A stretch of DNA of 64,000 nt from a virus, in the IMG/VR virus record IMGVR_UViG_3300037222_000116, positions 1 through 64,000 of that record; one strand, written 5' to 3'. The translations under genes were made by a program, and so were the position numbers. Position 1 is the stretch's first letter. Every line of letters begins with the position of its first letter. The notes below the pieces were generated by a model. The model saw only the letters and a list, made by a program, of their open reading frames with translations, was not told where the DNA came from and did not search any database. Below are positions 1 to 64,000 of this stretch, in pieces.

Positions 1-117
1 CGACGCGCTTCGCGGACGGATGCGAAGCCTCGCCCGAGGCACGCGCCACTGCATCGACGAAGCGGACCAGCGTGCGCAGGCTGTAGCGCGGGCGCTTGGC
101 GTCACCAAGGAGAACGC

Positions 118-252
118 ATGAGCGCCGGAATGAATGCTTGTACCTGCGGCCATGCTCCCGAAGATCACGGCGGTGACAAAGAGAATCCCGGCTCGACGGC
201 CTGTGTCGAGTGTGAATGCATCGCCTACGAAGAGATCGAAGATGAAGAATAG
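118..252 (+). CDS. small Cys/His zinc-finger-like protein (44 aa; not in ORF track)
   Basis: AAGGAG upstream; MSAGMNACTCGHAPEDH...ACVECEC; ATGA overlap with preceding ORF. Confidence 0.6.
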   Translation: MSAGMNACTCGHAPEDHGGDKENPGSTACVECECIAYEEIEDEE

Positions 253-595
253 CGAGCGGCTGTCCGCTGTGGCATGCGCCGACTGCGGTTGTCTCAAGAC
301 CAACCACAAGAACGGCCTTGGCACCTGCGTTCATTGCGGGATCGAATGCACGAGGTTCCGAAGCGTAGCCTCGACAGAGACACCGACGCACAAGTCGTGG
401 CTGCGAGGCTATGCTGCGGCCCTTGCTGCGATGCAGCGACTCTGTAATGAGTCGTCGACTGTATGCAGTCTCATGGTTGCTGACGGGCTCACCTTGCGAG
501 ACTTCCGACGGGCGGGCGTCGAGGATTTTGACATGACAGAGCTTCGTCACGCGGCTCGCGGTGACACGCCGATGGCTCGTGCAGCACGGCGTTGA
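242..595 (+). CDS. hypothetical protein with N-terminal Cys cluster
   Basis: CADCGC..H..CVHC...C; start overlaps previous ORF end. Confidence 0.6.
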   Translation: MKNSERLSAVACADCGCLKTNHKNGLGTCVHCGIECTRFRSVASTETPTHKSWLRGYAAALAAMQRLCNESSTVCSLMVADGLTLRDFRRAGVEDFDMTELRHAARGDTPMARAARR

Positions 596-614
596 ACACT
601 CTGGCCGAGGGTAC

Positions 615-833
615 ATGACCGTGCGGATACCGGGAACGGACATTTGCACTGAAGCTGCGATGGACAACGATCTCAAGCACCGTCTCGCAGCGATGCCTTA
701 CGCGAATCATCTCAAGCCGTGGCAGGCTGAAATGAAGCGGCTTGAAGAACAGGCAATCGAGGCTGCCCGTGCCGAAGCGAAACGCGTCGGGCTGCGCGCC
801 GACGACGTGAAGTCTCGACGGAAACCACGATAA
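615..833 (+). CDS. hypothetical protein
   Basis: ORF with charged helical C-terminus; start uncertain (615 or 660). Confidence 0.45.
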   Translation: MTVRIPGTDICTEAAMDNDLKHRLAAMPYANHLKPWQAEMKRLEEQAIEAARAEAKRVGLRADDVKSRRKPR

Positions 834-848
834 CCTCTCTTTACAGAG

Positions 849-1388
849 CTAGGCTGCTCGCGGCGTATGCCACAGCTCGAAGCGACCAACCGTTGCCAGC
901 GGCCTCTCGCCGCGAGCCTGCCACCGAGAACGAATCGTGTCAGCGTCGTCGTGGTAGGGCGCGAAACGCTTTAGCTCCGGGCGCGTCTTACGATTTGCTC
1001 TATAGATTGCTCCGAGCTTGGCAGCTTTGTCCTGCTGGTCAGGCTCGAAGTACGAAGTCGCCGCGCCTGTCGGATCGTCCTTCAGCGGCGATTGCAGAAT
1101 TCGTTTCGCAAGGTGGTAATCCCGAGCAACAGGCGTCTGAATCGACGCGAACGGCGGCGATCCGCCGTGCTGCTCTCGCCACGGGAACTCCATCGCGTAG
1201 ATCGTCGTGTGCGACTTGCGGGCTCTGTTCCTGACGACCCAGCCAACCGCCAATCGCTCAGCCTCGCTATAGTTCCCGGCTTCGCTTTGCAACACATGCG
1301 CGAGCGCTTCGATTTCAAGATCGAACGGGTTGGTGGCGACGGGTGCTGACAGTGCGTCACCCAATGCCCCGTACATGCAGATGGGCAT
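849..1388 (-). CDS. cell wall hydrolase, SleB/Hydrolase_2-like
   Basis: ALAHVLQSEAG...AVGWVVRNR and DPTGAATSYF motifs. Confidence 0.75.
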   Translation of the reverse strand: MPICMYGALGDALSAPVATNPFDLEIEALAHVLQSEAGNYSEAERLAVGWVVRNRARKSHTTIYAMEFPWREQHGGSPPFASIQTPVARDYHLAKRILQSPLKDDPTGAATSYFEPDQQDKAAKLGAIYRANRKTRPELKRFAPYHDDADTIRSRWQARGERPLATVGRFELWHTPRAA

Positions 1389-1588
1389 TACGCACCACCC
1401 TTGAAGACAGGCGGATCGACAGCAAGCAGCAAACCGTCAGCGCCATAGCGCATGACACACACCTGCTCGGCGTCCTCCATGACAATCAGACCGCCATCGC
1501 CAGCGCCATGCCGAACGATGACGTTCATCACGTCGCCGTAGTCGCGCTCGATCTGCGTAGCCGCCTCGTGAAAGCGACGAGCGCTCAT
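1388..1588 (-). CDS. hypothetical protein
   Basis: translationally coupled between neighbours; GGAGG upstream. Confidence 0.5.
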   Translation of the reverse strand: MSARRFHEAATQIERDYGDVMNVIVRHGAGDGGLIVMEDAEQVCVMRYGADGLLLAVDPPVFKGGA

Positions 1589-1944
1589 CGCCGTTTCCTC
1601 CCTCGTCGGCGTGCTGCGGCCAATGGCCCTTGCGGTCGTCCTGAGAAGCCCTCGATGTTGCAAGACACGTAGTAGTTGCCATCGGCGTGCTTGTACTCGG
1701 AGCATTGGTACAAAGGCATGCGCCCGTCATCGCAGACGACATCGACCATGGACAGTCCGACCTGAGCCATCGCCCTCGCGCGTTCACGAGCGTCGTGCCA
1801 TCCCTGCGGCGAGAACGGAAAGCTGTCCTCGCCGCGCGACACGCCACCAACGCGCAACGTACAGCCACAAGCTCCCGGCTTGAGCTTGACGTTCGACTCA
1901 TCGGCGGCGTCGTGTTCGAGAAGCCTGAAGCGATTGCGAGCCAT
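1585..1944 (-). CDS. hypothetical virion-module protein with Arg-rich tail
   Basis: N-terminal NRFRLLEHD, C-terminal RRRGRKRR. Confidence 0.6.
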   Translation of the reverse strand: MARNRFRLLEHDAADESNVKLKPGACGCTLRVGGVSRGEDSFPFSPQGWHDARERARAMAQVGLSMVDVVCDDGRMPLYQCSEYKHADGNYYVSCNIEGFSGRPQGPLAAARRRGRKRR

Positions 1945-1947
1945 TGC

Positions 1948-2697
1948 CTACACCGCCTTCCGGTAGAACTCGAACCGACCGACGTTGGCGACGCGGACTT
2001 CACCACCGCGAGTCCAATCAGCACGCACTTGCGCGAGCGACTTGTTGTAGTTCCAGAAGCGCCCGTAGTTGAGCAACTTGGTCGTTCCCTTCTGCGGACC
2101 CCACATCACAGGCGGCTGCACACCGGGATGCGCCTTGCGATATGCCTTCGTGTACTCGGGGTGCGCGGCGCGAAACAACCGTCCGTACTCCACGAAGTCG
2201 TCCTGCTCGCCGGGAGCGAAGAACGAGGTCGCGCCGCCCGTCGGATCGTTGCTGCTTTGCAGCACAGCCATCGCCAGCAAGCGATCGGCGACGCTTGGCG
2301 GCTTGCTCGATGCGAACGGGGGATTGCTACCACTCTGCTCACGCCACGGGAATTCCATCCGGTGCAAATCGCCACCAAAAGCAGCCGCGGCCCGGTTGAC
2401 AGCCGTGTGCGCGACCCAGAGCCTCTCCAGCTCAGACCCCTTCGCACCCGCCTCACTGGCGATTACGTGTGCGAGGGCCTCGGCGTTGGCTGCATTCGCT
2501 TCGACGGGACCATGCGTAGGTGCGATCGGCGGTTCCGTCTGCACAGGCGGCAGCGGTATCTCAGGACGTCGGCGTGGCGGCTGACGAACCGCACCGCGCG
2601 CGAGTCGCTCGATGCCAATGAACGCGAGCCCGGCCCCAAGAAGAAGGACCGGCCACGCGGGAACTTGTGAAGGGCGCATCGACACACCGAGAGCCAT
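1948..2697 (-). CDS. membrane-anchored SleB/Hydrolase_2-like cell wall hydrolase
   Basis: N-terminal TM, Pro linker, ALAHVIASEAG..VAHTAVNR, DPTGGATSFF; paralog of 849..1388. Confidence 0.75.
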   Translation of the reverse strand: MALGVSMRPSQVPAWPVLLLGAGLAFIGIERLARGAVRQPPRRRPEIPLPPVQTEPPIAPTHGPVEANAANAEALAHVIASEAGAKGSELERLWVAHTAVNRAAAAFGGDLHRMEFPWREQSGSNPPFASSKPPSVADRLLAMAVLQSSNDPTGGATSFFAPGEQDDFVEYGRLFRAAHPEYTKAYRKAHPGVQPPVMWGPQKGTTKLLNYGRFWNYNKSLAQVRADWTRGGEVRVANVGRFEFYRKAV

Positions 2698-2715
2698 CCT
2701 ACAGCAAGAGCACCA

Positions 2716-3114
2716 TCAGTGCGCGGTGTCGAGGAGCATCTGCGCGAGCTGGACGGCGGTGCCGTCGTCACCAATCAGCATGAGACGACCACGACTGCCG
2801 TTGGTCAGATGAACGGCGCAGGTGGGGTGCAGGACGTCGTCAGTCACGACGAGATCAAACGCCGCGCCGCCGCTCTTGGCGAGCACCTCGCGGATGCTGT
2901 CCTCGTCACAGACGAGCATGTACGACGTGAAGAGGTCGGCGTCGACGAGTCGCTTGACGACGCGACGCGCACGTTCCTTGTCGAGCATCGCCACGAGCAA
3001 ACGCTTCCCACTCGGTGACGCAACGGCTGCACGCAGCATCCGATGCGCCGCAGCATTTTCGAGCCTTGATCCGCGTACATCGACAGCAACATTGCCCGTG
3101 ATTGGACTGTCCAT
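2716..3114 (-). CDS. hypothetical protein
   Basis: AGGAG upstream of MDSP start; fits operon. Confidence 0.55.
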   Translation of the reverse strand: MDSPITGNVAVDVRGSRLENAAAHRMLRAAVASPSGKRLLVAMLDKERARRVVKRLVDADLFTSYMLVCDEDSIREVLAKSGGAAFDLVVTDDVLHPTCAVHLTNGSRGRLMLIGDDGTAVQLAQMLLDTAH

Positions 3115-3118
3115 GGGA

Positions 3119-3436
3119 CTACTCCTTCTCCTCCCTCGCCTTGAACACTGCAACGGGCCTGCCGTTGTCGAGGTGCTGCACGAGGGTCACGAGGCTGTTG
3201 GTGTTGTCGGCGAGCGCCGCCTGATATTCTTTGATCACCGCCTTGTAGTCCTCAATTCGCGCATCGGCTGCGGCCTTGGTCGCCGTGGCAGTCGCGTCGT
3301 TGAGCTGATTCTGCCGCTTGTAGAGCAGGTACACGGCGTAGCCCATGGCGAGCAGGATGACACCGACGATGCCTTGCTGAAGGACAATCGAGCCAGCGGA
3401 CTCCCAGATGGACGGCGGCACTGCGATCGGAGGCAT
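3119..3436 (-). CDS. holin-like membrane protein
   Basis: single TM (QQGIVGVILLAMGYAVYLLYK) followed by coiled coil; near hydrolases. Confidence 0.5.
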   Translation of the reverse strand: MPPIAVPPSIWESAGSIVLQQGIVGVILLAMGYAVYLLYKRQNQLNDATATATKAAADARIEDYKAVIKEYQAALADNTNSLVTLVQHLDNGRPVAVFKAREEKE

Positions 3437-3445
3437 GCGAAGCTC

Positions 3446-3973
3446 CTAGAGCCGCGTCGGCGACGAGGAGGACACAGACGCGCGGGTGAACGCATAGGCG
3501 AGCACACCGCCTCCCAGCGCGATGAAGAGCGCGGCTGCCACACCGAGGCGTGGTGGCGGGGGCGGCGGCGTGTAAGGCTCGGGAGGAGGCGGGGGTGGCG
3601 GCGTCGTCGAGACATTGTTGTCGCCATCGAAGACGAGGTTGGTCCTCGACGTCCAGAATTCAGTTCCGGGGGAAGGCCCTGCCGCTGGCACGAGCCGAAA
3701 GTTCGCAACCGTCGGCGGGGTACGCAGGATGCCGCTGCGCAGCCGTGTCGGCTGCTGTGCGACGTTGGGACGCAAGAACTTGAAGACGCGTGTTCCAGCC
3801 GGAATGAAGACACGCACCCACTCAATCGTGCGTCCAGTCTTGGGGTCGCGGGACGGACCTCCCGTCACGGTTTCGCCGAGGTCCAACGTTACGCCGCCAT
3901 CGACCACCAGCGCAGCAGCGTCGTAGGAAGGACGCGTGAGCAAAGACGTCCGAACGCGTGTTTGAGCAAGCAT
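3446..3973 (-). CDS. membrane-anchored protein with poly-Pro stalk
   Basis: beta-rich domain, PPPPPPPEPYTPPPPPP, C-terminal TM. Confidence 0.65.
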   Translation of the reverse strand: MLAQTRVRTSLLTRPSYDAAALVVDGGVTLDLGETVTGGPSRDPKTGRTIEWVRVFIPAGTRVFKFLRPNVAQQPTRLRSGILRTPPTVANFRLVPAAGPSPGTEFWTSRTNLVFDGDNNVSTTPPPPPPPEPYTPPPPPPRLGVAAALFIALGGGVLAYAFTRASVSSSSPTRL

Positions 3974-3988
3974 GATGCCTCTACCCTC

Positions 3989-4480
3989 TCACGCCGACGC
4001 GGCTCTTGTCGAACGCGCGCTGTTCCGGTAGTACTTCACGAAGTCGGCGTAGGTCGTGTTGGTCAGGGCGTGCGGGCGCACGAGCTGGATGTCTCGTACA
4101 GCATCCTCACCGGGCTTGCCGTTGAGGACCATTGCCAACCCAGCCACGAGGCCGCTCCGATTGCGGCCTTGAGCACACGTCACCAGAACTCGTTTCCCGC
4201 CGCGAACGCAGGCGGCGACGTGTGCAGCAGCTTGCAAGCCTCGATTGGCGATGTCGACGGTGATCTGACAATCGTCGAGTGGCACACGGACTACCTGCAC
4301 GCCGGGGAACATGCGGTGGTCGGGCTGGTATTCCATGGCGCAGAGAACAACTACGTGAAAGCCGTGCGCGCCGATGGTTGGGTTGTGGGGAGCACTCCCC
4401 ATGTAGAGCTTGCTGCCGACGCGGGTTGCGTCGATGCTCCCGAAGGCCGGAAGGGGAAACGTCACCGTCCGCAGCCACAC
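3989..4480 (-). CDS. dual-specificity protein phosphatase
   Basis: CX5R loop VLVTCAQGRNRSG, upstream PLDD acid loop, KLYMGS. Confidence 0.85.
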   Translation of the reverse strand: MWLRTVTFPLPAFGSIDATRVGSKLYMGSAPHNPTIGAHGFHVVVLCAMEYQPDHRMFPGVQVVRVPLDDCQITVDIANRGLQAAAHVAACVRGGKRVLVTCAQGRNRSGLVAGLAMVLNGKPGEDAVRDIQLVRPHALTNTTYADFVKYYRNSARSTRAASA

Positions 4481-4674
4481 CCGCCGAGCTTGCGCCCCGC
4501 GACGCGTGAGAAGTCGAGGCCGCGCATCTCGCGCGAGCCACGCAACGGTTGCTGTGGACCTCGCGATCCATTCGACTTGTCGCTGCTCACAGCAGCAGCA
4601 ATGCCCGCACCAGCAGCGATCAGCGCGCCGACGATGCCAAGACCGATTCCGACTTTCGCTCCTGTCGATGCCAT
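4462..4674 (-). CDS. small membrane protein
   Basis: N-terminal Gly/Ala TM; ends KLGGCGCGR. Confidence 0.6.
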   Translation of the reverse strand: MASTGAKVGIGLGIVGALIAAGAGIAAAVSSDKSNGSRGPQQPLRGSREMRGLDFSRVAGRKLGGCGCGR

Positions 4675-4721
4675 CTTCTCAATCCTCTCTGGCAAGCGGC
4701 ACGCGCCTGCTACGAACCGTC

Positions 4722-5774
4722 TCAGCTTCCTTCGTCAGCGTCTTCGAGTATATCGCCCTGCTGCTGGACAATCGAGGACTCGATCGGCGTCAGGCCCGTC
4801 TCGGCGTCGACGGGAGCCTTGATGACGCGCGCCTTGCGCTTCTTGCGGCGCTTCTTGGGAGGAGCCATGAGCATGCGCGGTTCGTCGTCGTAGCCGTCGT
4901 CGTCGCCGTAGCCTGCGTCGCGTTCGCGCGGATCGAACATCTCGCGGCGGGATGATTGCTCGCGCTGATCCTTGCGACCGAAGTACCACGTCGCCACACC
5001 CACGCCGACAGTCAATGCCGTCGTCACGCCGCCGCCGATCCAGAGCCACTTGGACTTTGAATCTTCGACGTCTCCGCTCGGTTCCCCGGCGTCGTTCAAG
5101 CCTCGTGACGAGAAAAAATCATCGAGGATCTCGTCGAGGGCATTGGCCTCGGCGAAGACGACCTTGGGGGCCTGCTGGTCGAGCGGCACGTCGAGCATAC
5201 GGAGCTTCTCGCCCTCGGAGATCGGCCATGCCGTGCCACCACAGTAGTAGATCAGCCTGAGCAGGCTCAGGTTGTGCGGCGAGGGGCTCGTCTCCCGCGT
5301 CCCGGCGCGCGCGAACGGAGCGAGCTGGTCGAGCAAGAACTTGAACTGGTCGCGGGCCTTGACGCCGAAGGGCTTGTTGTCGCTCGTGACGCCGAGCGGC
5401 ACAAACGCGTTCTCACGCCACAGCTCTCTGAGCACGTTGTCGGTGACGTGGGCTCGCTTGTCGACGCCCGCGATGTACGCGCGCCCGTGCATGATGGCTT
5501 CGGGCGTGAAGTTGACCTCGTCGTCCCCCGGCGAGCAGCCACCGAACATCCCGAGCGACCTCGGGGCGTCCTCGGGGACCATGATGCCTGCCGCCTTCGC
5601 GGCGTCTCGAATGATCGCCTCCAGCTCACTCTGCTTCATGCGCAGGAGGCGATAGCTATCGAGCACGACGCAAGGCACACCACCGTTGGCCGCGAGGTTG
5701 ACGATGCGTCGGTACGCGTGGTTCACCAACTCACGACCGCGAGCGATGAACGGGAGGACGTATCCAGCTTGCAT
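4722..5774 (-). CDS. membrane protein, putative virion component
   Basis: 350 aa; TM WLWIGGGVTTALTVGVGVATWYFG; basic KKRRKKRK patch. Confidence 0.7.
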   Translation of the reverse strand: MQAGYVLPFIARGRELVNHAYRRIVNLAANGGVPCVVLDSYRLLRMKQSELEAIIRDAAKAAGIMVPEDAPRSLGMFGGCSPGDDEVNFTPEAIMHGRAYIAGVDKRAHVTDNVLRELWRENAFVPLGVTSDNKPFGVKARDQFKFLLDQLAPFARAGTRETSPSPHNLSLLRLIYYCGGTAWPISEGEKLRMLDVPLDQQAPKVVFAEANALDEILDDFFSSRGLNDAGEPSGDVEDSKSKWLWIGGGVTTALTVGVGVATWYFGRKDQREQSSRREMFDPRERDAGYGDDDGYDDEPRMLMAPPKKRRKKRKARVIKAPVDAETGLTPIESSIVQQQGDILEDADEGS

Positions 5775-5900
5775 TGTGTAGCGAGCCTACCACAAGAAGG
5801 GCAGCCGCCCGAGGGTTCAGACCGGGGGGAGTAGCCTTTACCCCTCGGGCAGCCGCGAAGACAAGACCGTGACAGACCGCACGGGAGATTGCAAGCTCTT

Positions 5901-5918
5901 TGTGGTAGAACTGCAACA
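5901..5918. promoter_or_regulatory. degenerate copy of 18-bp palindromic operator
   Basis: TGTGGTA-GAAC-TGCAACA upstream of 5933 gene. Confidence 0.45.
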
Positions 5919-5932
5919 GGAGGAAACACGTC

Positions 5933-6481
5933 ATGCGCCTTTACATCTTGCTCTTCGCTTCACTCATCGGCTGCACCGGAGACATCACGAGCACCGGCAC
6001 GCCGACGTGCGTCTGCGAGCCAACGGCATGCCCGACCGTCGATGGCGGCGTGGTAACAGCGCCGGATCTCGTTTCTGGAGCGGACGCGCTACCCGTTACT
6101 TCGATCGACATGACGCCGGATGGCTCAAGCAATCCAACTCCTCCTGACATGACACCACCGAACCTGCTAACGCTGCGCGCTGCCTGCGCGACAACCGGAG
6201 GGCAATACAACTTCGGTGTTTGCTGGCGCGAAGGGAACGTCGGCGAAGCGTGTGACGATGTGTGTTCTTCCTACGGAGGGCTCGATGCGCTGCACAGTGC
6301 CCACGATGGTTGTGGCATTGCTACGATGGCGTTCGCGGCGACAGCAACAACATCAAGCAACGGCACGCCATTCGAGGTCATCACCAACGGCAAATGCACA
6401 ACGGCAGACGGCAACCAGTTGCCGCATGGTACTTTGCTTCCACCAACGAACGGACGCTTTGTGTGTGGCTGCCGCGAGTAG
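5933..6481 (+). CDS. Cys-rich lipoprotein
   Basis: signal peptide with lipobox LIGC; AGGAGG RBS; many Cys; DMTP repeats. Confidence 0.75.
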   Translation: MRLYILLFASLIGCTGDITSTGTPTCVCEPTACPTVDGGVVTAPDLVSGADALPVTSIDMTPDGSSNPTPPDMTPPNLLTLRAACATTGGQYNFGVCWREGNVGEACDDVCSSYGGLDALHSAHDGCGIATMAFAATATTSSNGTPFEVITNGKCTTADGNQLPHGTLLPPTNGRFVCGCRE

Positions 6482-6485
6482 GAAA

Positions 6486-7232
6486 TCAGACGATGACGCG
6501 ATCGAGCGGATCGGCGGCATTCACACCCCAGATCACGGTGTAGCGTGTACGCCCGGCGACAGCGTGTGCGAGGATTTTGATGATGTAGAAGTTCGTGCCG
6601 CCGATCGCTTGTGTGAGACGCCCGAGCTTGATGTTGATGGCGGCAACGTCTTCGACGCCGTAGGCGAGCACTTCCGCAGGGCGATTGACGGAAGTTTGCA
6701 AAGACGCCTGATTCAAGAACTGGTTGATCTCCGTCCGCTGGTCGATCGGAAGGTTCTGCTCTTCGACAGACAGGTAAGGCAAGAAGAGCCCCGAGGTTGT
6801 GTCGAAGAACCACAGCTCGTCGAACTGAAGAACGCGAATGTTCTTCAGCGCCGTGCCTGACGCGCTTCCAGTCGGAAGGTGGGCAATCAGCACCGACAGA
6901 CGCGAGCGGCCATTGCTGTCGTAGGCGGCAGCGTCGACAATCTTGTAGTCACGAAACATCGTGACGCCGTCGCCGCCGAACGGCAATGCCGTGTCGTTGG
7001 CGAAGCGGTCGTTCAGCTCATTGCCGTCCGAGCGCCCGCCGTCGAGATTGCTCACGAGCCCACCGGCTGTGTTGATCTGTCCGATCTGGAAGTAGCGCCG
7101 AGCTGCCCCCGGAGGCAACGGAGCCCCATTCAACTCGTCAACGTACTCGGCGGCGGGCGTCGTGAACCCGCTGACGAGATCGGCTGTGTTGGCTTGCTCT
7201 TCGTAGGTGAGCTGGATGAGTGCCTGTGCCAT
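6486..7232 (-). CDS. putative virion structural protein
   Basis: 248 aa beta-rich ORF downstream of capsid candidates. Confidence 0.6.
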   Translation of the reverse strand: MAQALIQLTYEEQANTADLVSGFTTPAAEYVDELNGAPLPPGAARRYFQIGQINTAGGLVSNLDGGRSDGNELNDRFANDTALPFGGDGVTMFRDYKIVDAAAYDSNGRSRLSVLIAHLPTGSASGTALKNIRVLQFDELWFFDTTSGLFLPYLSVEEQNLPIDQRTEINQFLNQASLQTSVNRPAEVLAYGVEDVAAINIKLGRLTQAIGGTNFYIIKILAHAVAGRTRYTVIWGVNAADPLDRVIV

Positions 7233-7245
7233 CGGGAATCCTCGC

Positions 7246-7785
7246 TTAGCTCTTCAGCGAGGCAAGCAGCCCCGCGAGCCTGTCAAATCCTGCATCGAGC
7301 GCATCAACAATCCTGCTCGTCGCAGGCTCACCATCTGCTGTCGCTTCCAGCAGCGCTGTCACCCACACAGACACCAAAATCTGATACCCGGAAGGAATGA
7401 CCGCCAACGTTGACGAATCACCACGGAAGTTGGCGTACATGCGTTTGCCCGGTGGGACCGGCAGCGTGACGACGACGTCGAGCGGCAGCATGGTTGCGTT
7501 GCCGGGCTGCGCCTGCGCCAGCTTGCCCTGATCGAAGCCGATGAACACCAGCGGGATCACCTGCCCACCCGCGACAGGCGGCAACCGCACGTTGAACTTG
7601 GTGCTGGTCTGGATGATCGTCGCGACGAACGACACGCTTCGCGCCTGCGTCTGCTCGGGCGTCAGGATCTCCTGCGGAGCAGGCGTGCCGTCGGCAAAGT
7701 ACTGGCCCGCCAACGGCAGATCAAAGAAGAACGATCGCGCCTGCGCGAGATAAGACCCTTGGGGTCGTCGAAGAGGGTTCGCCAT
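7246..7785 (-). CDS. putative virion structural protein (minor capsid/vertex candidate)
   Basis: 179 aa with alternating hydrophobic beta pattern; position in structural operon. Confidence 0.55.
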   Translation of the reverse strand: MANPLRRPQGSYLAQARSFFFDLPLAGQYFADGTPAPQEILTPEQTQARSVSFVATIIQTSTKFNVRLPPVAGGQVIPLVFIGFDQGKLAQAQPGNATMLPLDVVVTLPVPPGKRMYANFRGDSSTLAVIPSGYQILVSVWVTALLEATADGEPATSRIVDALDAGFDRLAGLLASLKS

Positions 7786-7819
7786 CAGCGTCTCCTGACT
7801 ACACTACTACGAAGGACGC

Positions 7820-8077
7820 TTATCGCCTACGACGGCGACGGCGCGCACCACTCATGCCGTGCGCTGCACGCCGCGCAGCGTCTTCGGCTGCCTTTGCATG
7901 AGCAGCATTGCAGTCACGCATGGCCTCTGCGTGACCTTCCAACCACGCTTTGTGCTCCACGTCCTCCATGTTGTCTTCGCAATAATGCTGCAAATCTTGC
8001 TCTTGTTCATCGAGCAAGACTTCACATTCGCGGCGTCCGAGTTGCCCGCGAATATCTCCTCGCGCGATCCGGCTCAT
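7820..8077 (-). CDS. small acidic protein with GMSGA-R7 tail
   Basis: GQLG site, acidic core, ends GMSGARRRRRRR. Confidence 0.6.
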   Translation of the reverse strand: MSRIARGDIRGQLGRRECEVLLDEQEQDLQHYCEDNMEDVEHKAWLEGHAEAMRDCNAAHAKAAEDAARRAAHGMSGARRRRRRR

Positions 8078-8082
8078 TGGGG

Positions 8083-8616
8083 CTACCGCTCCTCGGGGTA
8101 CATCGACTCGGGGGCCTCGGCCAGCTCTTCCGTGTAGCCGTGGACGGCGACCGTGATGTTGTAGGGAGCGCCGATCGCGCCCTCCTGCACCTGCACGCGG
8201 AACTGCACGCCGCCACCGAGAGCGCGAAGGATCAGCTCGCCGGGGTGGAAGATCCACTCGCGCCGTTCCTTGTCGAGAAGACCATCACACGCGATCGGGT
8301 CTTTGGTCAGGTCTTCGTTGCGAACCAGATCCGTGACGAGCAGCGAGACGTTGGCGTAGTCGGAATCGACTTCGTCACCGCCGCCGACGCGTGTGATCGA
8401 GACTTTGATGCGCTTGACGATGAAGGGGCGTGACAGGGCATTGAGGAACGGATCGAGCGGGAACGGAGCCGTGACGCCTGCACCAACGGCTCCCGAATTC
8501 TCCTGCGTCCCGTCGCCGCTCGTGAAGAGCTGCGAGCCGAATGCGAAGGGGTAGCGGAAGAGGCGCTTGCCAGTGGGGACGGCGGCGTCGGAGGGCTTGC
8601 GAACGGGCTTTGCCAT
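8083..8616 (-). CDS. candidate small single jelly-roll capsid protein (177 aa)
   Basis: GAGGAG RBS; beta-strand pattern (PFIVKRIKVSI, VQFRVQVQ, YNITVAVHGY); adjacent to 239-aa candidate; fold is inference. Confidence 0.5.
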   Translation of the reverse strand: MAKPVRKPSDAAVPTGKRLFRYPFAFGSQLFTSGDGTQENSGAVGAGVTAPFPLDPFLNALSRPFIVKRIKVSITRVGGGDEVDSDYANVSLLVTDLVRNEDLTKDPIACDGLLDKERREWIFHPGELILRALGGGVQFRVQVQEGAIGAPYNITVAVHGYTEELAEAPESMYPEER

Positions 8617-8684
8617 GGGCGTCTTGCTCCTCGCTCGACGACGGTCGGTTCCGCCCGAGCGGTGATGCACTACGAAGAACTACA

Positions 8685-8712
8685 GGGGAGCGCGGCACGC
8701 GCCGCGCTCCCC
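8685..8712 (-). terminator. hairpin/terminator after capsid candidate
   Basis: GGGGAGCGCGGC-4nt-GCCGCGCTCCCC perfect 12-bp stem. Confidence 0.6.
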
Positions 8713-8764
8713 GAACTTGCACCAGCACCAGCAACCACGCGCACTCGTAAGTACGCGGAATTGC

Positions 8765-9484
8765 TTAGGTGACCGGAACCTTGAGAAGCCCCTCGAACTG
8801 GACCTGCGGCTCGACGGTCGTGTTGTCGGCGTCGTTGACCTGCTGCGCCTGCGTGAGCTGGAGCGCCACGACGGGCTGGCAGCCGACCTTGAACGACACG
8901 TTCGGGCGCAGGTGGACGGGGATCACGTACTGGAAGCCGTCGCGCGGGCTCGGGATGCCGTTGTTGGCGAGCGTCTCGGCGACGTCGTTGGTGACGACGT
9001 TGATGCCGCCCGCCGACGGGTAGTCCTCGAAGCGGCCCTGCGAGCGGGTCTTGTTGTTGACCTTGAAGTCGAGCATGCACTTGCGGTCCAGCTCGAACCA
9101 CATGCGGCGGTTCGGCGTGTCGGCGTTGACCGAGTCCTCCCACGTCGAGTTGGAGGGCTGCGTCTCGGGGTCGTTGGAGCCCACGACGTCGAGGATCTTC
9201 GTCCGCATGCTGAACACGAAGATTTCCCAGTCGATCGGGAGGCCGTTGACGCCGTCGCGCGGCATGTTGGTGTCGACGTCGGTCAGCGTGCGGACGCCGC
9301 CGCTGATCTGCTGGCCGATCTGGCCGACGAAGAAGTCACGGCGCGACGTGTCGCCATCGGAGTAGCTGATGGTCGACCACACGCGATCCCACTTCCACTC
9401 GCCGAACTTCAGCTCGCCGGGGATGCCGTTGACGCGCACCGTGAGGGTGCCGATGTTCTGCGAATCCGCGAATCCGTTTCCCAT
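8765..9484 (-). CDS. candidate major capsid protein, single jelly-roll type (239 aa)
   Basis: strong GC3 codon bias, GGAG RBS, flanking hairpins, beta-rich with FF..IG..DTNM..LP..F pattern and terminal V-F-G strand; fold is inference. Confidence 0.55.
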   Translation of the reverse strand: MGNGFADSQNIGTLTVRVNGIPGELKFGEWKWDRVWSTISYSDGDTSRRDFFVGQIGQQISGGVRTLTDVDTNMPRDGVNGLPIDWEIFVFSMRTKILDVVGSNDPETQPSNSTWEDSVNADTPNRRMWFELDRKCMLDFKVNNKTRSQGRFEDYPSAGGINVVTNDVAETLANNGIPSPRDGFQYVIPVHLRPNVSFKVGCQPVVALQLTQAQQVNDADNTTVEPQVQFEGLLKVPVT

Positions 9485-9524
9485 GGTTCTTCACTCCGTT
9501 TTGTACTGCTCGGTTTGGTCCGTA

Positions 9525-9555
9525 GAGGAGGCGGGGGTTTTACGCCCGCCTCCTC
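9525..9555. other. stem-loop upstream of capsid candidate
   Basis: GAGGAGGCGGG / CCCGCCTCCTC 11-bp inverted repeat. Confidence 0.55.
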
Positions 9556-9580
9556 GTGATGGTTCTTGTCGGCCTCGCGC

Positions 9581-10171
9581 CTACGACTGGTAGGGCGAGA
9601 GGCTCATGGCGGGCTCCTGCGCGCCCGCCATCTCGTCCTGATAGAGCCCGAGGCTCACGGGCGTGCCGCCGCCCATGATCTGAAGGCCGCTCGGCATGCC
9701 GAGCGCGCCCGCCACGAGGGCCTGCGCGACGGCGTCCGTGTCCGCGGACTCGCCGAGGATCTGGAGGTCCGCGCCCGCCATCTCGGCGGCGTACTCACCG
9801 AGCGCGCCGTTCATCTCGGGCTCGATGTAGTGGCCGCGGAGCAGCTCGGTGATGGCGATGACCGCCGTCAGGCCGAGGCCGAGGAATCCGGCGCTGCGGG
9901 TCTTGCGGAAGAACAGCGCGATGGTCGACGGGATACCACCCGCCGCCAGCGCGATGAACCCCGCGTACTTCGCGATGCGCGGGCTGGAGTGCCGCATCGC
10001 CTTGGCGGCGAGGAGGCCACCGCCCGCGAGGCCCGCGCCGAGGAGCGCGCCCCACGCGGGGGACACCTCGCCGTAGTAGCCGTATCCGTCGAAGAGGCCG
10101 CCCAGCTCGTCGCTGGCGACCTCGGCGGGCTCACCGGCCGAGAACTGGTCGAACTTCATCGAACGGGTCAT
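9581..10171 (-). CDS. major membrane protein candidate with multiple LG sites
   Basis: GAAGGAG RBS; 2-3 hydrophobic segments; DELGG, MNGALG, QILG, GALG; in-frame GTG at 10342 possible. Confidence 0.7.
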   Translation of the reverse strand: MTRSMKFDQFSAGEPAEVASDELGGLFDGYGYYGEVSPAWGALLGAGLAGGGLLAAKAMRHSSPRIAKYAGFIALAAGGIPSTIALFFRKTRSAGFLGLGLTAVIAITELLRGHYIEPEMNGALGEYAAEMAGADLQILGESADTDAVAQALVAGALGMPSGLQIMGGGTPVSLGLYQDEMAGAQEPAMSLSPYQS

Positions 10172-10354
10172 GTGGACTCCTTCAATTTCGTTGTCGGGTT
10201 GGTGCTCGTCGTCGCCCTCGTTGGCTCCGTCGACACCGTCCCGTGGTTGCCCTTGTGGACCGTCCCACTGCGCACACCGAATGAACTCCCCGACGTCAGG
10301 GACCTTCACCTTGTCCGTGCGTGTGCAGCGTCTTCGCTTCACGTTCTTGTGCCT

Positions 10355-10621
10355 CTACCTGCACTTCTTGAAGGCCCCGGTGGTCTTGTTGCGGCAGCGC
10401 TTGCCGCCCTTGCGGGTCCACGTCGCCACGACGCGCCCGGTGCCACCGCTGACGCGAGACTTGGCGCGCTTGCGGCACTGCCCCTTGCGGGGTCCGCTCT
10501 TCACCTTGCCGTAGGGGCACTTCCGACGGCCTCTGGACCCGTCAATGGTGAACGTGCCGCTCTCAGGAGAGCCGCCGTAGCCATCGTCACTGCCCAGCGT
10601 GAACACGCGCTTGCCTCGCAT
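10355..10621 (-). CDS. basic Cys-containing DNA-condensing protein candidate
   Basis: KCPYGKVKSGPRKGQCRK; highly Lys/Arg-rich. Confidence 0.7.
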   Translation of the reverse strand: MRGKRVFTLGSDDGYGGSPESGTFTIDGSRGRRKCPYGKVKSGPRKGQCRKRAKSRVSGGTGRVVATWTRKGGKRCRNKTTGAFKKCR

Positions 10622-10630
10622 GACGCGCCG

Positions 10631-10786
10631 TTACTTCCGGCGACGCTTGTGCTTGAGGCACTGGCCCTTGCGACGACCGACCTTGACCTTGCCGAAGCGG
10701 CACTTCTTGGTCGACTTGCGCCGACGCGCCTTGCCCAGCTCGTCGCTGTCGTTGACGTACATGCTGCGAAGTCCCGTGGTCGTCAT
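10631..10786 (-). CDS. protamine-like protein with acidic leader (51 aa)
   Basis: GAGGAG RBS; NDSDELG then KARRRK..KCRFGKVKVGRRKGQC. Confidence 0.7.
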   Translation of the reverse strand: MTTTGLRSMYVNDSDELGKARRRKSTKKCRFGKVKVGRRKGQCLKHKRRRK

Positions 10787-10823
10787 CTGCGTGCTCCTCT
10801 TGTGCTGCTGGTTGATGTCCCGT

Positions 10824-12611
10824 TCACCACGGGAGTCCGTGAACCGCTGCAACGGTCGGATCGAAATCCGCCGTGGAAACCGAATCCGTATCGTCGTCGA
10901 AGTCGCCTTGATCCTCGTCGGGCGCGAAGCCGTCATCACCCGATTCCGGCAATGGAGCGACCGAAGCGGACGGAGCGGACGGCGAAGGCCCACCACCCGA
11001 TCCACTGCCACCACCTGACTGCTGCGGCGCAGGGACATTCTGGTTCTGGGACAGCGGCGTCGCTGTCGGAGCAGTCCCGGCTGCGGGTCCACTCGCGCCG
11101 GGCGTAGCGGTGTTGGGAGGCACCGAGGACCACGGTGCTCCAGTCGGCGTCGTCGACATCACCGACGGACCCGAGCCGGTGTAGGCGCTCGCCGTGGGCG
11201 TGCTGCTCGCGCTCGGCTGGCATTGGTTGCCGTTGACGAGCATCGACCCCGGAGGACAAATCGGAGTGGCTGTATTGTCGATGGGATCGGCGTGCTGAAT
11301 GCACTGATTGCCGACCAATCGAAACCCCGGAGGGCACGTCGCTGGAGTGCGCGCGAGTGAATTCGCCGTTGCACCCGGTCCCGGTGGGGGAGCGCTGATG
11401 ATTCTCGCGGGCATTGCAGCTTGCGGCGGTGCGAACGGCGTTGCCGTCGCAACCGACTGCTGTTGCGCTGCCGCTGCCGCTGCCGCTGCTGCGGCCTGCT
11501 GTTGCGCGAGCGTCTGCCCGCCACCGCCGCCATGCGAGCGACCGTGACGACCATGGGCTGCGTGACCATGCGTGCTGCGCGCATGCCCGCCGTGCCCACC
11601 GTGCGCGCGACTGCTGCGTGATCGATGTGCTGCGCCGAGCGCGTCGTTCATGTGCGCCTGCTGGAAGTAGCTCGGTCCCAGCACGCGCTGCATCATCGGC
11701 AGCATGGCAATGACAGGAGGAGGCGTGCCGACCGTCGACTTGTCGGAGCCGACTGTCGATTCAATGGTCGTTCCGCCACCGCCAGAACCACTGCCGCTCG
11801 TGTAGCCGCGCGCCTGTGCTTCGGCGACCGCTTGCGCGTGAGCTTGCGCGCGAGACATGCCGTGGTGATGCCCGCGCGCAGCGTGTGCGCCGCGTGCGTA
11901 GCCGTGACCACCACCCTGACGGACGCGTGTGGACGTGCGGGAGGCCCCGCGACGCGCCGCGCCGAGCCCCCCTTCTTCAAAAGGGAGGGGCGAGCCTCCG
12001 TTGTATGGATCGAGTGCCTGCACGGGCGGCTCTTCGCCACCTTCAGACGAGAGCGAGATCCGCTCCATCATCTGCGGGAAGCCGAAGGGCGGCGGGATGA
12101 CGACCGTCAGCCCGCCGAACTTGGCGACGACCGGACGGCCCTGAAGCATGATCTGCGCGGCGCGGCAGATGGCTCCTGCGACCGAGCCACCACCGGGGCA
12201 CTTGCCCTGAATGGAGCCCACGTCGCCGAGCCCGCCACTGAGCGCGCCGTTCATCGCCGCCGTCTGCACGGCTTGTGCAAATGCACCAAGCGCGCTCTGC
12301 TGCTGCGGCGAGAGCTGACGGGAGCCCGGATCGACCCCGATCACCTGCGGAGGAGGCAATCCCGGCGCACCGGAGCCATCTCCCGGCCCGAGCGTCTCAT
12401 CCATCGGGTCTGTTCCCGGTGGAGGAGCACCCGTAAACCGCTGGTGCTGGTAGGGATGATCGTTGAATCCCTGTGCGGGGTGCGCGATGGCATTGATGAG
12501 AGCGCCACTTTGCACCGCCGCAATGCCGCGCTGTCCGAACGGGATGACAACTCCCGTGCGGAGCACCGCGTTGGGATCGACCGCGAGGCGGGCCATTCCG
12601 TGTTGCGCCAT
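10824..12611 (-). CDS. low-complexity Gly/Ala/His/Pro-rich putative virion precursor protein
   Basis: 595 aa; several ALG/GLG sites, His-rich tracts, two CPPG..GNQC repeats, acidic C-terminus. Confidence 0.7.
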   Translation of the reverse strand: MAQHGMARLAVDPNAVLRTGVVIPFGQRGIAAVQSGALINAIAHPAQGFNDHPYQHQRFTGAPPPGTDPMDETLGPGDGSGAPGLPPPQVIGVDPGSRQLSPQQQSALGAFAQAVQTAAMNGALSGGLGDVGSIQGKCPGGGSVAGAICRAAQIMLQGRPVVAKFGGLTVVIPPPFGFPQMMERISLSSEGGEEPPVQALDPYNGGSPLPFEEGGLGAARRGASRTSTRVRQGGGHGYARGAHAARGHHHGMSRAQAHAQAVAEAQARGYTSGSGSGGGGTTIESTVGSDKSTVGTPPPVIAMLPMMQRVLGPSYFQQAHMNDALGAAHRSRSSRAHGGHGGHARSTHGHAAHGRHGRSHGGGGGQTLAQQQAAAAAAAAAAQQQSVATATPFAPPQAAMPARIISAPPPGPGATANSLARTPATCPPGFRLVGNQCIQHADPIDNTATPICPPGSMLVNGNQCQPSASSTPTASAYTGSGPSVMSTTPTGAPWSSVPPNTATPGASGPAAGTAPTATPLSQNQNVPAPQQSGGGSGSGGGPSPSAPSASVAPLPESGDDGFAPDEDQGDFDDDTDSVSTADFDPTVAAVHGLPW

Positions 12612-12618
12612 GGGGTGA

Positions 12619-12648
12619 AGGCTACGGCGGTGTGGACTGGTGTGTCAA
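12619..12648 (-). promoter_or_regulatory. sigma70-like leaderless promoter
   Basis: TTGACA-N18-TAGCCT, 7 nt before ATG at 12611, no SD. Confidence 0.55.
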
Positions 12649-12777
12649 ATGCAAGTGCTTGATATGATTCACGATATGTATTACGTTGTGCGACGGGACG
12701 CCGCTCGAATTGGATTCCGTATCGACGGTGACAATGCGTATTGCATTGTGAAACAGGTTTGTTGTAGGCTGCACACC

Positions 12778-13149
12778 ATGACAAAACCATCTGCCGAAGA
12801 AACCGGCAAAAAGCTCGATCACCTGAACGCCATGATTGCCCGCCTCGAAGGGATCTTCGAGAAGACCTACGGCTTCGGGGCAAGCATCCCGCTCACCGAA
12901 GGGGTCTTCGAGTACAAAGAATTGATCTTCGAGAAGAACGCACACGGAAGCTGGCAATTCGCCATGGGCGACAACAACGCGTCGCACCCACTGCGCAGCA
13001 CGGCAGCACTGACCCGCATTCGCATCGTCTGCGACGGCTACCTGACGGCATTGCAGGCGAAGCTCGAAGACGGTGTGCGCGAACGTCACGACGGCGTCGA
13101 CAAGGCCATCGCCACAGCGACGGCGTTGATTGCCGAGCTGGAGCGCTAG
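12778..13149 (+). CDS. hypothetical protein
   Basis: ORF following AT-rich divergent intergenic region. Confidence 0.6.
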   Translation: MTKPSAEETGKKLDHLNAMIARLEGIFEKTYGFGASIPLTEGVFEYKELIFEKNAHGSWQFAMGDNNASHPLRSTAALTRIRIVCDGYLTALQAKLEDGVRERHDGVDKAIATATALIAELER

Positions 13150-13151
13150 AC

Positions 13152-13397
13152 GTGTCTGACAAGTACGCCCGAATCGACCCATGGTACGACGCGGTGCAGG
13201 GTATTACGCGAGGACTACGAGAACCCGCACACTGGATGATTCATCTGGATGCGGGGATCACAGGGTTACGCTACAACCCGACCTCCGCTGGCGGCGTCAA
13301 ATCCGTCCATGAGCTATACCGCAAGCTCGTGGACGCCGAGGAACGCATCAAGAAGGCCCTCGAAGACTTGAGGGCGCTCGGCGAGCGGAAGTTCTAG
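13152..13397 (+). CDS. hypothetical protein
   Basis: coupled to upstream ORF. Confidence 0.55.
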   Translation: MSDKYARIDPWYDAVQGITRGLREPAHWMIHLDAGITGLRYNPTSAGGVKSVHELYRKLVDAEERIKKALEDLRALGERKF

Positions 13398-13837
13398 CGA
13401 TAACGCCGAGCGCCGGTCAGCGCAGGCTTCTTCTTGCGCCTTGGCTTGGGCGGGGGCGGCAGCGGAATGTCCTCGTCAATCTCCAACAGAGAGATGCGAC
13501 TGCCCTCGCGCTGCTCGGTCGGCATGTCAGCAGCCGAGTCACGCGGGACACAGAGGCAGCGTTTGGCAATGCCTTCGCTGATGCCCTTGACCTTGTCCAA
13601 AAGCATCTGCGACGCCTCGACACCACGCGGGGAATCAGCGCCGATGAAGTTCGCTGCGGCCATGGACGCGTGAGCGGTTGCAACACGCGTGAACCTGTGT
13701 GCGTCCTCGCAGCGGTCGTCTTTCAGAGCGTCTCGGGCCTGCTCCATGGCCTTGACGCCCTCTTCAATGCTGGCGTTGCCGCGCGCAATGTGCGCCGGGG
13801 CGAGTGATCCAAGGTTGTGCGATCGTCGGCGTCTCAT
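13394..13837 (-). CDS. two-Cys helical domain protein with basic termini
   Basis: MRRRRSHNLG, helical Cys domain, SRISLLEID, LTGARRYR. Confidence 0.7.
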   Translation of the reverse strand: MRRRRSHNLGSLAPAHIARGNASIEEGVKAMEQARDALKDDRCEDAHRFTRVATAHASMAAANFIGADSPRGVEASQMLLDKVKGISEGIAKRCLCVPRDSAADMPTEQREGSRISLLEIDEDIPLPPPPKPRRKKKPALTGARRYR

Positions 13838-15705
13838 CGGCGGGCTCCCCTTCTTCGCTGCGGTGCTCGCTGCTGCACACGCCGACGACGTGCGCCCTCG
13901 ATGTGAGAAAAGCGGCCTCGGTCTTCCTCACGCTCGCGGGCCTCTTCTTCCTCGTGGAAGCGCCGCACGCGCTCTTGTGCTGCTGTCTCGTCGATGTCCT
14001 CGACATCGAGATTGGCGTAGCGAAGTCGCTCCTCCAACGCCGTCATTCCTTGACGATGTTCGGCTTCCTCAACACCCAACCGAGTGATCTGCTCTTCGAG
14101 GGCTTCGAGCGCGACGAGCTGGATGCGCGTCCTCGGCGGCAAACGATAGCGAGGCGAGGCAGCGCTCTTGGCGAAGCACCGATCGAGGTTCTGACGAATG
14201 GTATTCAAGACGGCTTTGGTATAGTTCTGCCGACCGCCTTGGGCTTGGGTGCAATCGCGGCGCACAGCACGCAGCAAGAGTTGATTGCCCATATCGCCAT
14301 GAGCATTCGTATCGAGGTTCTGACAAAGGCTTGAGAGATTGCCTGCTCGACGATACGCACGCACGCGACGAATGCCACGTTGGATCAAGTCTTCGTCATT
14401 GCCGTAATCACTCTCGACGCGATGAATCAAGCACGAGTTGGCGATCGTCTCTTTGACGTGCTTGAGGCCGTTGAGGACTTTCTGCTCGGTCGCGGACAGC
14501 ACGTTCTCTTTGGCCTGCGACCGCGCGCTGAACGTGTGAACGGACGCCTTGCCGTACTTCTCGATGGCAAACTCGATCGTCTCCAATGCCGCCTTGCAAT
14601 GCCCGTCATTGAGCGCTCGCAAAGCGATCCGCGTGAACTCGTCAGCTTCACGCAGGAGTGGCTTGCCCTCCTGTGAATGCCACTTGGCTCCTGAGCCGGG
14701 ACCGTGCTCGGAAATGCGTTCTGCGGCTTCTCGGGCAAGAGCTTTCGCCTTGGTCTTACGCGGCGCAGCGCCGAGACGATTGCTACGTCCGAGCGCACCG
14801 TCGATTTCAAGGTACTCGAAGCGCCCCGGCTGTCGAGGCTCGCCACGCGCTTCACGGGCTTCTTCTTCCAGTTCGATTTGCTCGATGCGTGAGCGCCGGT
14901 GAGCATCTTCTTCGCGCTGCTGCATCTCTTCGTGCGCTCGCTCCCGAGCAAGACGCTCTTCTTCGAGTCGCTGTGCAGCAGCCTCGTTCTGCTCTTCGCG
15001 CGTCATCAAGTAGCCGGGGAGCGGCTCGCCGGGATTCTCTCGATGCCATTCACGACGAGCATTCTCACGAGCTTGCGCGCGCTGGTCTTCGTAAGTCTGA
15101 ACGCGCTCGGGACCACCTTCTTCCATCGGAACCGACGTGCCCTCGTGCGGCGCGAAGTCCTCAACCAACCCGCCGCCGCTCCCAGAGCGTGACGATGTTG
15201 GTGCTTCTTCTCGTCGCTGGCAGGCTTGACGAATCACATTCGCGTACTTGACAACCCGGTTGCGGAACTTGCTGTCACCGCTGCCGAGACAAGCGAGCGA
15301 ATGTGCGAGCGCCTCGGCCTCGAAGGACAACATGACGCCGTCGCGACAGCCTTCTTCGGTGCGAGCAAGATGCACAGCCTCACGCAACTTGCTAGTCGCG
15401 GCGAGCTTGGTTGCGACGACGGCATCGTGATCAGGAATGCAGCCGTGCGAGAGGTCTTCGACTTCGACGCGAGCGGCGTTGATTGCTCGTTGCGCGCGCT
15501 CAACCAACCCGGTATCGCCTGCGCTCTCGGCGTGCGCCATGCCGATCGCGGCTGCAAGTGCATTCTTGGTCGCTGTCGAGAACCGACCGTCGCAAGACCG
15601 ATCGCCACTACGTGTACTTTGCTCGGCGAGCGAGATCATGCGCTCGGCGTTGTCTGCCTTGTGAACAGACTTGACAAGGCCGAGGCCCGCGTATGCACGC
15701 CGCAT
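13834..15705 (-). CDS. multi-domain helical protein with repeated two-Cys modules
   Basis: 623 aa; repeated modules, RFEYLEIDGALG, Arg tail. Confidence 0.75.
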   Translation of the reverse strand: MRRAYAGLGLVKSVHKADNAERMISLAEQSTRSGDRSCDGRFSTATKNALAAAIGMAHAESAGDTGLVERAQRAINAARVEVEDLSHGCIPDHDAVVATKLAATSKLREAVHLARTEEGCRDGVMLSFEAEALAHSLACLGSGDSKFRNRVVKYANVIRQACQRREEAPTSSRSGSGGGLVEDFAPHEGTSVPMEEGGPERVQTYEDQRAQARENARREWHRENPGEPLPGYLMTREEQNEAAAQRLEEERLARERAHEEMQQREEDAHRRSRIEQIELEEEAREARGEPRQPGRFEYLEIDGALGRSNRLGAAPRKTKAKALAREAAERISEHGPGSGAKWHSQEGKPLLREADEFTRIALRALNDGHCKAALETIEFAIEKYGKASVHTFSARSQAKENVLSATEQKVLNGLKHVKETIANSCLIHRVESDYGNDEDLIQRGIRRVRAYRRAGNLSSLCQNLDTNAHGDMGNQLLLRAVRRDCTQAQGGRQNYTKAVLNTIRQNLDRCFAKSAASPRYRLPPRTRIQLVALEALEEQITRLGVEEAEHRQGMTALEERLRYANLDVEDIDETAAQERVRRFHEEEEAREREEDRGRFSHIEGARRRRVQQRAPQRRRGARR

Positions 15706-15740
15706 GGTTCCTCAATACCTACCACAGCGAGACGAAACGC

Positions 15741-16676
15741 TCATAGCTCAGGCATCTTCTGCGAGCGACAGATCGACCGCACCCGCTTGCGCACGAACTC
15801 CAATCGCTTCGCAAGCGCGGGCAGTGTCCTGCTGTCTTCGATCAGCTCGTCAGGGAAGTCGTTGAAGATGATGTCGGCGTTGCGAAGTGCATAACCAGCC
15901 ACAGTACAGTTGCCACCGTTGGCGTGAGTCAAAGCACTTTGAATTTGATCTACAAGCTGGTTTCGCTTGTCGCCGTACTCTTTGAGGGCTTCTTCTTTGC
16001 CTTCTTCTTTGCCCTCTTCGTGGCCTTCATTGTATTGCTCGACGAGATCGCTCTCTAAGGTATCGTTGTCGATGCACTTGTGATCGCTGTCTGAACAACA
16101 GGTGTTCTCGTCGTTTGAACAGAAATCGTTGCTCTCATACATCGACTCTCGTTCCATCTCGGAACCGCGCTCTTCGGCGCGTTCGATCTTACGGCGCATC
16201 TCACGCTGACAAGGATTGTCACTGTCGTCTTCATCGATCAAGACATCGCAATCGGGTGATGCCTCGTCAGCGGCCTCTTCACGAGCGACACGCAGAGCCT
16301 CTTCGCCGACGAGAAACCGAGCGTCCTCGAAGCCTTCATCGTAAGCGGCCTCGAAGGCTTCACGATGCTCGGGAGCGAAGCGTCGCTGACCTGCAATTCG
16401 GCGATGAGCACCCCGACCCGGCCTTGCCCAGAACTCGAACATCACCTGCGGGTCGGATGATTCAGGAGCAACGCCATACTCGGGGCGTTCAAACTCAGGT
16501 TCATCAGGATGCCCCGAGCCACCGCCGCTGTACTCCCACGCCATCCGACCGTCACCGAGTCCACGAGACACCCTACGGCGACGTGGCTTGCTACTCAGGT
16601 ACGTCCCGCCGAAGGCAAGAGCGAGCAGCCCGATGAACGGGACGACGATGCTCAGTATGCGAAAGGTTCTTGTCAT
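15741..16676 (-). CDS. N-terminally anchored acidic Cys-rich protein
   Basis: N-terminal TM, RRRRVSRGLGD, acidic core, ends CRSQKMPEL. Confidence 0.7.
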   Translation of the reverse strand: MTRTFRILSIVVPFIGLLALAFGGTYLSSKPRRRRVSRGLGDGRMAWEYSGGGSGHPDEPEFERPEYGVAPESSDPQVMFEFWARPGRGAHRRIAGQRRFAPEHREAFEAAYDEGFEDARFLVGEEALRVAREEAADEASPDCDVLIDEDDSDNPCQREMRRKIERAEERGSEMERESMYESNDFCSNDENTCCSDSDHKCIDNDTLESDLVEQYNEGHEEGKEEGKEEALKEYGDKRNQLVDQIQSALTHANGGNCTVAGYALRNADIIFNDFPDELIEDSRTLPALAKRLEFVRKRVRSICRSQKMPEL

Positions 16677-16993
16677 CGGCGGCGTGGGGCTCTGCGACCG
16701 ACTCTACCAAGATCAGGAAGCTGCTGCTTCCGAGGCTGCTTGCCTGCACAGCCTCGCTTGGCCCATTCCTCGTCGAGAACCCACTGATCGAGGTTGCGCT
16801 GAAAGAAGCTGTCAAGGTAGCCGCTGTCGTACATCCCACGCTTCACGGGAACCCGCACCTTGCTCGGATCTCGTTTCCACGTCTTGACTTGTCCGGTAAC
16901 ACGGACCCTCATGGGCGTCCCGTCAGCATTGCGCGCGAAGCAATGGTAGACGACCTGACCGTGACGCAGCCGCTTGGCTTCTTCGAGCGTCAT
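16673..16993 (-). CDS. small beta-barrel-like protein with LPDLG tag
   Basis: ends CAGKQPRKQQLPDLGRVGRRAPRRR; ATGA-type coupling. Confidence 0.75.
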   Translation of the reverse strand: MTLEEAKRLRHGQVVYHCFARNADGTPMRVRVTGQVKTWKRDPSKVRVPVKRGMYDSGYLDSFFQRNLDQWVLDEEWAKRGCAGKQPRKQQLPDLGRVGRRAPRRR

Positions 16994-17172
16994 CGGCGTC
17001 GGCGTCCTTGACCGAGATCAGGAAGCTCCTGCCGACGGCCACGCTTCAGGCAGGCATCAGGCGTCAACTCCCAATGCTCGACTTGCTTCATGTTGGTCGA
17101 ATAAAGGGTCGTCGCCCAACCCTTCAAGCCGATCTCGAAGTGTCCTGACGGTGAACCGCGCACGTACTTCAC
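16990..17172 (-). CDS. small protein with LPDLG tag
   Basis: ends CLKRGRRQELPDLGQGRRRR. Confidence 0.7.
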   Translation of the reverse strand: MKYVRGSPSGHFEIGLKGWATTLYSTNMKQVEHWELTPDACLKRGRRQELPDLGQGRRRR

Positions 17173-17498
17173 GGCTTGCCGAGGTCAGGGAGCTTCTGCT
17201 TGCGCTTGGTTGTCCTCTTGCTGCATGCGCCTTTCATTACGTCTTCGGCGTTGCGCATCTCGCGCAGCAACTCGCGGCCTCGATCCCGAACAGCCTCCGC
17301 GCCCTCCCCGGCTGACAGCGCATGCGCCCACGCTTCCCCGGCGTACTCAGCAGCGCCCACCAACGATGTCCAGCGTTCACTGCACGAGCGCTGTGGATCG
17401 CGCGCGGACTTCAGCGCATAGCGTGCATGCTCTGCCTTCTCCTCGAAGAGAAGTCGATGCTGTACTGGACTACCACCAAGAGGATTGTGCTCACTCAC
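17169..17498 (-). CDS. two-Cys helical protein with LPDLG tag
   Basis: NPLGG near N-terminus; ends CSKRTTKRKQKLPDLGKP. Confidence 0.7.
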   Translation of the reverse strand: MSEHNPLGGSPVQHRLLFEEKAEHARYALKSARDPQRSCSERWTSLVGAAEYAGEAWAHALSAGEGAEAVRDRGRELLREMRNAEDVMKGACSKRTTKRKQKLPDLGKP

Positions 17499-17507
17499 AA
17501 CGCCTCC

Positions 17508-18074
17508 CTACCAACCCATGTACGTCTGCGGCTGAATGATGCGCGGGCCGTAGACGATCTGGTGTCCGTCGAATTCGAGTCCTGCTCTCGGGGCGTGCGG
17601 CGGCAGCGTGAAGGACTTGCTGAAGCCGATCGTCCAGTCGATCGGAAGCCAGCGATCCGGGTTCATCTTCGGGTAGGCGATCAGCGGGAAGATGTGCGCG
17701 TAGGGTCCATTGGCTTCGTTCTTTGTCACGGCTCCCTTGACGCCGAAACCATTTCCCATGGCGAGGGTAGCAATGAGTGTAAAGCCGTCGTCGCAGTCAC
17801 CACCCCGAAATTGCAACGTCCTGCGGGCACTCTGGTAGGTGTCATACCCGGCGATGTCACCCGTGTACCGGATGTTCTTCGCCATGAAGAGGTTGATCGC
17901 TTCCAGCTCACACATCGAATCCCGCCACGGACAACCGTGCGTGATCGCCAACGCGAGCTGGCGACTGATCGCGGGGTCACGGATGGACTCGTAGACCATC
18001 TTGCGGATCAGCTTGATGCGATCCTCGATGGACTTGGGCTGCCACTCCTGCATACGCATGTTGCCGACGGGCAT
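17508..18074 (-). CDS. transglutaminase-like cysteine protease
   Basis: RTLQFRGGDCDD (Cys), YAHIFP (His), WLPIDW (Asp) in canonical order. Confidence 0.8.
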   Translation of the reverse strand: MPVGNMRMQEWQPKSIEDRIKLIRKMVYESIRDPAISRQLALAITHGCPWRDSMCELEAINLFMAKNIRYTGDIAGYDTYQSARRTLQFRGGDCDDGFTLIATLAMGNGFGVKGAVTKNEANGPYAHIFPLIAYPKMNPDRWLPIDWTIGFSKSFTLPPHAPRAGLEFDGHQIVYGPRIIQPQTYMGW

Positions 18075-18083
18075 TGGCGTCCT

Positions 18084-18347
18084 CTACGTCAGCTTGCGCT
18101 GAAGGCGAATGGTCAGCGCCCGAGCGTGGGCGCGCAGGTTGGGATAGCGGGTTGCGCCGACATCGCCGTCGATCCGACCAAGCGCGTAGACGGCTTCGAT
18201 CAGCACGGGCAGTGCCTCATCAGACGGCAATCGCTCAGCAGACTGCAACATCTGCTGAACCTCCAATGCCATGTTCCCACCGCTCGGCATGGACGAAGCC
18301 TCCCCGAGCGAGTAATTACCCCCAAGAATTGTAATCCCTCGTGTCAT
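18084..18347 (-). CDS. small protein with GITILGGNYSLG leader
   Basis: leader shared with 18344..18667. Confidence 0.65.
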   Translation of the reverse strand: MTRGITILGGNYSLGEASSMPSGGNMALEVQQMLQSAERLPSDEALPVLIEAVYALGRIDGDVGATRYPNLRAHARALTIRLQRKLT

Positions 18348-18655
18348 GGGATTGGTCGCAACACATGAGGATCGACGTAGAAGACAGAGCCGATCGTCGG
18401 CAATGCCGTCTCTCGGTCGATAACAACCGTCGCACGCAGTCTGGGTGCTTCTCCTGCGACGCGGTCGATGAACACAACACGCACGCGCCCCTCAAGCCGT
18501 CCTCCACGACGCGGACTGTTCCACCACACACGGCGACCAACAATAGGAGACGCGAGCCCGTTGTCTCGCTCTTTCTCCCACTGCCATTGATCCTCCATGG
18601 CACTACCCGTATCGGGAAACCCGAGCGAGTAATTACCCCCAAGAATTGTAATCCC
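18303..18655. repeat. 36-bp exact direct repeat (18303-18338 and 18620-18655)
   Basis: CCCGAGCGAGTAATTACCCCCAAGAATTGTAATCCC twice; encodes GITILGGNYSLG on minus strand. Confidence 0.95.
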
Positions 18656-18667
18656 GCTGCGAGGCAT
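18344..18667 (-). CDS. small protein with GITILGGNYSLG leader
   Basis: leader followed by SH3-like beta pattern. Confidence 0.65.
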   Translation of the reverse strand: MPRSGITILGGNYSLGFPDTGSAMEDQWQWEKERDNGLASPIVGRRVWWNSPRRGGRLEGRVRVVFIDRVAGEAPRLRATVVIDRETALPTIGSVFYVDPHVLRPIP

Positions 18668-18670
18668 GGG

Positions 18671-19237
18671 CTACGCGTAGCTCCGCGAGCGCTTGCGTCG
18701 ACTCCGATACGGAGGGTTGGACGTCAGCATGCGCCCCGAACCATGCATCGCAGAAACGCTGCGTGACTTGAGTGCGTAGCCGATCCCCAAGACAAGTAGC
18801 CCAGCAATGCCAATGCCGCCGACCCACGGCAGCCACGCAGGCATGTCGTCTTGTGGCGGGCCAACAGGAGGACCATATCCGCCGCCATGCGAAGGAACGT
18901 GCTGGGGCAAGTTCGGCGGCGGCGCAACACCAGACGCAGCGAACATCTGCGAGGTCACGAACGCCGCCTTCTTGCCGATGTCAAGAAGCAGGCAGCAGAT
19001 ATGCGACGCGGGCAGATGCCGCTCAACGCTCTTCTCGGCTTGCTCGTACTGCGAGTAAATCGCCTCGACGATCGTCTCGAATGGCTTGTGCCTGTTGTTC
19101 TTCTGCAACACGCCGAAGACATCGAGCATCTTCTGCACGGCGGCTTCACCCGTGAAGCAATCGGATTCAATGCAGAACGGGCCACCACCGGGGCCATTCG
19201 AGGGACCATCAATCGTGAAGACGTTTCCGAGGGCCAT
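18671..19237 (-). CDS. membrane protein, paralog of 19240..19707
   Basis: MALGNVFTIDG, CIESDC, CC, C-terminal TM and basic tail. Confidence 0.7.
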   Translation of the reverse strand: MALGNVFTIDGPSNGPGGGPFCIESDCFTGEAAVQKMLDVFGVLQKNNRHKPFETIVEAIYSQYEQAEKSVERHLPASHICCLLLDIGKKAAFVTSQMFAASGVAPPPNLPQHVPSHGGGYGPPVGPPQDDMPAWLPWVGGIGIAGLLVLGIGYALKSRSVSAMHGSGRMLTSNPPYRSRRKRSRSYA

Positions 19238-19239
19238 GG

Positions 19240-19707
19240 CTACGCGTGCCTCCGAGCGGACAATCGACGACGACGTGAACCACGCAGCGGCATGCCCTTC
19301 TGGGTCCGGTAGACGTTCACGCCACCCCAGATCAGCGCCCCGACGAGTCCGAGCCCGAGAGCCCACTTGACGACACTCATCCACGATGACGCCGTATTGA
19401 GCTTGGGAGGAATGCGCGATCCCATGAGCGCCGTCAACGCCTGCGCTTGCTCACCGAGCTGCTTCATCTGACAGCAACGCATCGCGTTCCAGACGTTGAT
19501 TTGCCCAAGCTGAGTCAGAATCGCCGTGACATCGCCACGGAACGAATTGGCCTTGGAAGGATCGCTGCGAGCGAGGTCGATGAAGACCGCCTTCATCTCG
19601 CCGATGGCGTTCTGCGCGTCGGTGCAATCGGACTCACCGCACGGGAGCCAATCACTCGCCCCGAGATCAGGCGCTCCGTCGATGGTGAACACGTTTCCGA
19701 GAGCCAC
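19240..19707 (-). CDS. membrane protein, paralog of 18671..19237
   Basis: MALGNVFTIDG, CGESDC, CC, C-terminal TM and basic tail. Confidence 0.7.
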   Translation of the reverse strand: MALGNVFTIDGAPDLGASDWLPCGESDCTDAQNAIGEMKAVFIDLARSDPSKANSFRGDVTAILTQLGQINVWNAMRCCQMKQLGEQAQALTALMGSRIPPKLNTASSWMSVVKWALGLGLVGALIWGGVNVYRTQKGMPLRGSRRRRLSARRHA

Positions 19708-19722
19708 GAGACGCCTCCAGCT

Positions 19723-20232
19723 TCACGCCGTTTGACGCACGGTAGCACGGCGCTCGGCGACCTCGCAAAGCGGCTTCGCCAGCGTCAGCATGCGAGTCCC
19801 GTTGGGGTAGACGACGTACTCACCACGACGAACCCACTCGAAGCCGAAGCTCTTGAGCAACGCGTGGATCGGCTCGTTGTCCTCGGCGCAGTTGGCTTCG
19901 ACAGCCACGACCGGCAGCTCTTTCATGGCGACTTTGGCCGCGTCGATCACGCGCTCAGTCAACTCGCGTCCCACGCCACGTCGACGAATGCGAGTATCCA
20001 CCGCCAGCGCCATGAAGTCGGCGATCGACTTGCCTCGGTGATTCGGGTCTTCTCGAACGCACATCATGGCGAAGCCGAGGTTCTTGCCGCTCGCCTGCGC
20101 GACGAAGCGCTGAATCAGGCGATGACCCCACATCTCGCCGCACAGCCCGGCATTGCCGTACTTCTCGAACGCCTCGCGCGAGACGCGCTCGACGAACGGC
20201 AAGTCACTATTCTCTCCAAGTCGGATCAACAT
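19723..20232 (-). CDS. GNAT family acetyltransferase
   Basis: LAVDTRIRRRGVGREL motif A; N.PIHALLKSFGF motif B. Confidence 0.85.
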   Translation of the reverse strand: MLIRLGENSDLPFVERVSREAFEKYGNAGLCGEMWGHRLIQRFVAQASGKNLGFAMMCVREDPNHRGKSIADFMALAVDTRIRRRGVGRELTERVIDAAKVAMKELPVVAVEANCAEDNEPIHALLKSFGFEWVRRGEYVVYPNGTRMLTLAKPLCEVAERRATVRQTA

Positions 20233-20292
20233 CGACGCGCTCCCTCCCTCTCGATTTGACGCCTCCTCAAGTTACCACGTACCTTCTGACCC

Positions 20293-20883
20293 ATGCTCAC
20301 ACATCACACGTTGCTCCCACACGTTCTTGCGTGGACGGCCCTGATCCCGGTCGGCCTCCAGTTGCTCAAAGGCATGAACGCGCAGGGCGGCGCACCGACG
20401 GGTGGTGGGACCAATCCCCTCGGCAACATCGGCGGCATCTTCGGATCGCTCGGATCGATGCTCGGCCTCGGCACGGGAGCGCCGCCACCTGCACCGGCTG
20501 CTGCTGCGGCGACGTTGACGCAGGCCGCGACGCAGGCAGGAGCGAACGTCACGCCCGAGCAGATCGCCCAGCTCATCAACGCAGCGTTCGCGGCCCACGG
20601 CGTCAATCCCGGTGGCACGTCCAACGCGCCGTACCAACCGTTCGCACCCCCGCCGCCTCCGCCCATGCCGCTGCCGGGAGGACGCACGCGCGGCAAGATT
20701 CATCGAAGACACGGACACATGCACGGGGCGCTCGGCTACAGCCGCCAGATCAGCCTCGGTGATGGTGCGGGAGGCGGGAGCGGCTTCATCGTCGGCCTCT
20801 TCATCGGCCTCGGGACGTTGGTAGCGGCAGGCGCGGCTGTGCATCTCTGCCATCGACAGAATCGTCCCCGCTTCATGCGCTAA
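20293..20883 (+). CDS. Gly/Ala/Pro-rich membrane protein
   Basis: RHGHMHGALG site; C-terminal TM. Confidence 0.65.
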   Translation: MLTHHTLLPHVLAWTALIPVGLQLLKGMNAQGGAPTGGGTNPLGNIGGIFGSLGSMLGLGTGAPPPAPAAAAATLTQAATQAGANVTPEQIAQLINAAFAAHGVNPGGTSNAPYQPFAPPPPPPMPLPGGRTRGKIHRRHGHMHGALGYSRQISLGDGAGGGSGFIVGLFIGLGTLVAAGAAVHLCHRQNRPRFMR

Positions 20884-20903
20884 CTGCGCTATCTTCCTCG
20901 TTC

Positions 20904-21650
20904 ATGCCCGACCCGTCGCACTGGTCAAACCGCCTTGCACTCCTACACTCCTGCTCCGAAGGCGTCGCCTTCGCCTCGCAGCACGAAGACATCTTCTCCG
21001 TCTGGAAGCATTGCCAGCGTGGCGACTGGTTGCTCTGGTTGACGGCGAGACTCTGTTTGACCGAGGACGACCGCAGGCAAGTCATCGGTGCCTGTGTGAC
21101 GATCGCGCAAGCAGCTTTCGTAGTTCTCCCACCCGAAGAAGAACGCTTGAACGACGCGCTGACCATCGCCTACGCGTGGAGCGACGGCGCGGTCCAGAAA
21201 GACAAGTCGTCACTGCGACACGCGCTCCAGCTCGCGCTGAGCGCCAAGCGCGACCTCGACAAGATCGCCCCCGCCATGGGGGCTGCTGCCGCAAGTGTTG
21301 CAGCGACGCTCTGCGCGATCGGCGACGCCGAGCGCGCGTGGTTGCCCGATGATGGCAGTGTCCGATCGCCTGCCGTCAAGTGGGCTGAGGCGGCGACACG
21401 GCCCGCTGCGTGGCATGCGGCAAGTCTGAGTGCAGCAGCACACGCGCTCTTCTCGCCGCACAGCACCGCAGCACAGACCAAAGCGCAATGCCTCTCTGTA
21501 GCCGCCGACGCCTTCGCATCGAGCGCCGACATCGTGCGTGTGGCCTTCGAGGCTGACGAAATTCTTGAACCTCTGATACACTGGCAAGGCGGGCGACGCG
21601 AGCCCAATCATCGACAGGAGAAAGAAGCCCATGACTGCAATCCTCGCTGA
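20904..21650 (+). CDS. Ala-rich helical hypothetical protein
   Basis: WKHCQRGDWLLWL motif. Confidence 0.65.
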   Translation: MPDPSHWSNRLALLHSCSEGVAFASQHEDIFSVWKHCQRGDWLLWLTARLCLTEDDRRQVIGACVTIAQAAFVVLPPEEERLNDALTIAYAWSDGAVQKDKSSLRHALQLALSAKRDLDKIAPAMGAAAASVAATLCAIGDAERAWLPDDGSVRSPAVKWAEAATRPAAWHAASLSAAAHALFSPHSTAAQTKAQCLSVAADAFASSADIVRVAFEADEILEPLIHWQGGRREPNHRQEKEAHDCNPR

Positions 21651-22932
21651 CTTCGGGTCGCGCAACGGCAACCACCGCCAGTACGACCCGGCCAACATCT
21701 TCCTCGGCAAAGGCATCACCGACATCCTCGACCCGATCGGCATCACCAAGATGCTACCCGACCCGCTCGGCATCAAGGACAAGGTCGCCGGGATCACGAG
21801 CGGAGGCGCGGGCGGGCTCTTCAACAGCTCGGGCGGCGCAGGTGGCCTCTTCAACAACGGCGGCACGGGGCAGCAGACGCCTTGCTACCTGCTCGCGGCG
21901 AACGGCACCAAGCACCGCTGCAACGCCGCGGGCTTCGCCAACGCCTCGCAGTTCGGGCAGGTGCAGATGTTCCGCAACGGGCAGTCCATGGGCCTCGCGC
22001 AGCCGGGCATGTTCCCGCCCGCAGGCTACGGCGCTCCCGGCTACGGCGTCGCTCCCCCGCCCGCTTATGGCGGCTACCCGCCTCCGGGCGGCAGCTACCC
22101 GCTCGGGCCGAACGGGACGTGCCCGCCCGGCTACGTCCAGTCGGGCCTCTCGTGCGTCCCGGCGTCGCAGGCGCTCGCGCAGCGTCGTGCAGGTGGCGGT
22201 GGTGGGCGTGGCAGCAAACACGGCAAGGGCAAGCACGGTCGTCACCACGGCATGCACGGAGCCCTCGGCGACGCCTACGGCGACCAGCAGGACGCGCTCG
22301 CGCGCGTCCAGCAGGGCACGAGCGGCTACCCCGGCATGCGCCCGCCGCTGACCAATCCCGGCATCTTCACCGCCGATGAAGGCGGCACCTCGACGCCCGC
22401 CATGAACCGGCAGTACCCGATCAAGCCGTGGATGCGCAATCGTCGTCCTCCGGGGCTGCACGCGCAGGCGCAGCGCGCGGGCTATACGCAGGCCGACGCG
22501 GGCTACGCGCAGAGCGCGGCGCGAGAGGCCATGGCGAACATGGCGCGTCACCTCCATCACCACGGCGCGGCGCACGCGGCACACCACGCGCAGGCTCGCG
22601 CGGCGCACTACGGCTTCATGCAGCACGGCGGCGGATCGCCCGTGCAGGCCGCGCAGGACAACGTGCAGGGCAGCGGCCTCGGCTACCCGGTCGACTACCT
22701 GTCGATGGAGCTGAACCGCCAGCGCTACGGCGTGGCGATCGACCGCTATCCGGGCAGCAAGCCCGCCCTCGACATGAACGCGCTCACACGCGGCAAGATC
22801 AAGATGCCCGCGTGGATGGGCATGCGGATGCCGCCCGAGGGCGGTGCGCAGATGATGCCGTCCGGTGGCATCCCGACGGGATTGAATGGCCCGCGCGCGT
22901 CGCGCGATCCCTCGGCGTGGTGGAGCTACTAG
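21631..22932 (+). CDS. Gly/Pro/His-rich putative virion precursor protein
   Basis: 433 aa, strong codon bias, CPPG motif, RHHGMHGALGD. Confidence 0.7.
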   Translation: MTAILADFGSRNGNHRQYDPANIFLGKGITDILDPIGITKMLPDPLGIKDKVAGITSGGAGGLFNSSGGAGGLFNNGGTGQQTPCYLLAANGTKHRCNAAGFANASQFGQVQMFRNGQSMGLAQPGMFPPAGYGAPGYGVAPPPAYGGYPPPGGSYPLGPNGTCPPGYVQSGLSCVPASQALAQRRAGGGGGRGSKHGKGKHGRHHGMHGALGDAYGDQQDALARVQQGTSGYPGMRPPLTNPGIFTADEGGTSTPAMNRQYPIKPWMRNRRPPGLHAQAQRAGYTQADAGYAQSAAREAMANMARHLHHHGAAHAAHHAQARAAHYGFMQHGGGSPVQAAQDNVQGSGLGYPVDYLSMELNRQRYGVAIDRYPGSKPALDMNALTRGKIKMPAWMGMRMPPEGGAQMMPSGGIPTGLNGPRASRDPSAWWSY

Positions 22933-23249
22933 CCCTCGTCGAGCAACCGTAACGCCGTCGCGTCCAAGTCTGACTTCTCCCTCCGCAAGAAGAAATCGTA
23001 GACCTTCGTATCAGGCACCTTGCCCTCACGTTGGGCAATAGCGATCACTGCATCGCGCGCAGCCTCACAGTATGCCGTGCTCGGGTTCCAGTCGTCGCAT
23101 TGCCCAGCTCGATAATGCGCCCAGATGCGATCTCGAATCGACTTCGGAACCATGCACCAATGCCTGTGACACGAGAACATCGCGGGAGGAACAACCACCT
23201 CGCACCCGGTCGCATGGCAATGGTGTGCTGTCACCCAATCCTCGGGCAC
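22929..23249 (-). CDS. zinc-binding phage protein
   Basis: HHCHATGC...CHRHWCMVP. Confidence 0.65.
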   Translation of the reverse strand: MPEDWVTAHHCHATGCEVVVPPAMFSCHRHWCMVPKSIRDRIWAHYRAGQCDDWNPSTAYCEAARDAVIAIAQREGKVPDTKVYDFFLRREKSDLDATALRLLDEG

Positions 23250-23440
23250 ATGCGGCAGTAGAACTTCTTGGGCGGTGCTTCGACGACAAGCTGCTTGTCT
23301 TTACCACGCCCGACCGTGAACTCCTCGGCCTCTGCACCAGCCTGATGCCCGCAGGCGAGCGTGAAGGACCACCTGACGCTGCCGTCCATGAAGCGCATGA
23401 ACCTCGCCTCGTAGACACCGACCTTGGGTGCGCGCGCCAT
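23231..23440 (-). CDS. small zinc-finger protein
   Basis: LACGH ... CRMC. Confidence 0.55.
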   Translation of the reverse strand: MARAPKVGVYEARFMRFMDGSVRWSFTLACGHQAGAEAEEFTVGRGKDKQLVVEAPPKKFYCRMCPRIG

Positions 23441-23856
23441 CAGTGCGTGACCGGCTTCGCCAGCTCGGCGGTCAGCGCGTCAGCGAGCTTCTTCCACTGC
23501 TTCGGATCTTCTTTCGCGCGCTGCTGGATCGCTGCGACGAGCTTGCGGTCCTGCGCCATCTTGGCGACCTCGAAGGGAACAAGCTCGGGGTGGTCGCAGA
23601 TCATGTGCCCGGTGACGATCGTCCCGAGGTCCCCTTCGTGATCGGCGCAGTAGGGAAACCGCGCGTGACAGAGCTTGCACACCTGCGCCTCGGGAGCGGG
23701 CTTCTTGCACTCGACGCCCATGCCCTTGCCGACCACGCAGGGCTCGGGCTTGGTCATGCTCGGTTGCTGCGCGCCGTGACAGCGCTTGAACTTGAGGCCA
23801 CTGCCGCAGTGGCAGGGTTGGTTCCTGCCAATGTCGTGTCCGTTCGATCCGCTCAT
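23440..23856 (-). CDS. SEC-C motif protein
   Basis: IGRNQPCHCGSGLKFKRCHG. Confidence 0.8.
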   Translation of the reverse strand: MSGSNGHDIGRNQPCHCGSGLKFKRCHGAQQPSMTKPEPCVVGKGMGVECKKPAPEAQVCKLCHARFPYCADHEGDLGTIVTGHMICDHPELVPFEVAKMAQDRKLVAAIQQRAKEDPKQWKKLADALTAELAKPVTH

Positions 23857-24251
23857 CGCTTGCCTCGTGGTCGTCTGACTTCAATGCCACCAACGCGCGT
23901 TGTCTCGAATGGCTCGTCTTCCGTCGCCACAGAAGGCGCGAGCACCGGAGCGACCATGACGGTGTGATTGCGCTGCGGCGCAGGATCGCCGTCCTTGCGC
24001 CCGCCCGCCGCCGCCTTCGCCATCTCGGGCGTGACGACCGTCAGGAACTCTTCGCAAACCTGATCGAGCACGGCGAGCGCTGCCACTACACGAGCGAATA
24101 GCTCGTGTTGCTCAACAGACATCGAATGGTCACTCGACGCGAGCTTGGGATCGTGAATGTCACGAAGCCGCTCGACCTCGTAGACAATCTGAGGATCGAG
24201 ACGCTCACGCAATTCCATAAGCCACATGCGGCTGATGTTCAACGCAGGCAT
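23853..24251 (-). CDS. hypothetical protein
   Basis: coupled ORF in minus-strand operon. Confidence 0.6.
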   Translation of the reverse strand: MPALNISRMWLMELRERLDPQIVYEVERLRDIHDPKLASSDHSMSVEQHELFARVVAALAVLDQVCEEFLTVVTPEMAKAAAGGRKDGDPAPQRNHTVMVAPVLAPSVATEDEPFETTRVGGIEVRRPRGKR

Positions 24252-24482
24252 CTACGGAATCGCTTTCTTTTCGAGACGTGCGATCTCCCGATCGAGATAG
24301 AAGCGGGCTTTCTGGAGGTCTTCAAGCTCCTTCGCTGGATTCTTCTTCCCGGCGCGCGCGATGTACTTGACGGCACTGCCGAGACAGAACCCGAGCGACC
24401 AAGCCTCGATGACTTTGATGACCTCGTACACGGTGTCGCCACCATAGTACGAGGGGTGATTGACAGCTTCCTCCTTGCTCAC
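24252..24482 (-). CDS. DUF3310-like phage protein
   Basis: VNHPSYY..EVIKVI..FCLGSAVKYIARAGKK..EDLQKARFYL. Confidence 0.85.
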   Translation of the reverse strand: MSKEEAVNHPSYYGGDTVYEVIKVIEAWSLGFCLGSAVKYIARAGKKNPAKELEDLQKARFYLDREIARLEKKAIP

Positions 24483-25216
24483 GATTTGCCCTCCATGAAG
24501 AGAGCATACGTCCTCGGCCAACACGCCTTGACGATCTCGGCGACGGCCTCGGCATAGCAACGAATCTCCCACTGCGCGCCAGCAGCCATGCGAAGCGTCA
24601 GGAAGTCGAGCCAATTCCGAAGGTCGGTCTTGGCGACCATCTTCGAGTAGCGCCCGACCGGCAGATGAACACGGGCCAACTCCTTCGGCACACCCAACTT
24701 GAGCGCCTGCTGGTAGAGCGTTTCGGCCTCAGCATAGATCGCCTTCAATCGGATTTGAGACTCGACGCTCGGGATGTAGTTGACATCCGGCAACGGAACG
24801 TAACGCGCCGACATCTCGTTGTAGCTCTGCGTCCGGTGACGATGCCATTCGCGGAACACGAAGATCGGCGCTTGTACCTCGATATGAAGCTCGCCAAACT
24901 CGAAAGGCGTCGCGTGTCGATTTTTCCACATAAAATCGAGCATCGCGAGATCGCCGCGTGGGAACTCCTGCCAATCGTGTGGATTACCTGTAGGCTGCGA
25001 TCCGATGCAGCACGACGAGTTTCGCAAGCCGTCTGCGCGCTCCGGTTCCGCTAGATCGCAGACTCGGCAGCGATGGTAAGCGCTCCACGACACGAAGCCG
25101 CGACCGGTACTCATACGCGCCGCTTCCACGATAGCCTCGTCTGACCCCATCGAGGCGATTAGCTTCACGTAGCCGTGATCGAGGACTTTGATGGTGTCGA
25201 GAGTATCGAGGGGCAT
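24479..25216 (-). CDS. thyX: FAD-dependent thymidylate synthase
   Basis: H.TPFE, REWHRHRTQSYNEMSARY, ELARVHLP, AQWEIR. Confidence 0.92.
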   Translation of the reverse strand: MPLDTLDTIKVLDHGYVKLIASMGSDEAIVEAARMSTGRGFVSWSAYHRCRVCDLAEPERADGLRNSSCCIGSQPTGNPHDWQEFPRGDLAMLDFMWKNRHATPFEFGELHIEVQAPIFVFREWHRHRTQSYNEMSARYVPLPDVNYIPSVESQIRLKAIYAEAETLYQQALKLGVPKELARVHLPVGRYSKMVAKTDLRNWLDFLTLRMAAGAQWEIRCYAEAVAEIVKACWPRTYALFMEGKS

Positions 25217-25226
25217 AGCGAACACC

Positions 25227-25244
25227 TGTAGCAGTCTTGCAACA
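25227..25244. promoter_or_regulatory. 18-bp palindromic operator upstream of thyX
   Basis: TGTAGCA-GTCT-TGCAACA. Confidence 0.6.
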
Positions 25245-25260
25245 GGACAGCAAGAAGAAA

Positions 25261-27261
25261 CTACTTCGTGTCGCCTTCCTGCTCTTCCTCGGCCTGCTCT
25301 TTCAGGTCATCGAGAGCTTCTTTCAATGCAGGAGGCAGCATGCGCAGGATCTCGGCTCGATACGCCCCCGACGCATCGGGCAGCGACTTGTCGATGGCCC
25401 GCCGCGGGTCGTGCATGATGTCGTGGACGACCGGCAGGTTGACGCTGAAGCCTTGGAAGTACATGAACGCGTCGACGACGGCGCTCACCACCTGCTCGGG
25501 CTTCATCAGCCCGCCAGCGACCGCCAAGCGCAACGCCTTGATCTGCGAGTACGAGTCGCCGAAGTACGGACGCTCGTCATCGGCGAGAAGATCCTCGGCA
25601 GTCCGACCATCAGCAACCGGCTCGTTGTCGTCGTCATCGTCGGGCAAAGGCGGCAGAGGCGCAGCAGGATGCGCTGCGCCGTTGGCACCATTGGCAGCAC
25701 CATTGAGTCCCGCCGCGGGCGTTGCACCATTGGCGGGCACCTGCGCCTGTGGCACACCACCACCCATCTGCCGCCGACGCAGCTCTTCGGCTTTCTTGCG
25801 AGCCGCCAACTCCTTCTGCGCCTTGCTGCGCTCTTCGGCGGTCTTGTGCTCGAAGTACGAACCGAGTACGCCGGTCACACGTTCCAACGCTGTCCCGCCG
25901 AGCTGCGCGATCATGGCAGCCGTCGAGGGTGCTCCGCTGTTGGCGGGACCGTTGAAGAGCTGGTCGAGGGCGTAGTCTTTGATCTTGGAGGCGAAGGGAT
26001 CGTCGCCCTGAAGCTGCTTAAACAGCTTCATCATCTCCAGCATGCCGGGCTCGCGCTTGAGTGCTTCCTCGAAGACGCGGCGCTGCGCGTCCTGCGTCTC
26101 TTTCTGGATGGCGGTCATGCGATCGAACATCGACTGTGTCGCTGACTGGCCGAGAGCCTTATCGGCGCTGGCGAGCTGCTGCTGGATCTTGTCGGACTCC
26201 GCTTTGGCATTGGCGGAAATCTGCGCCAGCTCACGCCGGAACTCGGCTTCGCGCTGCTGCGCAGCAAGCGCTGCTGTCTCCTGCTGATGGCGCTGTTCGA
26301 GCTTCGCCAATTCGAGCTTGAAGTTGGACTCACTCTCGCCGTTACGAGGCCCTGCCTGCGCCTGACGAAGCTGCTCCAACATCTGATTGAACTTGGTGTC
26401 GGTGTCGGCTTTGTTCTGCGTCACCAAGTTCAGAAGCCGATCGAGGCCCTCGTTGGCCTGCCTGCGAATGGCATCTTCCCGCAAGGCAGCAATCTGCTTT
26501 TCGAGCAACTCGGCCTTGGAATCGCCGGGAGCCGCCAACTGCGGCTGCGTGTAGAACGGCTGCTGGCCCCAATTCCCCATCGGGGGTGACGGCTGGAATC
26601 CATTTCCGTAGGGAGGCTGCTGACCGAAGCCGCCCATGTTCGGACTCGGCGCTGCGCCGGGCGTGCCGGGACCACACGGCTGGCCGTTGGGATAGTACCA
26701 AGGCTGCTGCGGCTGGCCGTTGTAGTAGTACGGCTGCTGATATTGCTGCTGCGCCTGATGCTGTTGCTGTTGCTGCTGAGCTTGCTGATAGCCAATTCGC
26801 TGCCACCACGGGACTTCAGGAGCAGGAGGCGGCGGCGGTGCTGCTCCGAACGGCGGCGTGTACCCCGGAGGAGGCGGATACGCATGGTTGAAGGGCTGCT
26901 GCTGGGGGCCGACCGGAACGCCGCCGTACTGACGATGAGGACCGGGGAAGAAGATGTCTCCTGACACCGAAGTCCCACTGGAATCAACAAAGGTCACATG
27001 GAAGTTGCCCCCACCGAGCAACTCGGGCATCTCACCCGAGGCGAAAGCAACGGCGGCGGCGACCGTCCAAACGCGCAGAAGGCCGGTGTTGGGATCGATC
27101 AGCGCAGGAACCACCTCGTTCAACGCCTTGTTCTGCCCGTCACGCCCCTGCCGCACGAACTGTACGACTTGCAACGGCTCCTTGAGGAGCGCGAGGCGTG
27201 CTACGTCGATGTTCTTGGGGCCGGTATTGGCGGGGTTGGGTGTCTGCTTGGCGTTGGACAT
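25261..27261 (-). CDS. Gln/Pro-rich coiled-coil protein
   Basis: 666 aa; Q/P/Y/G low-complexity region then long coiled coil. Confidence 0.75.
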   Translation of the reverse strand: MSNAKQTPNPANTGPKNIDVARLALLKEPLQVVQFVRQGRDGQNKALNEVVPALIDPNTGLLRVWTVAAAVAFASGEMPELLGGGNFHVTFVDSSGTSVSGDIFFPGPHRQYGGVPVGPQQQPFNHAYPPPPGYTPPFGAAPPPPPAPEVPWWQRIGYQQAQQQQQQHQAQQQYQQPYYYNGQPQQPWYYPNGQPCGPGTPGAAPSPNMGGFGQQPPYGNGFQPSPPMGNWGQQPFYTQPQLAAPGDSKAELLEKQIAALREDAIRRQANEGLDRLLNLVTQNKADTDTKFNQMLEQLRQAQAGPRNGESESNFKLELAKLEQRHQQETAALAAQQREAEFRRELAQISANAKAESDKIQQQLASADKALGQSATQSMFDRMTAIQKETQDAQRRVFEEALKREPGMLEMMKLFKQLQGDDPFASKIKDYALDQLFNGPANSGAPSTAAMIAQLGGTALERVTGVLGSYFEHKTAEERSKAQKELAARKKAEELRRRQMGGGVPQAQVPANGATPAAGLNGAANGANGAAHPAAPLPPLPDDDDDNEPVADGRTAEDLLADDERPYFGDSYSQIKALRLAVAGGLMKPEQVVSAVVDAFMYFQGFSVNLPVVHDIMHDPRRAIDKSLPDASGAYRAEILRMLPPALKEALDDLKEQAEEEQEGDTK

Positions 27262-27269
27262 TGATGAGT

Positions 27270-27359
27270 GTCTTACTGCCTGCGTCTCATCCTCGTCAAG
27301 CCATACCCAACATACCCAACACATAGGGCTTGACCATCATCAGGCGCAACCAGTACAAG
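27270..27359. promoter_or_regulatory. back-to-back leaderless promoters with central direct repeat
   Basis: minus TTGACG-N18-TAAGAC; plus TTGACC-N18-TACAAG; CATACCCAA x2 at 27302-27319. Confidence 0.55.
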
Positions 27360-27365
27360 GCCAAT

Positions 27366-27968
27366 ATGCCCGTTCGTGAACTCACCCTCCCTCCCGGCGT
27401 ACCCCCGAATGGGATCTGTGGCACTTGCAGGTTCTTCGTCGATGAACCGAACGAGCTGATGGCTGAATTGGCCTTCATGTCGAGCCATGGCAACGGGCAA
27501 AAACGCGGCTTCAAGTACGGCGAGCGCGTGCAGACTGGACGCAAGATGGTCGTCCACACGCGCGAAGGCACCAAGGAGAGCTTCGACATTCCTGACGGCG
27601 CGAAGGTCCAGACCGTCGTCGACGAGGTCGGCGACATCATGCGCCTCTTGCACGACCGCGCGCCGCAGGTGAAGGCATGGGATTGGGGTCTGTGCGAGCT
27701 GGGTGTCGTCGGCCTCACCGACCGTCGCGCCGGGCTCGGTCCGGTTCCGGGGCCGTGTGAACACTGGAAAGAGGGCACGGTCCTCGTCAACATCCGTCCC
27801 TTCGACTGGAAGGCCAAGATGCGCGAGATCCTCAAGGCCGGGGGACTCGCCAAGATCCCTGACAACGCGCCCTGCATCTGCGAGAAGGGCCGTGTCTTCG
27901 GCTACACGTTCGCCAACTGCTGCAAGCCGGTGCAGAAGCACCCCCAACCACCCACGGAGACACCCTGA
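27366..27968 (+). CDS. Cys-rich protein with SEC-C-like C-terminus
   Basis: CGTCRFF, C...CEHW, PCIC...NCC. Confidence 0.65.
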   Translation: MPVRELTLPPGVPPNGICGTCRFFVDEPNELMAELAFMSSHGNGQKRGFKYGERVQTGRKMVVHTREGTKESFDIPDGAKVQTVVDEVGDIMRLLHDRAPQVKAWDWGLCELGVVGLTDRRAGLGPVPGPCEHWKEGTVLVNIRPFDWKAKMREILKAGGLAKIPDNAPCICEKGRVFGYTFANCCKPVQKHPQPPTETP

Positions 27969-28201
27969 TGGCAACCCTCCTCGAAACGGCCAAAGACCTC
28001 GTCGGCAAGGTCGAAGCGTGCAGCAAGACGATGCCGCGTGCGGCGCTGCGCCAACTCGTGCAGCAGGGGCAAGCGCCCGCGCGTCCCGACAACACGCTGC
28101 CTGAGCCGCTCTGGAAGAAGGCACGCGCCGTGTCCGAGGCGACCGCCAAGCTCGCCGCGGTCATCGACGACTTCAACGACGCCATCGGCAAGGTCGAGTA
28201 G
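27968..28201 (+). CDS. hypothetical protein
   Basis: GGAG RBS, TGATG coupling. Confidence 0.6.
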   Translation: MATLLETAKDLVGKVEACSKTMPRAALRQLVQQGQAPARPDNTLPEPLWKKARAVSEATAKLAAVIDDFNDAIGKVE

Positions 28202-28204
28202 CTC

Positions 28205-28543
28205 ATGCTCGCTCTCGTCACGTTCACGGCTCTCTGCACAGCAATCTATTACCTGACGTGCCGAGCTGCCATCACCGAGCCGATCTGGAAGCGCTATCCG
28301 GCGTTCCTCGACCGACTTGCCAGATGCCCAGCGTGCAGCGGTTGGTGGCTCGGAGCGCTCGTCGCGCTCTACGTGAGCCCGATCGAGCCACACATCACCA
28401 ACCACACGACCATCGAGCGCGCGATCCTCGGGGCGCTCTTCGGCCTCGTACTGACGCCGCTCGGAACGTACCTCGTCATCGTCGCACTCGAACGCACGAC
28501 CATCCCCGACCCCACATCATCGCAGGAGGAGCCTCGTGGCTGA
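28205..28543 (+). CDS. DUF1360-like membrane protein
   Basis: CPACSGWWLG motif with three hydrophobic segments. Confidence 0.6.
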   Translation: MLALVTFTALCTAIYYLTCRAAITEPIWKRYPAFLDRLARCPACSGWWLGALVALYVSPIEPHITNHTTIERAILGALFGLVLTPLGTYLVIVALERTTIPDPTSSQEEPRG

Positions 28544-29312
28544 GTGGGTAGCAACCAACGACGAGCTGAAGATCAAGCTGATCAACGCTGCCTACCACAT
28601 CTTCGATGACGCTTACGCCAATGACCAAGTCGCCAACTACCTCGACTTGCCTCTGGCTACCCTCATCTCGGAGATGAAACGTCTGGAAATGTGGTGTGAT
28701 GAGGCCCCTACCGAAGCCAATACACCCACGACAGAAGCACCGCCAACAGCCAACGTCAACGCCGCTGCCGCGCCGCCAGAAGCCAACGCCAACGACACCA
28801 ATACAGCTCACACGAAGCATGCACCCGCCCCAAATGATGCTATCCCGCGGGCGGTCCTGCCGGTCGTTCCCAAGAGCAATCATTGGACAACCACGCGCAA
28901 GTTTGCCGGGCCTGATGGTGTGCGGCGCTGCGATTTTTTCAACAGCAAGACCAAGGCGTGCTTCCATTACTGGCAACTGCAAGACGGCTTGTTTTCCAGC
29001 CTGCGATGTCCCGGCGACAATGTACCTAGCGGGCTGAAGAACCGTGCCGCGTGGTTGCAGCGTGAGGAATTTTCGCCAACGGGCGAAGAACCGCGGGTTG
29101 GCTGCCCCATGCACCACGGCTACCCCGAAGTCAAAATCGAGCAACCCACACCACCACCACCAACAGGACGATCCAACCTTTCGTTGCTCCCAGCACGACC
29201 GACGCAGATCCCGCACGTCACGCGTCCCGGCGAGGACGAAGACGAGAACGACGACCACCGCGGACCCGACGAAGAGCCCGAGGACGACGGCAACGGGAAG
29301 CTCAACTCGTGA
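28536..29312 (+). CDS. hypothetical protein
   Basis: 258 aa; GGAGGAG RBS; Cys/His cluster. Confidence 0.6.
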   Translation: MAEWVATNDELKIKLINAAYHIFDDAYANDQVANYLDLPLATLISEMKRLEMWCDEAPTEANTPTTEAPPTANVNAAAAPPEANANDTNTAHTKHAPAPNDAIPRAVLPVVPKSNHWTTTRKFAGPDGVRRCDFFNSKTKACFHYWQLQDGLFSSLRCPGDNVPSGLKNRAAWLQREEFSPTGEEPRVGCPMHHGYPEVKIEQPTPPPPTGRSNLSLLPARPTQIPHVTRPGEDEDENDDHRGPDEEPEDDGNGKLNS

Positions 29313-29704
29313 GTGAAGAAGCCCTCCCGAAGTCGTTTCTGGGTCGTGTCTGGTGGACGATGAACTACATCGCGTGGGCCGTGATGTCGTTCTTCGCCAG
29401 CTTCACGTATCCAATCCGCGCGACCCTCGCCCTGCGTGCAGCCGGGCAGGAAGAGCAACGAGGCAACTGGATCGGTGCCTATGCGTTCTACGCACGAGCG
29501 ATGCACTTCGTCATCCTGCACGGCCTGAACCTCACGGCGAGCCACAAGACACTGCTCAAGCACAACCATCCAGCTCGCCGAATCGCTTTCATCGAGAGCG
29601 AACTCGCCAAGTGGACAACGCGCGCGGACGCCCTGTGGGCAGCTTGTGAGCACTGCCGCGAGCACATCCTGCAAGTGGTCAAGACCGAACGCGAAGCCGC
29701 ATGA
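29309..29704 (+). CDS. hypothetical protein
   Basis: GTGA coupling. Confidence 0.55.
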   Translation: MSEEALPKSFLGRVWWTMNYIAWAVMSFFASFTYPIRATLALRAAGQEEQRGNWIGAYAFYARAMHFVILHGLNLTASHKTLLKHNHPARRIAFIESELAKWTTRADALWAACEHCREHILQVVKTEREAA

Positions 29705-29823
29705 TTCACGTTCTCCACAAGCTCGCCATCGCGGCCTGCGTGTCCTGCCTGACCATCTGCATCAGCACTTGCCCGAGTGGCCTCTGCCGCAAGTGCTGTC
29801 GCAAGCAATGCCCCAACGGGTAG
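29701..29823 (+). CDS. 40-aa peptide with 8 Cys (not in ORF track)
   Basis: MIHVLHKLAIAACVSCLTICISTCPSGLCRKCCRKQCPNG; ATGA coupling. Confidence 0.5.
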   Translation: MIHVLHKLAIAACVSCLTICISTCPSGLCRKCCRKQCPNG

Positions 29824-29836
29824 CAGTTCTGCTACA
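29819..29836. promoter_or_regulatory. 18-bp palindromic operator
   Basis: GGTAGCA-GTTC-TGCTACA upstream of 29848 gene. Confidence 0.55.
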
Positions 29837-29847
29837 GTCTTGCTCCC

Positions 29848-30108
29848 ATGTCAGCCCGAGCCAAGCAGCGCCGTCGCCTCGAACGAGTCCAACTCTTCGG
29901 CAACGGCTACCGCATCAAGTTCAACTACGGCAGCGAGAAGGATGGCTCACTCGCGGCGCTGACCGACTTCCTGCTCGACCACTTCGGCACCGCTGCACTT
30001 GTCCGACGCGCAACATGGGAAGAGGGCCGTTATGAAATTCTAGACAACATACACGGGGCCGTCCTATGCTCCCTCTATCGACGTCCACTGACTCGGAGCA
30101 CACCATGA
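29848..30108 (+). CDS. hypothetical protein
   Basis: ORF directly after operator/-10-like element. Confidence 0.55.
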   Translation: MSARAKQRRRLERVQLFGNGYRIKFNYGSEKDGSLAALTDFLLDHFGTAALVRRATWEEGRYEILDNIHGAVLCSLYRRPLTRSTP

Positions 30109-30470
30109 CGCGAGGGCGGTGAAAGACCGCTCGGTGAGAGAGCAACCTCACTCGCGACCATACATGCAGTAACCACATCCTCGAAAATCCCCACGAGCCC
30201 GTCGATGGTCAGTCATCGGCGGGTTTCGTATTTCAAAGAGCTTGACGACGGAATCGAGATCCGAGTAGGACTTCTCTCGTTGCAAAGAGCGCGGCTTTGG
30301 TCATCACCCAGCGAAGCGGCACCCGGCACGGCGAGTCAGAGGGCGAGCAGAGATGCTCGCCCTTTGGCTTTCAGAGACGAACTACGATACAAGAGCAGTC
30401 GAGGCCAAAGCCGCTCATACAGCGCCCCACCGAAGCCATATGCTGACTCTCAGCATGTCCGCAAAGACAA

Positions 30471-30740
30471 TCAGCCATCGGCGACCTCGGTCAAAGACGC
30501 CCCGCTACGAGCCCACTCGGGAGCTTCTTCCAGACCCTTCCCCACGCGCTCTCCGTGCCTGTAGGCGCTCTCGAACGTCTCGATGAAGCACGAGGGGATG
30601 TCAATTCCTCGCGGCGCTCCTGCGAAGCCGCGCAGGTATCCAACCATGTAGACCGACGGGTTGTTCTTTGTCCTCGCCTCGTCGACGTCTTTGACCAGCG
30701 CCTCGATGTCGATGCTGAAGTGGATCTCTCGCGCCGCCAT
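30471..30740 (-). CDS. hypothetical protein
   Basis: coupled to HTH gene. Confidence 0.55.
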   Translation of the reverse strand: MAAREIHFSIDIEALVKDVDEARTKNNPSVYMVGYLRGFAGAPRGIDIPSCFIETFESAYRHGERVGKGLEEAPEWARSGASLTEVADG

Positions 30741-31177
30741 CAGTCGTTGTCCCGAGGCGCATCGTCATCGTCTTCGTCGGTGGGAGACGGCGAGATAACC
30801 GCGCCGAGCGGAGGCAGAGGCCACAAGTTACGCTGCTTGAGCATGGTCCCGCAGCGGGACTCCATGAACTCCGCACCTTCGAGAAGCAGCATGGATCGAG
30901 CCTCTGCCACCAACGTTGCGTCGTCGTGCTTCTGAAAAGCCTGCCATGCACGATATTCCTCGTCGGTGGCGACCTTCTCGACCCATTCAGCACCACCAAG
31001 AGAGTCTGTCTTGGCCTTGCGAATGAAGGCGTCGATGTCGTCGCTGTCATAGCGAACCGCCCGCGGAGGCACGCGGATGTGTGGGAACGACAACTTCTTG
31101 TCGAGCCGCGCCAACATCAACGATCGGTACGAGATCCCGAGGCGCGCTGCGGCCTCACGTTCACTGATGAGTGCCAT
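30740..31177 (-). CDS. excisionase-like (HTH_17/MerR-type) DNA-binding protein
   Basis: LISEREAAARLGIS...HIRV...VRYDSDDIDAFI; GAGGAG RBS. Confidence 0.8.
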   Translation of the reverse strand: MALISEREAAARLGISYRSLMLARLDKKLSFPHIRVPPRAVRYDSDDIDAFIRKAKTDSLGGAEWVEKVATDEEYRAWQAFQKHDDATLVAEARSMLLLEGAEFMESRCGTMLKQRNLWPLPPLGAVISPSPTDEDDDDAPRDND

Positions 31178-31309
31178 TTGAATGCTCCTCTGCGAAAACC
31201 GCAAGTTCTCCACCTTCACACGCCAGTAGCAAAACAGCAACAAAAAAACGACACGGCTTGCTACTTGTTCATGCGCCTTGGTCCACCGCTCGCACGGCGC
31301 TGGCCTAAG

Positions 31310-31610
31310 ACAACCAAAGGTTTTCAAAATAGGGCGTTTTGGTGAAAACCTTTTTTCCGTTTGTGTTCCATCAAGTTACACCACCAACTACCAAAGGTTT
31401 TCAGGTTTTCATCGAATAAAAGTGGTCTAGGATCAGAGGTACTTGTATGACAAACTCGTAATTAGCTTTAGAGGACCGAAAAACACAAAATACGAGTTTG
31501 TTATGCAAGTACCTCTCTGTAGAGAGAAGTTATGCAGGCGTGAAAACCTGAAAACCTTGAATGAAATCGCGGAAACGACGAAAAAGTTGAAAAGCTTTTG
31601 AAAAGCTTAC
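31310..31610. other. putative replication origin
   Basis: AT-rich; six AGGTTTTCA/TGAAAACCT units; nested inverted repeats; directly downstream of primase-helicase. Confidence 0.65.
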
Positions 31611-34091
31611 TTAGTTGACGAGACTGCCGGGAGGCAGGCACGAAGTACGAACTCGTATCGAATACATGGTCTGGTGCTGTCCTGAAAGCGTCACCACAGG
31701 GTAGGTTCCGACGCGGAGGGAACGCAGACGCCGACGCAACGTCGCCGACGACATCTTGGCATGTCCGTTCTTGGACGCCCAATACGCGTAGGCTTCGTAG
31801 AGATCGTCCAGCGTCGTCCCGAGGGGGGTAGCTACGATCTCGGTCGTCTCGTTGACCCAGCGCATCACCGGGTCGATGTCCTGCTGCCAGTCGAAGCCCG
31901 ATGTCTCTGCCGAAGGTGGCAGGAGCAGGCTGCCTCGCGTAAGAGCCCTTCTTGCGCCCTCGACCGCCCAGAGAGCGATCCCTGCCAGCTCCGTCATCGC
32001 GATGCGCTCGGCGAGCTTCAGGTCGCGCTCGTGGGCTTGGAAGTGCCTGTTGAAGTGGATGACCGCGAAGCGTCGGAAGAACGCCGGGGTGTAGTCGTTG
32101 GAGGCGGGGAGGTCGTTCGCCGAGAACATATGTCCAGCCCGCGGCCTGTAGAAGAAGCTGCCCTTATACAATTCCCGTGCCCGAATGAGCTTGCCGCCGA
32201 CGATCTCCTTGAACGACGCCGACGCCAAGATGTCGCGCTCGGGGATTTCACTGACGGCGTTCAGGAGCTTGCCGCGCAGCGCAGCACGCACCCCCTCGCC
32301 GTCGAGGTCTTGGGGCTTGATGGTCGACGTGAATGCCTGCGGGAAGAGGCCGGGGACGTGGTCGTTAGGACCGCTCAGGATGTCGATCAGGACGCTCTTG
32401 CCGTTTTGAGTGAGTCCGGTGAGCATCGCGCAGACCTCGAAGCGCCACGCCTCGCCGAAGAGCGTGACTCCAATCCACTCTTGCAGAAACGCGATCTTCT
32501 GCGCCTTGTCAGCGTCGTTGATGAAGCACTCGTCGAGGTAGAGCAAGAAGCGGGCGGCTCGCGCCTCTTGGTCATAATCGTAAGGCATCGTTGAGCGAAT
32601 TCGGTGCGCAGCGGTGAACGGCTCCAGAATAGTCACGCCGTCAGCAAAGCGCAGGAAGCCGTTTCTGAACGGGACGCCTGCGGGTGCCAGCGCAAAGAAG
32701 TCAGGCTGGTTAATCAACTTGCTGGCGAGGCGGATTGTACCGACGATGTCGCTGTCTTTTAGAGCGAGGCGCTTCGTGATCCCTTGAATCATCCCGGCAT
32801 AGCTGCTGACGATGCGTGTGAGATCGTCGGCGAGAATGGGATGCCATTGCTTCGTCGCTGGATCACACCTGTAGTGTTGTCCGTCGCTGTGGACGACATC
32901 CTCGAAGCTGTCACCTTTGAGATCGCTGTTGAGCTTCGCTGCCAACTCGGGGTGATCTCCCCGGTTGAACCCCCAATCACCACTCTCACCCCAACCGCCG
33001 ATGAGCTTTTTGACCTTCATCCATGATTGCGCGTTGTTTCCACAATGATTGTGAAAACAGGATGAGAGAATCGCTCCGGTCGGAATAATCGAAATCATCC
33101 GAGTGTATGGAATAGGGTGTGCGGGATCGGTTGGACATACTTTGAGATCCCAATGGAATTGTGTTTTTTTAGAGAATTCGATTTTCTGTTTTATCAGCCA
33201 GCTCTCGACGCGGTGAGCGTTGGTGAGTGCATCTTCGGTTGGTGTCCAATCTGTAATTGGTTCGTGCTTACGTACACCCGTGTCGGTTGCATTGCTTTCG
33301 AGGATAGGATGAGCATCTATCATTGCCGTCAACGTGTGCGACATCGTTTCGTTGAAGCTCACCCAACGAGTGAGGTAGGGATCTTTGCGCTTCCAGTTCC
33401 ACGAGCCCGCGAGACGCAAGACTTGGCGGGGACTCTTAGCAATGGCTTTGTCGGTCTGAAGGTGGCATGCGAGCTGTAGCTCAGCTTCAGTCCAACGGGC
33501 AATAGGCTCTCCGCTGTTGATGGCGAAGTAACCGTGCTTCTTGCGGTCGCTGTTGGATGTTTGAAGAATTGCCGTCGGTGGTAGCTTGGGAGCAGGAGGC
33601 GTCTCACACGTCCCGTCGTCATCGTAGACAAGCATCTTGACGATCGCATCGGGAGCCGTCTTGGGTCGCGAGTAGAGGACTTCAGTCATCTCGGCTGGCG
33701 GCGTGTACCCGGTCGTGTCGCAGGCATTGACGCTGATGTAGATAGCTGCCTTGCGTTGTGGCGAGTTGTAGTTGGAGATCGCCTTCCAGCATTCGTCCAG
33801 TGTCCCGACGAGAATTGGATTGCGCGCCTTGCGCACGCCGTCCTTGGTGTAGTGCATCATGTTGTCGTCGGGGTGAGGGACGATCTGGAAGACGCAGACG
33901 GTCTTGGTGGGGTCTGCGTCGCCAAAGAGCAGCTTGATGTGCTTCTCGGCGTCTGCTCGATTGATCATCCCCGGCGTCAGCGTGATTGGAGCTGGAGGTG
34001 TTACCAGCGTGCTACGCAACGGTGGCAGGGTGATGTCGTCCACGCCGACGTCTTCATCGTCGGGCAACGGAGGCAGCGATGGCGCTGACAT
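31611..34091 (-). CDS. primase-helicase (RepB-type primase + D5_N/SF3 helicase)
   Basis: ILQTS..KHGYF and VLRLAGSWN primase motifs; C..H/CFHNHC zinc site; Walker A GLTQNGKS; FSANDLP..FFRRF. Confidence 0.88.
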   Translation of the reverse strand: MSAPSLPPLPDDEDVGVDDITLPPLRSTLVTPPAPITLTPGMINRADAEKHIKLLFGDADPTKTVCVFQIVPHPDDNMMHYTKDGVRKARNPILVGTLDECWKAISNYNSPQRKAAIYISVNACDTTGYTPPAEMTEVLYSRPKTAPDAIVKMLVYDDDGTCETPPAPKLPPTAILQTSNSDRKKHGYFAINSGEPIARWTEAELQLACHLQTDKAIAKSPRQVLRLAGSWNWKRKDPYLTRWVSFNETMSHTLTAMIDAHPILESNATDTGVRKHEPITDWTPTEDALTNAHRVESWLIKQKIEFSKKTQFHWDLKVCPTDPAHPIPYTRMISIIPTGAILSSCFHNHCGNNAQSWMKVKKLIGGWGESGDWGFNRGDHPELAAKLNSDLKGDSFEDVVHSDGQHYRCDPATKQWHPILADDLTRIVSSYAGMIQGITKRLALKDSDIVGTIRLASKLINQPDFFALAPAGVPFRNGFLRFADGVTILEPFTAAHRIRSTMPYDYDQEARAARFLLYLDECFINDADKAQKIAFLQEWIGVTLFGEAWRFEVCAMLTGLTQNGKSVLIDILSGPNDHVPGLFPQAFTSTIKPQDLDGEGVRAALRGKLLNAVSEIPERDILASASFKEIVGGKLIRARELYKGSFFYRPRAGHMFSANDLPASNDYTPAFFRRFAVIHFNRHFQAHERDLKLAERIAMTELAGIALWAVEGARRALTRGSLLLPPSAETSGFDWQQDIDPVMRWVNETTEIVATPLGTTLDDLYEAYAYWASKNGHAKMSSATLRRRLRSLRVGTYPVVTLSGQHQTMYSIRVRTSCLPPGSLVN

Positions 34092-34341
34092 TTACGAGGG
34101 CCGCAGGCTTTTCTGAAAGGACATCTCGCTCCCCAAAGTTGGCGTTGGGCGGTCGGCGGGCCGCAGGAGTCTGCGCTTCTACCTCAAGGCGTTGGTGATT
34201 GGCAAGATGTTTACAGTCGATTCACTCTAAGTAGGCATTTCATATGGTCTTAGGTGATACCTCTAATTTTTTGTTTGACGTGATTGCAATGCCGTGCGAG
34301 AACGGGAGTCTCTTTTCTCGTTGTCGATGGAGACGTGTCGA

Positions 34342-34809
34342 ATGTCTAAGCCCAAGAAGGGCGCGAGTTCGCGTCGCGCTTTGCCTGTTCTGCGTGGCGG
34401 CTTTGCCGATCGCAATCCCAAGCCGAAGCATGCCAAGGCGAAGGTGAAGGCGGGCTTGCCTGCTCCCTTTGTCGAGCACGAGGAAGCCGTTTCGCAGGCG
34501 CGCACGCAGTCCTACGACGAAGACCTCCGCGAGCTGGGTTTTGTCAACGAGGACGCCTTTCACGAGGCGGTCGACATGAACCGCGCTGCGTTCGCCGCGG
34601 CGCTGGTCGGCCAGCGGCGAGCAGCAGCACAGGTCGATCGCAATGACCGTGTCAGGCGGTCGCTGCTCGGTCTGTTGGAGGTTGAAGAGGTCCGTCTCTT
34701 CATTGCCGAGAAGACCGGGCGCTTCCACGAGACGGTTCACCAGCTCGTCGAGTTGGCGAAAGACCCCTCGGACCCAGCGTGGGACGAAAAGAAGCCGGTG
34801 GCGCGGTGA
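34342..34809 (+). CDS. hypothetical protein
   Basis: first ORF of rightward operon; GGAG RBS; TTGACG upstream. Confidence 0.6.
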   Translation: MSKPKKGASSRRALPVLRGGFADRNPKPKHAKAKVKAGLPAPFVEHEEAVSQARTQSYDEDLRELGFVNEDAFHEAVDMNRAAFAAALVGQRRAAAQVDRNDRVRRSLLGLLEVEEVRLFIAEKTGRFHETVHQLVELAKDPSDPAWDEKKPVAR

Positions 34810-34992
34810 GCACCAAGTTAGACTTGGACGTCATCGGTCCCGAGGCAGAGGCAGTCAAGACCATTGATGCCTTGATGTTGGAGAATGTTCCGGCAGCGCG
34901 GATTTGTGATCGCTTCGCTTTGCTGCGAAAGGCGTGGGACGAGCCGATCGATGCGCTCGTCAAAGAAGCTCGGGGGCAATGACGAAGGTGAC

Positions 34993-35346
34993 ATGGATCT
35001 TCTCATGAATCACCTGCGAGGACTCGCGCTCGGCGCGTATGTCATCGGGCGGCTCGATGGTGCGGACGAAGCGACGGCGCAAGCCGCCGCGAAGCTCATG
35101 CTCGATGTGCAGAGCGTTGCCATGGTCGCTTCGCTCGAAGCGAACGAAGTCAATCGGCGGCGGATCAGCATTGAGCGCGCTGAAGTGACTTTGGCGAAGC
35201 TCAAGAGCGCCTATCACTCTGAGCATCCGGCTGTCCTTCGCGTCTCGAAAGCATTGTCGCGCTTGCGTGCGGGTGATGACATCGCGATGGTGCTCGCCGA
35301 GTTGAATGCCGATGCCAAGGTCAGTGGCGGGTTCTCTCTCGGCTAA
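34993..35346 (+). CDS. hypothetical protein
   Basis: TAATG coupling to helicase. Confidence 0.55.
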   Translation: MDLLMNHLRGLALGAYVIGRLDGADEATAQAAAKLMLDVQSVAMVASLEANEVNRRRISIERAEVTLAKLKSAYHSEHPAVLRVSKALSRLRAGDDIAMVLAELNADAKVSGGFSLG

Positions 35347-37097
35347 TGCCTGTCGTTCTCGCACAAGGCAACGCTGGTATTCCTGTCACGCCAGTAGTCG
35401 GCGAGCGTGACTGGTTCCGCGTGCCGTGGAAACAGATTCACGAGAAGACCGGCTTGCCGCCGTATGTCATTCCCGGCGTTCGCGAGCCCAAGACCGGAGG
35501 CCAGCTCTCGCCGTGGCCTCGCTACGTCCATCGGACGCACCTGCCAGCATTGGGCTTGGTTGTCCCGGTTGATGATGCTCCTTCGCCGCACAAGTACGGC
35601 GAGGACGTCTTGCGGTCGTATCAGAAGCTCGATCGGGATTTCGTTTCTGCCCGACGTGGCGTGATTCTGAGCCAAGAACAGCGTGTGGGTAAGACTCCCA
35701 CAGCGATGTACGCACATGAGCCGAACGACGGCATGATGGTTGTTGTTGGCCCTCTTGCGTCGCGTCTCGTGTGGCACGAGTGGGCCGCTCGTCGCTTCGG
35801 GTGGTGTGCTGACGAGACGTGCATTACTTGCTCGCGGCTCTGTACTGTCCATCGCGACGTTCCGAGCTTCATTGCTCTCGAAGGTAGGACGGTCGATCCG
35901 AAGCTGCCGCCGTTGACCATGACGAAAGCGATCCGTTGCTTTTCGACAACATCGCTCTTCGCGATGGGACAGCTCAAGCCGCGTGTAGTCTTCATGTCGC
36001 ACGCGATCGTCTTTCCGTGGTCTGAGCAATGGACGCTTTTCGAGCCGCTCGGGACATTGGTTGTCGACGAGTTCCACATGGTCGGCCTTGGCAATCGACA
36101 CAACCTGACCGTCAAGGGCCTACGCCGCATCAACACGGTCGCGTCGCGTGCAATTATGTTGTCTGGTACGCCGATTTCCAATCGCATTGATGGCCTGTGG
36201 GCACCGCTCGACATTGCTGTCCCCGGTGCGTTTGGAAAATATTGGGATTTTGGGCGCCGCTGGGTCGGCGCGACGCCGGGAGCCCATGGCTATCAGATGG
36301 GTGCTCCGACACGGGTTGATGAACTGAAGGCGCGTTTGTCTGAAGTCTTGATTCGACGCACTTGGAAAGAGATCGCGCCGAACCTGCCGCCGATTTCGCG
36401 CAGTACAGAACTGGTCGCGATTCCCGAGAAAGTGCGCTGGGAGGTCGAGCAGCTCGCGTCCGAGCTTCGCAAGATGACGGATGGTCTTCAGACCAAAGTC
36501 GGGCACTTGGCAAGATTGCGGCGGCTCTTCGCCGAAGCCAAGACCGATGCGGCTGTGCTGCAAATCGAAGACGCCATTGCCAACGGGCACTCGTGTATCG
36601 GCTGGGTATGGCACCGTGATGTCGCGTTCAAGCTGGTTGAGAAGCTGCGCGCGAAATCAATTCGGGTCTTTGATCCGATTCACGGCCAAGTACCCCCCAA
36701 AGAGCGCGAAGAAATCCTGCGTGACGCCGCGAGCGGCATTGGTCCTCGCGTGTTGGTCGCGACCATGGCATCTCTGGGAACGGCTGTGGCCCTGACGTGG
36801 GCCTCGCACGAGTTCTTCGCCGAGCTGGACTGGAACCCGACCAACATCGCCCAGCCCGAGATGCGTCCTTTTGACGGTGTCAATAGCGTGTCGAGCGTGT
36901 TCATGGTCGCCGACTGTGACTCGGACATTCGATTGGCTCAGTCGTTGGTATCAAAGCTCGGGACCACGAGAGCACTCGGGCTCGAAGCCGGGGTTGGAAG
37001 CTGTGCTGAAGTTCTCGGGGAGACGTTCGGCATCGCTCCGAGTCGCAGTCTCGATGAAATGGCCGAGCGGCTCCTCGAAGCAAGAGACGACGAATGA
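35346..37097 (+). CDS. SNF2-like SF2 helicase
   Basis: EQRVGKT, LVVDEFH, MLSGTPISN, ELDWNP. Confidence 0.85.
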   Translation: MPVVLAQGNAGIPVTPVVGERDWFRVPWKQIHEKTGLPPYVIPGVREPKTGGQLSPWPRYVHRTHLPALGLVVPVDDAPSPHKYGEDVLRSYQKLDRDFVSARRGVILSQEQRVGKTPTAMYAHEPNDGMMVVVGPLASRLVWHEWAARRFGWCADETCITCSRLCTVHRDVPSFIALEGRTVDPKLPPLTMTKAIRCFSTTSLFAMGQLKPRVVFMSHAIVFPWSEQWTLFEPLGTLVVDEFHMVGLGNRHNLTVKGLRRINTVASRAIMLSGTPISNRIDGLWAPLDIAVPGAFGKYWDFGRRWVGATPGAHGYQMGAPTRVDELKARLSEVLIRRTWKEIAPNLPPISRSTELVAIPEKVRWEVEQLASELRKMTDGLQTKVGHLARLRRLFAEAKTDAAVLQIEDAIANGHSCIGWVWHRDVAFKLVEKLRAKSIRVFDPIHGQVPPKEREEILRDAASGIGPRVLVATMASLGTAVALTWASHEFFAELDWNPTNIAQPEMRPFDGVNSVSSVFMVADCDSDIRLAQSLVSKLGTTRALGLEAGVGSCAEVLGETFGIAPSRSLDEMAERLLEARDDE

Positions 37098-37281
37098 ACA
37101 TTCTTGATTGGGTTTGGCATATGTTCACGACAGACGCCGGGCGTGCGTGGTTTCTGCGCGAAGTCAACGACCCGGCAATCAACGCTGCGCTGGCGATTGT
37201 CCGTGCCGAAGACACTTTCTTTCGGACGCTGCTTCGTCTCGAAGAAGCAGCATCCGAGTGGGACGACCTTGGAGGAGAATC

Positions 37282-37722
37282 GTGAAAATCTACGTTGCGT
37301 CATCATGGCGTAATCTCTTGCAGCCGGGCATCGTGCTCGCGTTGCGACGGTGTGGTCACGAGGTCTACGACTTCCGCCATCCGTCTCCCGGTAACAATGG
37401 CTTCTCGTGGAAGGAAATCGACGGCGGCTGGGAGTCGTGGACGCCCGAGCAGTATCGTGCTGCGTTGCAGCACCCGATCGCCGTTGCGGGGTACGATCAC
37501 GACATCGGTGCGCTGAAGGCTTGTGATACCTGCGTTCTCGTCCTTCCATCGGGGCGCTCAGCCTCGTGGGAGTTCGGCTATGCGATGGGGCAGGGCAAGC
37601 GCGGCGTCGTGGTGCAGCTCGACAAGATCGAGCCTGAGTTGATGTACCGCGAAGCCGAGATCGTCACGTCGATGGACGAGTTCTTCAACGTCTTCGGCGA
37701 GCCGAGCGAGCACGGCTCGTGA
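37282..37722 (+). CDS. nucleoside 2-deoxyribosyltransferase-like protein
   Basis: KIYVASSW, GHEVYDF, D..AL..CD, SGRSASWEFGYA. Confidence 0.7.
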   Translation: MKIYVASSWRNLLQPGIVLALRRCGHEVYDFRHPSPGNNGFSWKEIDGGWESWTPEQYRAALQHPIAVAGYDHDIGALKACDTCVLVLPSGRSASWEFGYAMGQGKRGVVVQLDKIEPELMYREAEIVTSMDEFFNVFGEPSEHGS

Positions 37723-38836
37723 AGATCGCCGAGCTGAAGATTTGGCTGGAGTGCTACAAGAGCGCGCTCCCGGCCTACATGATCTCTCGGGACAAAGAGA
37801 GTGATCCGCCGCCCAAGACGATCGAGGGCTATACGGACGCGGACTACGTGAGTGAGCGGGCGGCGTTGATCGCCGACAAGATGCTCATGCAGTACCAGCT
37901 TCGCCTGATGAACTACGCCGATCCCACCGAGAGTGAGGACGCCCCTCCTCTCAAGGAGAAGACCGATGTCCCTGCGTGACAAGAACGGCAAGATGGTATT
38001 CCCCGAGGACAAGCTGCGCACCAAGCCCAAGCGCGGCAAGAAGTCCGCGACGGGCGGCATCGTGCGCACCGGGCGCAAGGCCAATGGTGCCAAGCAGCGC
38101 CAGTGGCGGGAGCCGACACCGGGAGAGCGCGTCGATGGCTGATTATTCCTGCCTCGACTTCACGTCGCAGACGAGGCGCACACTTCTCGCGGCGGCGGTG
38201 ATTCAGGGATTGCTTGCCGACGGCAACATCGTCAAGGGCAATTCCAAGGACACCAACGAGCAGATCGCCAAGAAGCTCGCAGTGGCGGCTGTGCGAATCG
38301 CAGACTTTGTCTGCGCCGAGCTGGACAAGGAGTAGAAGCCAAATGGCGCTCGACGACATCAAGATCGTTCGTGTCCTCCGCATCATCGAGTACACAGGAC
38401 CGCGGCATGTCGTGACGACCACCATCGCGCAGAGCATTGACGGGATGTTCGATGCACCCAACGGCATGCGCATTGTCGCTGCTTTGGTTGCCAGCGGTAC
38501 TCCCGACGAGATAGCAGCGGCGTTGCGCTATGGCATTGGTGCCGATGCGCGACGAGCCTTGATGAACGCGCGTGAGCGAACGTGGGTTAATCCACGCAAG
38601 TACAAGAAAGGCTACTAGCTGTGGCTGACTTCAATCGGCGAGAAGAAGATCACGAGATCCCGCGTGCGACGTGTATCGGCGAGACGGCGAAAGCTCTCAA
38701 GGTCGAGCACTCCTCGGGTGAGGAGTTGTGGGTTCCCAAGTCTGTGATCTGCGAAGCGTCGGACGTCAAGGAACTCGGTGACTATGGCACTCTCGTCATT
38801 CCTCAGTGGTTTGCGAAAAAGGAGAACTTGTTCTAA
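37719..38836 (+). other. run of five small coupled hypothetical ORFs (37719-37979, 37966-38142, 38135-38335, 38343-38618, 38621-38836)
   Basis: overlapping start/stop codons and SD-like sites. Confidence 0.55.
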
Positions 38837-39156
38837 TGGCAAAATCAGTCGAAATACAGGCGGCGTTCGGTGTTCGTTTCAAGCTCCGCGCCGAGGGGGA
38901 CAAGCTCTACGCCGCGGGGGGCAAGCTCTGCGCCGAGGGGGACAAGCTCTACGCCGCGGGGGGCAAGCTCTACGCCGAGGGGGGCAAGCTCCGCGCCGAG
39001 GGGGGCAAGCTCTGCGCCGAGGGGGGCAAGCTCCGCGCCGAGGGGGACCTCGTTTTCTCTGTTGCGGTCATCGCTGCCTTCGGAGCAAAAGCAATCATCG
39101 AGTGGTGGAGGAAAGACGGTAGCGTCTTCGTGAACGATGAGGAGTATAGCTCGTGA
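38836..39156 (+). CDS. KLxAxGx heptad-repeat protein
   Basis: 8 repeats of KL(R/Y/C)A(E/A)G(D/G). Confidence 0.65.
   Translation: MAKSVEIQAAFGVRFKLRAEGDKLYAAGGKLCAEGDKLYAAGGKLYAEGGKLRAEGGKLCAEGGKLRAEGDLVFSVAVIAAFGAKAIIEWWRKDGSVFVNDEEYSS
38881..39048. repeat. 21-bp tandem repeat x8
   Basis: AAGCTCYRCGCCGMGGGGGRC units. Confidence 0.95.
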
Positions 39157-39761
39157 GCGCTGCCGTCCTGTTCGATGCGATTGCCCGTGGCGTTGAAGCC
39201 GCTCTCGACAACAAGACGACGCCCTACAAGGTCGGCGAGAAGCGTCCCTACAGCGAAGAGCGAGCGGACTTGTCTTCAAAGTGCCAGCGGCTCGTTGCGA
39301 TGGCGATTGGCGAGATGAATGCTGCCGCCAAGCAGTCCGATCGCGCCGCCAAGCAAGCCGGGCGTAAGTTCGTCAAGCCTGCGGGCGACCGTCGTCCTAC
39401 ACCCCCGCCGCGCTTCACCGAGCCGCGCGTCGCAGCGAGGCGTCCTGCGCGCAGCATCCCGGTGGTTGTCGAGGAGCAGATCGAGGTCGAAGACGAGGGA
39501 ACCGAGGCGCAACGCGTCTCGCCGTCGTTTCCCGCCAAGACGGCGGCGGCTGGTCAGCATGTGATGACCGGCGCAGGCGTGGAGCTGGAGGCCCTTGGTA
39601 GGGTGTCAGCCAAGAAGCCGGGGTCCTTTCTCTTCAAGCGCGGCGACGGCGCGATTCTCGCCATTCTCGCCGACACCATGATGGTCGAATGGCCGCAAGG
39701 CAACGGCGAAGTCGTCGAAGACGATGAAGAGCAGGCACCCCCGAACGGAGACGCCTCGTGA
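39153..39761 (+). CDS. hypothetical protein
   Basis: coupled ORF, 202 aa. Confidence 0.6.
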   Translation: MSAAVLFDAIARGVEAALDNKTTPYKVGEKRPYSEERADLSSKCQRLVAMAIGEMNAAAKQSDRAAKQAGRKFVKPAGDRRPTPPPRFTEPRVAARRPARSIPVVVEEQIEVEDEGTEAQRVSPSFPAKTAAAGQHVMTGAGVELEALGRVSAKKPGSFLFKRGDGAILAILADTMMVEWPQGNGEVVEDDEEQAPPNGDAS

Positions 39762-40882
39762 GCAATTCGATTACTCTTGTCGACGTCAATGATCCCAACT
39801 TCGTCGACTTCACGATCCCGTCGCCACCGCAGACCGACGTCGAGGCGTGTTTGCCCCTCGACGATGCCATCGACATCGCAGCGACGCATCTCGGTTTGCC
39901 GCTGCTCGGTGGCCCTTCCGGGCGCGGTTGGAGCTTCTACAGCGTCGCCCAGCTCTGCCCGCACCTGTTCAAGCAGACCTACGAACGCGGCGACGGAACC
40001 GAGCGCGGCAATCCCGCTGAGCCGCTTCAGATCGGCGGTATGTACCACGCGCTGCAAGCCTACTTCTATGCAGGTGGGCTCGGCGAGACATGGGCGCAGG
40101 ACCGTGGCCTCTGTCGAAGTGAATTCGCGGACGCCAAGACCGCCACCGGGCGCAAGCGCCAGCCGAAGCCCGGCGACGCCCAGCTCGTCAAAATCCCGCC
40201 GACAGCAGCCGATGATTTGCTCGCTCTCCTCAAGCGCATGGCCGAGGGCAAAGAAGACAAGCTGCTCGGTGGCGATGGCGTCAACGAGCCCAAGCGTCCG
40301 AGCATCAACTTCATTCTGATTGCTGAAAAAGCCTTCGATGCCCATACAGCCGAATGGGGAAGTCGCGAGGACATGACGCCGTTGGCGATCGAGTGGCTCG
40401 CGCGGCATCCGCTGACCGGCTACACCTGCCGCTACGACGCCATCATGCGCCTCGGGCCGAACGATCCGCTCGTCATCGCGCATTCCTACGACAAAGAGCC
40501 GACTCTCTTCAAAGAGGGCGGCGTGGTCGTCATGGAGCGCAAGACGGCTGCGTGGCTCGGTGAGGCAGCGATCGACGGCTGGACGCTCGATGGAGAAATC
40601 CTCGGCGAGATCATGTGCTGGAAGGCGAGCGGCTGTGAAAAGAAGTTCGGGCCGCTCGCGGGCGTGATTATTGACATCGTCAGCAAAGGCAAGAAGACCG
40701 ACTTTCACCGGATGGAAATCCCGGTTGCTCCCGGCAACGTCAAGCTGCACGAGAAGTGGCTGCGCTGGACTGACGGTCAAGTCCAGCTTTGGCGCGCGAC
40801 GGGAGCTTTCCCCAAGCACTTCAACTCGTGCTGGGGTAGGTACGGTCGCTGCCCCGAGTGGCACGCCTGCGTCAGTGGGTAA
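39758..40882 (+). CDS. PD-(D/E)XK exonuclease (RecB/Cas4-like)
   Basis: CP..F, G..YH, E...YD...ERKT; C-terminal C..C..C with N-terminal Cys (Fe-S staple pattern). Confidence 0.8.
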   Translation: MSNSITLVDVNDPNFVDFTIPSPPQTDVEACLPLDDAIDIAATHLGLPLLGGPSGRGWSFYSVAQLCPHLFKQTYERGDGTERGNPAEPLQIGGMYHALQAYFYAGGLGETWAQDRGLCRSEFADAKTATGRKRQPKPGDAQLVKIPPTAADDLLALLKRMAEGKEDKLLGGDGVNEPKRPSINFILIAEKAFDAHTAEWGSREDMTPLAIEWLARHPLTGYTCRYDAIMRLGPNDPLVIAHSYDKEPTLFKEGGVVVMERKTAAWLGEAAIDGWTLDGEILGEIMCWKASGCEKKFGPLAGVIIDIVSKGKKTDFHRMEIPVAPGNVKLHEKWLRWTDGQVQLWRATGAFPKHFNSCWGRYGRCPEWHACVSG

Positions 40883-41130
40883 GGGCAAGGGCAAGTATGC
40901 CCTGAAGCGAGGGCACAAGAGTTATCACCTTCCCGGTAAGGGAAGAGCAGGAAAGGGATTACGCATGTCGCGCGATGGCAAGCTCGAATTTGTCTGGGAC
41001 ATCGAGCGGCGTGAACGGCGCACGCGCTTGTTCTTCGCTGCCTGCTTCTTCGTGCTCATGCTCACGATCGCTGGCGGAATGCTCTACGTCGCGCTCACGG
41101 ATACGGACAACACACCTGCGGAGAAGACCA

Positions 41131-41979
41131 ATGCCTCGGATTGATATGAATGCCAAGCCCCACATCAAGACGAGCATGATCTTCGGCGGCTCGGGAGCAG
41201 GAAAGACGCACCTGTGCTGCACGTACCCGAAGCCCGCGTGGATCGGCAGCACGCGCGAAGAGGGATTCGTCACGATTCAGACGATGGATCGGGCGAACCT
41301 CTATGACCCCAAAGTGCCAGTGCAAATCTTCGGCGTCTCCTCGATGCTGGAGATGATGCGGGACTTCAATCAGTTCATCATCCCGCAGATCCGTGCGGGC
41401 AAGATCGAGACGGTCTGCGTTGAGTTGAGCTACTACACCAACGACGTCATCGACGCCGCGCCCGAAGAGGCGAACGGCTGGGTCAAGTACATGGCCCTGA
41501 TGAAGCACATCAACTTCATTGACAAGGTCATCAAGGCATTCCCGAATTGTCGGCTTGTCTACAATGCCCTGTCCGCGCCCGAGAAAGAGGTCGACAAGGC
41601 CCCGACCGGCATTCTCACGGCGGGCAAGGCGATTTCCAAGACCATTCCCGCGGCGACGTCGCTCTTCGGCTATCTGCGCACCGAAGACAAAGGCAACAGC
41701 GTCGTCGACCGCGTGCTTCACCTGACGACCTACGGCCCGTATATGTGCCGTCACAGGTTCGGCAACAAGCTCCCCCCGCTCGTGCGCAACCCGAGCTATC
41801 GCAAGCTGGAGCAGTTGTTGTCGGGCGAAATGACGGTCGATCACGAAGGCTATGTTGTCGCGCCGGGAAGTGTGGTAGCAATGCCACCGGCAAAGACGAT
41901 CGTGGCTGCTGCTCCCGCCAAGCTGCCCGACATCAACCTGCTCGACCCCGAGCCCCTTCCGCCGCTCGAATTGGATTAG
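41131..41979 (+). CDS. AAA_24 / Sak4-like ATPase
   Basis: Walker A GGSGAGKT; located between exonuclease and SSB-like genes. Confidence 0.75.
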   Translation: MPRIDMNAKPHIKTSMIFGGSGAGKTHLCCTYPKPAWIGSTREEGFVTIQTMDRANLYDPKVPVQIFGVSSMLEMMRDFNQFIIPQIRAGKIETVCVELSYYTNDVIDAAPEEANGWVKYMALMKHINFIDKVIKAFPNCRLVYNALSAPEKEVDKAPTGILTAGKAISKTIPAATSLFGYLRTEDKGNSVVDRVLHLTTYGPYMCRHRFGNKLPPLVRNPSYRKLEQLLSGEMTVDHEGYVVAPGSVVAMPPAKTIVAAAPAKLPDINLLDPEPLPPLELD

Positions 41980-42061
41980 AGCGAGGCGTAGGAAACCGAT
42001 TCTGTAATTCGTCTCTGGAGTAGTACCAGCAGTACAACGCCCACTGAGGAGAAATACCAAC

Positions 42062-43027
42062 ATGGCCGACAAGGACAAGCCTTCGCAGGACTTCGTGATG
42101 GACTTCGTGACGCCCGAGTACATGGCGTCGACGAAGACGGAAGACGGACGCGGCGGCGGTTTCGCGCGCGTCCCGGTCTGTGACTGCGCGCGCTTCAAGA
42201 TCGTCGACGCCGCGATCCAGCCCAAGGAAGGCGACAAGCCCCACAACATGCTCGCGCTGACGCTCGCGGTGCTCGCGCACCCCGACGCGAGTGCGGTCGG
42301 CATGAACACGAAGGTTCTCCTCGCGGGCTCCAAGGAAAGCCCCAAGTTCATGCGGGGGCGTCTCGCGCACTACATCAGCACGCTCAAGATCCCGCCCGGT
42401 CGCATCGCGCGGTCGGCGTGGATCGGTCGCGAGTTCGAGGGCTCCGTCGTCTGGGAGAAGGCCAAGCCCACGATGAACTCGCAGGGCGAGACGGTCATCT
42501 ACGTCAACGACCGCGTGTGCAACGAGCGCGCGTTCGGTGCCGAGGTCCCCAAGGGCTTCAACGCGGAGAAGGCGAGCGCCGAGGCCAAGAAGTACCTCGA
42601 TGCCAAGGACGGCGGCTCGCCGGGCGCGAACGTCGAGGGCGGCGGTGCGGCTCCGTGGGCTCCCGAGGGCAGCGCGCCGACCGAAGGCGCGACGGCGACG
42701 GTCGACGGCGCGGGTGCTGCGACCGGCACGACGGGCTTCAAGCCCGAGAGCGAGATCAACGACGACACGGTCTTCGCGTACCGTGCGGCGATCAAGCTCG
42801 ACATGAAGTCCAAGGAGACGGCGCGCGAGGCCCTCATCGGCATCGGCTTCGACCCGGACGGCCCGGTGGACAGCAGCAAGCTCAAGGGGACGATCAAGGC
42901 GAAGTACGACGCCAAGTTCCCCCCGCAGGCCGACGAGGACGAGCTGCCCGCGCTTGGCGGCGCGAACGGCGCGGCGACGGCTGCCAAGACCGGCACGCGC
43001 ACCAAGCCCGCGGGCGCGACCGCGTAG
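42062..43027 (+). CDS. ssDNA-binding protein candidate
   Basis: strong RBS and codon bias; OB-like N-terminal pattern; flexible tail; gene context. Confidence 0.55.
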   Translation: MADKDKPSQDFVMDFVTPEYMASTKTEDGRGGGFARVPVCDCARFKIVDAAIQPKEGDKPHNMLALTLAVLAHPDASAVGMNTKVLLAGSKESPKFMRGRLAHYISTLKIPPGRIARSAWIGREFEGSVVWEKAKPTMNSQGETVIYVNDRVCNERAFGAEVPKGFNAEKASAEAKKYLDAKDGGSPGANVEGGGAAPWAPEGSAPTEGATATVDGAGAATGTTGFKPESEINDDTVFAYRAAIKLDMKSKETAREALIGIGFDPDGPVDSSKLKGTIKAKYDAKFPPQADEDELPALGGANGAATAAKTGTRTKPAGATA

Positions 43028-43041
43028 TCAGCAACGATGAA

Positions 43042-43076
43042 CGGGAGCACCACGCCTCGCCCGCGTGGTGCTCCCG
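43042..43076 (+). terminator. terminator-like hairpin
   Basis: CGGGAGCACCACGC / GCGTGGTGCTCCCG 14-bp stem followed by T-rich run. Confidence 0.65.
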
Positions 43077-43100
43077 GTTGTACTTTCTCTCGCTGGGGAG

Positions 43101-43580
43101 ATGAATCTGATGCCGCCTTGGTCGGCGCGTGAGCTGAAGGACGCTATCGTTGCGCGAACTGCCGTCGAAACCGGGATGAATGTTCTCGGTGGCGAGCTGC
43201 GCAAGCAGTTGCGGCTCGCGCTCGATTGGATCGATCGGCAGCATTCGGCTCTTGTAGAAGCTGGTGAGAACGCTCAGCTCAAGCAGCGCGTGCGCGCGCT
43301 GCAAGATCAAGTCAACATGCTTGAAGCCGAGAAGAGCGGCGTCGAGAAGCAGCTTCTTGAATCGTATGAAAATCGCAATCGCGAGATTCAGGCAGCGCTG
43401 GCACGCCACGATCGATCGCAAATTACGAACGCCAGCGTCGCGCAGTTGCTCGCGCTCCAAGAAGACCACAAGAGACTGCGCGACAAGCTCGGTGTGGGCT
43501 TATACGACTGGTCGATGACCGACGGCCTGCCGTGGTGGGAAACCCATCCGGGGCTCTCTCGTACTTCTGGAGGGAAGTGA
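43101..43580 (+). CDS. coiled-coil hypothetical protein
   Basis: GGGGAG upstream; heptad pattern. Confidence 0.55.
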   Translation: MNLMPPWSARELKDAIVARTAVETGMNVLGGELRKQLRLALDWIDRQHSALVEAGENAQLKQRVRALQDQVNMLEAEKSGVEKQLLESYENRNREIQAALARHDRSQITNASVAQLLALQEDHKRLRDKLGVGLYDWSMTDGLPWWETHPGLSRTSGGK

Positions 43581-43585
43581 ATTCC

Positions 43586-43840
43586 ATGGCGAGTTGCAAA
43601 GTGTGTCTCGAACACCTGCGCAAAGATGGCACCTGCAAATGGGCTTGTGATCCAAAGCTCGCCAATCCATTCAAGCGCACACGCCCTGTCGGCGTCAAAG
43701 AAGTGCCTGCTGACCAGCGCGGCGCAACGTTCTCGGTGGCAGAGCGACAGAACATGAGCAACGCGGTCGCCAAGGTCGACAAGACCTACGCGAGCTGGAG
43801 CAATGAGATTCTTGCCCGGAAGAACCACGGCTCACGGTGA
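43586..43840 (+). CDS. small Cys-containing protein
   Basis: CKVC...CKWAC; coupled to polymerase. Confidence 0.5.
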   Translation: MASCKVCLEHLRKDGTCKWACDPKLANPFKRTRPVGVKEVPADQRGATFSVAERQNMSNAVAKVDKTYASWSNEILARKNHGSR

Positions 43841-46836
43841 GCACGGCAGTCGCTACGCCTGTTGTTCGCCTGACCGTCTTGCAGAAGCGTCTGCTCGATG
43901 ACGGGGCGAGATGCTGGGAGTGTCCTCTAGGGCGCGACGGCGCTCCATCCAAGCCTGTAGCTACACAATGGCACAGCAATGGTTCGCCAGCGTTGGCCTT
44001 GGTAGGGGAAGCGCCCGGCAGGAGAGAATGTCAAGTAGGTGCCCCATTCGTCGGCGCGAGCGGAAAAATGCTCGATACGGTCTTGAATCAGACCGAGATC
44101 CCACGAAACCAAATCGCCATCCTGAACTGCGCTGCTTGCGGTCCAATCCCATCTGCGGCTGACGACATCAAGCGTCGTGCGGTCGAAGCGTGCAGGCCGC
44201 GCCTGCTCGCTGAGCTGAACAGGCTTCAGCCCAAAGTCATTCTTGGGCTCGGTGCGAGCGCCCTGAAGTCTCTCTCGCCACAGCAGAAGAGCGGCATTAC
44301 CGTCCTGCGCGGTGCAATGCTGGACTTAGGTACTGACGTCGCGACCAAGTGGAAGCCGTCAGGCTTCTTTACAACTTTTCATCCGGCGCACATTCTTCGA
44401 GGCGGTGACGCCGAGGCCGAGGGACCGGGAGACGAGGGAAGCAGCGCCGTAGACCTCCTGTTCTACTTCTTCCTGTACGACGTCCTGAAGGCGTGGAACG
44501 TCGCGCAGGGCCTTGCGTCACCGTGGCGCGACGAATGTGACCTGTTCGTCCACAGTGAAGAAGGCAAGCTGTTTCGGGCGACGACCAATGCCACTGGCGC
44601 AGGCGTCGTTGGAGACGAAGCACACGCCGACGAGCTGATTGCTGCCGCACAGCGCCTCGCCGACGAAGCGCGTACCGAGGGCCGCTTTGCCTGCGACGTC
44701 GAGACAGACGGCAAGAATTCACTTCTCGCCAACCTGACTGCCATCGGCTTCGCGACGACGTTGGGCGGCTTGAGTGCGACGTGGGAGGCATGGCAGCGCG
44801 TACCGCAGGCGCTCGGGATCATGCGCGAACTGCTCGCTGATCCACATATCCACATCGTTTTCCACAACCGGACCTACGACACCTGTGTCCTGCCACGACA
44901 CGAGCTGCCGGTGCTCGGCATCGTCGACGACACGTTGCTCTTTCACCATGCAGCGTTCCCCGGCCTGCCACACAAGCTCGACCAAGTAGCCACGCAGTTT
45001 CTCATCACGCCGCCGTGGAAAAACGAATTCCGAAAGGGCACAAAAGACTTCGCGACGTTGGTGCTTTACAACTTCAGAGACGCGCACGCGACAGCATTGT
45101 TGGTTGGGCCGTTGATCAACATGATCAAGGCCCACAAGACCGAGAAGGTCTACGAAGTCGACCGCCAGTGTGCGGGCGTCGCGACCGAGATGCGCAAGAT
45201 CGGCTTCTACGTCGATCGCGTCGAGCAGAAGCGACATAGCGACATTCAGCACGCCCGCCTCAAGTACATGCGGGAGTCGTTGACCAAGAGCTTCACGGAC
45301 ATCGCTGAGCCATGGCGCGTCCAGCTCGCCAAGAACAACGCCAACAAAGTCAGGAAAAAAGACCCCGAGAGCTATCTCGACCGGGTTGCGATTCGCTATC
45401 GCGAGATCGCCGAGCGAGAGAAGAAGCCGACAGACATCGGCTTCTTCAAGCCCAAAGCCAAAGCAGACATCGTCGCTCTCTTTGAAGTGCTCAGGATTCC
45501 CTTCACGGCGTACACGAGTAAGGGCGCTCCGATCACAGACAAGAACGCAATGGAGCTGGCATCGATGCGCCACCCGTTGCTGCGGCAGTTGATTGACCTA
45601 CGAGAAGCGCAGCAGTTGCTCGCGACCTACATCGACGGTCTGCCAGTGATGTTCGATGGACGCCTGCACCCTGATTGGAGCGTGAATAAAGTCACTGGAC
45701 GATGGTCTGCTGGGAAAACCCAGAACGTCCCCAAGCAGGTGAGTAGCTGGCCCCCGGAGACGAATGACGATGGGACTTGGAAGAGGAAGAAAAAAGGCGC
45801 GTACATCACGCCGATCGAGAACCCGCGCTCGATTGTCTGCGCGCCGAGTGCGGCTCAAATTCTGTCACTCGGCTCGAAAGCGCATCCCGAAGTCCTGAGT
45901 CGTGCTCTCGAAGGCTACAGGCGTATGCTCTTCGGAGCTGACTCAGCCCAACAAGAGCTGCGCATCGTCGCGCTGATCAGTGGTGACAAGTTCCTGCTGG
46001 ACATCTTCAATCGTGGCGAAGACCCGCACGCCGCCTTCGCGCGAATCGCTTTCCCGAAGGTCTTTCCTCAGATCGAAGCTGAGCTGGCGAAGCACGGCGT
46101 CAAGCCCAAGGACACAGCATTCACCAAGAAGAAGATTGCTGAAGCGCAGAACGACATCGAGCGGGCGCATTGGAATGCTGTGCTGCGGCTTCAGAAGAAT
46201 TGGAGCAAGCTCCGCGACGTCTCGAAGAACGGCGAGTTCGGCTGCATCTACGGCGCAGGAGCCATGAAGATTTACGAGACATGGCGCATGCGTCTGCCCG
46301 ACGAGGAGACGCTGACTCTGTCTGATGCCGAGGCATTCTTCGAGACGTGCAACCGAGTGCTGGAGGGAGTCAACCGCTGGCGCAATCGGATGGAGACAGA
46401 CGCGAGATTGCGAAGAGAGATCCGAGAGGTCTTGGGATACCGGGTTCGACTCTTCCCGCTCGGGCACTTCAATCCCAATATCTGTTACAACTTCCCGGTC
46501 CAAGCCTTCGGCGCATCGTTGATTGCGAGGGCTATCTTCCGGTTCGTGGCGCTGACGCAGCCGTCGTGGCTCAACCTCGGGATGCTCTACAAGAACGGCC
46601 TGCTCGATGCCAAGTGGGTGAGTGACAGAAGAGCCGAGGGCTATGGTGATTGGAAGGCTCCTGTGTGGCTGTTGATCAACGGCCACGATTCACTGGTCGG
46701 TGAATGCGACGAGGAGGACGCTGCCAAAGCCGCCAAGCTGCTAGAGCTGGCAATGACGATGCGCGTGAACATCGGCGACGCGTCGATTCTCTTTCCCGCC
46801 GAGCCTGACGTCGGCGTTCGTTGGTCGGAGGTTTGA
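43837..46836 (+). CDS. polA: uracil-DNA glycosylase (family 4-like) fused to family A DNA polymerase
   Basis: GEAPG..E...PFVGASG, TFHPA; exo DVET, HN..YD, YN..DA; pol motifs DSAQQELR, RDVSKNGEFGCIYG, GHDS. Confidence 0.9.
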   Translation: MSTAVATPVVRLTVLQKRLLDDGARCWECPLGRDGAPSKPVATQWHSNGSPALALVGEAPGRRECQVGAPFVGASGKMLDTVLNQTEIPRNQIAILNCAACGPIPSAADDIKRRAVEACRPRLLAELNRLQPKVILGLGASALKSLSPQQKSGITVLRGAMLDLGTDVATKWKPSGFFTTFHPAHILRGGDAEAEGPGDEGSSAVDLLFYFFLYDVLKAWNVAQGLASPWRDECDLFVHSEEGKLFRATTNATGAGVVGDEAHADELIAAAQRLADEARTEGRFACDVETDGKNSLLANLTAIGFATTLGGLSATWEAWQRVPQALGIMRELLADPHIHIVFHNRTYDTCVLPRHELPVLGIVDDTLLFHHAAFPGLPHKLDQVATQFLITPPWKNEFRKGTKDFATLVLYNFRDAHATALLVGPLINMIKAHKTEKVYEVDRQCAGVATEMRKIGFYVDRVEQKRHSDIQHARLKYMRESLTKSFTDIAEPWRVQLAKNNANKVRKKDPESYLDRVAIRYREIAEREKKPTDIGFFKPKAKADIVALFEVLRIPFTAYTSKGAPITDKNAMELASMRHPLLRQLIDLREAQQLLATYIDGLPVMFDGRLHPDWSVNKVTGRWSAGKTQNVPKQVSSWPPETNDDGTWKRKKKGAYITPIENPRSIVCAPSAAQILSLGSKAHPEVLSRALEGYRRMLFGADSAQQELRIVALISGDKFLLDIFNRGEDPHAAFARIAFPKVFPQIEAELAKHGVKPKDTAFTKKKIAEAQNDIERAHWNAVLRLQKNWSKLRDVSKNGEFGCIYGAGAMKIYETWRMRLPDEETLTLSDAEAFFETCNRVLEGVNRWRNRMETDARLRREIREVLGYRVRLFPLGHFNPNICYNFPVQAFGASLIARAIFRFVALTQPSWLNLGMLYKNGLLDAKWVSDRRAEGYGDWKAPVWLLINGHDSLVGECDEEDAAKAAKLLELAMTMRVNIGDASILFPAEPDVGVRWSEV

Positions 46837-47113
46837 ACATGGTCGAATACGCGGCTACCGGAGTTGTTGTTGGTGGGTTCGGCTTTGTGGAAGTCCACGT
46901 TCCGCGAACCGAGAAGCACATGAGCGAGTGCTATGCACTGGTAGAGATTCATAGGGCGAATCGGCGCGCTGATGGCGTTGAAGAATGGGAAGTTACTTTG
47001 GTGGCTGGCGATCGAACGGTTCTTTGGGTTCCGAAGAACAAGGTCTTTACCCGACGAGCGTTCTAATCAAGATGACCTATGCAGGCATCTTCGATGCAGA
47101 GGGGATTGAGGGC

Positions 47114-47719
47114 ATGGCGAGAGCGAACTACAGCGAAGACGGCAACAGCGACAACGTTCACGTCAACTCGCATGAGCGTGAGCTTGCAATCGTCCGCGCC
47201 TTTGCTCCCATTGGCTTAGACCCATGCTCGAACATTCACAGTACGGTCAAGGCTCGTGTCGAGTGGTTTGGACCTCGGGCGACGTGGCCGAACATCTGTG
47301 AGGATTGCTTTGGCACGGGCAAGCTGCTCGGTGGTGTCGAATGCGAATGTCAGTTTGACATCCACGCCGTCGACGGACTACAAAGCGATTGGAAGAGTGT
47401 CCTGCAACCCGGCGAAATCGCTTATGTAAATCATCCTTACGGCAAGTACTGCAAGCCGTGGGTGGCGAAGATGAACGAGGAAGGCGACAAGGGCACCGAA
47501 AGCGTTTCGCTGACGCCGGGCAGGTTCGATACGCAGTGGTTTCGGTCTGCTCGACCGGCATTGATTTGCTGGTATGGTCGTCGGGTGGCCTTCGTCGACA
47601 ACGTGCTCAGGATTGGCATGAAGGACTCTGCCAAGTTCCCTTCGGTCTTCCTCTATTGGGGCAAGCGCGTCGACGAGTTCGAGCAGCACTTCAAGCAGTA
47701 TGGCAAGGTGACGACGTGA
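47114..47719 (+). CDS. phage DNA N6-adenine methyltransferase
   Basis: GLDPCS, DGL..W, YVNHPYG (NPPY-like), RFDTQWF, RVAF, FPS. Confidence 0.75.
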   Translation: MARANYSEDGNSDNVHVNSHERELAIVRAFAPIGLDPCSNIHSTVKARVEWFGPRATWPNICEDCFGTGKLLGGVECECQFDIHAVDGLQSDWKSVLQPGEIAYVNHPYGKYCKPWVAKMNEEGDKGTESVSLTPGRFDTQWFRSARPALICWYGRRVAFVDNVLRIGMKDSAKFPSVFLYWGKRVDEFEQHFKQYGKVTT

Positions 47720-47945
47720 GAATCACAGACGTTCACCTTTGGACTCATTGGACGAGCCCGCTGCACTGTACGTTGGAGATTGCTGGCATTCACATCGGCC
47801 TGCATTGGTGTCTGCCGTGGGCCTATGCCATAAGCAAAGCGTCTGCGCTTCCGTGGCGCTTGTGGGTCTACTCTGAGGCTCACGGGTCTGATTCGTTCTA
47901 CTGGCGCGTGCTCGGCTTGGAAATCAACATCCCGTTGGACCAGTC

Positions 47946-48056
47946 GTGAAGTACGTCTCGGCATTGAGTGGCGGCAAGGACTCCGTCGCCATGACCTCGT
48001 GGGCAATCCGCACGGGACTCAATCCAATGCAGGCTTGTCGACGATGGGGCCGTTGA
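47946..48056 (+). pseudogene. N-terminal remnant of PP-loop (PAPS reductase-like) gene
   Basis: MKYVSALSGGKDSVAM then early stop within convergent gene. Confidence 0.6.
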
Positions 48057-48585
48057 CGTCGTGGAAGGGGCGGGTGTGGATGCCGCCGTCGCCGCGCCAC
48101 GTTCCGGGGTAGGAGGGATGGAAGCTGGGGTAGGCATCAGCGATCACGTTCTCGAACTCGGCGTCGACAACTTCGCCGGGCTCGATGACGGGCAGCGCGT
48201 GCTTCTCGCACAGGTGCGCGCGGCGGGTGCGTGTCGCGCCGATGTTGTAGATGCGCGAGCGCAGCGGTGCAGGTGGCTCTTTCTCCATGGCGCTCTGGAG
48301 TGCCGCCATGGCCTTCTGGATGATCGTCCTGCCTTCGGGTGTCGCGGCGAACGCCGCGAGGTCGGGGTCAGCTTGCAAGGCCGCGCCGACGACCCCTGCG
48401 TAGTCCATGAAGGCACGCGCGAGCCCGCCGATGGTCGGCTCAGGCGGCGTGTACGGCTCCTCGATCTCGACGGTGTGCCAGCCGGGCGGCGTCTTGCCGT
48501 GCTGGTGGTTGAAGCAGCCGCCCGATGGTCCTCTCGTGGGCACGGCACTCGTGCAGTCTTTCGCGTCGCATTTGAGCATCAGCAT
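48019..48585 (-). CDS. hypothetical protein
   Basis: GGAG RBS; CDAKDC ... HLCEKH. Confidence 0.6.
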   Translation of the reverse strand: MLMLKCDAKDCTSAVPTRGPSGGCFNHQHGKTPPGWHTVEIEEPYTPPEPTIGGLARAFMDYAGVVGAALQADPDLAAFAATPEGRTIIQKAMAALQSAMEKEPPAPLRSRIYNIGATRTRRAHLCEKHALPVIEPGEVVDAEFENVIADAYPSFHPSYPGTWRGDGGIHTRPFHDVNGPIVDKPALD

Positions 48586-48678
48586 GGTATCTCCGTTGTC
48601 TCCATTGAGTACGGCAAGGTGACGATGTGAGCATGGTGTTGCAAAAGTAGCACGGGCACAGTAGCGTCCGCATCACAA

Positions 48679-51132
48679 ATGCGCGGGCGAGGTAGAGGCA
48701 GAGGACGAAGACCGATCTCGCGTACCCCCGCTCGCGTTTTGGCTGCACGCCCGCCAAGTATCATCGAAGCGCAAGAGCAAGAAGAAGAGAGCACGAAGAC
48801 CGAAAGCGTTTCGCTTTCATCACTTCCTCCGTTTGTTTCGCTCATACCGCAAGAGAGAGCCGACTTTTGTATTTGGACTGTCAGCATGGATCTTTGCTTC
48901 GCTGAGATCGTCATTGGACTGGCGGCAGCCCTGCGCGCGCTTGGCTTTGTGGTCGTCACCAGACAAGGCGGGGACGGGCACGCGCCACTTGATTGCGGGC
49001 GCTTGCTAATCATTGCCGGGAACGGACTCGACAACGACACAACTATCACCAAGTTGCCGAGAGACACGATTGTCTACCAGCTTGAGCAGTTCAACAGCCC
49101 GTGGCTCAAGCTGCCGCATTACATCAAGCTGTTGCAGCGCTGTGTTGTCTGGGATTTCTCACCGAGTAATGTTCGGATGCTGCGCAAGCTCGGATGCTCA
49201 CGCGTGCAGTTGTGCAGGATAGGCTATGCACCCGAGCTGGAACGAATCAATCACAGCGTCACGCAGGATATTGACGTCTTGTTCTACGGCTCGATGAACA
49301 AACGACGACAGAAGATTATCTCTCGCTTGCGCCAAGCCGGAATTGCTGTGACTGCTCCGTGCGAGGGTGGTGTTCCTTGTTATGGCAAAGAGCGTGACGA
49401 CCTGATTGCCCGGTCTAAGATTGTTCTTAATCTTCACTACTACGCCGATGCCTGCTTGGAGGTCGCGCGTGTCAGCTATCCGCTCGCCAATCAAGTTGTC
49501 GTCGTCAGTGAAAAGGGTAGTGACACTGAGCTGGATGATTTATTCGCCACCGGCATTGTCTTTGCCGACACCGATGATCTTGTCGAGATGCTTCAAATCA
49601 CACTGAACCAGAAGCGCAGCGAGCTTCGCGGGCAGGGTGTTCTAGGGCGGTCGGCGTTGCTCGCCATTCCACAGGTCGATGAGATTCAGCGCTGCTTGTC
49701 TCACGGGTATCATTGGGATGCTCTGGATGCTGTTCAATCGAGTGCCACGGTCCTGATCGGCACTGTTCAGTGGCGCCTTGAATCAACCCTGCGTTTGCTC
49801 GAACTACTGGAGCACCAGACGCGTGCTCCAGATCGCATTGTCGTTTGTCCTGACGGCTACGACGCCGCTGTGCTGGGAAAGTTGCAACGCTTCGCCCGGT
49901 CGATGTCGATTCCGACTCTCGTTGTCGAGCACGCGTGGTCGGTGCAAACGCCGCTGCATGGTCCGGGGGCTCGTTGGCAGACGATACAGACGCTCGGGCT
50001 GCCAGCGAGCGAGCTGATTCTCTGTATCGACGACGACATCTTGGTGCCCTCACAGTATGTTGCCAAGATGGCGACGGCGTGTGAGGAATACGGCGCCGTG
50101 AGTGCTATGGGAACCAATCCCAACGGTGACACGATAACGACTGAATCAGTCGCTTTGATTGCCGGGTGCAAGACATGGATCAGCGACTACGACGGCGAGC
50201 TGCGCAGCTTTGGCGCGGGCTTGTCGGCGATTCGCTTGGGCCTCCTGCATGGCCTCATGGAGATGCCTCTGGCGAGCGAGTATCTCGGCTACAACGGCCA
50301 CGACGAGATCCTGCTCGCTGCGCACCTGTGGCGTCAGAAAGTGCCTATCAGGTATGTCCGCGTCGACGGCATCAGCTTCGACAAGAAGCTCGCGTTGGAC
50401 GCTCGGGCAACGTATCGACACCGCGCCAGCGATGATCTAGAAATAAAGCTGTCGGCAGCTACCGGCTGGAAGCGCCCCGGCGCTGCGCGCCCGGCGCTCG
50501 AATCTGCCTTCACACACATCGCTCGCACTGATGGCTTCAATGTTGCTGGCGGCGGTGAGTCACTGTCGGGGCCGGGGTCGTCTCTCGCACAGACTGTTCG
50601 CTTGCGGGACGCGCTGCCGGGTGTCTTGCGCGAGCTGGAGGTTCGCTCGTTGTTGGACGCGCCCTGCGGCGACTTTCACTGGATGAAGGACGTGGCGCTT
50701 GACGGCATTGCCTATATCGGCGGCGAGATTGTCTCTGAGTTGATATGGCGAAACGTCCAAAAGTACAGCTCTTCGCATCGCAAGTTCATGCAGCTCGATA
50801 TTGTCTCAGGAGCATTGCCGACTGTCGATGCGGTCTTCTGTCGTGACTGTCTGGTGCATCTGTCCAATGCCGACAGCCTTTTGGCGCTACGCAACATGGC
50901 TTGGGCTTCACGCTACCTGCTCTTGACGACGTTCACTGATGTTCATCGAGTCAATCAGGACACGGTGAGCCCGGCATGGCGTGTTTTGAACCTGTGTCGT
51001 GAGCCATTCAATCTGCCTGCGCCACTGCTGCTCATCAACGAAGGCTGTTCAGAAGAGAACGGCGCCTTCGCCGACAAGTCGATTGGCGTCTGGAAGTCCG
51101 AGGATATTCTGCGCGTGCTGGATGGTGAGTAA
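48679..51132 (+). CDS. glycosyltransferase (GT-B) + GT2-like + SAM methyltransferase fusion
   Basis: DIDVLFYGS..R, SKIVLNLH..E..R; ILCIDDD; SGPGS, LLDAPCGDF.W, CRDCLVHL; start uncertain. Confidence 0.8.
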   Translation: MRGRGRGRGRRPISRTPARVLAARPPSIIEAQEQEEESTKTESVSLSSLPPFVSLIPQERADFCIWTVSMDLCFAEIVIGLAAALRALGFVVVTRQGGDGHAPLDCGRLLIIAGNGLDNDTTITKLPRDTIVYQLEQFNSPWLKLPHYIKLLQRCVVWDFSPSNVRMLRKLGCSRVQLCRIGYAPELERINHSVTQDIDVLFYGSMNKRRQKIISRLRQAGIAVTAPCEGGVPCYGKERDDLIARSKIVLNLHYYADACLEVARVSYPLANQVVVVSEKGSDTELDDLFATGIVFADTDDLVEMLQITLNQKRSELRGQGVLGRSALLAIPQVDEIQRCLSHGYHWDALDAVQSSATVLIGTVQWRLESTLRLLELLEHQTRAPDRIVVCPDGYDAAVLGKLQRFARSMSIPTLVVEHAWSVQTPLHGPGARWQTIQTLGLPASELILCIDDDILVPSQYVAKMATACEEYGAVSAMGTNPNGDTITTESVALIAGCKTWISDYDGELRSFGAGLSAIRLGLLHGLMEMPLASEYLGYNGHDEILLAAHLWRQKVPIRYVRVDGISFDKKLALDARATYRHRASDDLEIKLSAATGWKRPGAARPALESAFTHIARTDGFNVAGGGESLSGPGSSLAQTVRLRDALPGVLRELEVRSLLDAPCGDFHWMKDVALDGIAYIGGEIVSELIWRNVQKYSSSHRKFMQLDIVSGALPTVDAVFCRDCLVHLSNADSLLALRNMAWASRYLLLTTFTDVHRVNQDTVSPAWRVLNLCREPFNLPAPLLLINEGCSEENGAFADKSIGVWKSEDILRVLDGE

Positions 51133-51599
51133 TGGACCCTTATGGCACGCACCAGCAGGCGTTGATTGCTGCCGTCATGCGAACAACCGGGCCTGTTGTT
51201 GAATTCGGCGCCGGGTACTACTCGACACCCGTGCTGCACGAGATATGTGGTGTGCAAGGGCGGCATCTGGTCACGTTGGAGCAGGATCAAGAGTGGATCG
51301 ATCGCTTTACGCGCTTTCGCGCGGACCACCACGAAGTCCTGCTCGTGGAGGATTGGGCGTTGTCTCCCGCGGCTGATTTGACTTGGTCGGTCGCGCTTGT
51401 CGACCACGCCCCGGCATGGGCTCGGGTCGGGGTGCTGGATCGTCTGTGGCGTTCGGGGACGCAGTTCGTGGTCGTTCACGACACCGAAGGTGCTGTCTAC
51501 AGCTACGAGCCCGTGCTGGCGCTGTACGCGCACCGGAAGGACTTTCGGGAGCTGACGCCGTGGACGACGGTCGTCAGCAACACCTGTCCGATCTGGTGA
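51132..51599 (+). CDS. class I SAM methyltransferase-like protein
   Basis: VVEFGAGYYST, LVDH, VVHDT. Confidence 0.7.
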   Translation: MDPYGTHQQALIAAVMRTTGPVVEFGAGYYSTPVLHEICGVQGRHLVTLEQDQEWIDRFTRFRADHHEVLLVEDWALSPAADLTWSVALVDHAPAWARVGVLDRLWRSGTQFVVVHDTEGAVYSYEPVLALYAHRKDFRELTPWTTVVSNTCPIW

Positions 51600-51602
51600 G
51601 CC

Positions 51603-52211
51603 TTAACGCCGCTTGCGCGATCGGCGCGGCCCGTCGAGGTCGGGTAGCTCTTGGCGTCTTGGAGCCTTCTTGCCCTTCGTCCACGCAGGAGGCTCCCAGA
51701 GGCCGGGGCACATGAAGGCACCTTTGCCGCGCGCTGGATACTCGCCAGTCCTGATGATGCGCTTCAGGGCCTCATAATCACGGACGCAGGCAATGTTCTC
51801 CCAGCCAGTGTACCGCGTCTTGCGTTGCTCTTCCCGAGCGCGCTCTCGCCAAGGTCTGCCATCGTGTTCGGGATTGTAGGGAGGATAGGCAACTCCTGTT
51901 CCGAGGTGCTTGGCAAGTGCGTAGATTTGCCTGTCGGTCTGCGCTGACGTGTGGTGTTCATCGGGTGTGAGGATGTAGACGCGGTTGTCGGCGTCTCGAT
52001 AGGCGATCGGTGTCGAATAGTTGTAGCTGTAGGCGACAATGCCCATTCTGCCGGGATGTGCGTTGTCAGCTATCGTTTCTGTCCAGAAGCCGGGGTTGCC
52101 GTAATTGCGCCGCGGCTTGCATGACTTACCTTCGTCCCAGCACTTCAGGATCTTCTGGTAGTACGCGTGGGTGCCGGACCCCCATCCGAGCGCTGGTGCT
52201 CGACGAGCCAT
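51603..52211 (-). CDS. hypothetical protein with LPDL tag
   Basis: PALG near N-terminus; ends KKAPRRQELPDLDGPRRSRKRR. Confidence 0.7.
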   Translation of the reverse strand: MARRAPALGWGSGTHAYYQKILKCWDEGKSCKPRRNYGNPGFWTETIADNAHPGRMGIVAYSYNYSTPIAYRDADNRVYILTPDEHHTSAQTDRQIYALAKHLGTGVAYPPYNPEHDGRPWRERAREEQRKTRYTGWENIACVRDYEALKRIIRTGEYPARGKGAFMCPGLWEPPAWTKGKKAPRRQELPDLDGPRRSRKRR

Positions 52212-52217
52212 TGGAAC

Positions 52218-52583
52218 TTACTTCTTGCCGAGGAACGCGTTGGCGCGGGCGACCGCCACCAGCACTTCCGGCTTGGGTTGAGAGCCACGCAGGACGGTCT
52301 TCTCGATGGTCTGGAGCGCGACCATGACGACGCACGTCGCCAACTCGGGCGCGAGCGAGGTCAGCGTGCTCTGCTCGTTCGCCCACGCGCCTGTGTCGCC
52401 GAGCAGCGCGTTGACGGCGTTGTCGACGAGGGGACCGACGCTGCCGATCGTGACGTTCGCTGCACAGCCGAGCGTCGCGAGCCCTGCCTGCGTCAGCGTC
52501 GATTCCACCTGCGCCGTGTTGCACGTCGCACACGACGTCACGAAGAGGCAGAGGGCCGTCAGAAACCGATTCGGTGAGCGCAT
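52218..52583 (-). CDS. secreted/lipoprotein, possible lysis accessory
   Basis: signal peptide with Cys (FVTSC). Confidence 0.55.
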   Translation of the reverse strand: MRSPNRFLTALCLFVTSCATCNTAQVESTLTQAGLATLGCAANVTIGSVGPLVDNAVNALLGDTGAWANEQSTLTSLAPELATCVVMVALQTIEKTVLRGSQPKPEVLVAVARANAFLGKK

Positions 52584-52620
52584 GTTGAGCAGCTTATGCT
52601 ACTCGTGTAGGCTCTTGCAA

Positions 52621-53346
52621 ATGGGCAAGCCACGCCGACGCCGACGCCGGATGTTCCGAGGAGTAGGACGGCTCGGTGCGCCTGCCGTGCGCGTGCCGCC
52701 TGTTCACGCTCGCCAGCGCGGCGTCTGTCAGGTCATCCGAGATCCTGACACGCTGCTGGTTCGCCACGCTCTTCAGGACGAAGAGCTGGAGTCGATGTAC
52801 CTCGTCGACAAGAACATCCTGATCTTCGGCGATGAGAACTGCGTTGGCGAACCTGATCGGACCACGCACCTCGGGCCGAACTTCTGGATCGTCCACAACC
52901 ATCCGCTCGGGAGCCCACCGTTCCTGTCTGTCGCTGACGGCTGCTTCGCCAACTACCATTCTGCGCGTCGCATGGACGTCGCGGGCTTCATGCCGATCGA
53001 CGAGCATCACGCCGTTCGGGTCGTCATGGAGTTCCGACAGCGCAACGCTCGGAAGCGATGGCCTTGCGACGATGACGCCGACATGAACTCGATGATGCCG
53101 AACGACGGCAACATCGAGGTCAAGCAGTACATCGCTGATGAATACCCGCTCTACTTCGATACGGGGCGGCGACGGATTGAGCTTGCCAAGATGGACCGCG
53201 AGTTCCAGCGCGAGGAAGCTGAGCGCATCCGTGAAGACGAAGTGGAGAGGGAGCGAAGGAAGACCGCTCGATTCAATGACCTCGAAATCGACGGCGCTCG
53301 TCGTCCTCGAAAGCGCGTGAAGGCGGCACGTCGAGCTTCCCGATGA
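52621..53346 (+). CDS. JAB/MPN-like domain protein with basic termini
   Basis: upstream E, IVHNHP....S..D; RFNDLEIDGARR tail. Confidence 0.6.
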   Translation: MGKPRRRRRRMFRGVGRLGAPAVRVPPVHARQRGVCQVIRDPDTLLVRHALQDEELESMYLVDKNILIFGDENCVGEPDRTTHLGPNFWIVHNHPLGSPPFLSVADGCFANYHSARRMDVAGFMPIDEHHAVRVVMEFRQRNARKRWPCDDDADMNSMMPNDGNIEVKQYIADEYPLYFDTGRRRIELAKMDREFQREEAERIREDEVERERRKTARFNDLEIDGARRPRKRVKAARRASR

Positions 53347-53618
53347 CCAAGAAGGAATGGGATGGTCTGAAGGAGGGAGATACAATCTTCTTTTGCGCTA
53401 CGGAAGAGGGAGATTTTTTCGGATATGGCGATCGTGCGCGTGTTCGCGGATCACGGTGGACGACAGATGGTACTCGGGTACACGTAACTGCTGAAAAGCA
53501 AGGTGTTGTCGTTCTTCCTGTGCAATCAGCAAAAGCATGGATGCTCAAGCCATGTAAGAAACGCCCTCGCCGCCAACAGCTTCCTGACCTCGGACGCACC
53601 AGAGCACGCCGTCGATGA
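53343..53618 (+). CDS. small beta-barrel-like protein with LPDLG tag
   Basis: ends PCKKRPRRQQLPDLGRTRARRR. Confidence 0.75.
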   Translation: MTKKEWDGLKEGDTIFFCATEEGDFFGYGDRARVRGSRWTTDGTRVHVTAEKQGVVVLPVQSAKAWMLKPCKKRPRRQQLPDLGRTRARRR

Positions 53619-53932
53619 GCCCTCCGTCGTGGAAGCATATTGCACCGCAGCATCGAGAAGCCGTCCTGCGTGGGCTTGAGAAGGCCGCTCTCGCTGCCGA
53701 GAAGCACGCAGCGACGTTCGCCAGTGACGTCAACGTCAGGACGTTTCACGTCGAGCTGGCGAAAGCGTTTCGGGCGGCGGTAGGGAGACTCAACGAGGTC
53801 GACGCTGTTGCTGTTGGTGACGTCCCGCCCGGCTACGTTCCCGACGACAAGATCACTTCCGGCGACGTTTTGGATGTTGTCGCTGGGATGGCACGCGCAT
53901 TCGGCATGGAAATCCCGCCTCGGCGTCGTTGA
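53615..53932 (+). CDS. hypothetical protein
   Basis: ATGA coupling. Confidence 0.55.
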   Translation: MSPPSWKHIAPQHREAVLRGLEKAALAAEKHAATFASDVNVRTFHVELAKAFRAAVGRLNEVDAVAVGDVPPGYVPDDKITSGDVLDVVAGMARAFGMEIPPRRR

Positions 53933-54260
53933 GGTCGGGGAGCCTTTGCTGCCTCGGTCTGCTCTTCGCGCAAGCCTTCTCGGTGCGGTGCCAGTACTGG
54001 ATGTCTTGCGGATAGATTAGGGACTCGCCGCCCGTGTAATGCTTCACCACGCCGCGATACGAGTAACCTCTACGAAGAAGTTTGCGCGCTTCTGGCGTTG
54101 GGTCAGCGTCGTAAACAGCATTATGGAAGTCTTCCGCCGTTGATGCCTTGAGCGGTTTCTCTGCGAGCTTTGCACATTTCATGGCGTACCCGGCGTACTG
54201 CGGCCCGCAGTAGCAGATGCGGTCGCCGACTTTGACCTTCGCCCATTCCTTCTCGGTCAT
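53853..54260 (-). CDS. small beta-barrel-like protein with LPDL tag
   Basis: ACAKSRPRQQRLPDLN; N-terminus resembles 53343..53618. Confidence 0.7.
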   Translation of the reverse strand: MTEKEWAKVKVGDRICYCGPQYAGYAMKCAKLAEKPLKASTAEDFHNAVYDADPTPEARKLLRRGYSYRGVVKHYTGGESLIYPQDIQYWHRTEKACAKSRPRQQRLPDLNDAEAGFPCRMRVPSQRQHPKRRRK

Positions 54261-54517
54261 CGGCGTCTGCGCGCTTTGCCGAGGTCAGGGAGTTGCTGAC
54301 GACGAGGTCGCTTTCGTGGATTGCAGTCGACTGTCTTTACTTTGTACCAATCTCGGAAATCGTCGAAAGTGGTTCCTCGTTTCCAAGCGTCAGGGTGACT
54401 TGAGGCATTGGCGACAAGTGTAGCTGTGTGAGACGCGACCTTTTTCCATACGGTCGTTTCGCCTTCAACGAAGACAAAGCATGTTCCGACCGGGACCGCA
54501 CTGAATAGATAAGCCAT
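54257..54517 (-). CDS. small protein with LPDLG tag
   Basis: ends CNPRKRPRRQQLPDLGKARRRR. Confidence 0.75.
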   Translation of the reverse strand: MAYLFSAVPVGTCFVFVEGETTVWKKVASHTATLVANASSHPDAWKRGTTFDDFRDWYKVKTVDCNPRKRPRRQQLPDLGKARRRR

Positions 54518-55260
54518 CAGCGTCCTCGCCCCAATGTCATCGCCAAGGCAATCCCCAACCCAACTGCGACGGCTGCTGCGCTCCCGAGGTACACGCCGAC
54601 GGCGGCAGTCTCACGCAGGCCATTGCCGAGATGGTTGGCTCGCGCCAGCGTGAATGCTCGTCGTGCTTGCAGGCCGCTGAAACGTCCGAGGTCGGGGAGG
54701 CGTTGTTTGCGGGGACCGCGATGCTTGCGTAGCAACTCATCACCCTCTGAGCGTGTGAAGCTCTGAACTTGACTGTCCTCTCGGGCGTCTTCATCAGTAA
54801 TGTCGAAGGGGTTGTAGTAGACAGGGTGTAAAACGTATGCGGCCCATTCGGTATCTACATAGGACAACTGCATCGGACGTCCATTGATGACGACGTCGTA
54901 GCTTTGCCGTTTTCTAGCTACTCCGAGGTCGGGGAGTCGTTGTCGACGCGGGCGCTTCTTGTGCTCGTCTATCCATGCTTGCTCTATCTCGGCAGCTTTG
55001 AGATTGGCGAGCTTGGCAATCACAGCTTTCGAGAAAAAGTGATCGGTGATTCCTATCTCGCGTCGATAGCGTGCAGCGGCTTCTTTGTACCATTGCCGCC
55101 AGAGCTTCTCAGCCAATGCTGGATCGTACTTCTTGGCTTTGAGGAATTTCTCGGCATTCTTCTCGATGGCCTGCTTGCGCGCGTAGAGTTCGTACTCGTT
55201 CTCGGCATAGAGATCGAGTTCGTCAGCGGAGCGTTCCTCATCACGCGACAAAGCGGGCAT
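54517..55260 (-). CDS. polyprotein-like ORF: two domains each ending in LPDLG, plus C-terminal TM
   Basis: KKRPRRQRLPDLG and RGPRKQRLPDLG. Confidence 0.75.
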   Translation of the reverse strand: MPALSRDEERSADELDLYAENEYELYARKQAIEKNAEKFLKAKKYDPALAEKLWRQWYKEAAARYRREIGITDHFFSKAVIAKLANLKAAEIEQAWIDEHKKRPRRQRLPDLGVARKRQSYDVVINGRPMQLSYVDTEWAAYVLHPVYYNPFDITDEDAREDSQVQSFTRSEGDELLRKHRGPRKQRLPDLGRFSGLQARRAFTLARANHLGNGLRETAAVGVYLGSAAAVAVGLGIALAMTLGRGR

Positions 55261-55266
55261 TGCTGA

Positions 55267-56145
55267 TTACTTCGAGCCGAAGGCCGCTTCTTCGTAGATG
55301 GCGGTCGCGAGCGGCTCGACGTTCAGGAGCACTTCGCTCGGTGACAGCGGCGGAAGCCCGTGGGCGTCTCGGTAGTCGCTCACACGCGCCATCGTCGCCA
55401 CGTCGAGCTTGCCAGTGATCTTCACGGGGCGATACCCGCTCGACCACGCGTTGATCGCGCCTTGAAGGCGCATGATCTTTCTCATCATGCCCTCGGGCTG
55501 CACACGGACACCCGACGCCGCCGCCCCGAGGTTGATGTGCCGGGAGCCATTCAGCGACTTGTTGACAACGAATCGAACAGGTGCGATTGCGCCTGCCCCT
55601 GCTTGCCCTCCGCAACAACTCAAATGCCCTGCGGCGTCGGAGCAGAGGTTTGTGCCGGGGGGACAAGTTGGCGTTCCTCCTGCTGCTATTGCTGCTGCCT
55701 GCGACATACCCGATTGAGATTTTCTAAAATTCCCTACCGTAACTGGTTGTGTGTAGTGATGCGGCGCACGCGGACGCCGCCGCCGATAAACTGGAGATGG
55801 TGTCCGGTAGACCGGCGCAGCGTAGACCGGCGCAGCGTAGGCCCGACGCGCGTAGCCAAGGTCCCCGAGCGATCCCTGCATGCTGATGTTGCTCGACGAT
55901 GTGATCTTCATGTTCGGATTCGACGGATGCTTGCCGGGCAAGATCCCCGACTGCTGCATGCTGTCGTCCATGATCTTCTTGAGCATGTCGAGCTGGTCGC
56001 GCATGGCTTTCGGCAACTGCGGCTGCTTGCCGACGAGCATGGGCCTGACGATGCTCTCGGGCGTCGGTGCGCCGCCAAGTGGGCCGACGTAGGGGAACGG
56101 AAGGTCGTAGTACGAATCGCGCTCCGGGTAGTCGTCGTAGCCCAT
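55267..56145 (-). CDS. virion-module protein with peptidoglycan-binding-like C-terminus
   Basis: GAGGAG RBS; MQGSLGDLG; CPPG; RLQ..IN...ITGKLD..T pattern. Confidence 0.65.
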   Translation of the reverse strand: MGYDDYPERDSYYDLPFPYVGPLGGAPTPESIVRPMLVGKQPQLPKAMRDQLDMLKKIMDDSMQQSGILPGKHPSNPNMKITSSSNISMQGSLGDLGYARRAYAAPVYAAPVYRTPSPVYRRRRPRAPHHYTQPVTVGNFRKSQSGMSQAAAIAAGGTPTCPPGTNLCSDAAGHLSCCGGQAGAGAIAPVRFVVNKSLNGSRHINLGAAASGVRVQPEGMMRKIMRLQGAINAWSSGYRPVKITGKLDVATMARVSDYRDAHGLPPLSPSEVLLNVEPLATAIYEEAAFGSK

Positions 56146-56224
56146 GTGTCGTGCTCCTCTGTGTAGAACCCTCACCATACCTCAAGTTGCTTCTTGACTC
56201 CAACGTGGGCTAGGCTCGTTGGTC

Positions 56225-56509
56225 ATGGACACCATCGACGACGGCGAGCTGGGGCGCGCAGGGCGCTGCAAGTACGGCAAGGTCACGCGCGGCAGGCGCA
56301 AGGGGCAATGTCGCTTGCACAAGAAGGCTCCCAAGGCGAGCAAGCGGCGCAGCGGGCAGCGGCATTGCGTGCGGACGGCGGTCAATCGTCTCACGCGCCG
56401 CGAGTACTGCGCTGACTACGAGCCGGGTCCGTCGCCCTACCCCAAGGGCACGCGCTTCATCCAGCCGGTCTACGGCGCGCGGCGTAGCAAGCGTCGTCGC
56501 TCACGCTAG
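56225..56509 (+). CDS. protamine-like protein with acidic leader
   Basis: MDTIDDGELG then RAGRCKYGKVTRGRRKGQC. Confidence 0.75.
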   Translation: MDTIDDGELGRAGRCKYGKVTRGRRKGQCRLHKKAPKASKRRSGQRHCVRTAVNRLTRREYCADYEPGPSPYPKGTRFIQPVYGARRSKRRRSR

Positions 56510-56613
56510 AGAACAACGGCCCAAAGCGCGAGAACGCTCTGAGCCGTTGGACCGATGTTCCGGTCTTGTGTGGTCCCGTCGGAAGCGGGGAGCCGCAACA
56601 GGCTCAGTTTCTC

Positions 56614-56641
56614 TTGACGTTGCTGTAGCAAATCTGCTACT
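56614..56641 (+). promoter_or_regulatory. promoter overlapped by palindromic operator
   Basis: TTGACG then TGTAGCA-AATC-TGCTACT (56624-56641). Confidence 0.6.
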
Positions 56642-56649
56642 GCTCGGGA

Positions 56650-57057
56650 ATGCCTTACATCACCCTCGATGGTATTTCCTATGCTGTCGTTCACGACGGC
56701 TGCTTCATCACAAATGATGGCCTCGATTACCTGCGGGCGATCGACCGCGGCAAGGGCTGTTACTCGAAGACGCGTGATGCCCCCGAACGTGAGCAGGTGG
56801 AACTCGCCAAGAAGTTCATCGTCGCGAACTGTCTCAAGACCAAGACGATCCGTGATCTGATTGATTCCTATGGCTGGAAGCATCGCTGTGAGCGTTGGGG
56901 GAAAGCACAGGGCTTTGCCGCCTACGTGACCAACGGCGCGTTTCTCCAAGCTGCCTATGAGATGGGAGGCATCGCCATCAAACCGTGCAGGCCGGGTTGC
57001 ATCAATGCATGGCTGTCCCTCGGATTTGCCCGAGGCCGCACGAAGCTCTGCTTGTAG
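56650..57057 (+). CDS. conserved-looking phage protein
   Basis: SYGWKH..E.....YVTNGAF motif. Confidence 0.65.
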   Translation: MPYITLDGISYAVVHDGCFITNDGLDYLRAIDRGKGCYSKTRDAPEREQVELAKKFIVANCLKTKTIRDLIDSYGWKHRCERWGKAQGFAAYVTNGAFLQAAYEMGGIAIKPCRPGCINAWLSLGFARGRTKLCL

Positions 57058-57157
57058 TTTAGTTGCAATTATACAACAATTTGCAATCGCTGTAGCTCCA
57101 CGTCTACACTCGCTCCCGATGCTGTAAGCAATTCCTCGTTCATCTCGGAGCGACACC

Positions 57158-57373
57158 ATGGCGACCAACGAATTCGTTTCCAACGACGGCGAGCTGGGGC
57201 GCGCACGCAAGCGCACCTGCAAGTTCGGCAAGACCAAGGCGGGCAAGTGCCGCAAGACGCCCAAGCGCAAGGGTCGCCGTGGGTGCTCCTTCGGTCGCTC
57301 GCGCACCACCGGCAAGTGCAAGCCGCGCACGAGCAAGTACGGCACGCAGCGCGGCCCCCTGCGCCCTCGCTAA
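57158..57373 (+). CDS. protamine-like protein with acidic leader
   Basis: SNDGELG then RARKRTCKFGK..GKC and a second CSFGR..GKC. Confidence 0.75.
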   Translation: MATNEFVSNDGELGRARKRTCKFGKTKAGKCRKTPKRKGRRGCSFGRSRTTGKCKPRTSKYGTQRGPLRPR

Positions 57374-57384
57374 AGGAGACGACC

Positions 57385-64000: not shown

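Follow-up and report, generated by a model that had tools for sequence, protein, structure and literature searches.

A candidate single jelly-roll capsid module in the genome of an uncultured virus from peat

Genome and Gene Content of the Locus

The window analyzed here is a stretch of 64,000 nucleotides (64 kb) from an 87,902-bp genome, the remaining 24 kb of which were also inspected. The viral genome is complete and bears a direct terminal repeat of 122 bp (classed as DTR; CheckV, 100). The virus is uncultured and comes from peat, and its record is classed as viral. The locus is built around four ORFs of 239, 177, 179 and 248 aa, all on the minus strand, which were found exactly where the first-pass annotation had placed them. 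These ORFs, their neighbors and associated sequence features are listed in Table 1.

Table 1. Features of the locus and of the surrounding genome; positions refer to the window unless marked otherwise.
Feature	Position	Strand	Basis or remark
Protein of 350 aa from the downstream part of the module; hydrophobic segment, basic tail	4722..5774	-	Homologue in the same position in L005
248-aa protein, variable	6486..7232	-	ORF
179-aa protein of the module	7246..7785	-	Same position in close relatives L003 and L005 only
Single jelly-roll protein of 177 aa, proposed as penton (or as second capsid protein)	8083..8616	-	AF2 model, structural matches
GC-rich 12-bp hairpin with T-rich tail between the jelly-roll genes, terminator-like	8685..8712	-	-30.0 kcal/mol, z -4.19
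239-aa single jelly-roll protein, proposed major capsid protein	8765..9484	-	AF2 model, structural matches, GC3
11-bp hairpin in the gap separating the 239-aa gene from the membrane-protein gene	9525..9555	-	-25.2 kcal/mol, z -4.96
253-aa protein with two hydrophobic segments; its gene immediately precedes the 239-aa gene	9581..10342	-	Hydropathy
88-aa protein, strongly basic (net +22), putative core protein for DNA condensation	10355..10621	-	
73-aa strongly basic protein (net +19; putative role)	10631..10852	-	
595-aa low-complexity protein heading the module	10824..12611	-	In L003, L005 and L011, homologues precede the membrane protein
188-aa transglutaminase-like (papain-fold) enzyme	17508..18074	-	Pfam Transglut_core, E 2.7e-4, falling slightly short of the curated cut-off
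1,213-aa repeat fiber	genome 77603-81244		Fits a tail fiber or a vertex fiber equally

The strong expression signals ascribed to the two adjacent jelly-roll genes are present. The GC3 of the 239-aa gene (0.96) is the highest among the real genes, and its per-codon bias score, calculated by hand, is the highest among genes of at least 150 aa. A GGAG motif is located 9 nt ahead of its ATG at 9484, and the gene is flanked by two stable hairpins. The second gene has a GC3 of 0.81 (value for the 195-aa frame) and GAGGAG 10 nt ahead of the ATG at 8616; its longest frame reaches position 8670 (195 aa), and the form on record is the one of 177 aa (P0082). The GC3 of the 179-aa and 248-aa genes is 0.75–0.76. 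No Pfam, PHROGs or PDB sequence match was obtained for either of the latter two proteins, and no credible Pfam match for the 595-aa protein. Homologues of the 248-aa protein are found in none of the seven related loci, and this variability would suit a part involved in host recognition.

The membrane and basic proteins reported to neighbor the jelly-roll genes were also recovered. Position 10171, previously taken as the end of the membrane protein, is an internal Met of the 9581–10342 frame. Contigs from RNA libraries map to positions 9761–9956 and 10023–10173, inside this gene. A crude hydropathy census revealed at least one hydrophobic 19-mer in 16 out of 83 called genes of the window (20 out of 113 genome-wide), in keeping with the more than 10 membrane-anchored ORFs counted earlier. 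Elsewhere, the genome encodes replication proteins (PolA, a D5-like primase-helicase, a nuclease, Sak4, and an SNF2 helicase recognized by both Pfam and PHROGs) and ThyX, as well as ParB-HTH, DUF932-like, topoisomerase-like, integrase and PG-binding proteins.

Structural Models of the Two Jelly-Roll Proteins

Structure prediction covered two of the 113 proteins, those of 239 and 177 aa. Both AF2 models (pLDDT, 86.3 and 90.0; pTM, 0.80 and 0.81, respectively) are eight-stranded single jelly-rolls, and capsid proteins of membrane-containing icosahedral viruses are the best structural matches of each, as the first-pass annotation had anticipated. In the second look with VIA, the 239-aa model best matched SPV1 chain 6oj0_A (Z, 8.6; rmsd, 3.2; 135 residues aligned; by the tool's own guide, Z values of 8–8.6 are common among models that lack a clear match), while the next entry scored 6.5. 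The wide VIA search was headed by another SPV1 chain, 6oj0_T (Z, 7.9). Foldseek likewise placed 6oj0_A first (E-value, 3.1e-3; probability, 0.99), with none of the at least 500 PDB matches listed reaching an E-value of 0.001 or lower, and the model also matches a BFVD model named SPV1 VP4 (E-value, 5.2e-3). The chains of HHIV-2, HCIV-1, SH1 and P23-77 score below SPV1 (Z, 6.0–6.4).

The 177-aa model has HHIV-2 chain 6h82_b in its top row (Z, 8.2), along with the C-terminal barrel of PRD1 P3 (Z, 8.0; rmsd, 3.6; 118 residues), giant-virus capsid or penton barrels (Z, 7.6–8.1) and SPV1 6oj0_Z (Z, 7.7). The chains of HHIV-2, HCIV-1, SH1 and P23-77 fall at Z 7.2–8.2, and cellular jelly-rolls score nearly as high as the capsid proteins (GOLD, 7.8; PHM, 7.2). 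Chain 6h82_b is probably the HHIV-2 penton VP9, since it spans residues 39–173, which fits the disordered first 40 residues of VP9 (PMC6414509).

At the sequence level, neither family bears a name. The 239-aa family comprises 67 clusters at 50% identity, shows 57–76% identity among close relatives, and is devoid of a signal peptide or a family annotation; at least 189 proteins belong to the 177-aa family. When profiles of both families were compared with all PDB chain sequences, no SH1, HHIV-2 or P23-77 chain was matched at E ≤ 10, and the same searches revealed no similarity of SPV1 to either family.

Conservation of the Module in Related Genomes

Both jelly-roll families occur on contigs of up to 275 kb. 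With its 221-kb and 95-kb relatives, the present genome shares both jelly-roll genes, the membrane protein, the transglutaminase-like enzyme and the replication genes for SNF2, the nuclease, Sak4 and PolA. A homologue of the membrane protein lies directly upstream of the 239-aa homologue in all seven related loci (L003, L005, L007–L011), and the transglutaminase-like enzyme has homologues 3.5–6 kb upstream of the 239-aa homologue in L003, L005 and L007–L010, as well as homologues in G002 and G003. The two jelly-roll genes are adjacent here and in close relatives L003 and L005; the distance between them is 7.3 kb in L009/G003, about 14 kb in G002, and 1.6 kb in L011. In some relatives, the 239-aa family is represented by three paralogues in tandem.

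Locus L011, which contains both jelly-roll genes and the membrane protein, resides in the chromosome of a Gemmatimonadota MAG. Based on this one MAG with a related locus, the host is probably bacterial; the capsid family was detected in just 2 out of 401 sampled Gemmatimonadota genomes. The best reading of these relationships is a lineage that has not been described before, whose genomes or contigs range from about 74 to over 220 kb and which has one branch inside the Gemmatimonadota MAG chromosome.

Search for Tailed-Phage and Packaging Genes

Terminase, portal, HK97 capsid and tail families, reported as absent from the window, were indeed not recognized among the ORFs searched (60 with Pfam, 30 with PHROGs). 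The reservation that head-tail genes might be located beyond the window was not borne out, as none were recognized in the remaining 24 kb of the complete contig. Six-frame searches with Terminase_6N, TerL_ATPase, Terminase_6C, Phage_capsid and Phage_portal gave matches in none of the five records, namely this genome and four relatives of 91–221 kb, including the 221-kb record rated complete; the terminase-family controls were matched, and capsids and portals were represented in these searches by Phage_capsid and Phage_portal only, out of many families. No ORF combines a Walker A motif with the nuclease make-up of a large terminase, and the unannotated ORFs of more than 400 aa encode low-complexity, coiled-coil or repeat proteins. 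With structure prediction limited to two out of 113 proteins, one of the unannotated ORFs of 250–370 aa could still encode a protein with an HK97 fold or a double jelly-roll. Capsid_NCLDV also had no match in the five records, but says little, since it matched no control genome either. A lead in the Atlas to PM2 P2_N/P2_C scored just 0.76, and related Atlas clusters carry the automatic label Uroviricota.

The previously noted lack of an FtsK/A32-type ATPase holds for the whole genome and not for the window alone: FtsK_SpoIIIE, Pox_A32 and DUF87 had no match in the complete genome, and no spare Walker A ORF is present. Among the Walker A proteins, just the D5-like helicase and the Sak4-like ATPase are credible, the motif in PolA being most likely due to chance. 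Inspection of the entire 87,902 bp thus yielded neither a recognizable packaging ATPase nor a recognizable terminase. With DUF87 counted separately, no FtsK/A32 ATPase was found in this genome or the four relatives of 91–221 kb. A HerA/DUF87 ATPase is, however, encoded by three of the four distant relatives, so the lineage is not uniformly devoid of a possible packaging motor.

Proposed Function and Alternative Explanations

Given the observed folds, family sizes and synteny, and the lack of recognizable tailed-phage and ATPase genes, we judge it somewhat better than an even chance that the region is the capsid module of an icosahedral dsDNA virus that has no tail, probably contains a membrane and belongs to an undescribed lineage, with the 239-aa protein as major capsid protein, the 177-aa protein as penton, and motorless assembly around a core. 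We infer the oligomeric states, membrane, core and assembly route as follows. The 239-aa protein, the proposed major capsid protein, would form six-fold capsomers by analogy with SPV1 VP4, and the 177-aa protein would be a second, less abundant component of the shell and most likely the five-fold penton. The membrane protein with its two segments, which is conserved, could tie the shell to an inner lipid layer. Because the genome has no packaging ATPase but encodes several protamine-like proteins, it is proposed that the DNA is condensed to form a nucleoprotein core and that membrane and shell would assemble around this core, as in SPV1. The transglutaminase-like enzyme is a possible maturation protease. 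Such a route without a motor may be limited to the branch of the present genome, or may be wrong altogether.

The first-pass annotation had envisaged two single jelly-roll capsid proteins in an unusually large relative of Halopanivirales or a new lineage. A corresponding Helvetiavirae-like design, in which the 239-aa and 177-aa proteins would be co-equal major capsid proteins forming pseudo-hexameric capsomers on an inner membrane, is unlikely. It would account for the presence, here and in L003 and L005, of two neighboring single jelly-roll genes that are unrelated and differ in size, and for the matches of both models to HHIV-2, HCIV-1, SH1 and P23-77; the tandem paralogues indicate that shells of several capsid proteins do occur in the lineage. 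However, no sequence or profile similarity links the proteins to any PDB chain of those viruses, SPV1 is clearly the better match for the 239-aa protein, and the present genome is without a packaging ATPase. Moreover, the very unequal codon bias (GC3, 0.96 versus 0.81), the terminator-like hairpin between the genes, their separation in L009/G003, G002 and L011, and the probable penton as best match of the 177-aa model all favor a major capsid protein with a penton. Thus, in our model, the 177-aa protein is more likely a penton than a co-equal second capsid protein; the jelly-roll part of the earlier claim stands, while the equal partnership is doubtful.

A very divergent tailed phage, whose jelly-rolls would be decoration or cement proteins or parts of a fiber or baseplate, and whose HK97 capsid, portal and terminase would lie beyond the reach of Pfam and PHROGs, is rather improbable. 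The weaker structural matches do include jelly-rolls of tailed phages (KHP40 cement protein, Z 6.0–6.3; HFTV1 turret, 5.3–6.8; tail fiber of phage 7-7-1, 6.3–6.9), and the long repeat fiber, the tailed-phage-type replication module, the PG-binding protein, the integrase, the Uroviricota labels and the small number of folded proteins are compatible with this explanation. Against it stand the five hallmark families missing from all five records, the lack of a terminase-like ORF, and the nature of the unannotated ORFs above 400 aa; in addition, the most codon-biased structural gene encodes a jelly-roll protein rather than a 300–450-aa candidate. Least probable is that the jelly-rolls are secreted, membrane-associated or chaperone-like beta-sandwiches of a plasmid-like or integrative element, or of a virus with an unknown capsid: the fold is common (GOLD, nucleoplasmin, PHM and Ena pilins score Z 5–7.8) and ParB-HTH, DUF932-like, topoisomerase-like and integrase genes are present, but the record is classed as viral and has terminal repeats, capsid proteins top every match list, and the strongly conserved, highly codon-biased 239-aa family without a signal peptide is always accompanied by the membrane protein and the papain-fold enzyme in large phage-like genomes.

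If the capsid-module reading is taken further, the present genome could, tentatively and with rather less than even probability, be the first representative seen of a deep lineage (between family and kingdom level) of bacterial dsDNA viruses that are large (about 74 to over 220 kb) and have no tail. Their icosahedral shell would consist, as in SPV1, of a single jelly-roll hexamer protein and a jelly-roll penton over a membrane, and in this branch the virion would assemble around a protamine-condensed nucleoprotein core in the absence of a packaging motor. If so, the sister branches with a HerA-type ATPase or three tandem capsid paralogues mean that successive stages in the evolution of jelly-roll capsids could be represented within the lineage.

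Comparison with Known Viruses

Tectiviruses and other double jelly-roll viruses (PRD1, PR772, PBCV-1 and Faustovirus) are tailless and membrane-containing, and the 177-aa model fits their barrels. Unlike in PRD1-type viruses, neither a double jelly-roll protein nor an FtsK/A32-type ATPase was recognized in the present genome. A packaging ATPase of the FtsK/HerA superfamily is common to most Varidnaviria (PMC8328091).

In Halopanivirales/Helvetiavirae (SH1, HHIV-2, HCIV-1 and P23-77), the capsid proteins are vertical single jelly-rolls that, together with a jelly-roll penton, are arranged on an inner membrane, and the capsid genes are adjacent. The structural Z values obtained here for these viruses lie in the range where cellular jelly-rolls also score. 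The present virus differs from them in having no sequence homology, no conserved packaging ATPase, and a genome several times larger; its proteins are devoid of a second stacked barrel such as that of VP4, a major capsid protein with a penton is likely instead of a heterodimer of two capsid proteins, and in distant relatives the two genes are no neighbors. Of the two affiliations proposed earlier, kinship with Halopanivirales is therefore not supported (no sequence homology, SPV1 closer, ATPase absent), whereas a new lineage is the best reading.

Sulfolobus polyhedral virus 1 (SPV1; Portogloboviridae) builds its hexamers from one single jelly-roll protein (VP4) and its pentamers from another (VP10). 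In 6oj0, the 178-residue chain type is the best structural match of the 239-aa model, and the 177-aa model matches the other type, the chain types being given here independently of any VP4/VP10 assignment in the entry. Further likenesses to SPV1 are the absence of a packaging ATPase and the presence of several strongly basic small proteins. Portogloboviridae have a circular genome of about 20 kb without polymerases and infect Sulfolobales (PMC8459092). In contrast to SPV1 with its hyperthermophilic archaeal host, the present virus probably infects bacteria, and its 88-kb genome has a terminal repeat and encodes its own PolA, D5-like primase-helicase, SNF2 and ThyX.

Genome completeness and gene content

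The single 87,902-bp contig, of which the window covers the first 64 kb, represents a complete 87.9-kb genome that is either circular or terminally redundant. Positions 1-122 of the window recur exactly, in direct orientation, as the last 122 bp of the contig (G000:C1:87781-87902), and the record carries the classification of a virus with direct terminal repeats, at a CheckV completeness of 100. Since the genome is complete, the caveat of the first-pass annotation, that head-tail genes might be encoded elsewhere on the contig, can be answered. Scanning of essentially every ORF of at least 200 aa (60 ORFs with Pfam and 30 with PHROGs, across the whole genome) revealed no family of terminase, portal, HK97 capsid, tail or tape-measure proteins; the remainder of the contig showed none of the head-tail genes, terminase or packaging ATPase that were to be sought there.

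The recognised replication genes encode a D5-like primase-helicase, a UDG-PolA fusion, an SNF2 helicase (recognised by both Pfam and PHROGs) and a Sak4-like ATPase. Also recognised were ThyX, NUDIX, two dual-specificity phosphatases, methyltransferases, GNAT, a PG-binding protein, a ParB-HTH protein, a topoisomerase-like protein (PHROG 6247; E-value, 1.3e-92), a tyrosine integrase and a transglutaminase-like enzyme. Together with a DUF932-like gene, the topoisomerase-like, ParB-HTH and integrase genes form a block of plasmid-like maintenance and establishment functions, which hints at a virus that is temperate or episomal. When all six frames were scanned for Walker A motifs, credible P-loop proteins were limited to the D5 helicase and the Sak4-like ATPase, and the Walker A motif in PolA is most likely a chance occurrence. 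Above 400 aa, the unannotated ORFs encode low-complexity, coiled-coil or repeat proteins, a make-up that does not fit a terminase or a portal.

Several candidates were rejected. The product of 40975-41979, considered as the packaging ATPase of an ATPase and double jelly-roll pair, is Sak4-like (PHROG 124), and that of 42062-43027, considered as a double jelly-roll capsid protein, has no Pfam, PHROGs or PDB match and carries a long low-complexity tail; judging by sequence and position, it is a putative SSB-like protein. The strongly codon-biased 429-aa ORF at 62076-63365 was rejected as a hidden HK97 capsid gene, as Atlas groups it with DUF932-like clusters, and a Walker-like motif at genome position 85.6 kb falls in a reading frame that shows no coding bias.

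Three further genes deserve mention. The plus-strand frame at 43837-46836 (999 aa) joins a uracil-DNA-glycosylase domain to a 3'-5' exonuclease and a family A DNA polymerase, and its homologues in relatives measure 1,027-1,237 aa; a second gene call starts the frame at 44068, downstream of where the Pfam UDG match begins, so that the fusion depends on the chosen start. The 374-aa product of 39758-40882 (+), adjoining the Sak4-like ATPase and retained by both the 221-kb and the 95-kb relative, has a C-terminal four-Cys cluster and presumably resembles a Cas4/RecB-type nuclease, to go by position and motif. The minus-strand gene at L001:15603-19244 (genome 77603-81244, L001 being a later stretch of the same genome) encodes a 1,213-aa protein with about 20 Gly/Ser/Thr-rich repeats, a distinct C-terminal domain and no Pfam or PHROGs match, taken to be a fibre that would serve as vertex spike or as tail fibre.

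Organisation of the proposed capsid module

All four ORFs singled out by the first-pass annotation are present on the minus strand, and none of them (239, 177, 179 and 248 aa) has a Pfam or PHROGs match; PDB sequence searches with the 248-aa and 179-aa ORFs returned chance matches only. A 595-aa low-complexity protein is likewise encoded upstream of the 239-aa gene. The abundance of membrane-anchored ORFs across the window was borne out by a crude hydropathy count, with a hydrophobic 19-mer in 16 of the 83 window genes.

Features of the proposed capsid module, the maintenance block and the HerA/DUF87 ATPase locus (window positions unless a locus is named; L021, locus of the 221-kb relative)
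Feature	Position	Strand	Remarks
248-aa ORF	6486-7232	-	homologue not found even in close relatives
179-aa ORF	7246-7785	-	position kept in L003 and L005 (close relatives)
177-aa ORF	8083-8616	-	jelly-roll AF2 model; proposed penton
Hairpin, then T-rich tail	8685-8712		-30.0 kcal/mol, z -4.19; terminator-like; 177-aa gene lies behind it
239-aa ORF	8765-9484	-	jelly-roll AF2 model; proposed shell protein
Hairpin	9525-9555		-25.2 kcal/mol, z -4.96
253-aa protein, two hydrophobic segments	9581-10342	-	upstream of 239-aa gene
Small strongly basic protein	10355-10621		net +22; upstream of 239-aa gene
Small strongly basic protein	10631-10852		net +19; upstream of 239-aa gene
DUF932-like protein	62076-63365	+	Atlas 0.97
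Topoisomerase-like gene	L001:1835-2740	+	maintenance block with DUF932-like gene
ParB-HTH gene	L001:2761-3819	+	maintenance block with DUF932-like gene
Tyrosine integrase gene	L001:10990-11916	+	maintenance block with DUF932-like gene
HerA/DUF87 ATPase	L021:9878-11599	-	221-kb record; ATPases also in loci L029 and L031
Second 177-aa-family paralogue, adjacent to ATPase	L021:11665-12195	-	221-kb record

The 239-aa gene has a GC3 of 0.96 (0.81 for the 177-aa gene) and the highest per-codon bias score among genes of at least 150 aa, as derived by hand from the gene-call scores. It is preceded by GGAG 9 nt ahead of its ATG and is flanked by the two strong hairpins.

Two other features were observed in this region. 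On the opposite strand, amid the virion-module genes, 5933-6481 (+) encodes a 182-aa Cys-rich product with a lipoprotein-type signal peptide and a lipobox-like LIGC, which could be a moron or exclusion lipoprotein. The minus-strand gene row is interrupted by a 298-nt gap (7786-8082), inside which a plus-strand ORF (7859-8137; 92 aa, two hydrophobic segments, GC3 0.80) was called once and dropped by a second gene call.

Predicted folds of the two jelly-roll proteins

Close homologues of the 239-aa protein number 12 (57-76% identity, on 74-95 kb contigs), and a profile search of 1.84 billion representatives placed 67 clusters in its family, nearly all of 190-270 aa. For the 177-aa protein, 8 close homologues were found, and its profile gathered at least 189 relatives, mostly of 163-178 aa, on contigs of up to 275 kb. 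As the first-pass annotation had supposed, both AF2 models are single jelly-rolls.

The model of the 239-aa protein (56-row alignment; pLDDT 86.3, pTM 0.80) shows a jelly-roll of eight strands, with one helix and two long loops. With Foldseek, no PDB entry matched at E <= 0.001, and the best rows were capsid chains of SPV1, Faustovirus, SH1 and HHIV-2. The exhaustive VIA search ranked SPV1 chain 6oj0_T first with a structural match score (Z) of 7.9, and a second look gave 6oj0_A a Z of 8.6 (rmsd 3.2, 135 residues aligned), values near 8 being within the range that the tool warns may reflect merely a common arrangement. These were followed by PHM (6.5), HHIV-2 and HCIV-1 (both 6.4), SH1 (6.3) and P23-77 (6.0).

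The model of the 177-aa protein (pLDDT 90.0, pTM 0.81) is a plain jelly-roll. Its viral matches form a flat list, namely HHIV-2 6h82_b (8.2), EhV-201 (8.1), the C-terminal barrel of PRD1 P3 (8.0), PBCV-1 8h2i_bC (7.8), SPV1 6oj0_Z (7.7) and HCIV-1 (7.6), and cellular jelly-rolls score nearly as high (GOLD domain, 7.8; PHM, 7.2). Chain 6h82_b spans residues 39-173, and PMC6414509 describes the first 40 residues of the HHIV-2 penton VP9 as disordered; judged by this span, the chain is probably VP9.

The first-pass annotation had envisaged two single jelly-roll capsid proteins of unequal size. Two adjacent jelly-roll genes are indeed present, and co-equal roles are disfavoured: the evidence favours a major capsid protein (239 aa) with a penton (177 aa), because the codon-bias gap between the two genes is large, a terminator-like hairpin separates them, they are loosely linked in distant relatives, and the top match of the 177-aa model is itself a probable penton. 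Prediction of a complex of the two proteins scored 0.00, under the mark, which counts neither for nor against binding. According to hhalign (probability, 0.4%), the two families have no sequence relation to each other; nor do their profiles (A1 and A5) to PDB chain sequences, where only chance matches were obtained. No paralogue of either family was found in the same genome, and queries A1 and P0019 found no relatives in viral_contigs.

Relatives and the HerA/DUF87 ATPase

In the close relatives' loci L003 and L005, the gene order is low-complexity protein, membrane protein, 239-aa gene, 177-aa gene and 179-aa gene. About 1.5 kb (L003:7004-8549) is inserted between the homologues of the 239-aa and 177-aa genes in L003. 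Four distant relatives from IMG/VR measure 196, 221, 95 and 91 kb, with CheckV values of 90, 100, 59 and 68, respectively. In these the membrane protein is encoded directly upstream of the capsid gene, the transglutaminase-like enzyme 3.5-5 kb upstream of it, and the 177-aa homologue 7-14 kb away. The 88-kb genome and the 221-kb and 95-kb records have in common both jelly-roll genes, the membrane protein, the transglutaminase-like enzyme, a small two-TM protein, phosphatase, SNF2, nuclease, Sak4, PolA and integrase.

Neither Terminase_6N, TerL_ATPase, Terminase_6C, Phage_capsid and Phage_portal nor FtsK_SpoIIIE and Pox_A32 were detected in any of the five records (the 88-kb genome and its four distant relatives); in the Capsid_NCLDV search, the control gave no signal anywhere. 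A HerA/DUF87 ATPase is encoded by three of the four distant relatives (G001, G002 and G004), and is absent from the complete 88-kb genome and the 59%-complete record. The G002 enzyme (573 aa; Pfam E-value, 4.8e-12) has winged-helix-like C-terminal repeats, and its gene adjoins that of a second 177-aa-family paralogue, between the PolA and ribonucleotide reductase genes; the short G001 and G004 loci showed no such neighbour. This ATPase could be the packaging ATPase of the larger branch.

Probable host, distribution and transcription

One member of the 177-aa family lies within a 4.74-Mb contig whose title presents it as a Gemmatimonadota MAG chromosome. This locus also encodes the membrane protein, together with a 239-aa homologue that shares 71-72% identity with its counterparts in the large IMG/VR records. 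A second locus of this MAG (L034/L036; G005:C1:1187199-1189336) carries three tandem 239-aa-family paralogues of about 227-249 aa each. The 239-aa family occurs in two of the 401 Gemmatimonadota genomes sampled, the second also having three tandem copies (L037, G364:C36), and no 177-aa homologue was found within the short flanks examined of either triplet. These findings suggest that the large branch has its host in Gemmatimonadota, whether through integration or through an assembly chimera; the host of the 88-kb virus is probably bacterial.

Near-identical DNA was found in peat metagenomes, which are possible sources, and a permafrost metagenome from another study contained a 0.48 share of the words sampled; among 25 of its contigs that were aligned, 22 showed identities of at least 99%. 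Aquatic and lake runs (X7, X8) gave short pieces only, at 90-99% identity, which are a basis for no habitat. One metatranscriptome of the probable source sample yielded three short contigs, at 8676-8741, 9761-9956 and 10023-10173; none lies on the 239-aa gene, a gap that proves nothing, and such contigs cannot rank expression.

Proposed assembly and comparison with known viruses

We lean moderately towards a non-tailed icosahedral virus with a jelly-roll shell, the assignment of the 177-aa protein as penton included. It is possible that an HK97 capsid or double jelly-roll protein is hidden among the remaining ORFs, as structure prediction covered two of the 113 proteins (239 and 177 aa) and the Z values lie in the common range, and our confidence in the jelly-roll shell was set accordingly. 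In such a non-tailed particle, the shell would be built of the 239-aa protein. By gene content and analogy, the conserved membrane protein may link the shell to an inner membrane, and the basic proteins may condense the DNA, which would account for the lack of a motor here. On similar grounds, a putative maturation protease is the papain-fold enzyme, whose transglutaminase Pfam match and conservation were confirmed.

Large prokaryotic dsDNA viruses are assumed to be tailed, and the genomes of known prokaryotic viruses with jelly-roll capsids are small, roughly 10-30 kb. If the reading is true, this rule would be broken by a widespread lineage from soil, peat and freshwater whose genomes of 88-220 kb encode a jelly-roll shell and lack a terminase. 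The lineage would also bear on the origin of one-, two- and fused-barrel jelly-roll capsids and on the entry of large genomes into them. Automatic pipelines label such genomes as tailed phages, so that their numbers are hidden. Within the main texts of the openly accessible literature, large viruses of bacteria with single jelly-roll capsids were described in no paper found.

The kinship with Halopanivirales considered in the first-pass annotation is not supported: there is no sequence homology, the ATPase that defines Helvetiavirae is missing from the 88-kb genome, and this genome is far larger. The virus is a member of none of the SPV1 group, Helvetiavirae and tectiviruses, from all of which it differs in lacking sequence homology to them, in a genome at least four times larger (that of SPV1 is about 20 kb; PMC8459092), in its own tailed-phage-type replication genes and in its probably bacterial host. 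The closest working model is SPV1, in which the single jelly-roll protein VP4 forms hexameric capsomers and the single jelly-roll protein VP10 forms pentamers of a T=43 shell. The 88-kb virus would work like SPV1, and more loosely like Helvetiavirae and tectiviruses; if so, its lineage would be a bacterial counterpart to the archaeal portogloboviruses.

Follow-up and report, generated by a model that had tools for sequence, protein, structure and literature searches.

A short LPDL peptide under selection at the ends of mostly unrelated small viral proteins, possibly a lineage-specific form of an arginine-tail module

About ten small, mostly unrelated proteins of this virus end in one and the same peptide, usually followed by an arginine-rich tail, and our analysis confirms that this tag is real and under selection at the peptide level. 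The tag sits on unrelated protein bodies, its genes are found in late or virion-type gene blocks and not in an early block, and cognates occupy the same place in outside homologs. The source is an uncultured bacterial virus from peat, probably tailless and membrane-containing, with a genome of 87,902 bp (87.9 kb), of which one stretch of 64,000 nt, here called the window, was studied. The features are collected in Table 1.

Table 1. Tagged ORFs and context ORFs of the source virus
Feature	Coordinates	Strand	Remarks
Conserved jelly-roll capsid-like protein, 239 aa	8765..9484	-	In one gene block with the enzyme and cluster 1
Context ORF, 623 aa	13834..15705	-	Directly downstream of cluster 1; ends ...RFSHIEG ARRRRVQQRAPQRRRGARR
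ORF with degenerate tag, 311 aa	15741..16676	-	...ICRSQKMPEL*, without Gly or tail
Tagged ORF, 106 aa	16673..16993	-	Ends ...EEWAKRGCAGKQPRKQQLPDLG RVGRRAPRRR; small paralog group
Tagged ORF, 60 aa	16990..17172	-	Ends ...HWELTPDACLKRGRRQELPDLG QGRRRR; start and stop overlap adjoining genes
Tagged ORF, 109 aa	17169..17498	-	Ends ...KGACSKRTTKRKQKLPDLG KP; without Arg tail
Transglutaminase-fold Cys-His-Asp enzyme, 188 aa	17508..18074	-	10 nt upstream of cluster 1
Tagged ORF, 202 aa	51603..52211	-	Ends ...PPAWTKGKKAPRRQELPDLDG PRRSRKRR
Context ORF, 346 aa	52306..53346	+	Within cluster 2; motif HNHPLGSPPFLSVAD; tail ...RFNDLEIDG ARRPRKRVKAARRASR
Tagged ORF, 91 aa	53343..53618	+ (only + copy)	Ends ...AWMLKPCKKRPRRQQLPDLG RTRARRR
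Tagged ORF, 135 aa	53853..54260	-	...YWHRTEKACAKSRPRQQRLPDLN, then 25 residues ending KRRRK
Tagged ORF, 86 aa	54257..54517	-	Ends ...DWYKVKTVDCNPRKRPRRQQLPDLG KARRRR
Double-tagged ORF, 247 aa	54517..55260	-	LPDL at residues 109 and 188, at domain joints
Tagged ORF	74705..75358	- (LPDL)	Outside the window; 34 residues after the motif

A six-frame scan of the window gave nine copies of LPDL, all of them in tag context, and translation of the whole genome in six frames gave ten, every one within R-x-Q-x-L-P-D-L; the tenth lies at genome position 74810. Each of the 11 other possible arrangements of these four residues is found 0 to 5 times in the whole genome. The motif is directly followed by G in eight of the ten copies, by D-G in one and by N in one. 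The tag is longer than first described, and its consensus in the source virus is the 11-residue P-R-[RKQ]-Q-x-L-P-D-L-G, often with Cys and Trp upstream: an aromatic residue lies 12–18 residues before LPDL (W in seven of nine aligned copies) and a Cys 8–11 residues ahead of it (six of nine). Basic residues are present on both sides of the motif in 9/10 copies. The codons for the six invariant residues (R, Q, L, P, D, L; 18 nt) vary at seven positions among the ten copies, and all seven changes are synonymous, at the six third positions and the first position of the CGN/AGR arginine codons, while none of the 11 residue-altering positions varies. Since all the variation in these codons is synonymous, selection acts on the peptide and not on the DNA, as had been proposed.

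All nine ORFs named in the initial annotation are present with the positions and tails reported there. Its other observations also hold: the two clusters in the window (15.7–17.5 kb and 51.6–55.3 kb), the tags on both strands (one tagged ORF on the plus strand, the others on the minus strand), the two copies in 54517..55260, and the degenerate copy ending 15741..16676. The genome has six [LM]P[DE]L matches other than LPDL, and only this degenerate copy has Q at -2. The Arg tail had been described as a general part of the tag; it is found after most copies, but not in 17169..17498. By codon score, the actual reading frame is the best of the six in all ten tagged ORFs, yet the score is below the long-gene mean.

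The tag had been placed on eight mostly unrelated proteins, and this stands for several of them, but three, perhaps five, are paralogs, which leaves at least five body types. When the bodies, cut 10 residues before the tag, were compared by BLASTP, 53343..53618 and 53853..54260 were the only pair with E<0.01 (E 5e-5), and alignment showed that these two share the N-terminal pattern MT.xE..[LV][KR].G..[IV]..C with 16673..16993. The ORFs 54257..54517 and 16990..17172 may be diverged members of the same group. The body of 17169..17498 has no similarity to the other tagged bodies, and that of 15741..16676 is acidic and Cys-rich with an N-terminal membrane segment. The BLASTP comparison and the synonymous variation thus bear out a portable module acting at the peptide level on several unrelated bodies. 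Nor is the tag part of any single shared domain, as the 51603..52211 body and the N-domain of 54517..55260 have outside homologs, the latter without a C-terminal tag. This last homolog, from a related virus (L027:17563-18048), carries a membrane segment at its N terminus, with KLPGLSG ARGRRRR after it. In 54517..55260 itself a hydrophobic segment and a GRGR end follow the second tag, and the layout resembles that of a polyprotein. A low-confidence AF2 model of 51603..52211 shows no secondary structure in the tag (residues 182–202), where the pLDDT is below 50. Two tails lie in overlaps: that of 74705..75358 almost wholly within a gene overlap, and that of 53853..54260 partly within the convergent gene 53615..53932.

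Cluster 1 belongs to a same-strand block of genes with overlapping starts and stops, which extends between the enzyme gene and the capsid-like genes, and is translationally coupled within it. In cluster 2, the start of 53343..53618 overlaps the stop of 52306..53346, whose motif resembles JAB/RadC by motif only; this ORF had no Pfam match, the Prok-JAB model matched nothing in the genome at E<=1, the atlas gave weak leads only, and no counterpart was found in five related full records. Basic C-terminal tails, defined as at least five R/K among the last 12 residues, occur in 18 of the 114 ORFs of the genome, and the replication block (24.3–51.6 kb, 30 ORFs) has none of them (hypergeometric P 0.0024). 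When the tails were read by eye, Gly was found immediately before the basic run in 11 of the 18, as ALTG↓A, HIEG↓A, PLRG↓S, EIDG↓A, VYG↓A, ALSG↓S and five LPDL(D)G tails (the arrow marks the junction). The ORF 13834..15705 carries two RF..[LI]E(I)(D)G junctions, and relatives have cognate tails, ...RLILDG PPRRRRR and ...RLELDG ARRRRR.

Conservation of the tag in related genomes is divided. The exact QxLPDL was absent from all five full-length relatives beyond one match at chance level, and from 92 related loci, but two metagenomic homologs of the 51603..52211 body, P0100 and P0101, end in ...ETQKPILG RGARRRR... and ...VTQEPLLG GRRRRSR. Their Q-x-P-[IL]-L-G and Arg run are in the same place as ...RRQELPDLDG PRRSRKRR, and this is the only tagged body whose outside homologs carry a cognate. 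The junction in its general form, L-x-G ahead of an Arg-rich tail, is widely common among relatives: 84 distinct related loci held 66 likely-real ORFs with basic C-tails, 31 of them with a Gly junction, of which 11 have Leu and 17 have L/M/I at P3.

The enzyme 17508..18074 matches Pfam Transglut_core (E 2.7e-4), and its C94, H127 and D146 do not vary among 19 homologs. It has 90 homologs, many of them on contigs of 70–105 kb, and in two close relatives an intein-like insertion is found at the catalytic Cys. Among solved structures, its sequence matches only 4u65_E, a cysteine protease of the LapG type (E 0.019). We regard it as a candidate for reading or cutting the tag junctions. Homologs of the capsid-like 8765..9484 adjoin the enzyme gene in 33 loci. 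The AF2 model of this protein (pLDDT 70.8) has its best structural match in the SPV1 capsid protein 6oj0_T (Z 6.8, rmsd 3.6, 136 aligned), with HHIV-2 6h82_b (Z 6.3) also among the top matches; all its matches fall under Z 8, the level that the search tool calls clear. No HK97 capsid, portal or terminase is recognisable in the virus. The frame of a tailless membrane virus is provisional, because the assignment of the capsid fold is weak (Z below 8).

Only one record of the phage collection has a homolog of the enzyme, SSIP-1, whose gp34, annotated as a structural protein, matches over 61% of the query with 32.5% identity (E 9e-7). According to a review, SSIP-1 is membrane-containing and has two capsid protein types (PMC6356626). 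Its genome is half as large as that of the source virus, the capsid-like 8765..9484 gave no tblastn match in it, and the ends of 21 CDSs from an 18-kb stretch showed no LPDL tag or Arg-rich tail. The tag also resembles the sortase signal LPXTG in having L-P-x-x-G before a positively charged end, in 54517..55260 also with a hydrophobic segment after it. It differs in having Leu in place of Thr at the fourth position and in lacking the hydrophobic segment in 9/10 copies, and the source virus has no sortase gene.

Phage T4 directs diverse small internal proteins from variable loci into its head by one short tag, which the head protease removes; this capsid targeting sequence is N-terminal and binds the scaffold core inside an HK97-type head. 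The cargo-loading peptides of encapsulins are short, portable, disordered and C-terminal, and bring unrelated cargo to the inner face of an HK97-fold shell. The tag is like the former in being common to diverse small accessory proteins from variable loci, and like the latter in being a short, portable, disordered C-terminal peptide on unrelated proteins. Unlike that of T4, it is C-terminal with basic flanks and another sequence, and its virus lacks a recognisable HK97 capsid; compared with encapsulin peptides it has a different consensus and basic flanks, and an inner membrane would probably lie between shell and cargo. The two analogies drawn earlier bear on a possible mode of action of the tag, not on membership, since sequence, position and capsid type differ.

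The likeness to adenovirus concerns several features. According to PMC4246237, the basic 11-residue peptide pVIc (GVQSLKRRRCF) is freed from pVI at IVGL↓G, and precursors and protease meet on the DNA. The AVP (adenain)/pVIc system shares a Gly-started, Arg-rich C-terminal peptide after Leu, many precursors with short junction motifs, precursors that are DNA-binding core components, and a virus-encoded cysteine enzyme. The tag L-P-D-L↓G agrees with the adenovirus site (M/I/L)-X-G-X↓G at P4 and P1', but has Asp at P2, where adenovirus has Gly, and additional invariant R, Q, P and D. Furthermore, the source virus has a bacterial host and no gene of the adenain family, its candidate enzyme is of the transglutaminase fold, and cleavage is predicted.

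The tag could also be an uncut docking peptide, with Q-x-LPDL-G as a short linear motif for a single receptor, be it a viral protein specific to the lineage or a hub protein of the host. The changing small accessory proteins would then be gathered in one place, with the Arg flanks adding affinity and with no proteolysis. Six invariant residues in 11, in a region predicted to be unstructured, are typical of a peptide ligand, a lineage-specific tag beside a clade-wide enzyme fits a co-evolving pair of receptor and peptide, and internal copies and copies with 25–56 residues after the motif are tolerated. Against this, no receptor was identified, the tag lies exactly where relatives have the generic L-x-G and Arg-tail junction, and its genes are of late or virion type; we consider this explanation unlikely, though worth keeping in view. 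We give a similarly low probability to a self-acting module, in which the basic patch, LPDLG and the basic tail bind nucleic acid or membrane, so that any domain joined to them becomes part of the DNA core; LPDLG would be a rigid spacer or turn that is neither read nor cut. The basic flanks fit this, as do the terminal Arg runs of many further late proteins and the protamine-like small proteins encoded at 56.2–57.9 kb. A spacer, however, needs no invariant R, Q, L, P, D and L kept through purely synonymous change, and 17169..17498 retains the motif without the tail.

It is improbable, but conceivable, that the invariant Gln is the acyl donor for a true transglutaminase, which would cross-link the tagged proteins by Gln-Lys isopeptide bonds to core or membrane proteins rich in Lys, or deamidate the Gln. 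Gln is found in 10/10 copies and in the cognates QKPILG and QEPLLG, a Lys lies within 10 residues upstream of it in every copy, and the Cys-His-Asp triad is common to proteases and transglutaminases of the fold. The two cognates fit the QxP-hydrophobic preference of animal TG2, as given in a review (PMC6265872). This preference, from an animal enzyme, is an analogy only, and the motif Q-x-L-P-D-L differs from Q-x-P-hydrophobic-D; the generic junctions of this genome and its relatives are mostly without Gln, and the sole solved-structure match is to a protease. By far the least probable is a DNA or RNA element (a recombination site, a regulator site or a gene-end signal) that merely happens to be translated. 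Four copies end in CG(C/T) CGA TGA overlapping the next start codon, which shows some conservation at gene junctions, but all copies of the motif lie in frame close to an ORF's end, with both strands represented, and the synonymous pattern of the codons brings this explanation close to refuted.

Our preferred explanation, to which we give somewhat less than an even chance, is that the tag represents one lineage's own variant of an Arg-tail module common to the clade. The module would direct proteins to the DNA core and undergo trimming at that site. The tags of 54517..55260 at two domain joints ahead of a membrane anchor speak for this explanation, as does the L027 homolog, in which LPGLSG ARGRRRR links the same type of domain to its N-terminal anchor. 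Against it, the exact tag is not conserved while the enzyme is conserved across the clade; with the tag in one lineage and the enzyme clade-wide, conserved enzyme specificity alone therefore fails to explain the six invariant residues. Numbered as in the generic junctions, which have L/I/V at P3, LPDLG has Asp at P3 and Leu at P2, and only the LPDLDG variant matches the generic form. Six invariant positions of 11 are longer than most protease sites and more like a docking peptide, and 17169..17498 has the tag without an Arg tail. Among the relatives, L042, the closest accessible one, has no small tagged genes at the position of cluster 1, and L048 has small genes there, only one of which ends in LG and a basic tail.

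What we infer for the preferred module is that DNA is bound, that the proteins are packaged and cleaved, where exactly the bond is cut and which protein reads the tag. Many late proteins of this virus group would carry a short junction ending in Leu-(x)-Gly and then an Arg-rich tail. In the source virus the junction would have expanded to the 11-residue peptide and spread among small accessory proteins of at least five kinds, which would occupy variable slots of the late gene blocks. The Lys/Arg stretches flanking Q-x-LPDL-G may anchor the protein to the viral DNA or nucleoprotein core and in this way bring about its incorporation into the particle. A virus-encoded factor, most likely 17508..18074 as a protease, would read the conserved peptide, and a cut at the Leu-Gly junction would detach the Arg peptide from the folded body, in a manner similar to the processing of adenovirus pVI.

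The virus record, whose first 64 kb form the window, is 87,902 bp long, carries direct terminal repeats and is rated complete in IMG/VR. In a six-frame scan the tetrapeptide LPDL was found nine times in the window and ten times in the genome, and the remaining eleven orderings of L, P, D and L occurred 0 to 5 times apiece. The nine ORFs whose C-termini had been listed in the initial annotation were all found as it had them. All ten copies read R-x-Q-x-L-P-D-L, the next residue being G in eight, D-G in one and N in one. Upstream of the motif the nine aligned copies share a Lys/Arg-rich patch, with Pro at -4 relative to Gln in seven of them, a Cys 8-11 residues ahead of LPDL in six, and an aromatic residue 12-18 residues ahead, which is Trp in seven. 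Six of the ten copies lie 3-11 residues from the stop, two have longer tails of 25 (53853..54260) and 34 residues (74705..75358), and the last two are placed at the domain joints of 54517..55260; an Arg tail is lacking from one tagged protein. Both longer tails run into overlaps with convergent ORFs. The overlap of 74705..75358 is about 95 nt, starts just past the tag and covers nearly the whole tail, and that of 53853..54260 is about 80 nt, holds at least part of the tail and may take in the motif itself. There are six other [LM]P[DE]L matches in the genome, and the degenerate CRSQKMPEL that terminates 15741..16676 is the sole one with Gln at -2.

Coordinates of the tag-bearing ORFs and of other features discussed (L042 and L048 are related viral loci)
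Feature	Position	Strand	Remark
Tagged ORFs, first cluster	16673, 16990, 17169		cited by start
Tagged ORFs, second cluster	51603..52211, 53343, 53853..54260, 54257, 54517..55260	(-) for 53853..54260	53343 and 54257 cited by start
Tagged ORF beyond the window	74705..75358	(-)	tenth LPDL, genome position 74810 (-)
Degenerate tag	15741..16676		
Convergent ORFs over long tails	53615-53932; 74305-74799	(+)	
Transglutaminase-fold enzyme	17508..18074	(-)	188 aa
Capsid-like protein	8765..9484	(-)	239 aa
RF..LEIDG protein	13834-15705	(-)	623 aa
JAB-motif protein	52306-53346	(+)	
Leader gene pairs	18084-18347, 18344-18667, 18671-19384, 19240-19707	(-)	near-identical starts
Replication block	24300-51600		
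Family A DNA polymerase	43837-46836	(+)	
817-aa ORF	48679-51132	(+)	starts MRGRGRGRGRRP; no Pfam match
Protamine-like proteins	56219-57891	(+)	
Peptidoglycan-binding protein	57941..59677		
Intein-like insertion	L042:2415-4151		coordinates of the enzyme gene that carries it; GGD / C...VVHN / CDDG
Intein-like insertion	L048:164-1282		coordinates of the enzyme gene that carries it; GGD / C...LASN / CDDG

The view that the conservation is at the protein level was borne out by the codons. Across the ten copies, 7 of the 18 nucleotide positions in the six invariant codons vary, all seven synonymously (the third position of each codon and, for Arg, also the CGN/AGR first position), and none of the 11 residue-altering positions does. 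Since the variation in these codons is solely synonymous, selection acts on the peptide, and a conserved element at the DNA level is hardly credible. Four copies terminate CG(C/T) CGA TGA and overlap the following ATG; the DNA similarity at these gene junctions is translational coupling and not the tag itself. In all ten tagged ORFs the own frame had the best codon score of the six, with scores under the mean of the long genes and a GC3 of 0.42 to 0.68, as expected of young accessory genes.

The tag had been described as sitting on eight mostly unrelated small proteins. Several unrelated types are indeed present, but not eight, as some of the bodies are paralogs. When the tag-trimmed bodies were compared by BLASTP the sole link was between 53343 and 53853 (E 5e-5). 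Their N-terminal pattern also appears in 16673 in an alignment of the small paralog group, and 54257 and 16990 may, judged from their sequences, be diverged or shortened members of the same group. The BLASTP comparison showed no similarity of 17169, 51603, the two domains of 54517, 74705 and 15741 to the paralog group or to one another, which puts the number of body types at five or more. For the ten tagged or neighbouring ORFs PHROGs gave no match, and the sole Pfam match below E 0.01 was the Transglut_core of the enzyme. No homolog of the 74705..75358 body was found, and the AF2 model of 51603..52211, built from a 3-row alignment, is of low confidence (pLDDT 59.6) and too poor to base a fold search on. 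The two internal tags of 54517..55260 lie upstream of a membrane anchor and look like polyprotein joints. A homolog of its N-domain in the related locus L027 is linked to an N-terminal membrane segment via KLPGLSG ARGRRRR and has no C-terminal tag.

The first cluster begins 10 nt after the enzyme gene, with 4-nt overlaps between its genes, and the block continues into the 623-aa RF..LEIDG protein and then the capsid-like genes. Between the enzyme and the capsid-like genes lies a variable slot, which differs between the present genome, L042 and L048: in L042, the closest relative accessible, a 912-aa protein follows the enzyme without small tagged genes, and in L048 there are several small genes, one of them terminating ...NLLG KTRKR. 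The second cluster adjoins the small protamine-like genes and the peptidoglycan-binding protein. The protamine-like proteins have Cys-containing basic C-terminal modules (...GALSG SRRRCKYGKTKAGKCRKRPR). A second kind of junction, RF-x-x-[LI]-E-(I)-(D)-G followed by A-R-R..., was seen in two copies in the 623-aa protein and in one copy at the end of the JAB-motif protein, and tails resembling it occur in relatives (...ERFKRLILDG PPRRRRR, ...ERFARLELDG ARRRRR). Near-identical leaders, ..GITILGGNYSLG.. and MALGNVFTIDG.., were also observed in two neighbouring gene pairs, with comparable starts in L042 (..VFTIEGA..) and the related locus L041 (..IITIEGA..).

The expectation that related genomes conserve the tag failed for its exact form and held for a cognate form at the same site in two homologs. 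No exact tag was present in 92 related loci, together about 1 Mb, and in five full-length related records of 77-104 kb the QxLPDL pattern occurred 0, 0, 0, 0 and 1 times as compared to 10 here. A DNA search of IMG/VR for PRRQxLPDL gave 14 loci, none beyond one unrelated contig family or single chance matches (PRRQGLPDLA and similar), the latter having neither repeats nor the Gly and Arg tail. From 5.8 billion proteins, with 8000 candidates of 87-2000 aa scored, a profile of the nine tag regions returned solely six proteins of this virus. No recurring C-terminal 4-mer emerged when relatives were searched de novo. Relatives sought with single proteins (21631..22932, the enzyme, the polymerase) amounted to none or one distant locus, and a further alignment (A5) found none in IMG/VR. 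A loose regular expression, Q..P..hydrophobic.G followed by basic residues, was too noisy to use, matching 93 times in relatives and 62 times in reversed controls; individually plausible cases were seen in loci L085-L087, L076/L077, L074 and L084. The two homologs, P0100 and P0101, came from an exhaustive HMMER search with 51603..52211 and are encoded on contigs of about 1.4 kb. Their bodies align with the query up to ...CPGLW.PP.W and end in ...ETQKPILG RGARRRRCKGGRYC and ...VTQEPLLG GRRRRSR, where 51603..52211 has ...RRQELPDLDG PRRSRKRR. Past its tag, P0100 ends in ...RRRRCKGGRYC, similar to the Cys-containing basic modules of the protamine-like proteins.

These cognate ends, and the Gly that precedes Arg-rich tails in many late proteins, make the tag appear as the local form of something wider. 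In the present genome 18 of 114 ORFs have basic C-tails, none of them among the 30 ORFs of the replication block, which holds the primase-helicase, SNF2 helicase and polymerase genes (0 of 18, P 0.0024). Read by eye, 11 of the 18 have a Gly junction, five being LPDL(D)G tails and the others ALTG|A, HIEG|A, EIDG|A, VYG|A, ALSG|S and PLRG|S. Among 84 distinct loci of relatives there are 66 likely-real basic-tail ORFs, 31 with a Gly junction, of which 11 have Leu and 17 have L, M or I at P3; the reversed-sequence control gave just 13 basic-tail ORFs, a number too small to be tested formally.

The virus appears to belong among tailless viruses of bacteria. The recognisable genes encode a D5-like primase-helicase, an SNF2 helicase, a family A polymerase and a protein with peptidoglycan-binding domains. 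The polymerase carries a 3'-5' exonuclease and is fused to an N-terminal domain of the uracil-DNA glycosylase superfamily. No terminase, portal or HK97 capsid gene was recognised among the 29 ORFs scanned against Pfam or PHROGs (10 large ORFs with Pfam, 10 tagged or neighbouring ORFs with both, and 10 further ORFs per library, 8 of them in common); the 10 other ORFs run against PHROGs gave no match. Homologs of the capsid-like protein adjoin the enzyme gene in 33 related loci. Its AF2 model is a beta sandwich of the jelly-roll type (pLDDT 70.8), with the best structural matches to SPV1 (6oj0_T, Z 6.8) and HHIV-2 (6h82_b, Z 6.3), then HCIV-1 and PRD1, and by Foldseek to P23-77 VP17 (E 0.12). 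The matches are to capsid proteins of membrane-containing viruses, but all are under the clear level of the tool, so they serve as a lead and do not assign the fold. The idea of a eukaryotic host, in which the basic patch would be a nuclear localisation signal, was dropped in view of the peptidoglycan-binding domains, the operon-style overlapping starts and stops, and the likeness of the enzyme to a protein of SSIP-1 (Salisaeta icosahedral phage 1). The region 51603-55260 is identical, with no variant letters, in metagenome contigs that three studies obtained from peat (2018, 2020) and permafrost (2017), the permafrost contigs covering it in pieces and incompletely. As the copies are identical, they offer no natural variants to test selection. 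No RNA runs containing the virus were listed.

The enzyme next to the first cluster matches Transglut_core with E 2.7e-4 and 21.6 bits, just short of the curated threshold of 23. Its homologs number 90, many on contigs of 70-105 kb and many with PF01841; two of them, P0011 and P0017, are 63% and 57% identical to it and are encoded on contigs of 73.7 and 85.3 kb, and C94, H127 and D146 are invariant in 19 enzyme sequences, a Cys-His-Asp triad on a transglutaminase core. Among solved structures it matches by sequence just one, a LapG-type cysteine protease (E 0.019), and within the phage collection just gp34 of SSIP-1 (E 9e-7), annotated as a structural protein. SSIP-1 contains a membrane and has two capsid protein types, according to a review (PMC6356626). 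In two close relatives an intein-like insertion was noticed by eye in the ORF translations, precisely at the catalytic Cys of the transglutaminase-fold gene. Complex prediction of the enzyme with the tag region scored 0.01 against a mark of 0.32 in a run without controls, and speaks neither for nor against binding. From its sequence, the JAB-motif protein is a second candidate reader of the tag. It sits within the second cluster, is missing from five relatives, and has the JAB/RadC-like motif HNHPLGSPPFLSVAD, one spacer residue longer than E...HxHx7Sx2D. No Pfam or other family model matched it, JAB included; the atlas leads are weak (Prok-JAB 0.86, RadC 0.82).

We liken the tag, by analogy of function, to T4's capsid targeting sequence, to the cargo peptides of encapsulins and to adenovirus precursor sites. 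The defining features of the T4 and adenovirus systems that could be compared are absent, apart from one T4 feature. The T4 sequence is N-terminal, about 10 residues long, and removed by the head protease at L/I-x-E, whereas all ten copies of the tag are C-terminal or internal; what is shared with T4 is one tag common to diverse small proteins, of at least five body types, in variable loci. Encapsulins have an HK97-fold shell gene by the cargo gene; among the 29 ORFs scanned here none was recognised, and the capsid-like protein models as a jelly roll. Sortase signals (LPXTG) differ in that Leu takes the place of Thr in all ten copies and a hydrophobic segment follows solely in 54517..55260, and no match to sortase (PF04203) was found in the genome. 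The bacterial beta-clamp-binding motif QL[SD]LF, with L straight after Q and hydrophobic residues at positions 4 and 5, was rejected, the residue after Q being Q, E, K or R in all ten copies. Adenain cuts at (M/I/L)-X-G-X|G or (M/I/L)-X-G-G|X, whereas P2 of LPDLG is Asp instead of Gly in all ten copies, and at E<=1 nothing in the genome matched Peptidase C5 (PF00770). Adenovirus is the nearest worked-out precedent; there pVI is cut at IVGL|G, which frees the basic pVIc, and the protease and its precursors meet on the DNA (PMC4246237).

Our preferred reading, held tentatively and at somewhat less than an even chance, is that the tag is an enlarged, lineage-specific form of the Leu-(x)-Gly and Arg-tail junction of the clade, which addresses proteins to the DNA core and is then cut. 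We infer DNA binding and every later step. The basic flanks would keep the protein on the viral DNA core and so lead to its incorporation into the particle, a viral factor would recognise the conserved peptide, and the cut would fall at the Leu-Gly junction, the likeliest cutter being the transglutaminase-fold enzyme acting as a protease. Four weak points keep our confidence at that level: the enzyme is clade-wide and the six invariant residues are not, the Leu placement in LPDLG differs from that of the generic junctions, one tagged protein lacks the tail, and the motif exceeds the usual length of protease sites.

The tag may instead be a docking peptide that stays uncut, which we hold to be unlikely, and we are equally doubtful of a DNA- or membrane-binding end that acts by itself. 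A binding site on the capsid protein is improbable if a membrane separates the shell from the core. Alternatively, the viral enzyme could be a true transglutaminase with the Gln as donor, whose Gln-Lys bonds staple the accessory proteins to Lys/Arg-rich core or inner-membrane proteins. The Gln is invariant and Lys residues lie upstream of it, and the cognates QKPILG and QEPLLG fit the QxP-hydrophobic preference of animal TG2, but Q-x-L-P-D-L is outside the consensus for that enzyme (QxP-hydrophobic-D(P), QxP-hydrophobic, Qxx-hydrophobic-DP; PMC6265872), and we regard this as very unlikely. If true, a bacterial virus would have a portable tag written by an enzyme, through which a changing set of accessory proteins is stapled into the virion.

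We found no published account of such tags; full-text matches to LPDLG, in a search of articles as distinct from supplementary files, carried no virus titles, and "transglutaminase-like" was absent among the matches listed for the literature on jelly-roll major capsid proteins and maturation proteases. If the tag addresses or processes proteins, it would be a portable signal, compact at 11 residues, in a group of tailless bacterial viruses that is large and unstudied and comes from soil, peat and groundwater, with related contigs of 77-138 kb. It would imply an adenovirus-like maturation, with basic-peptide precursors and a viral cysteine enzyme, extended to bacterial viruses with jelly-roll capsids. 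Virion cargo would become predictable in metagenomic genomes, and the rule would be testable without culture of the virus. Variable accessory proteins would be loaded into the particle by a rule that can be read from sequence, and the loaded proteins would be candidates for early host take-over or counter-defence.
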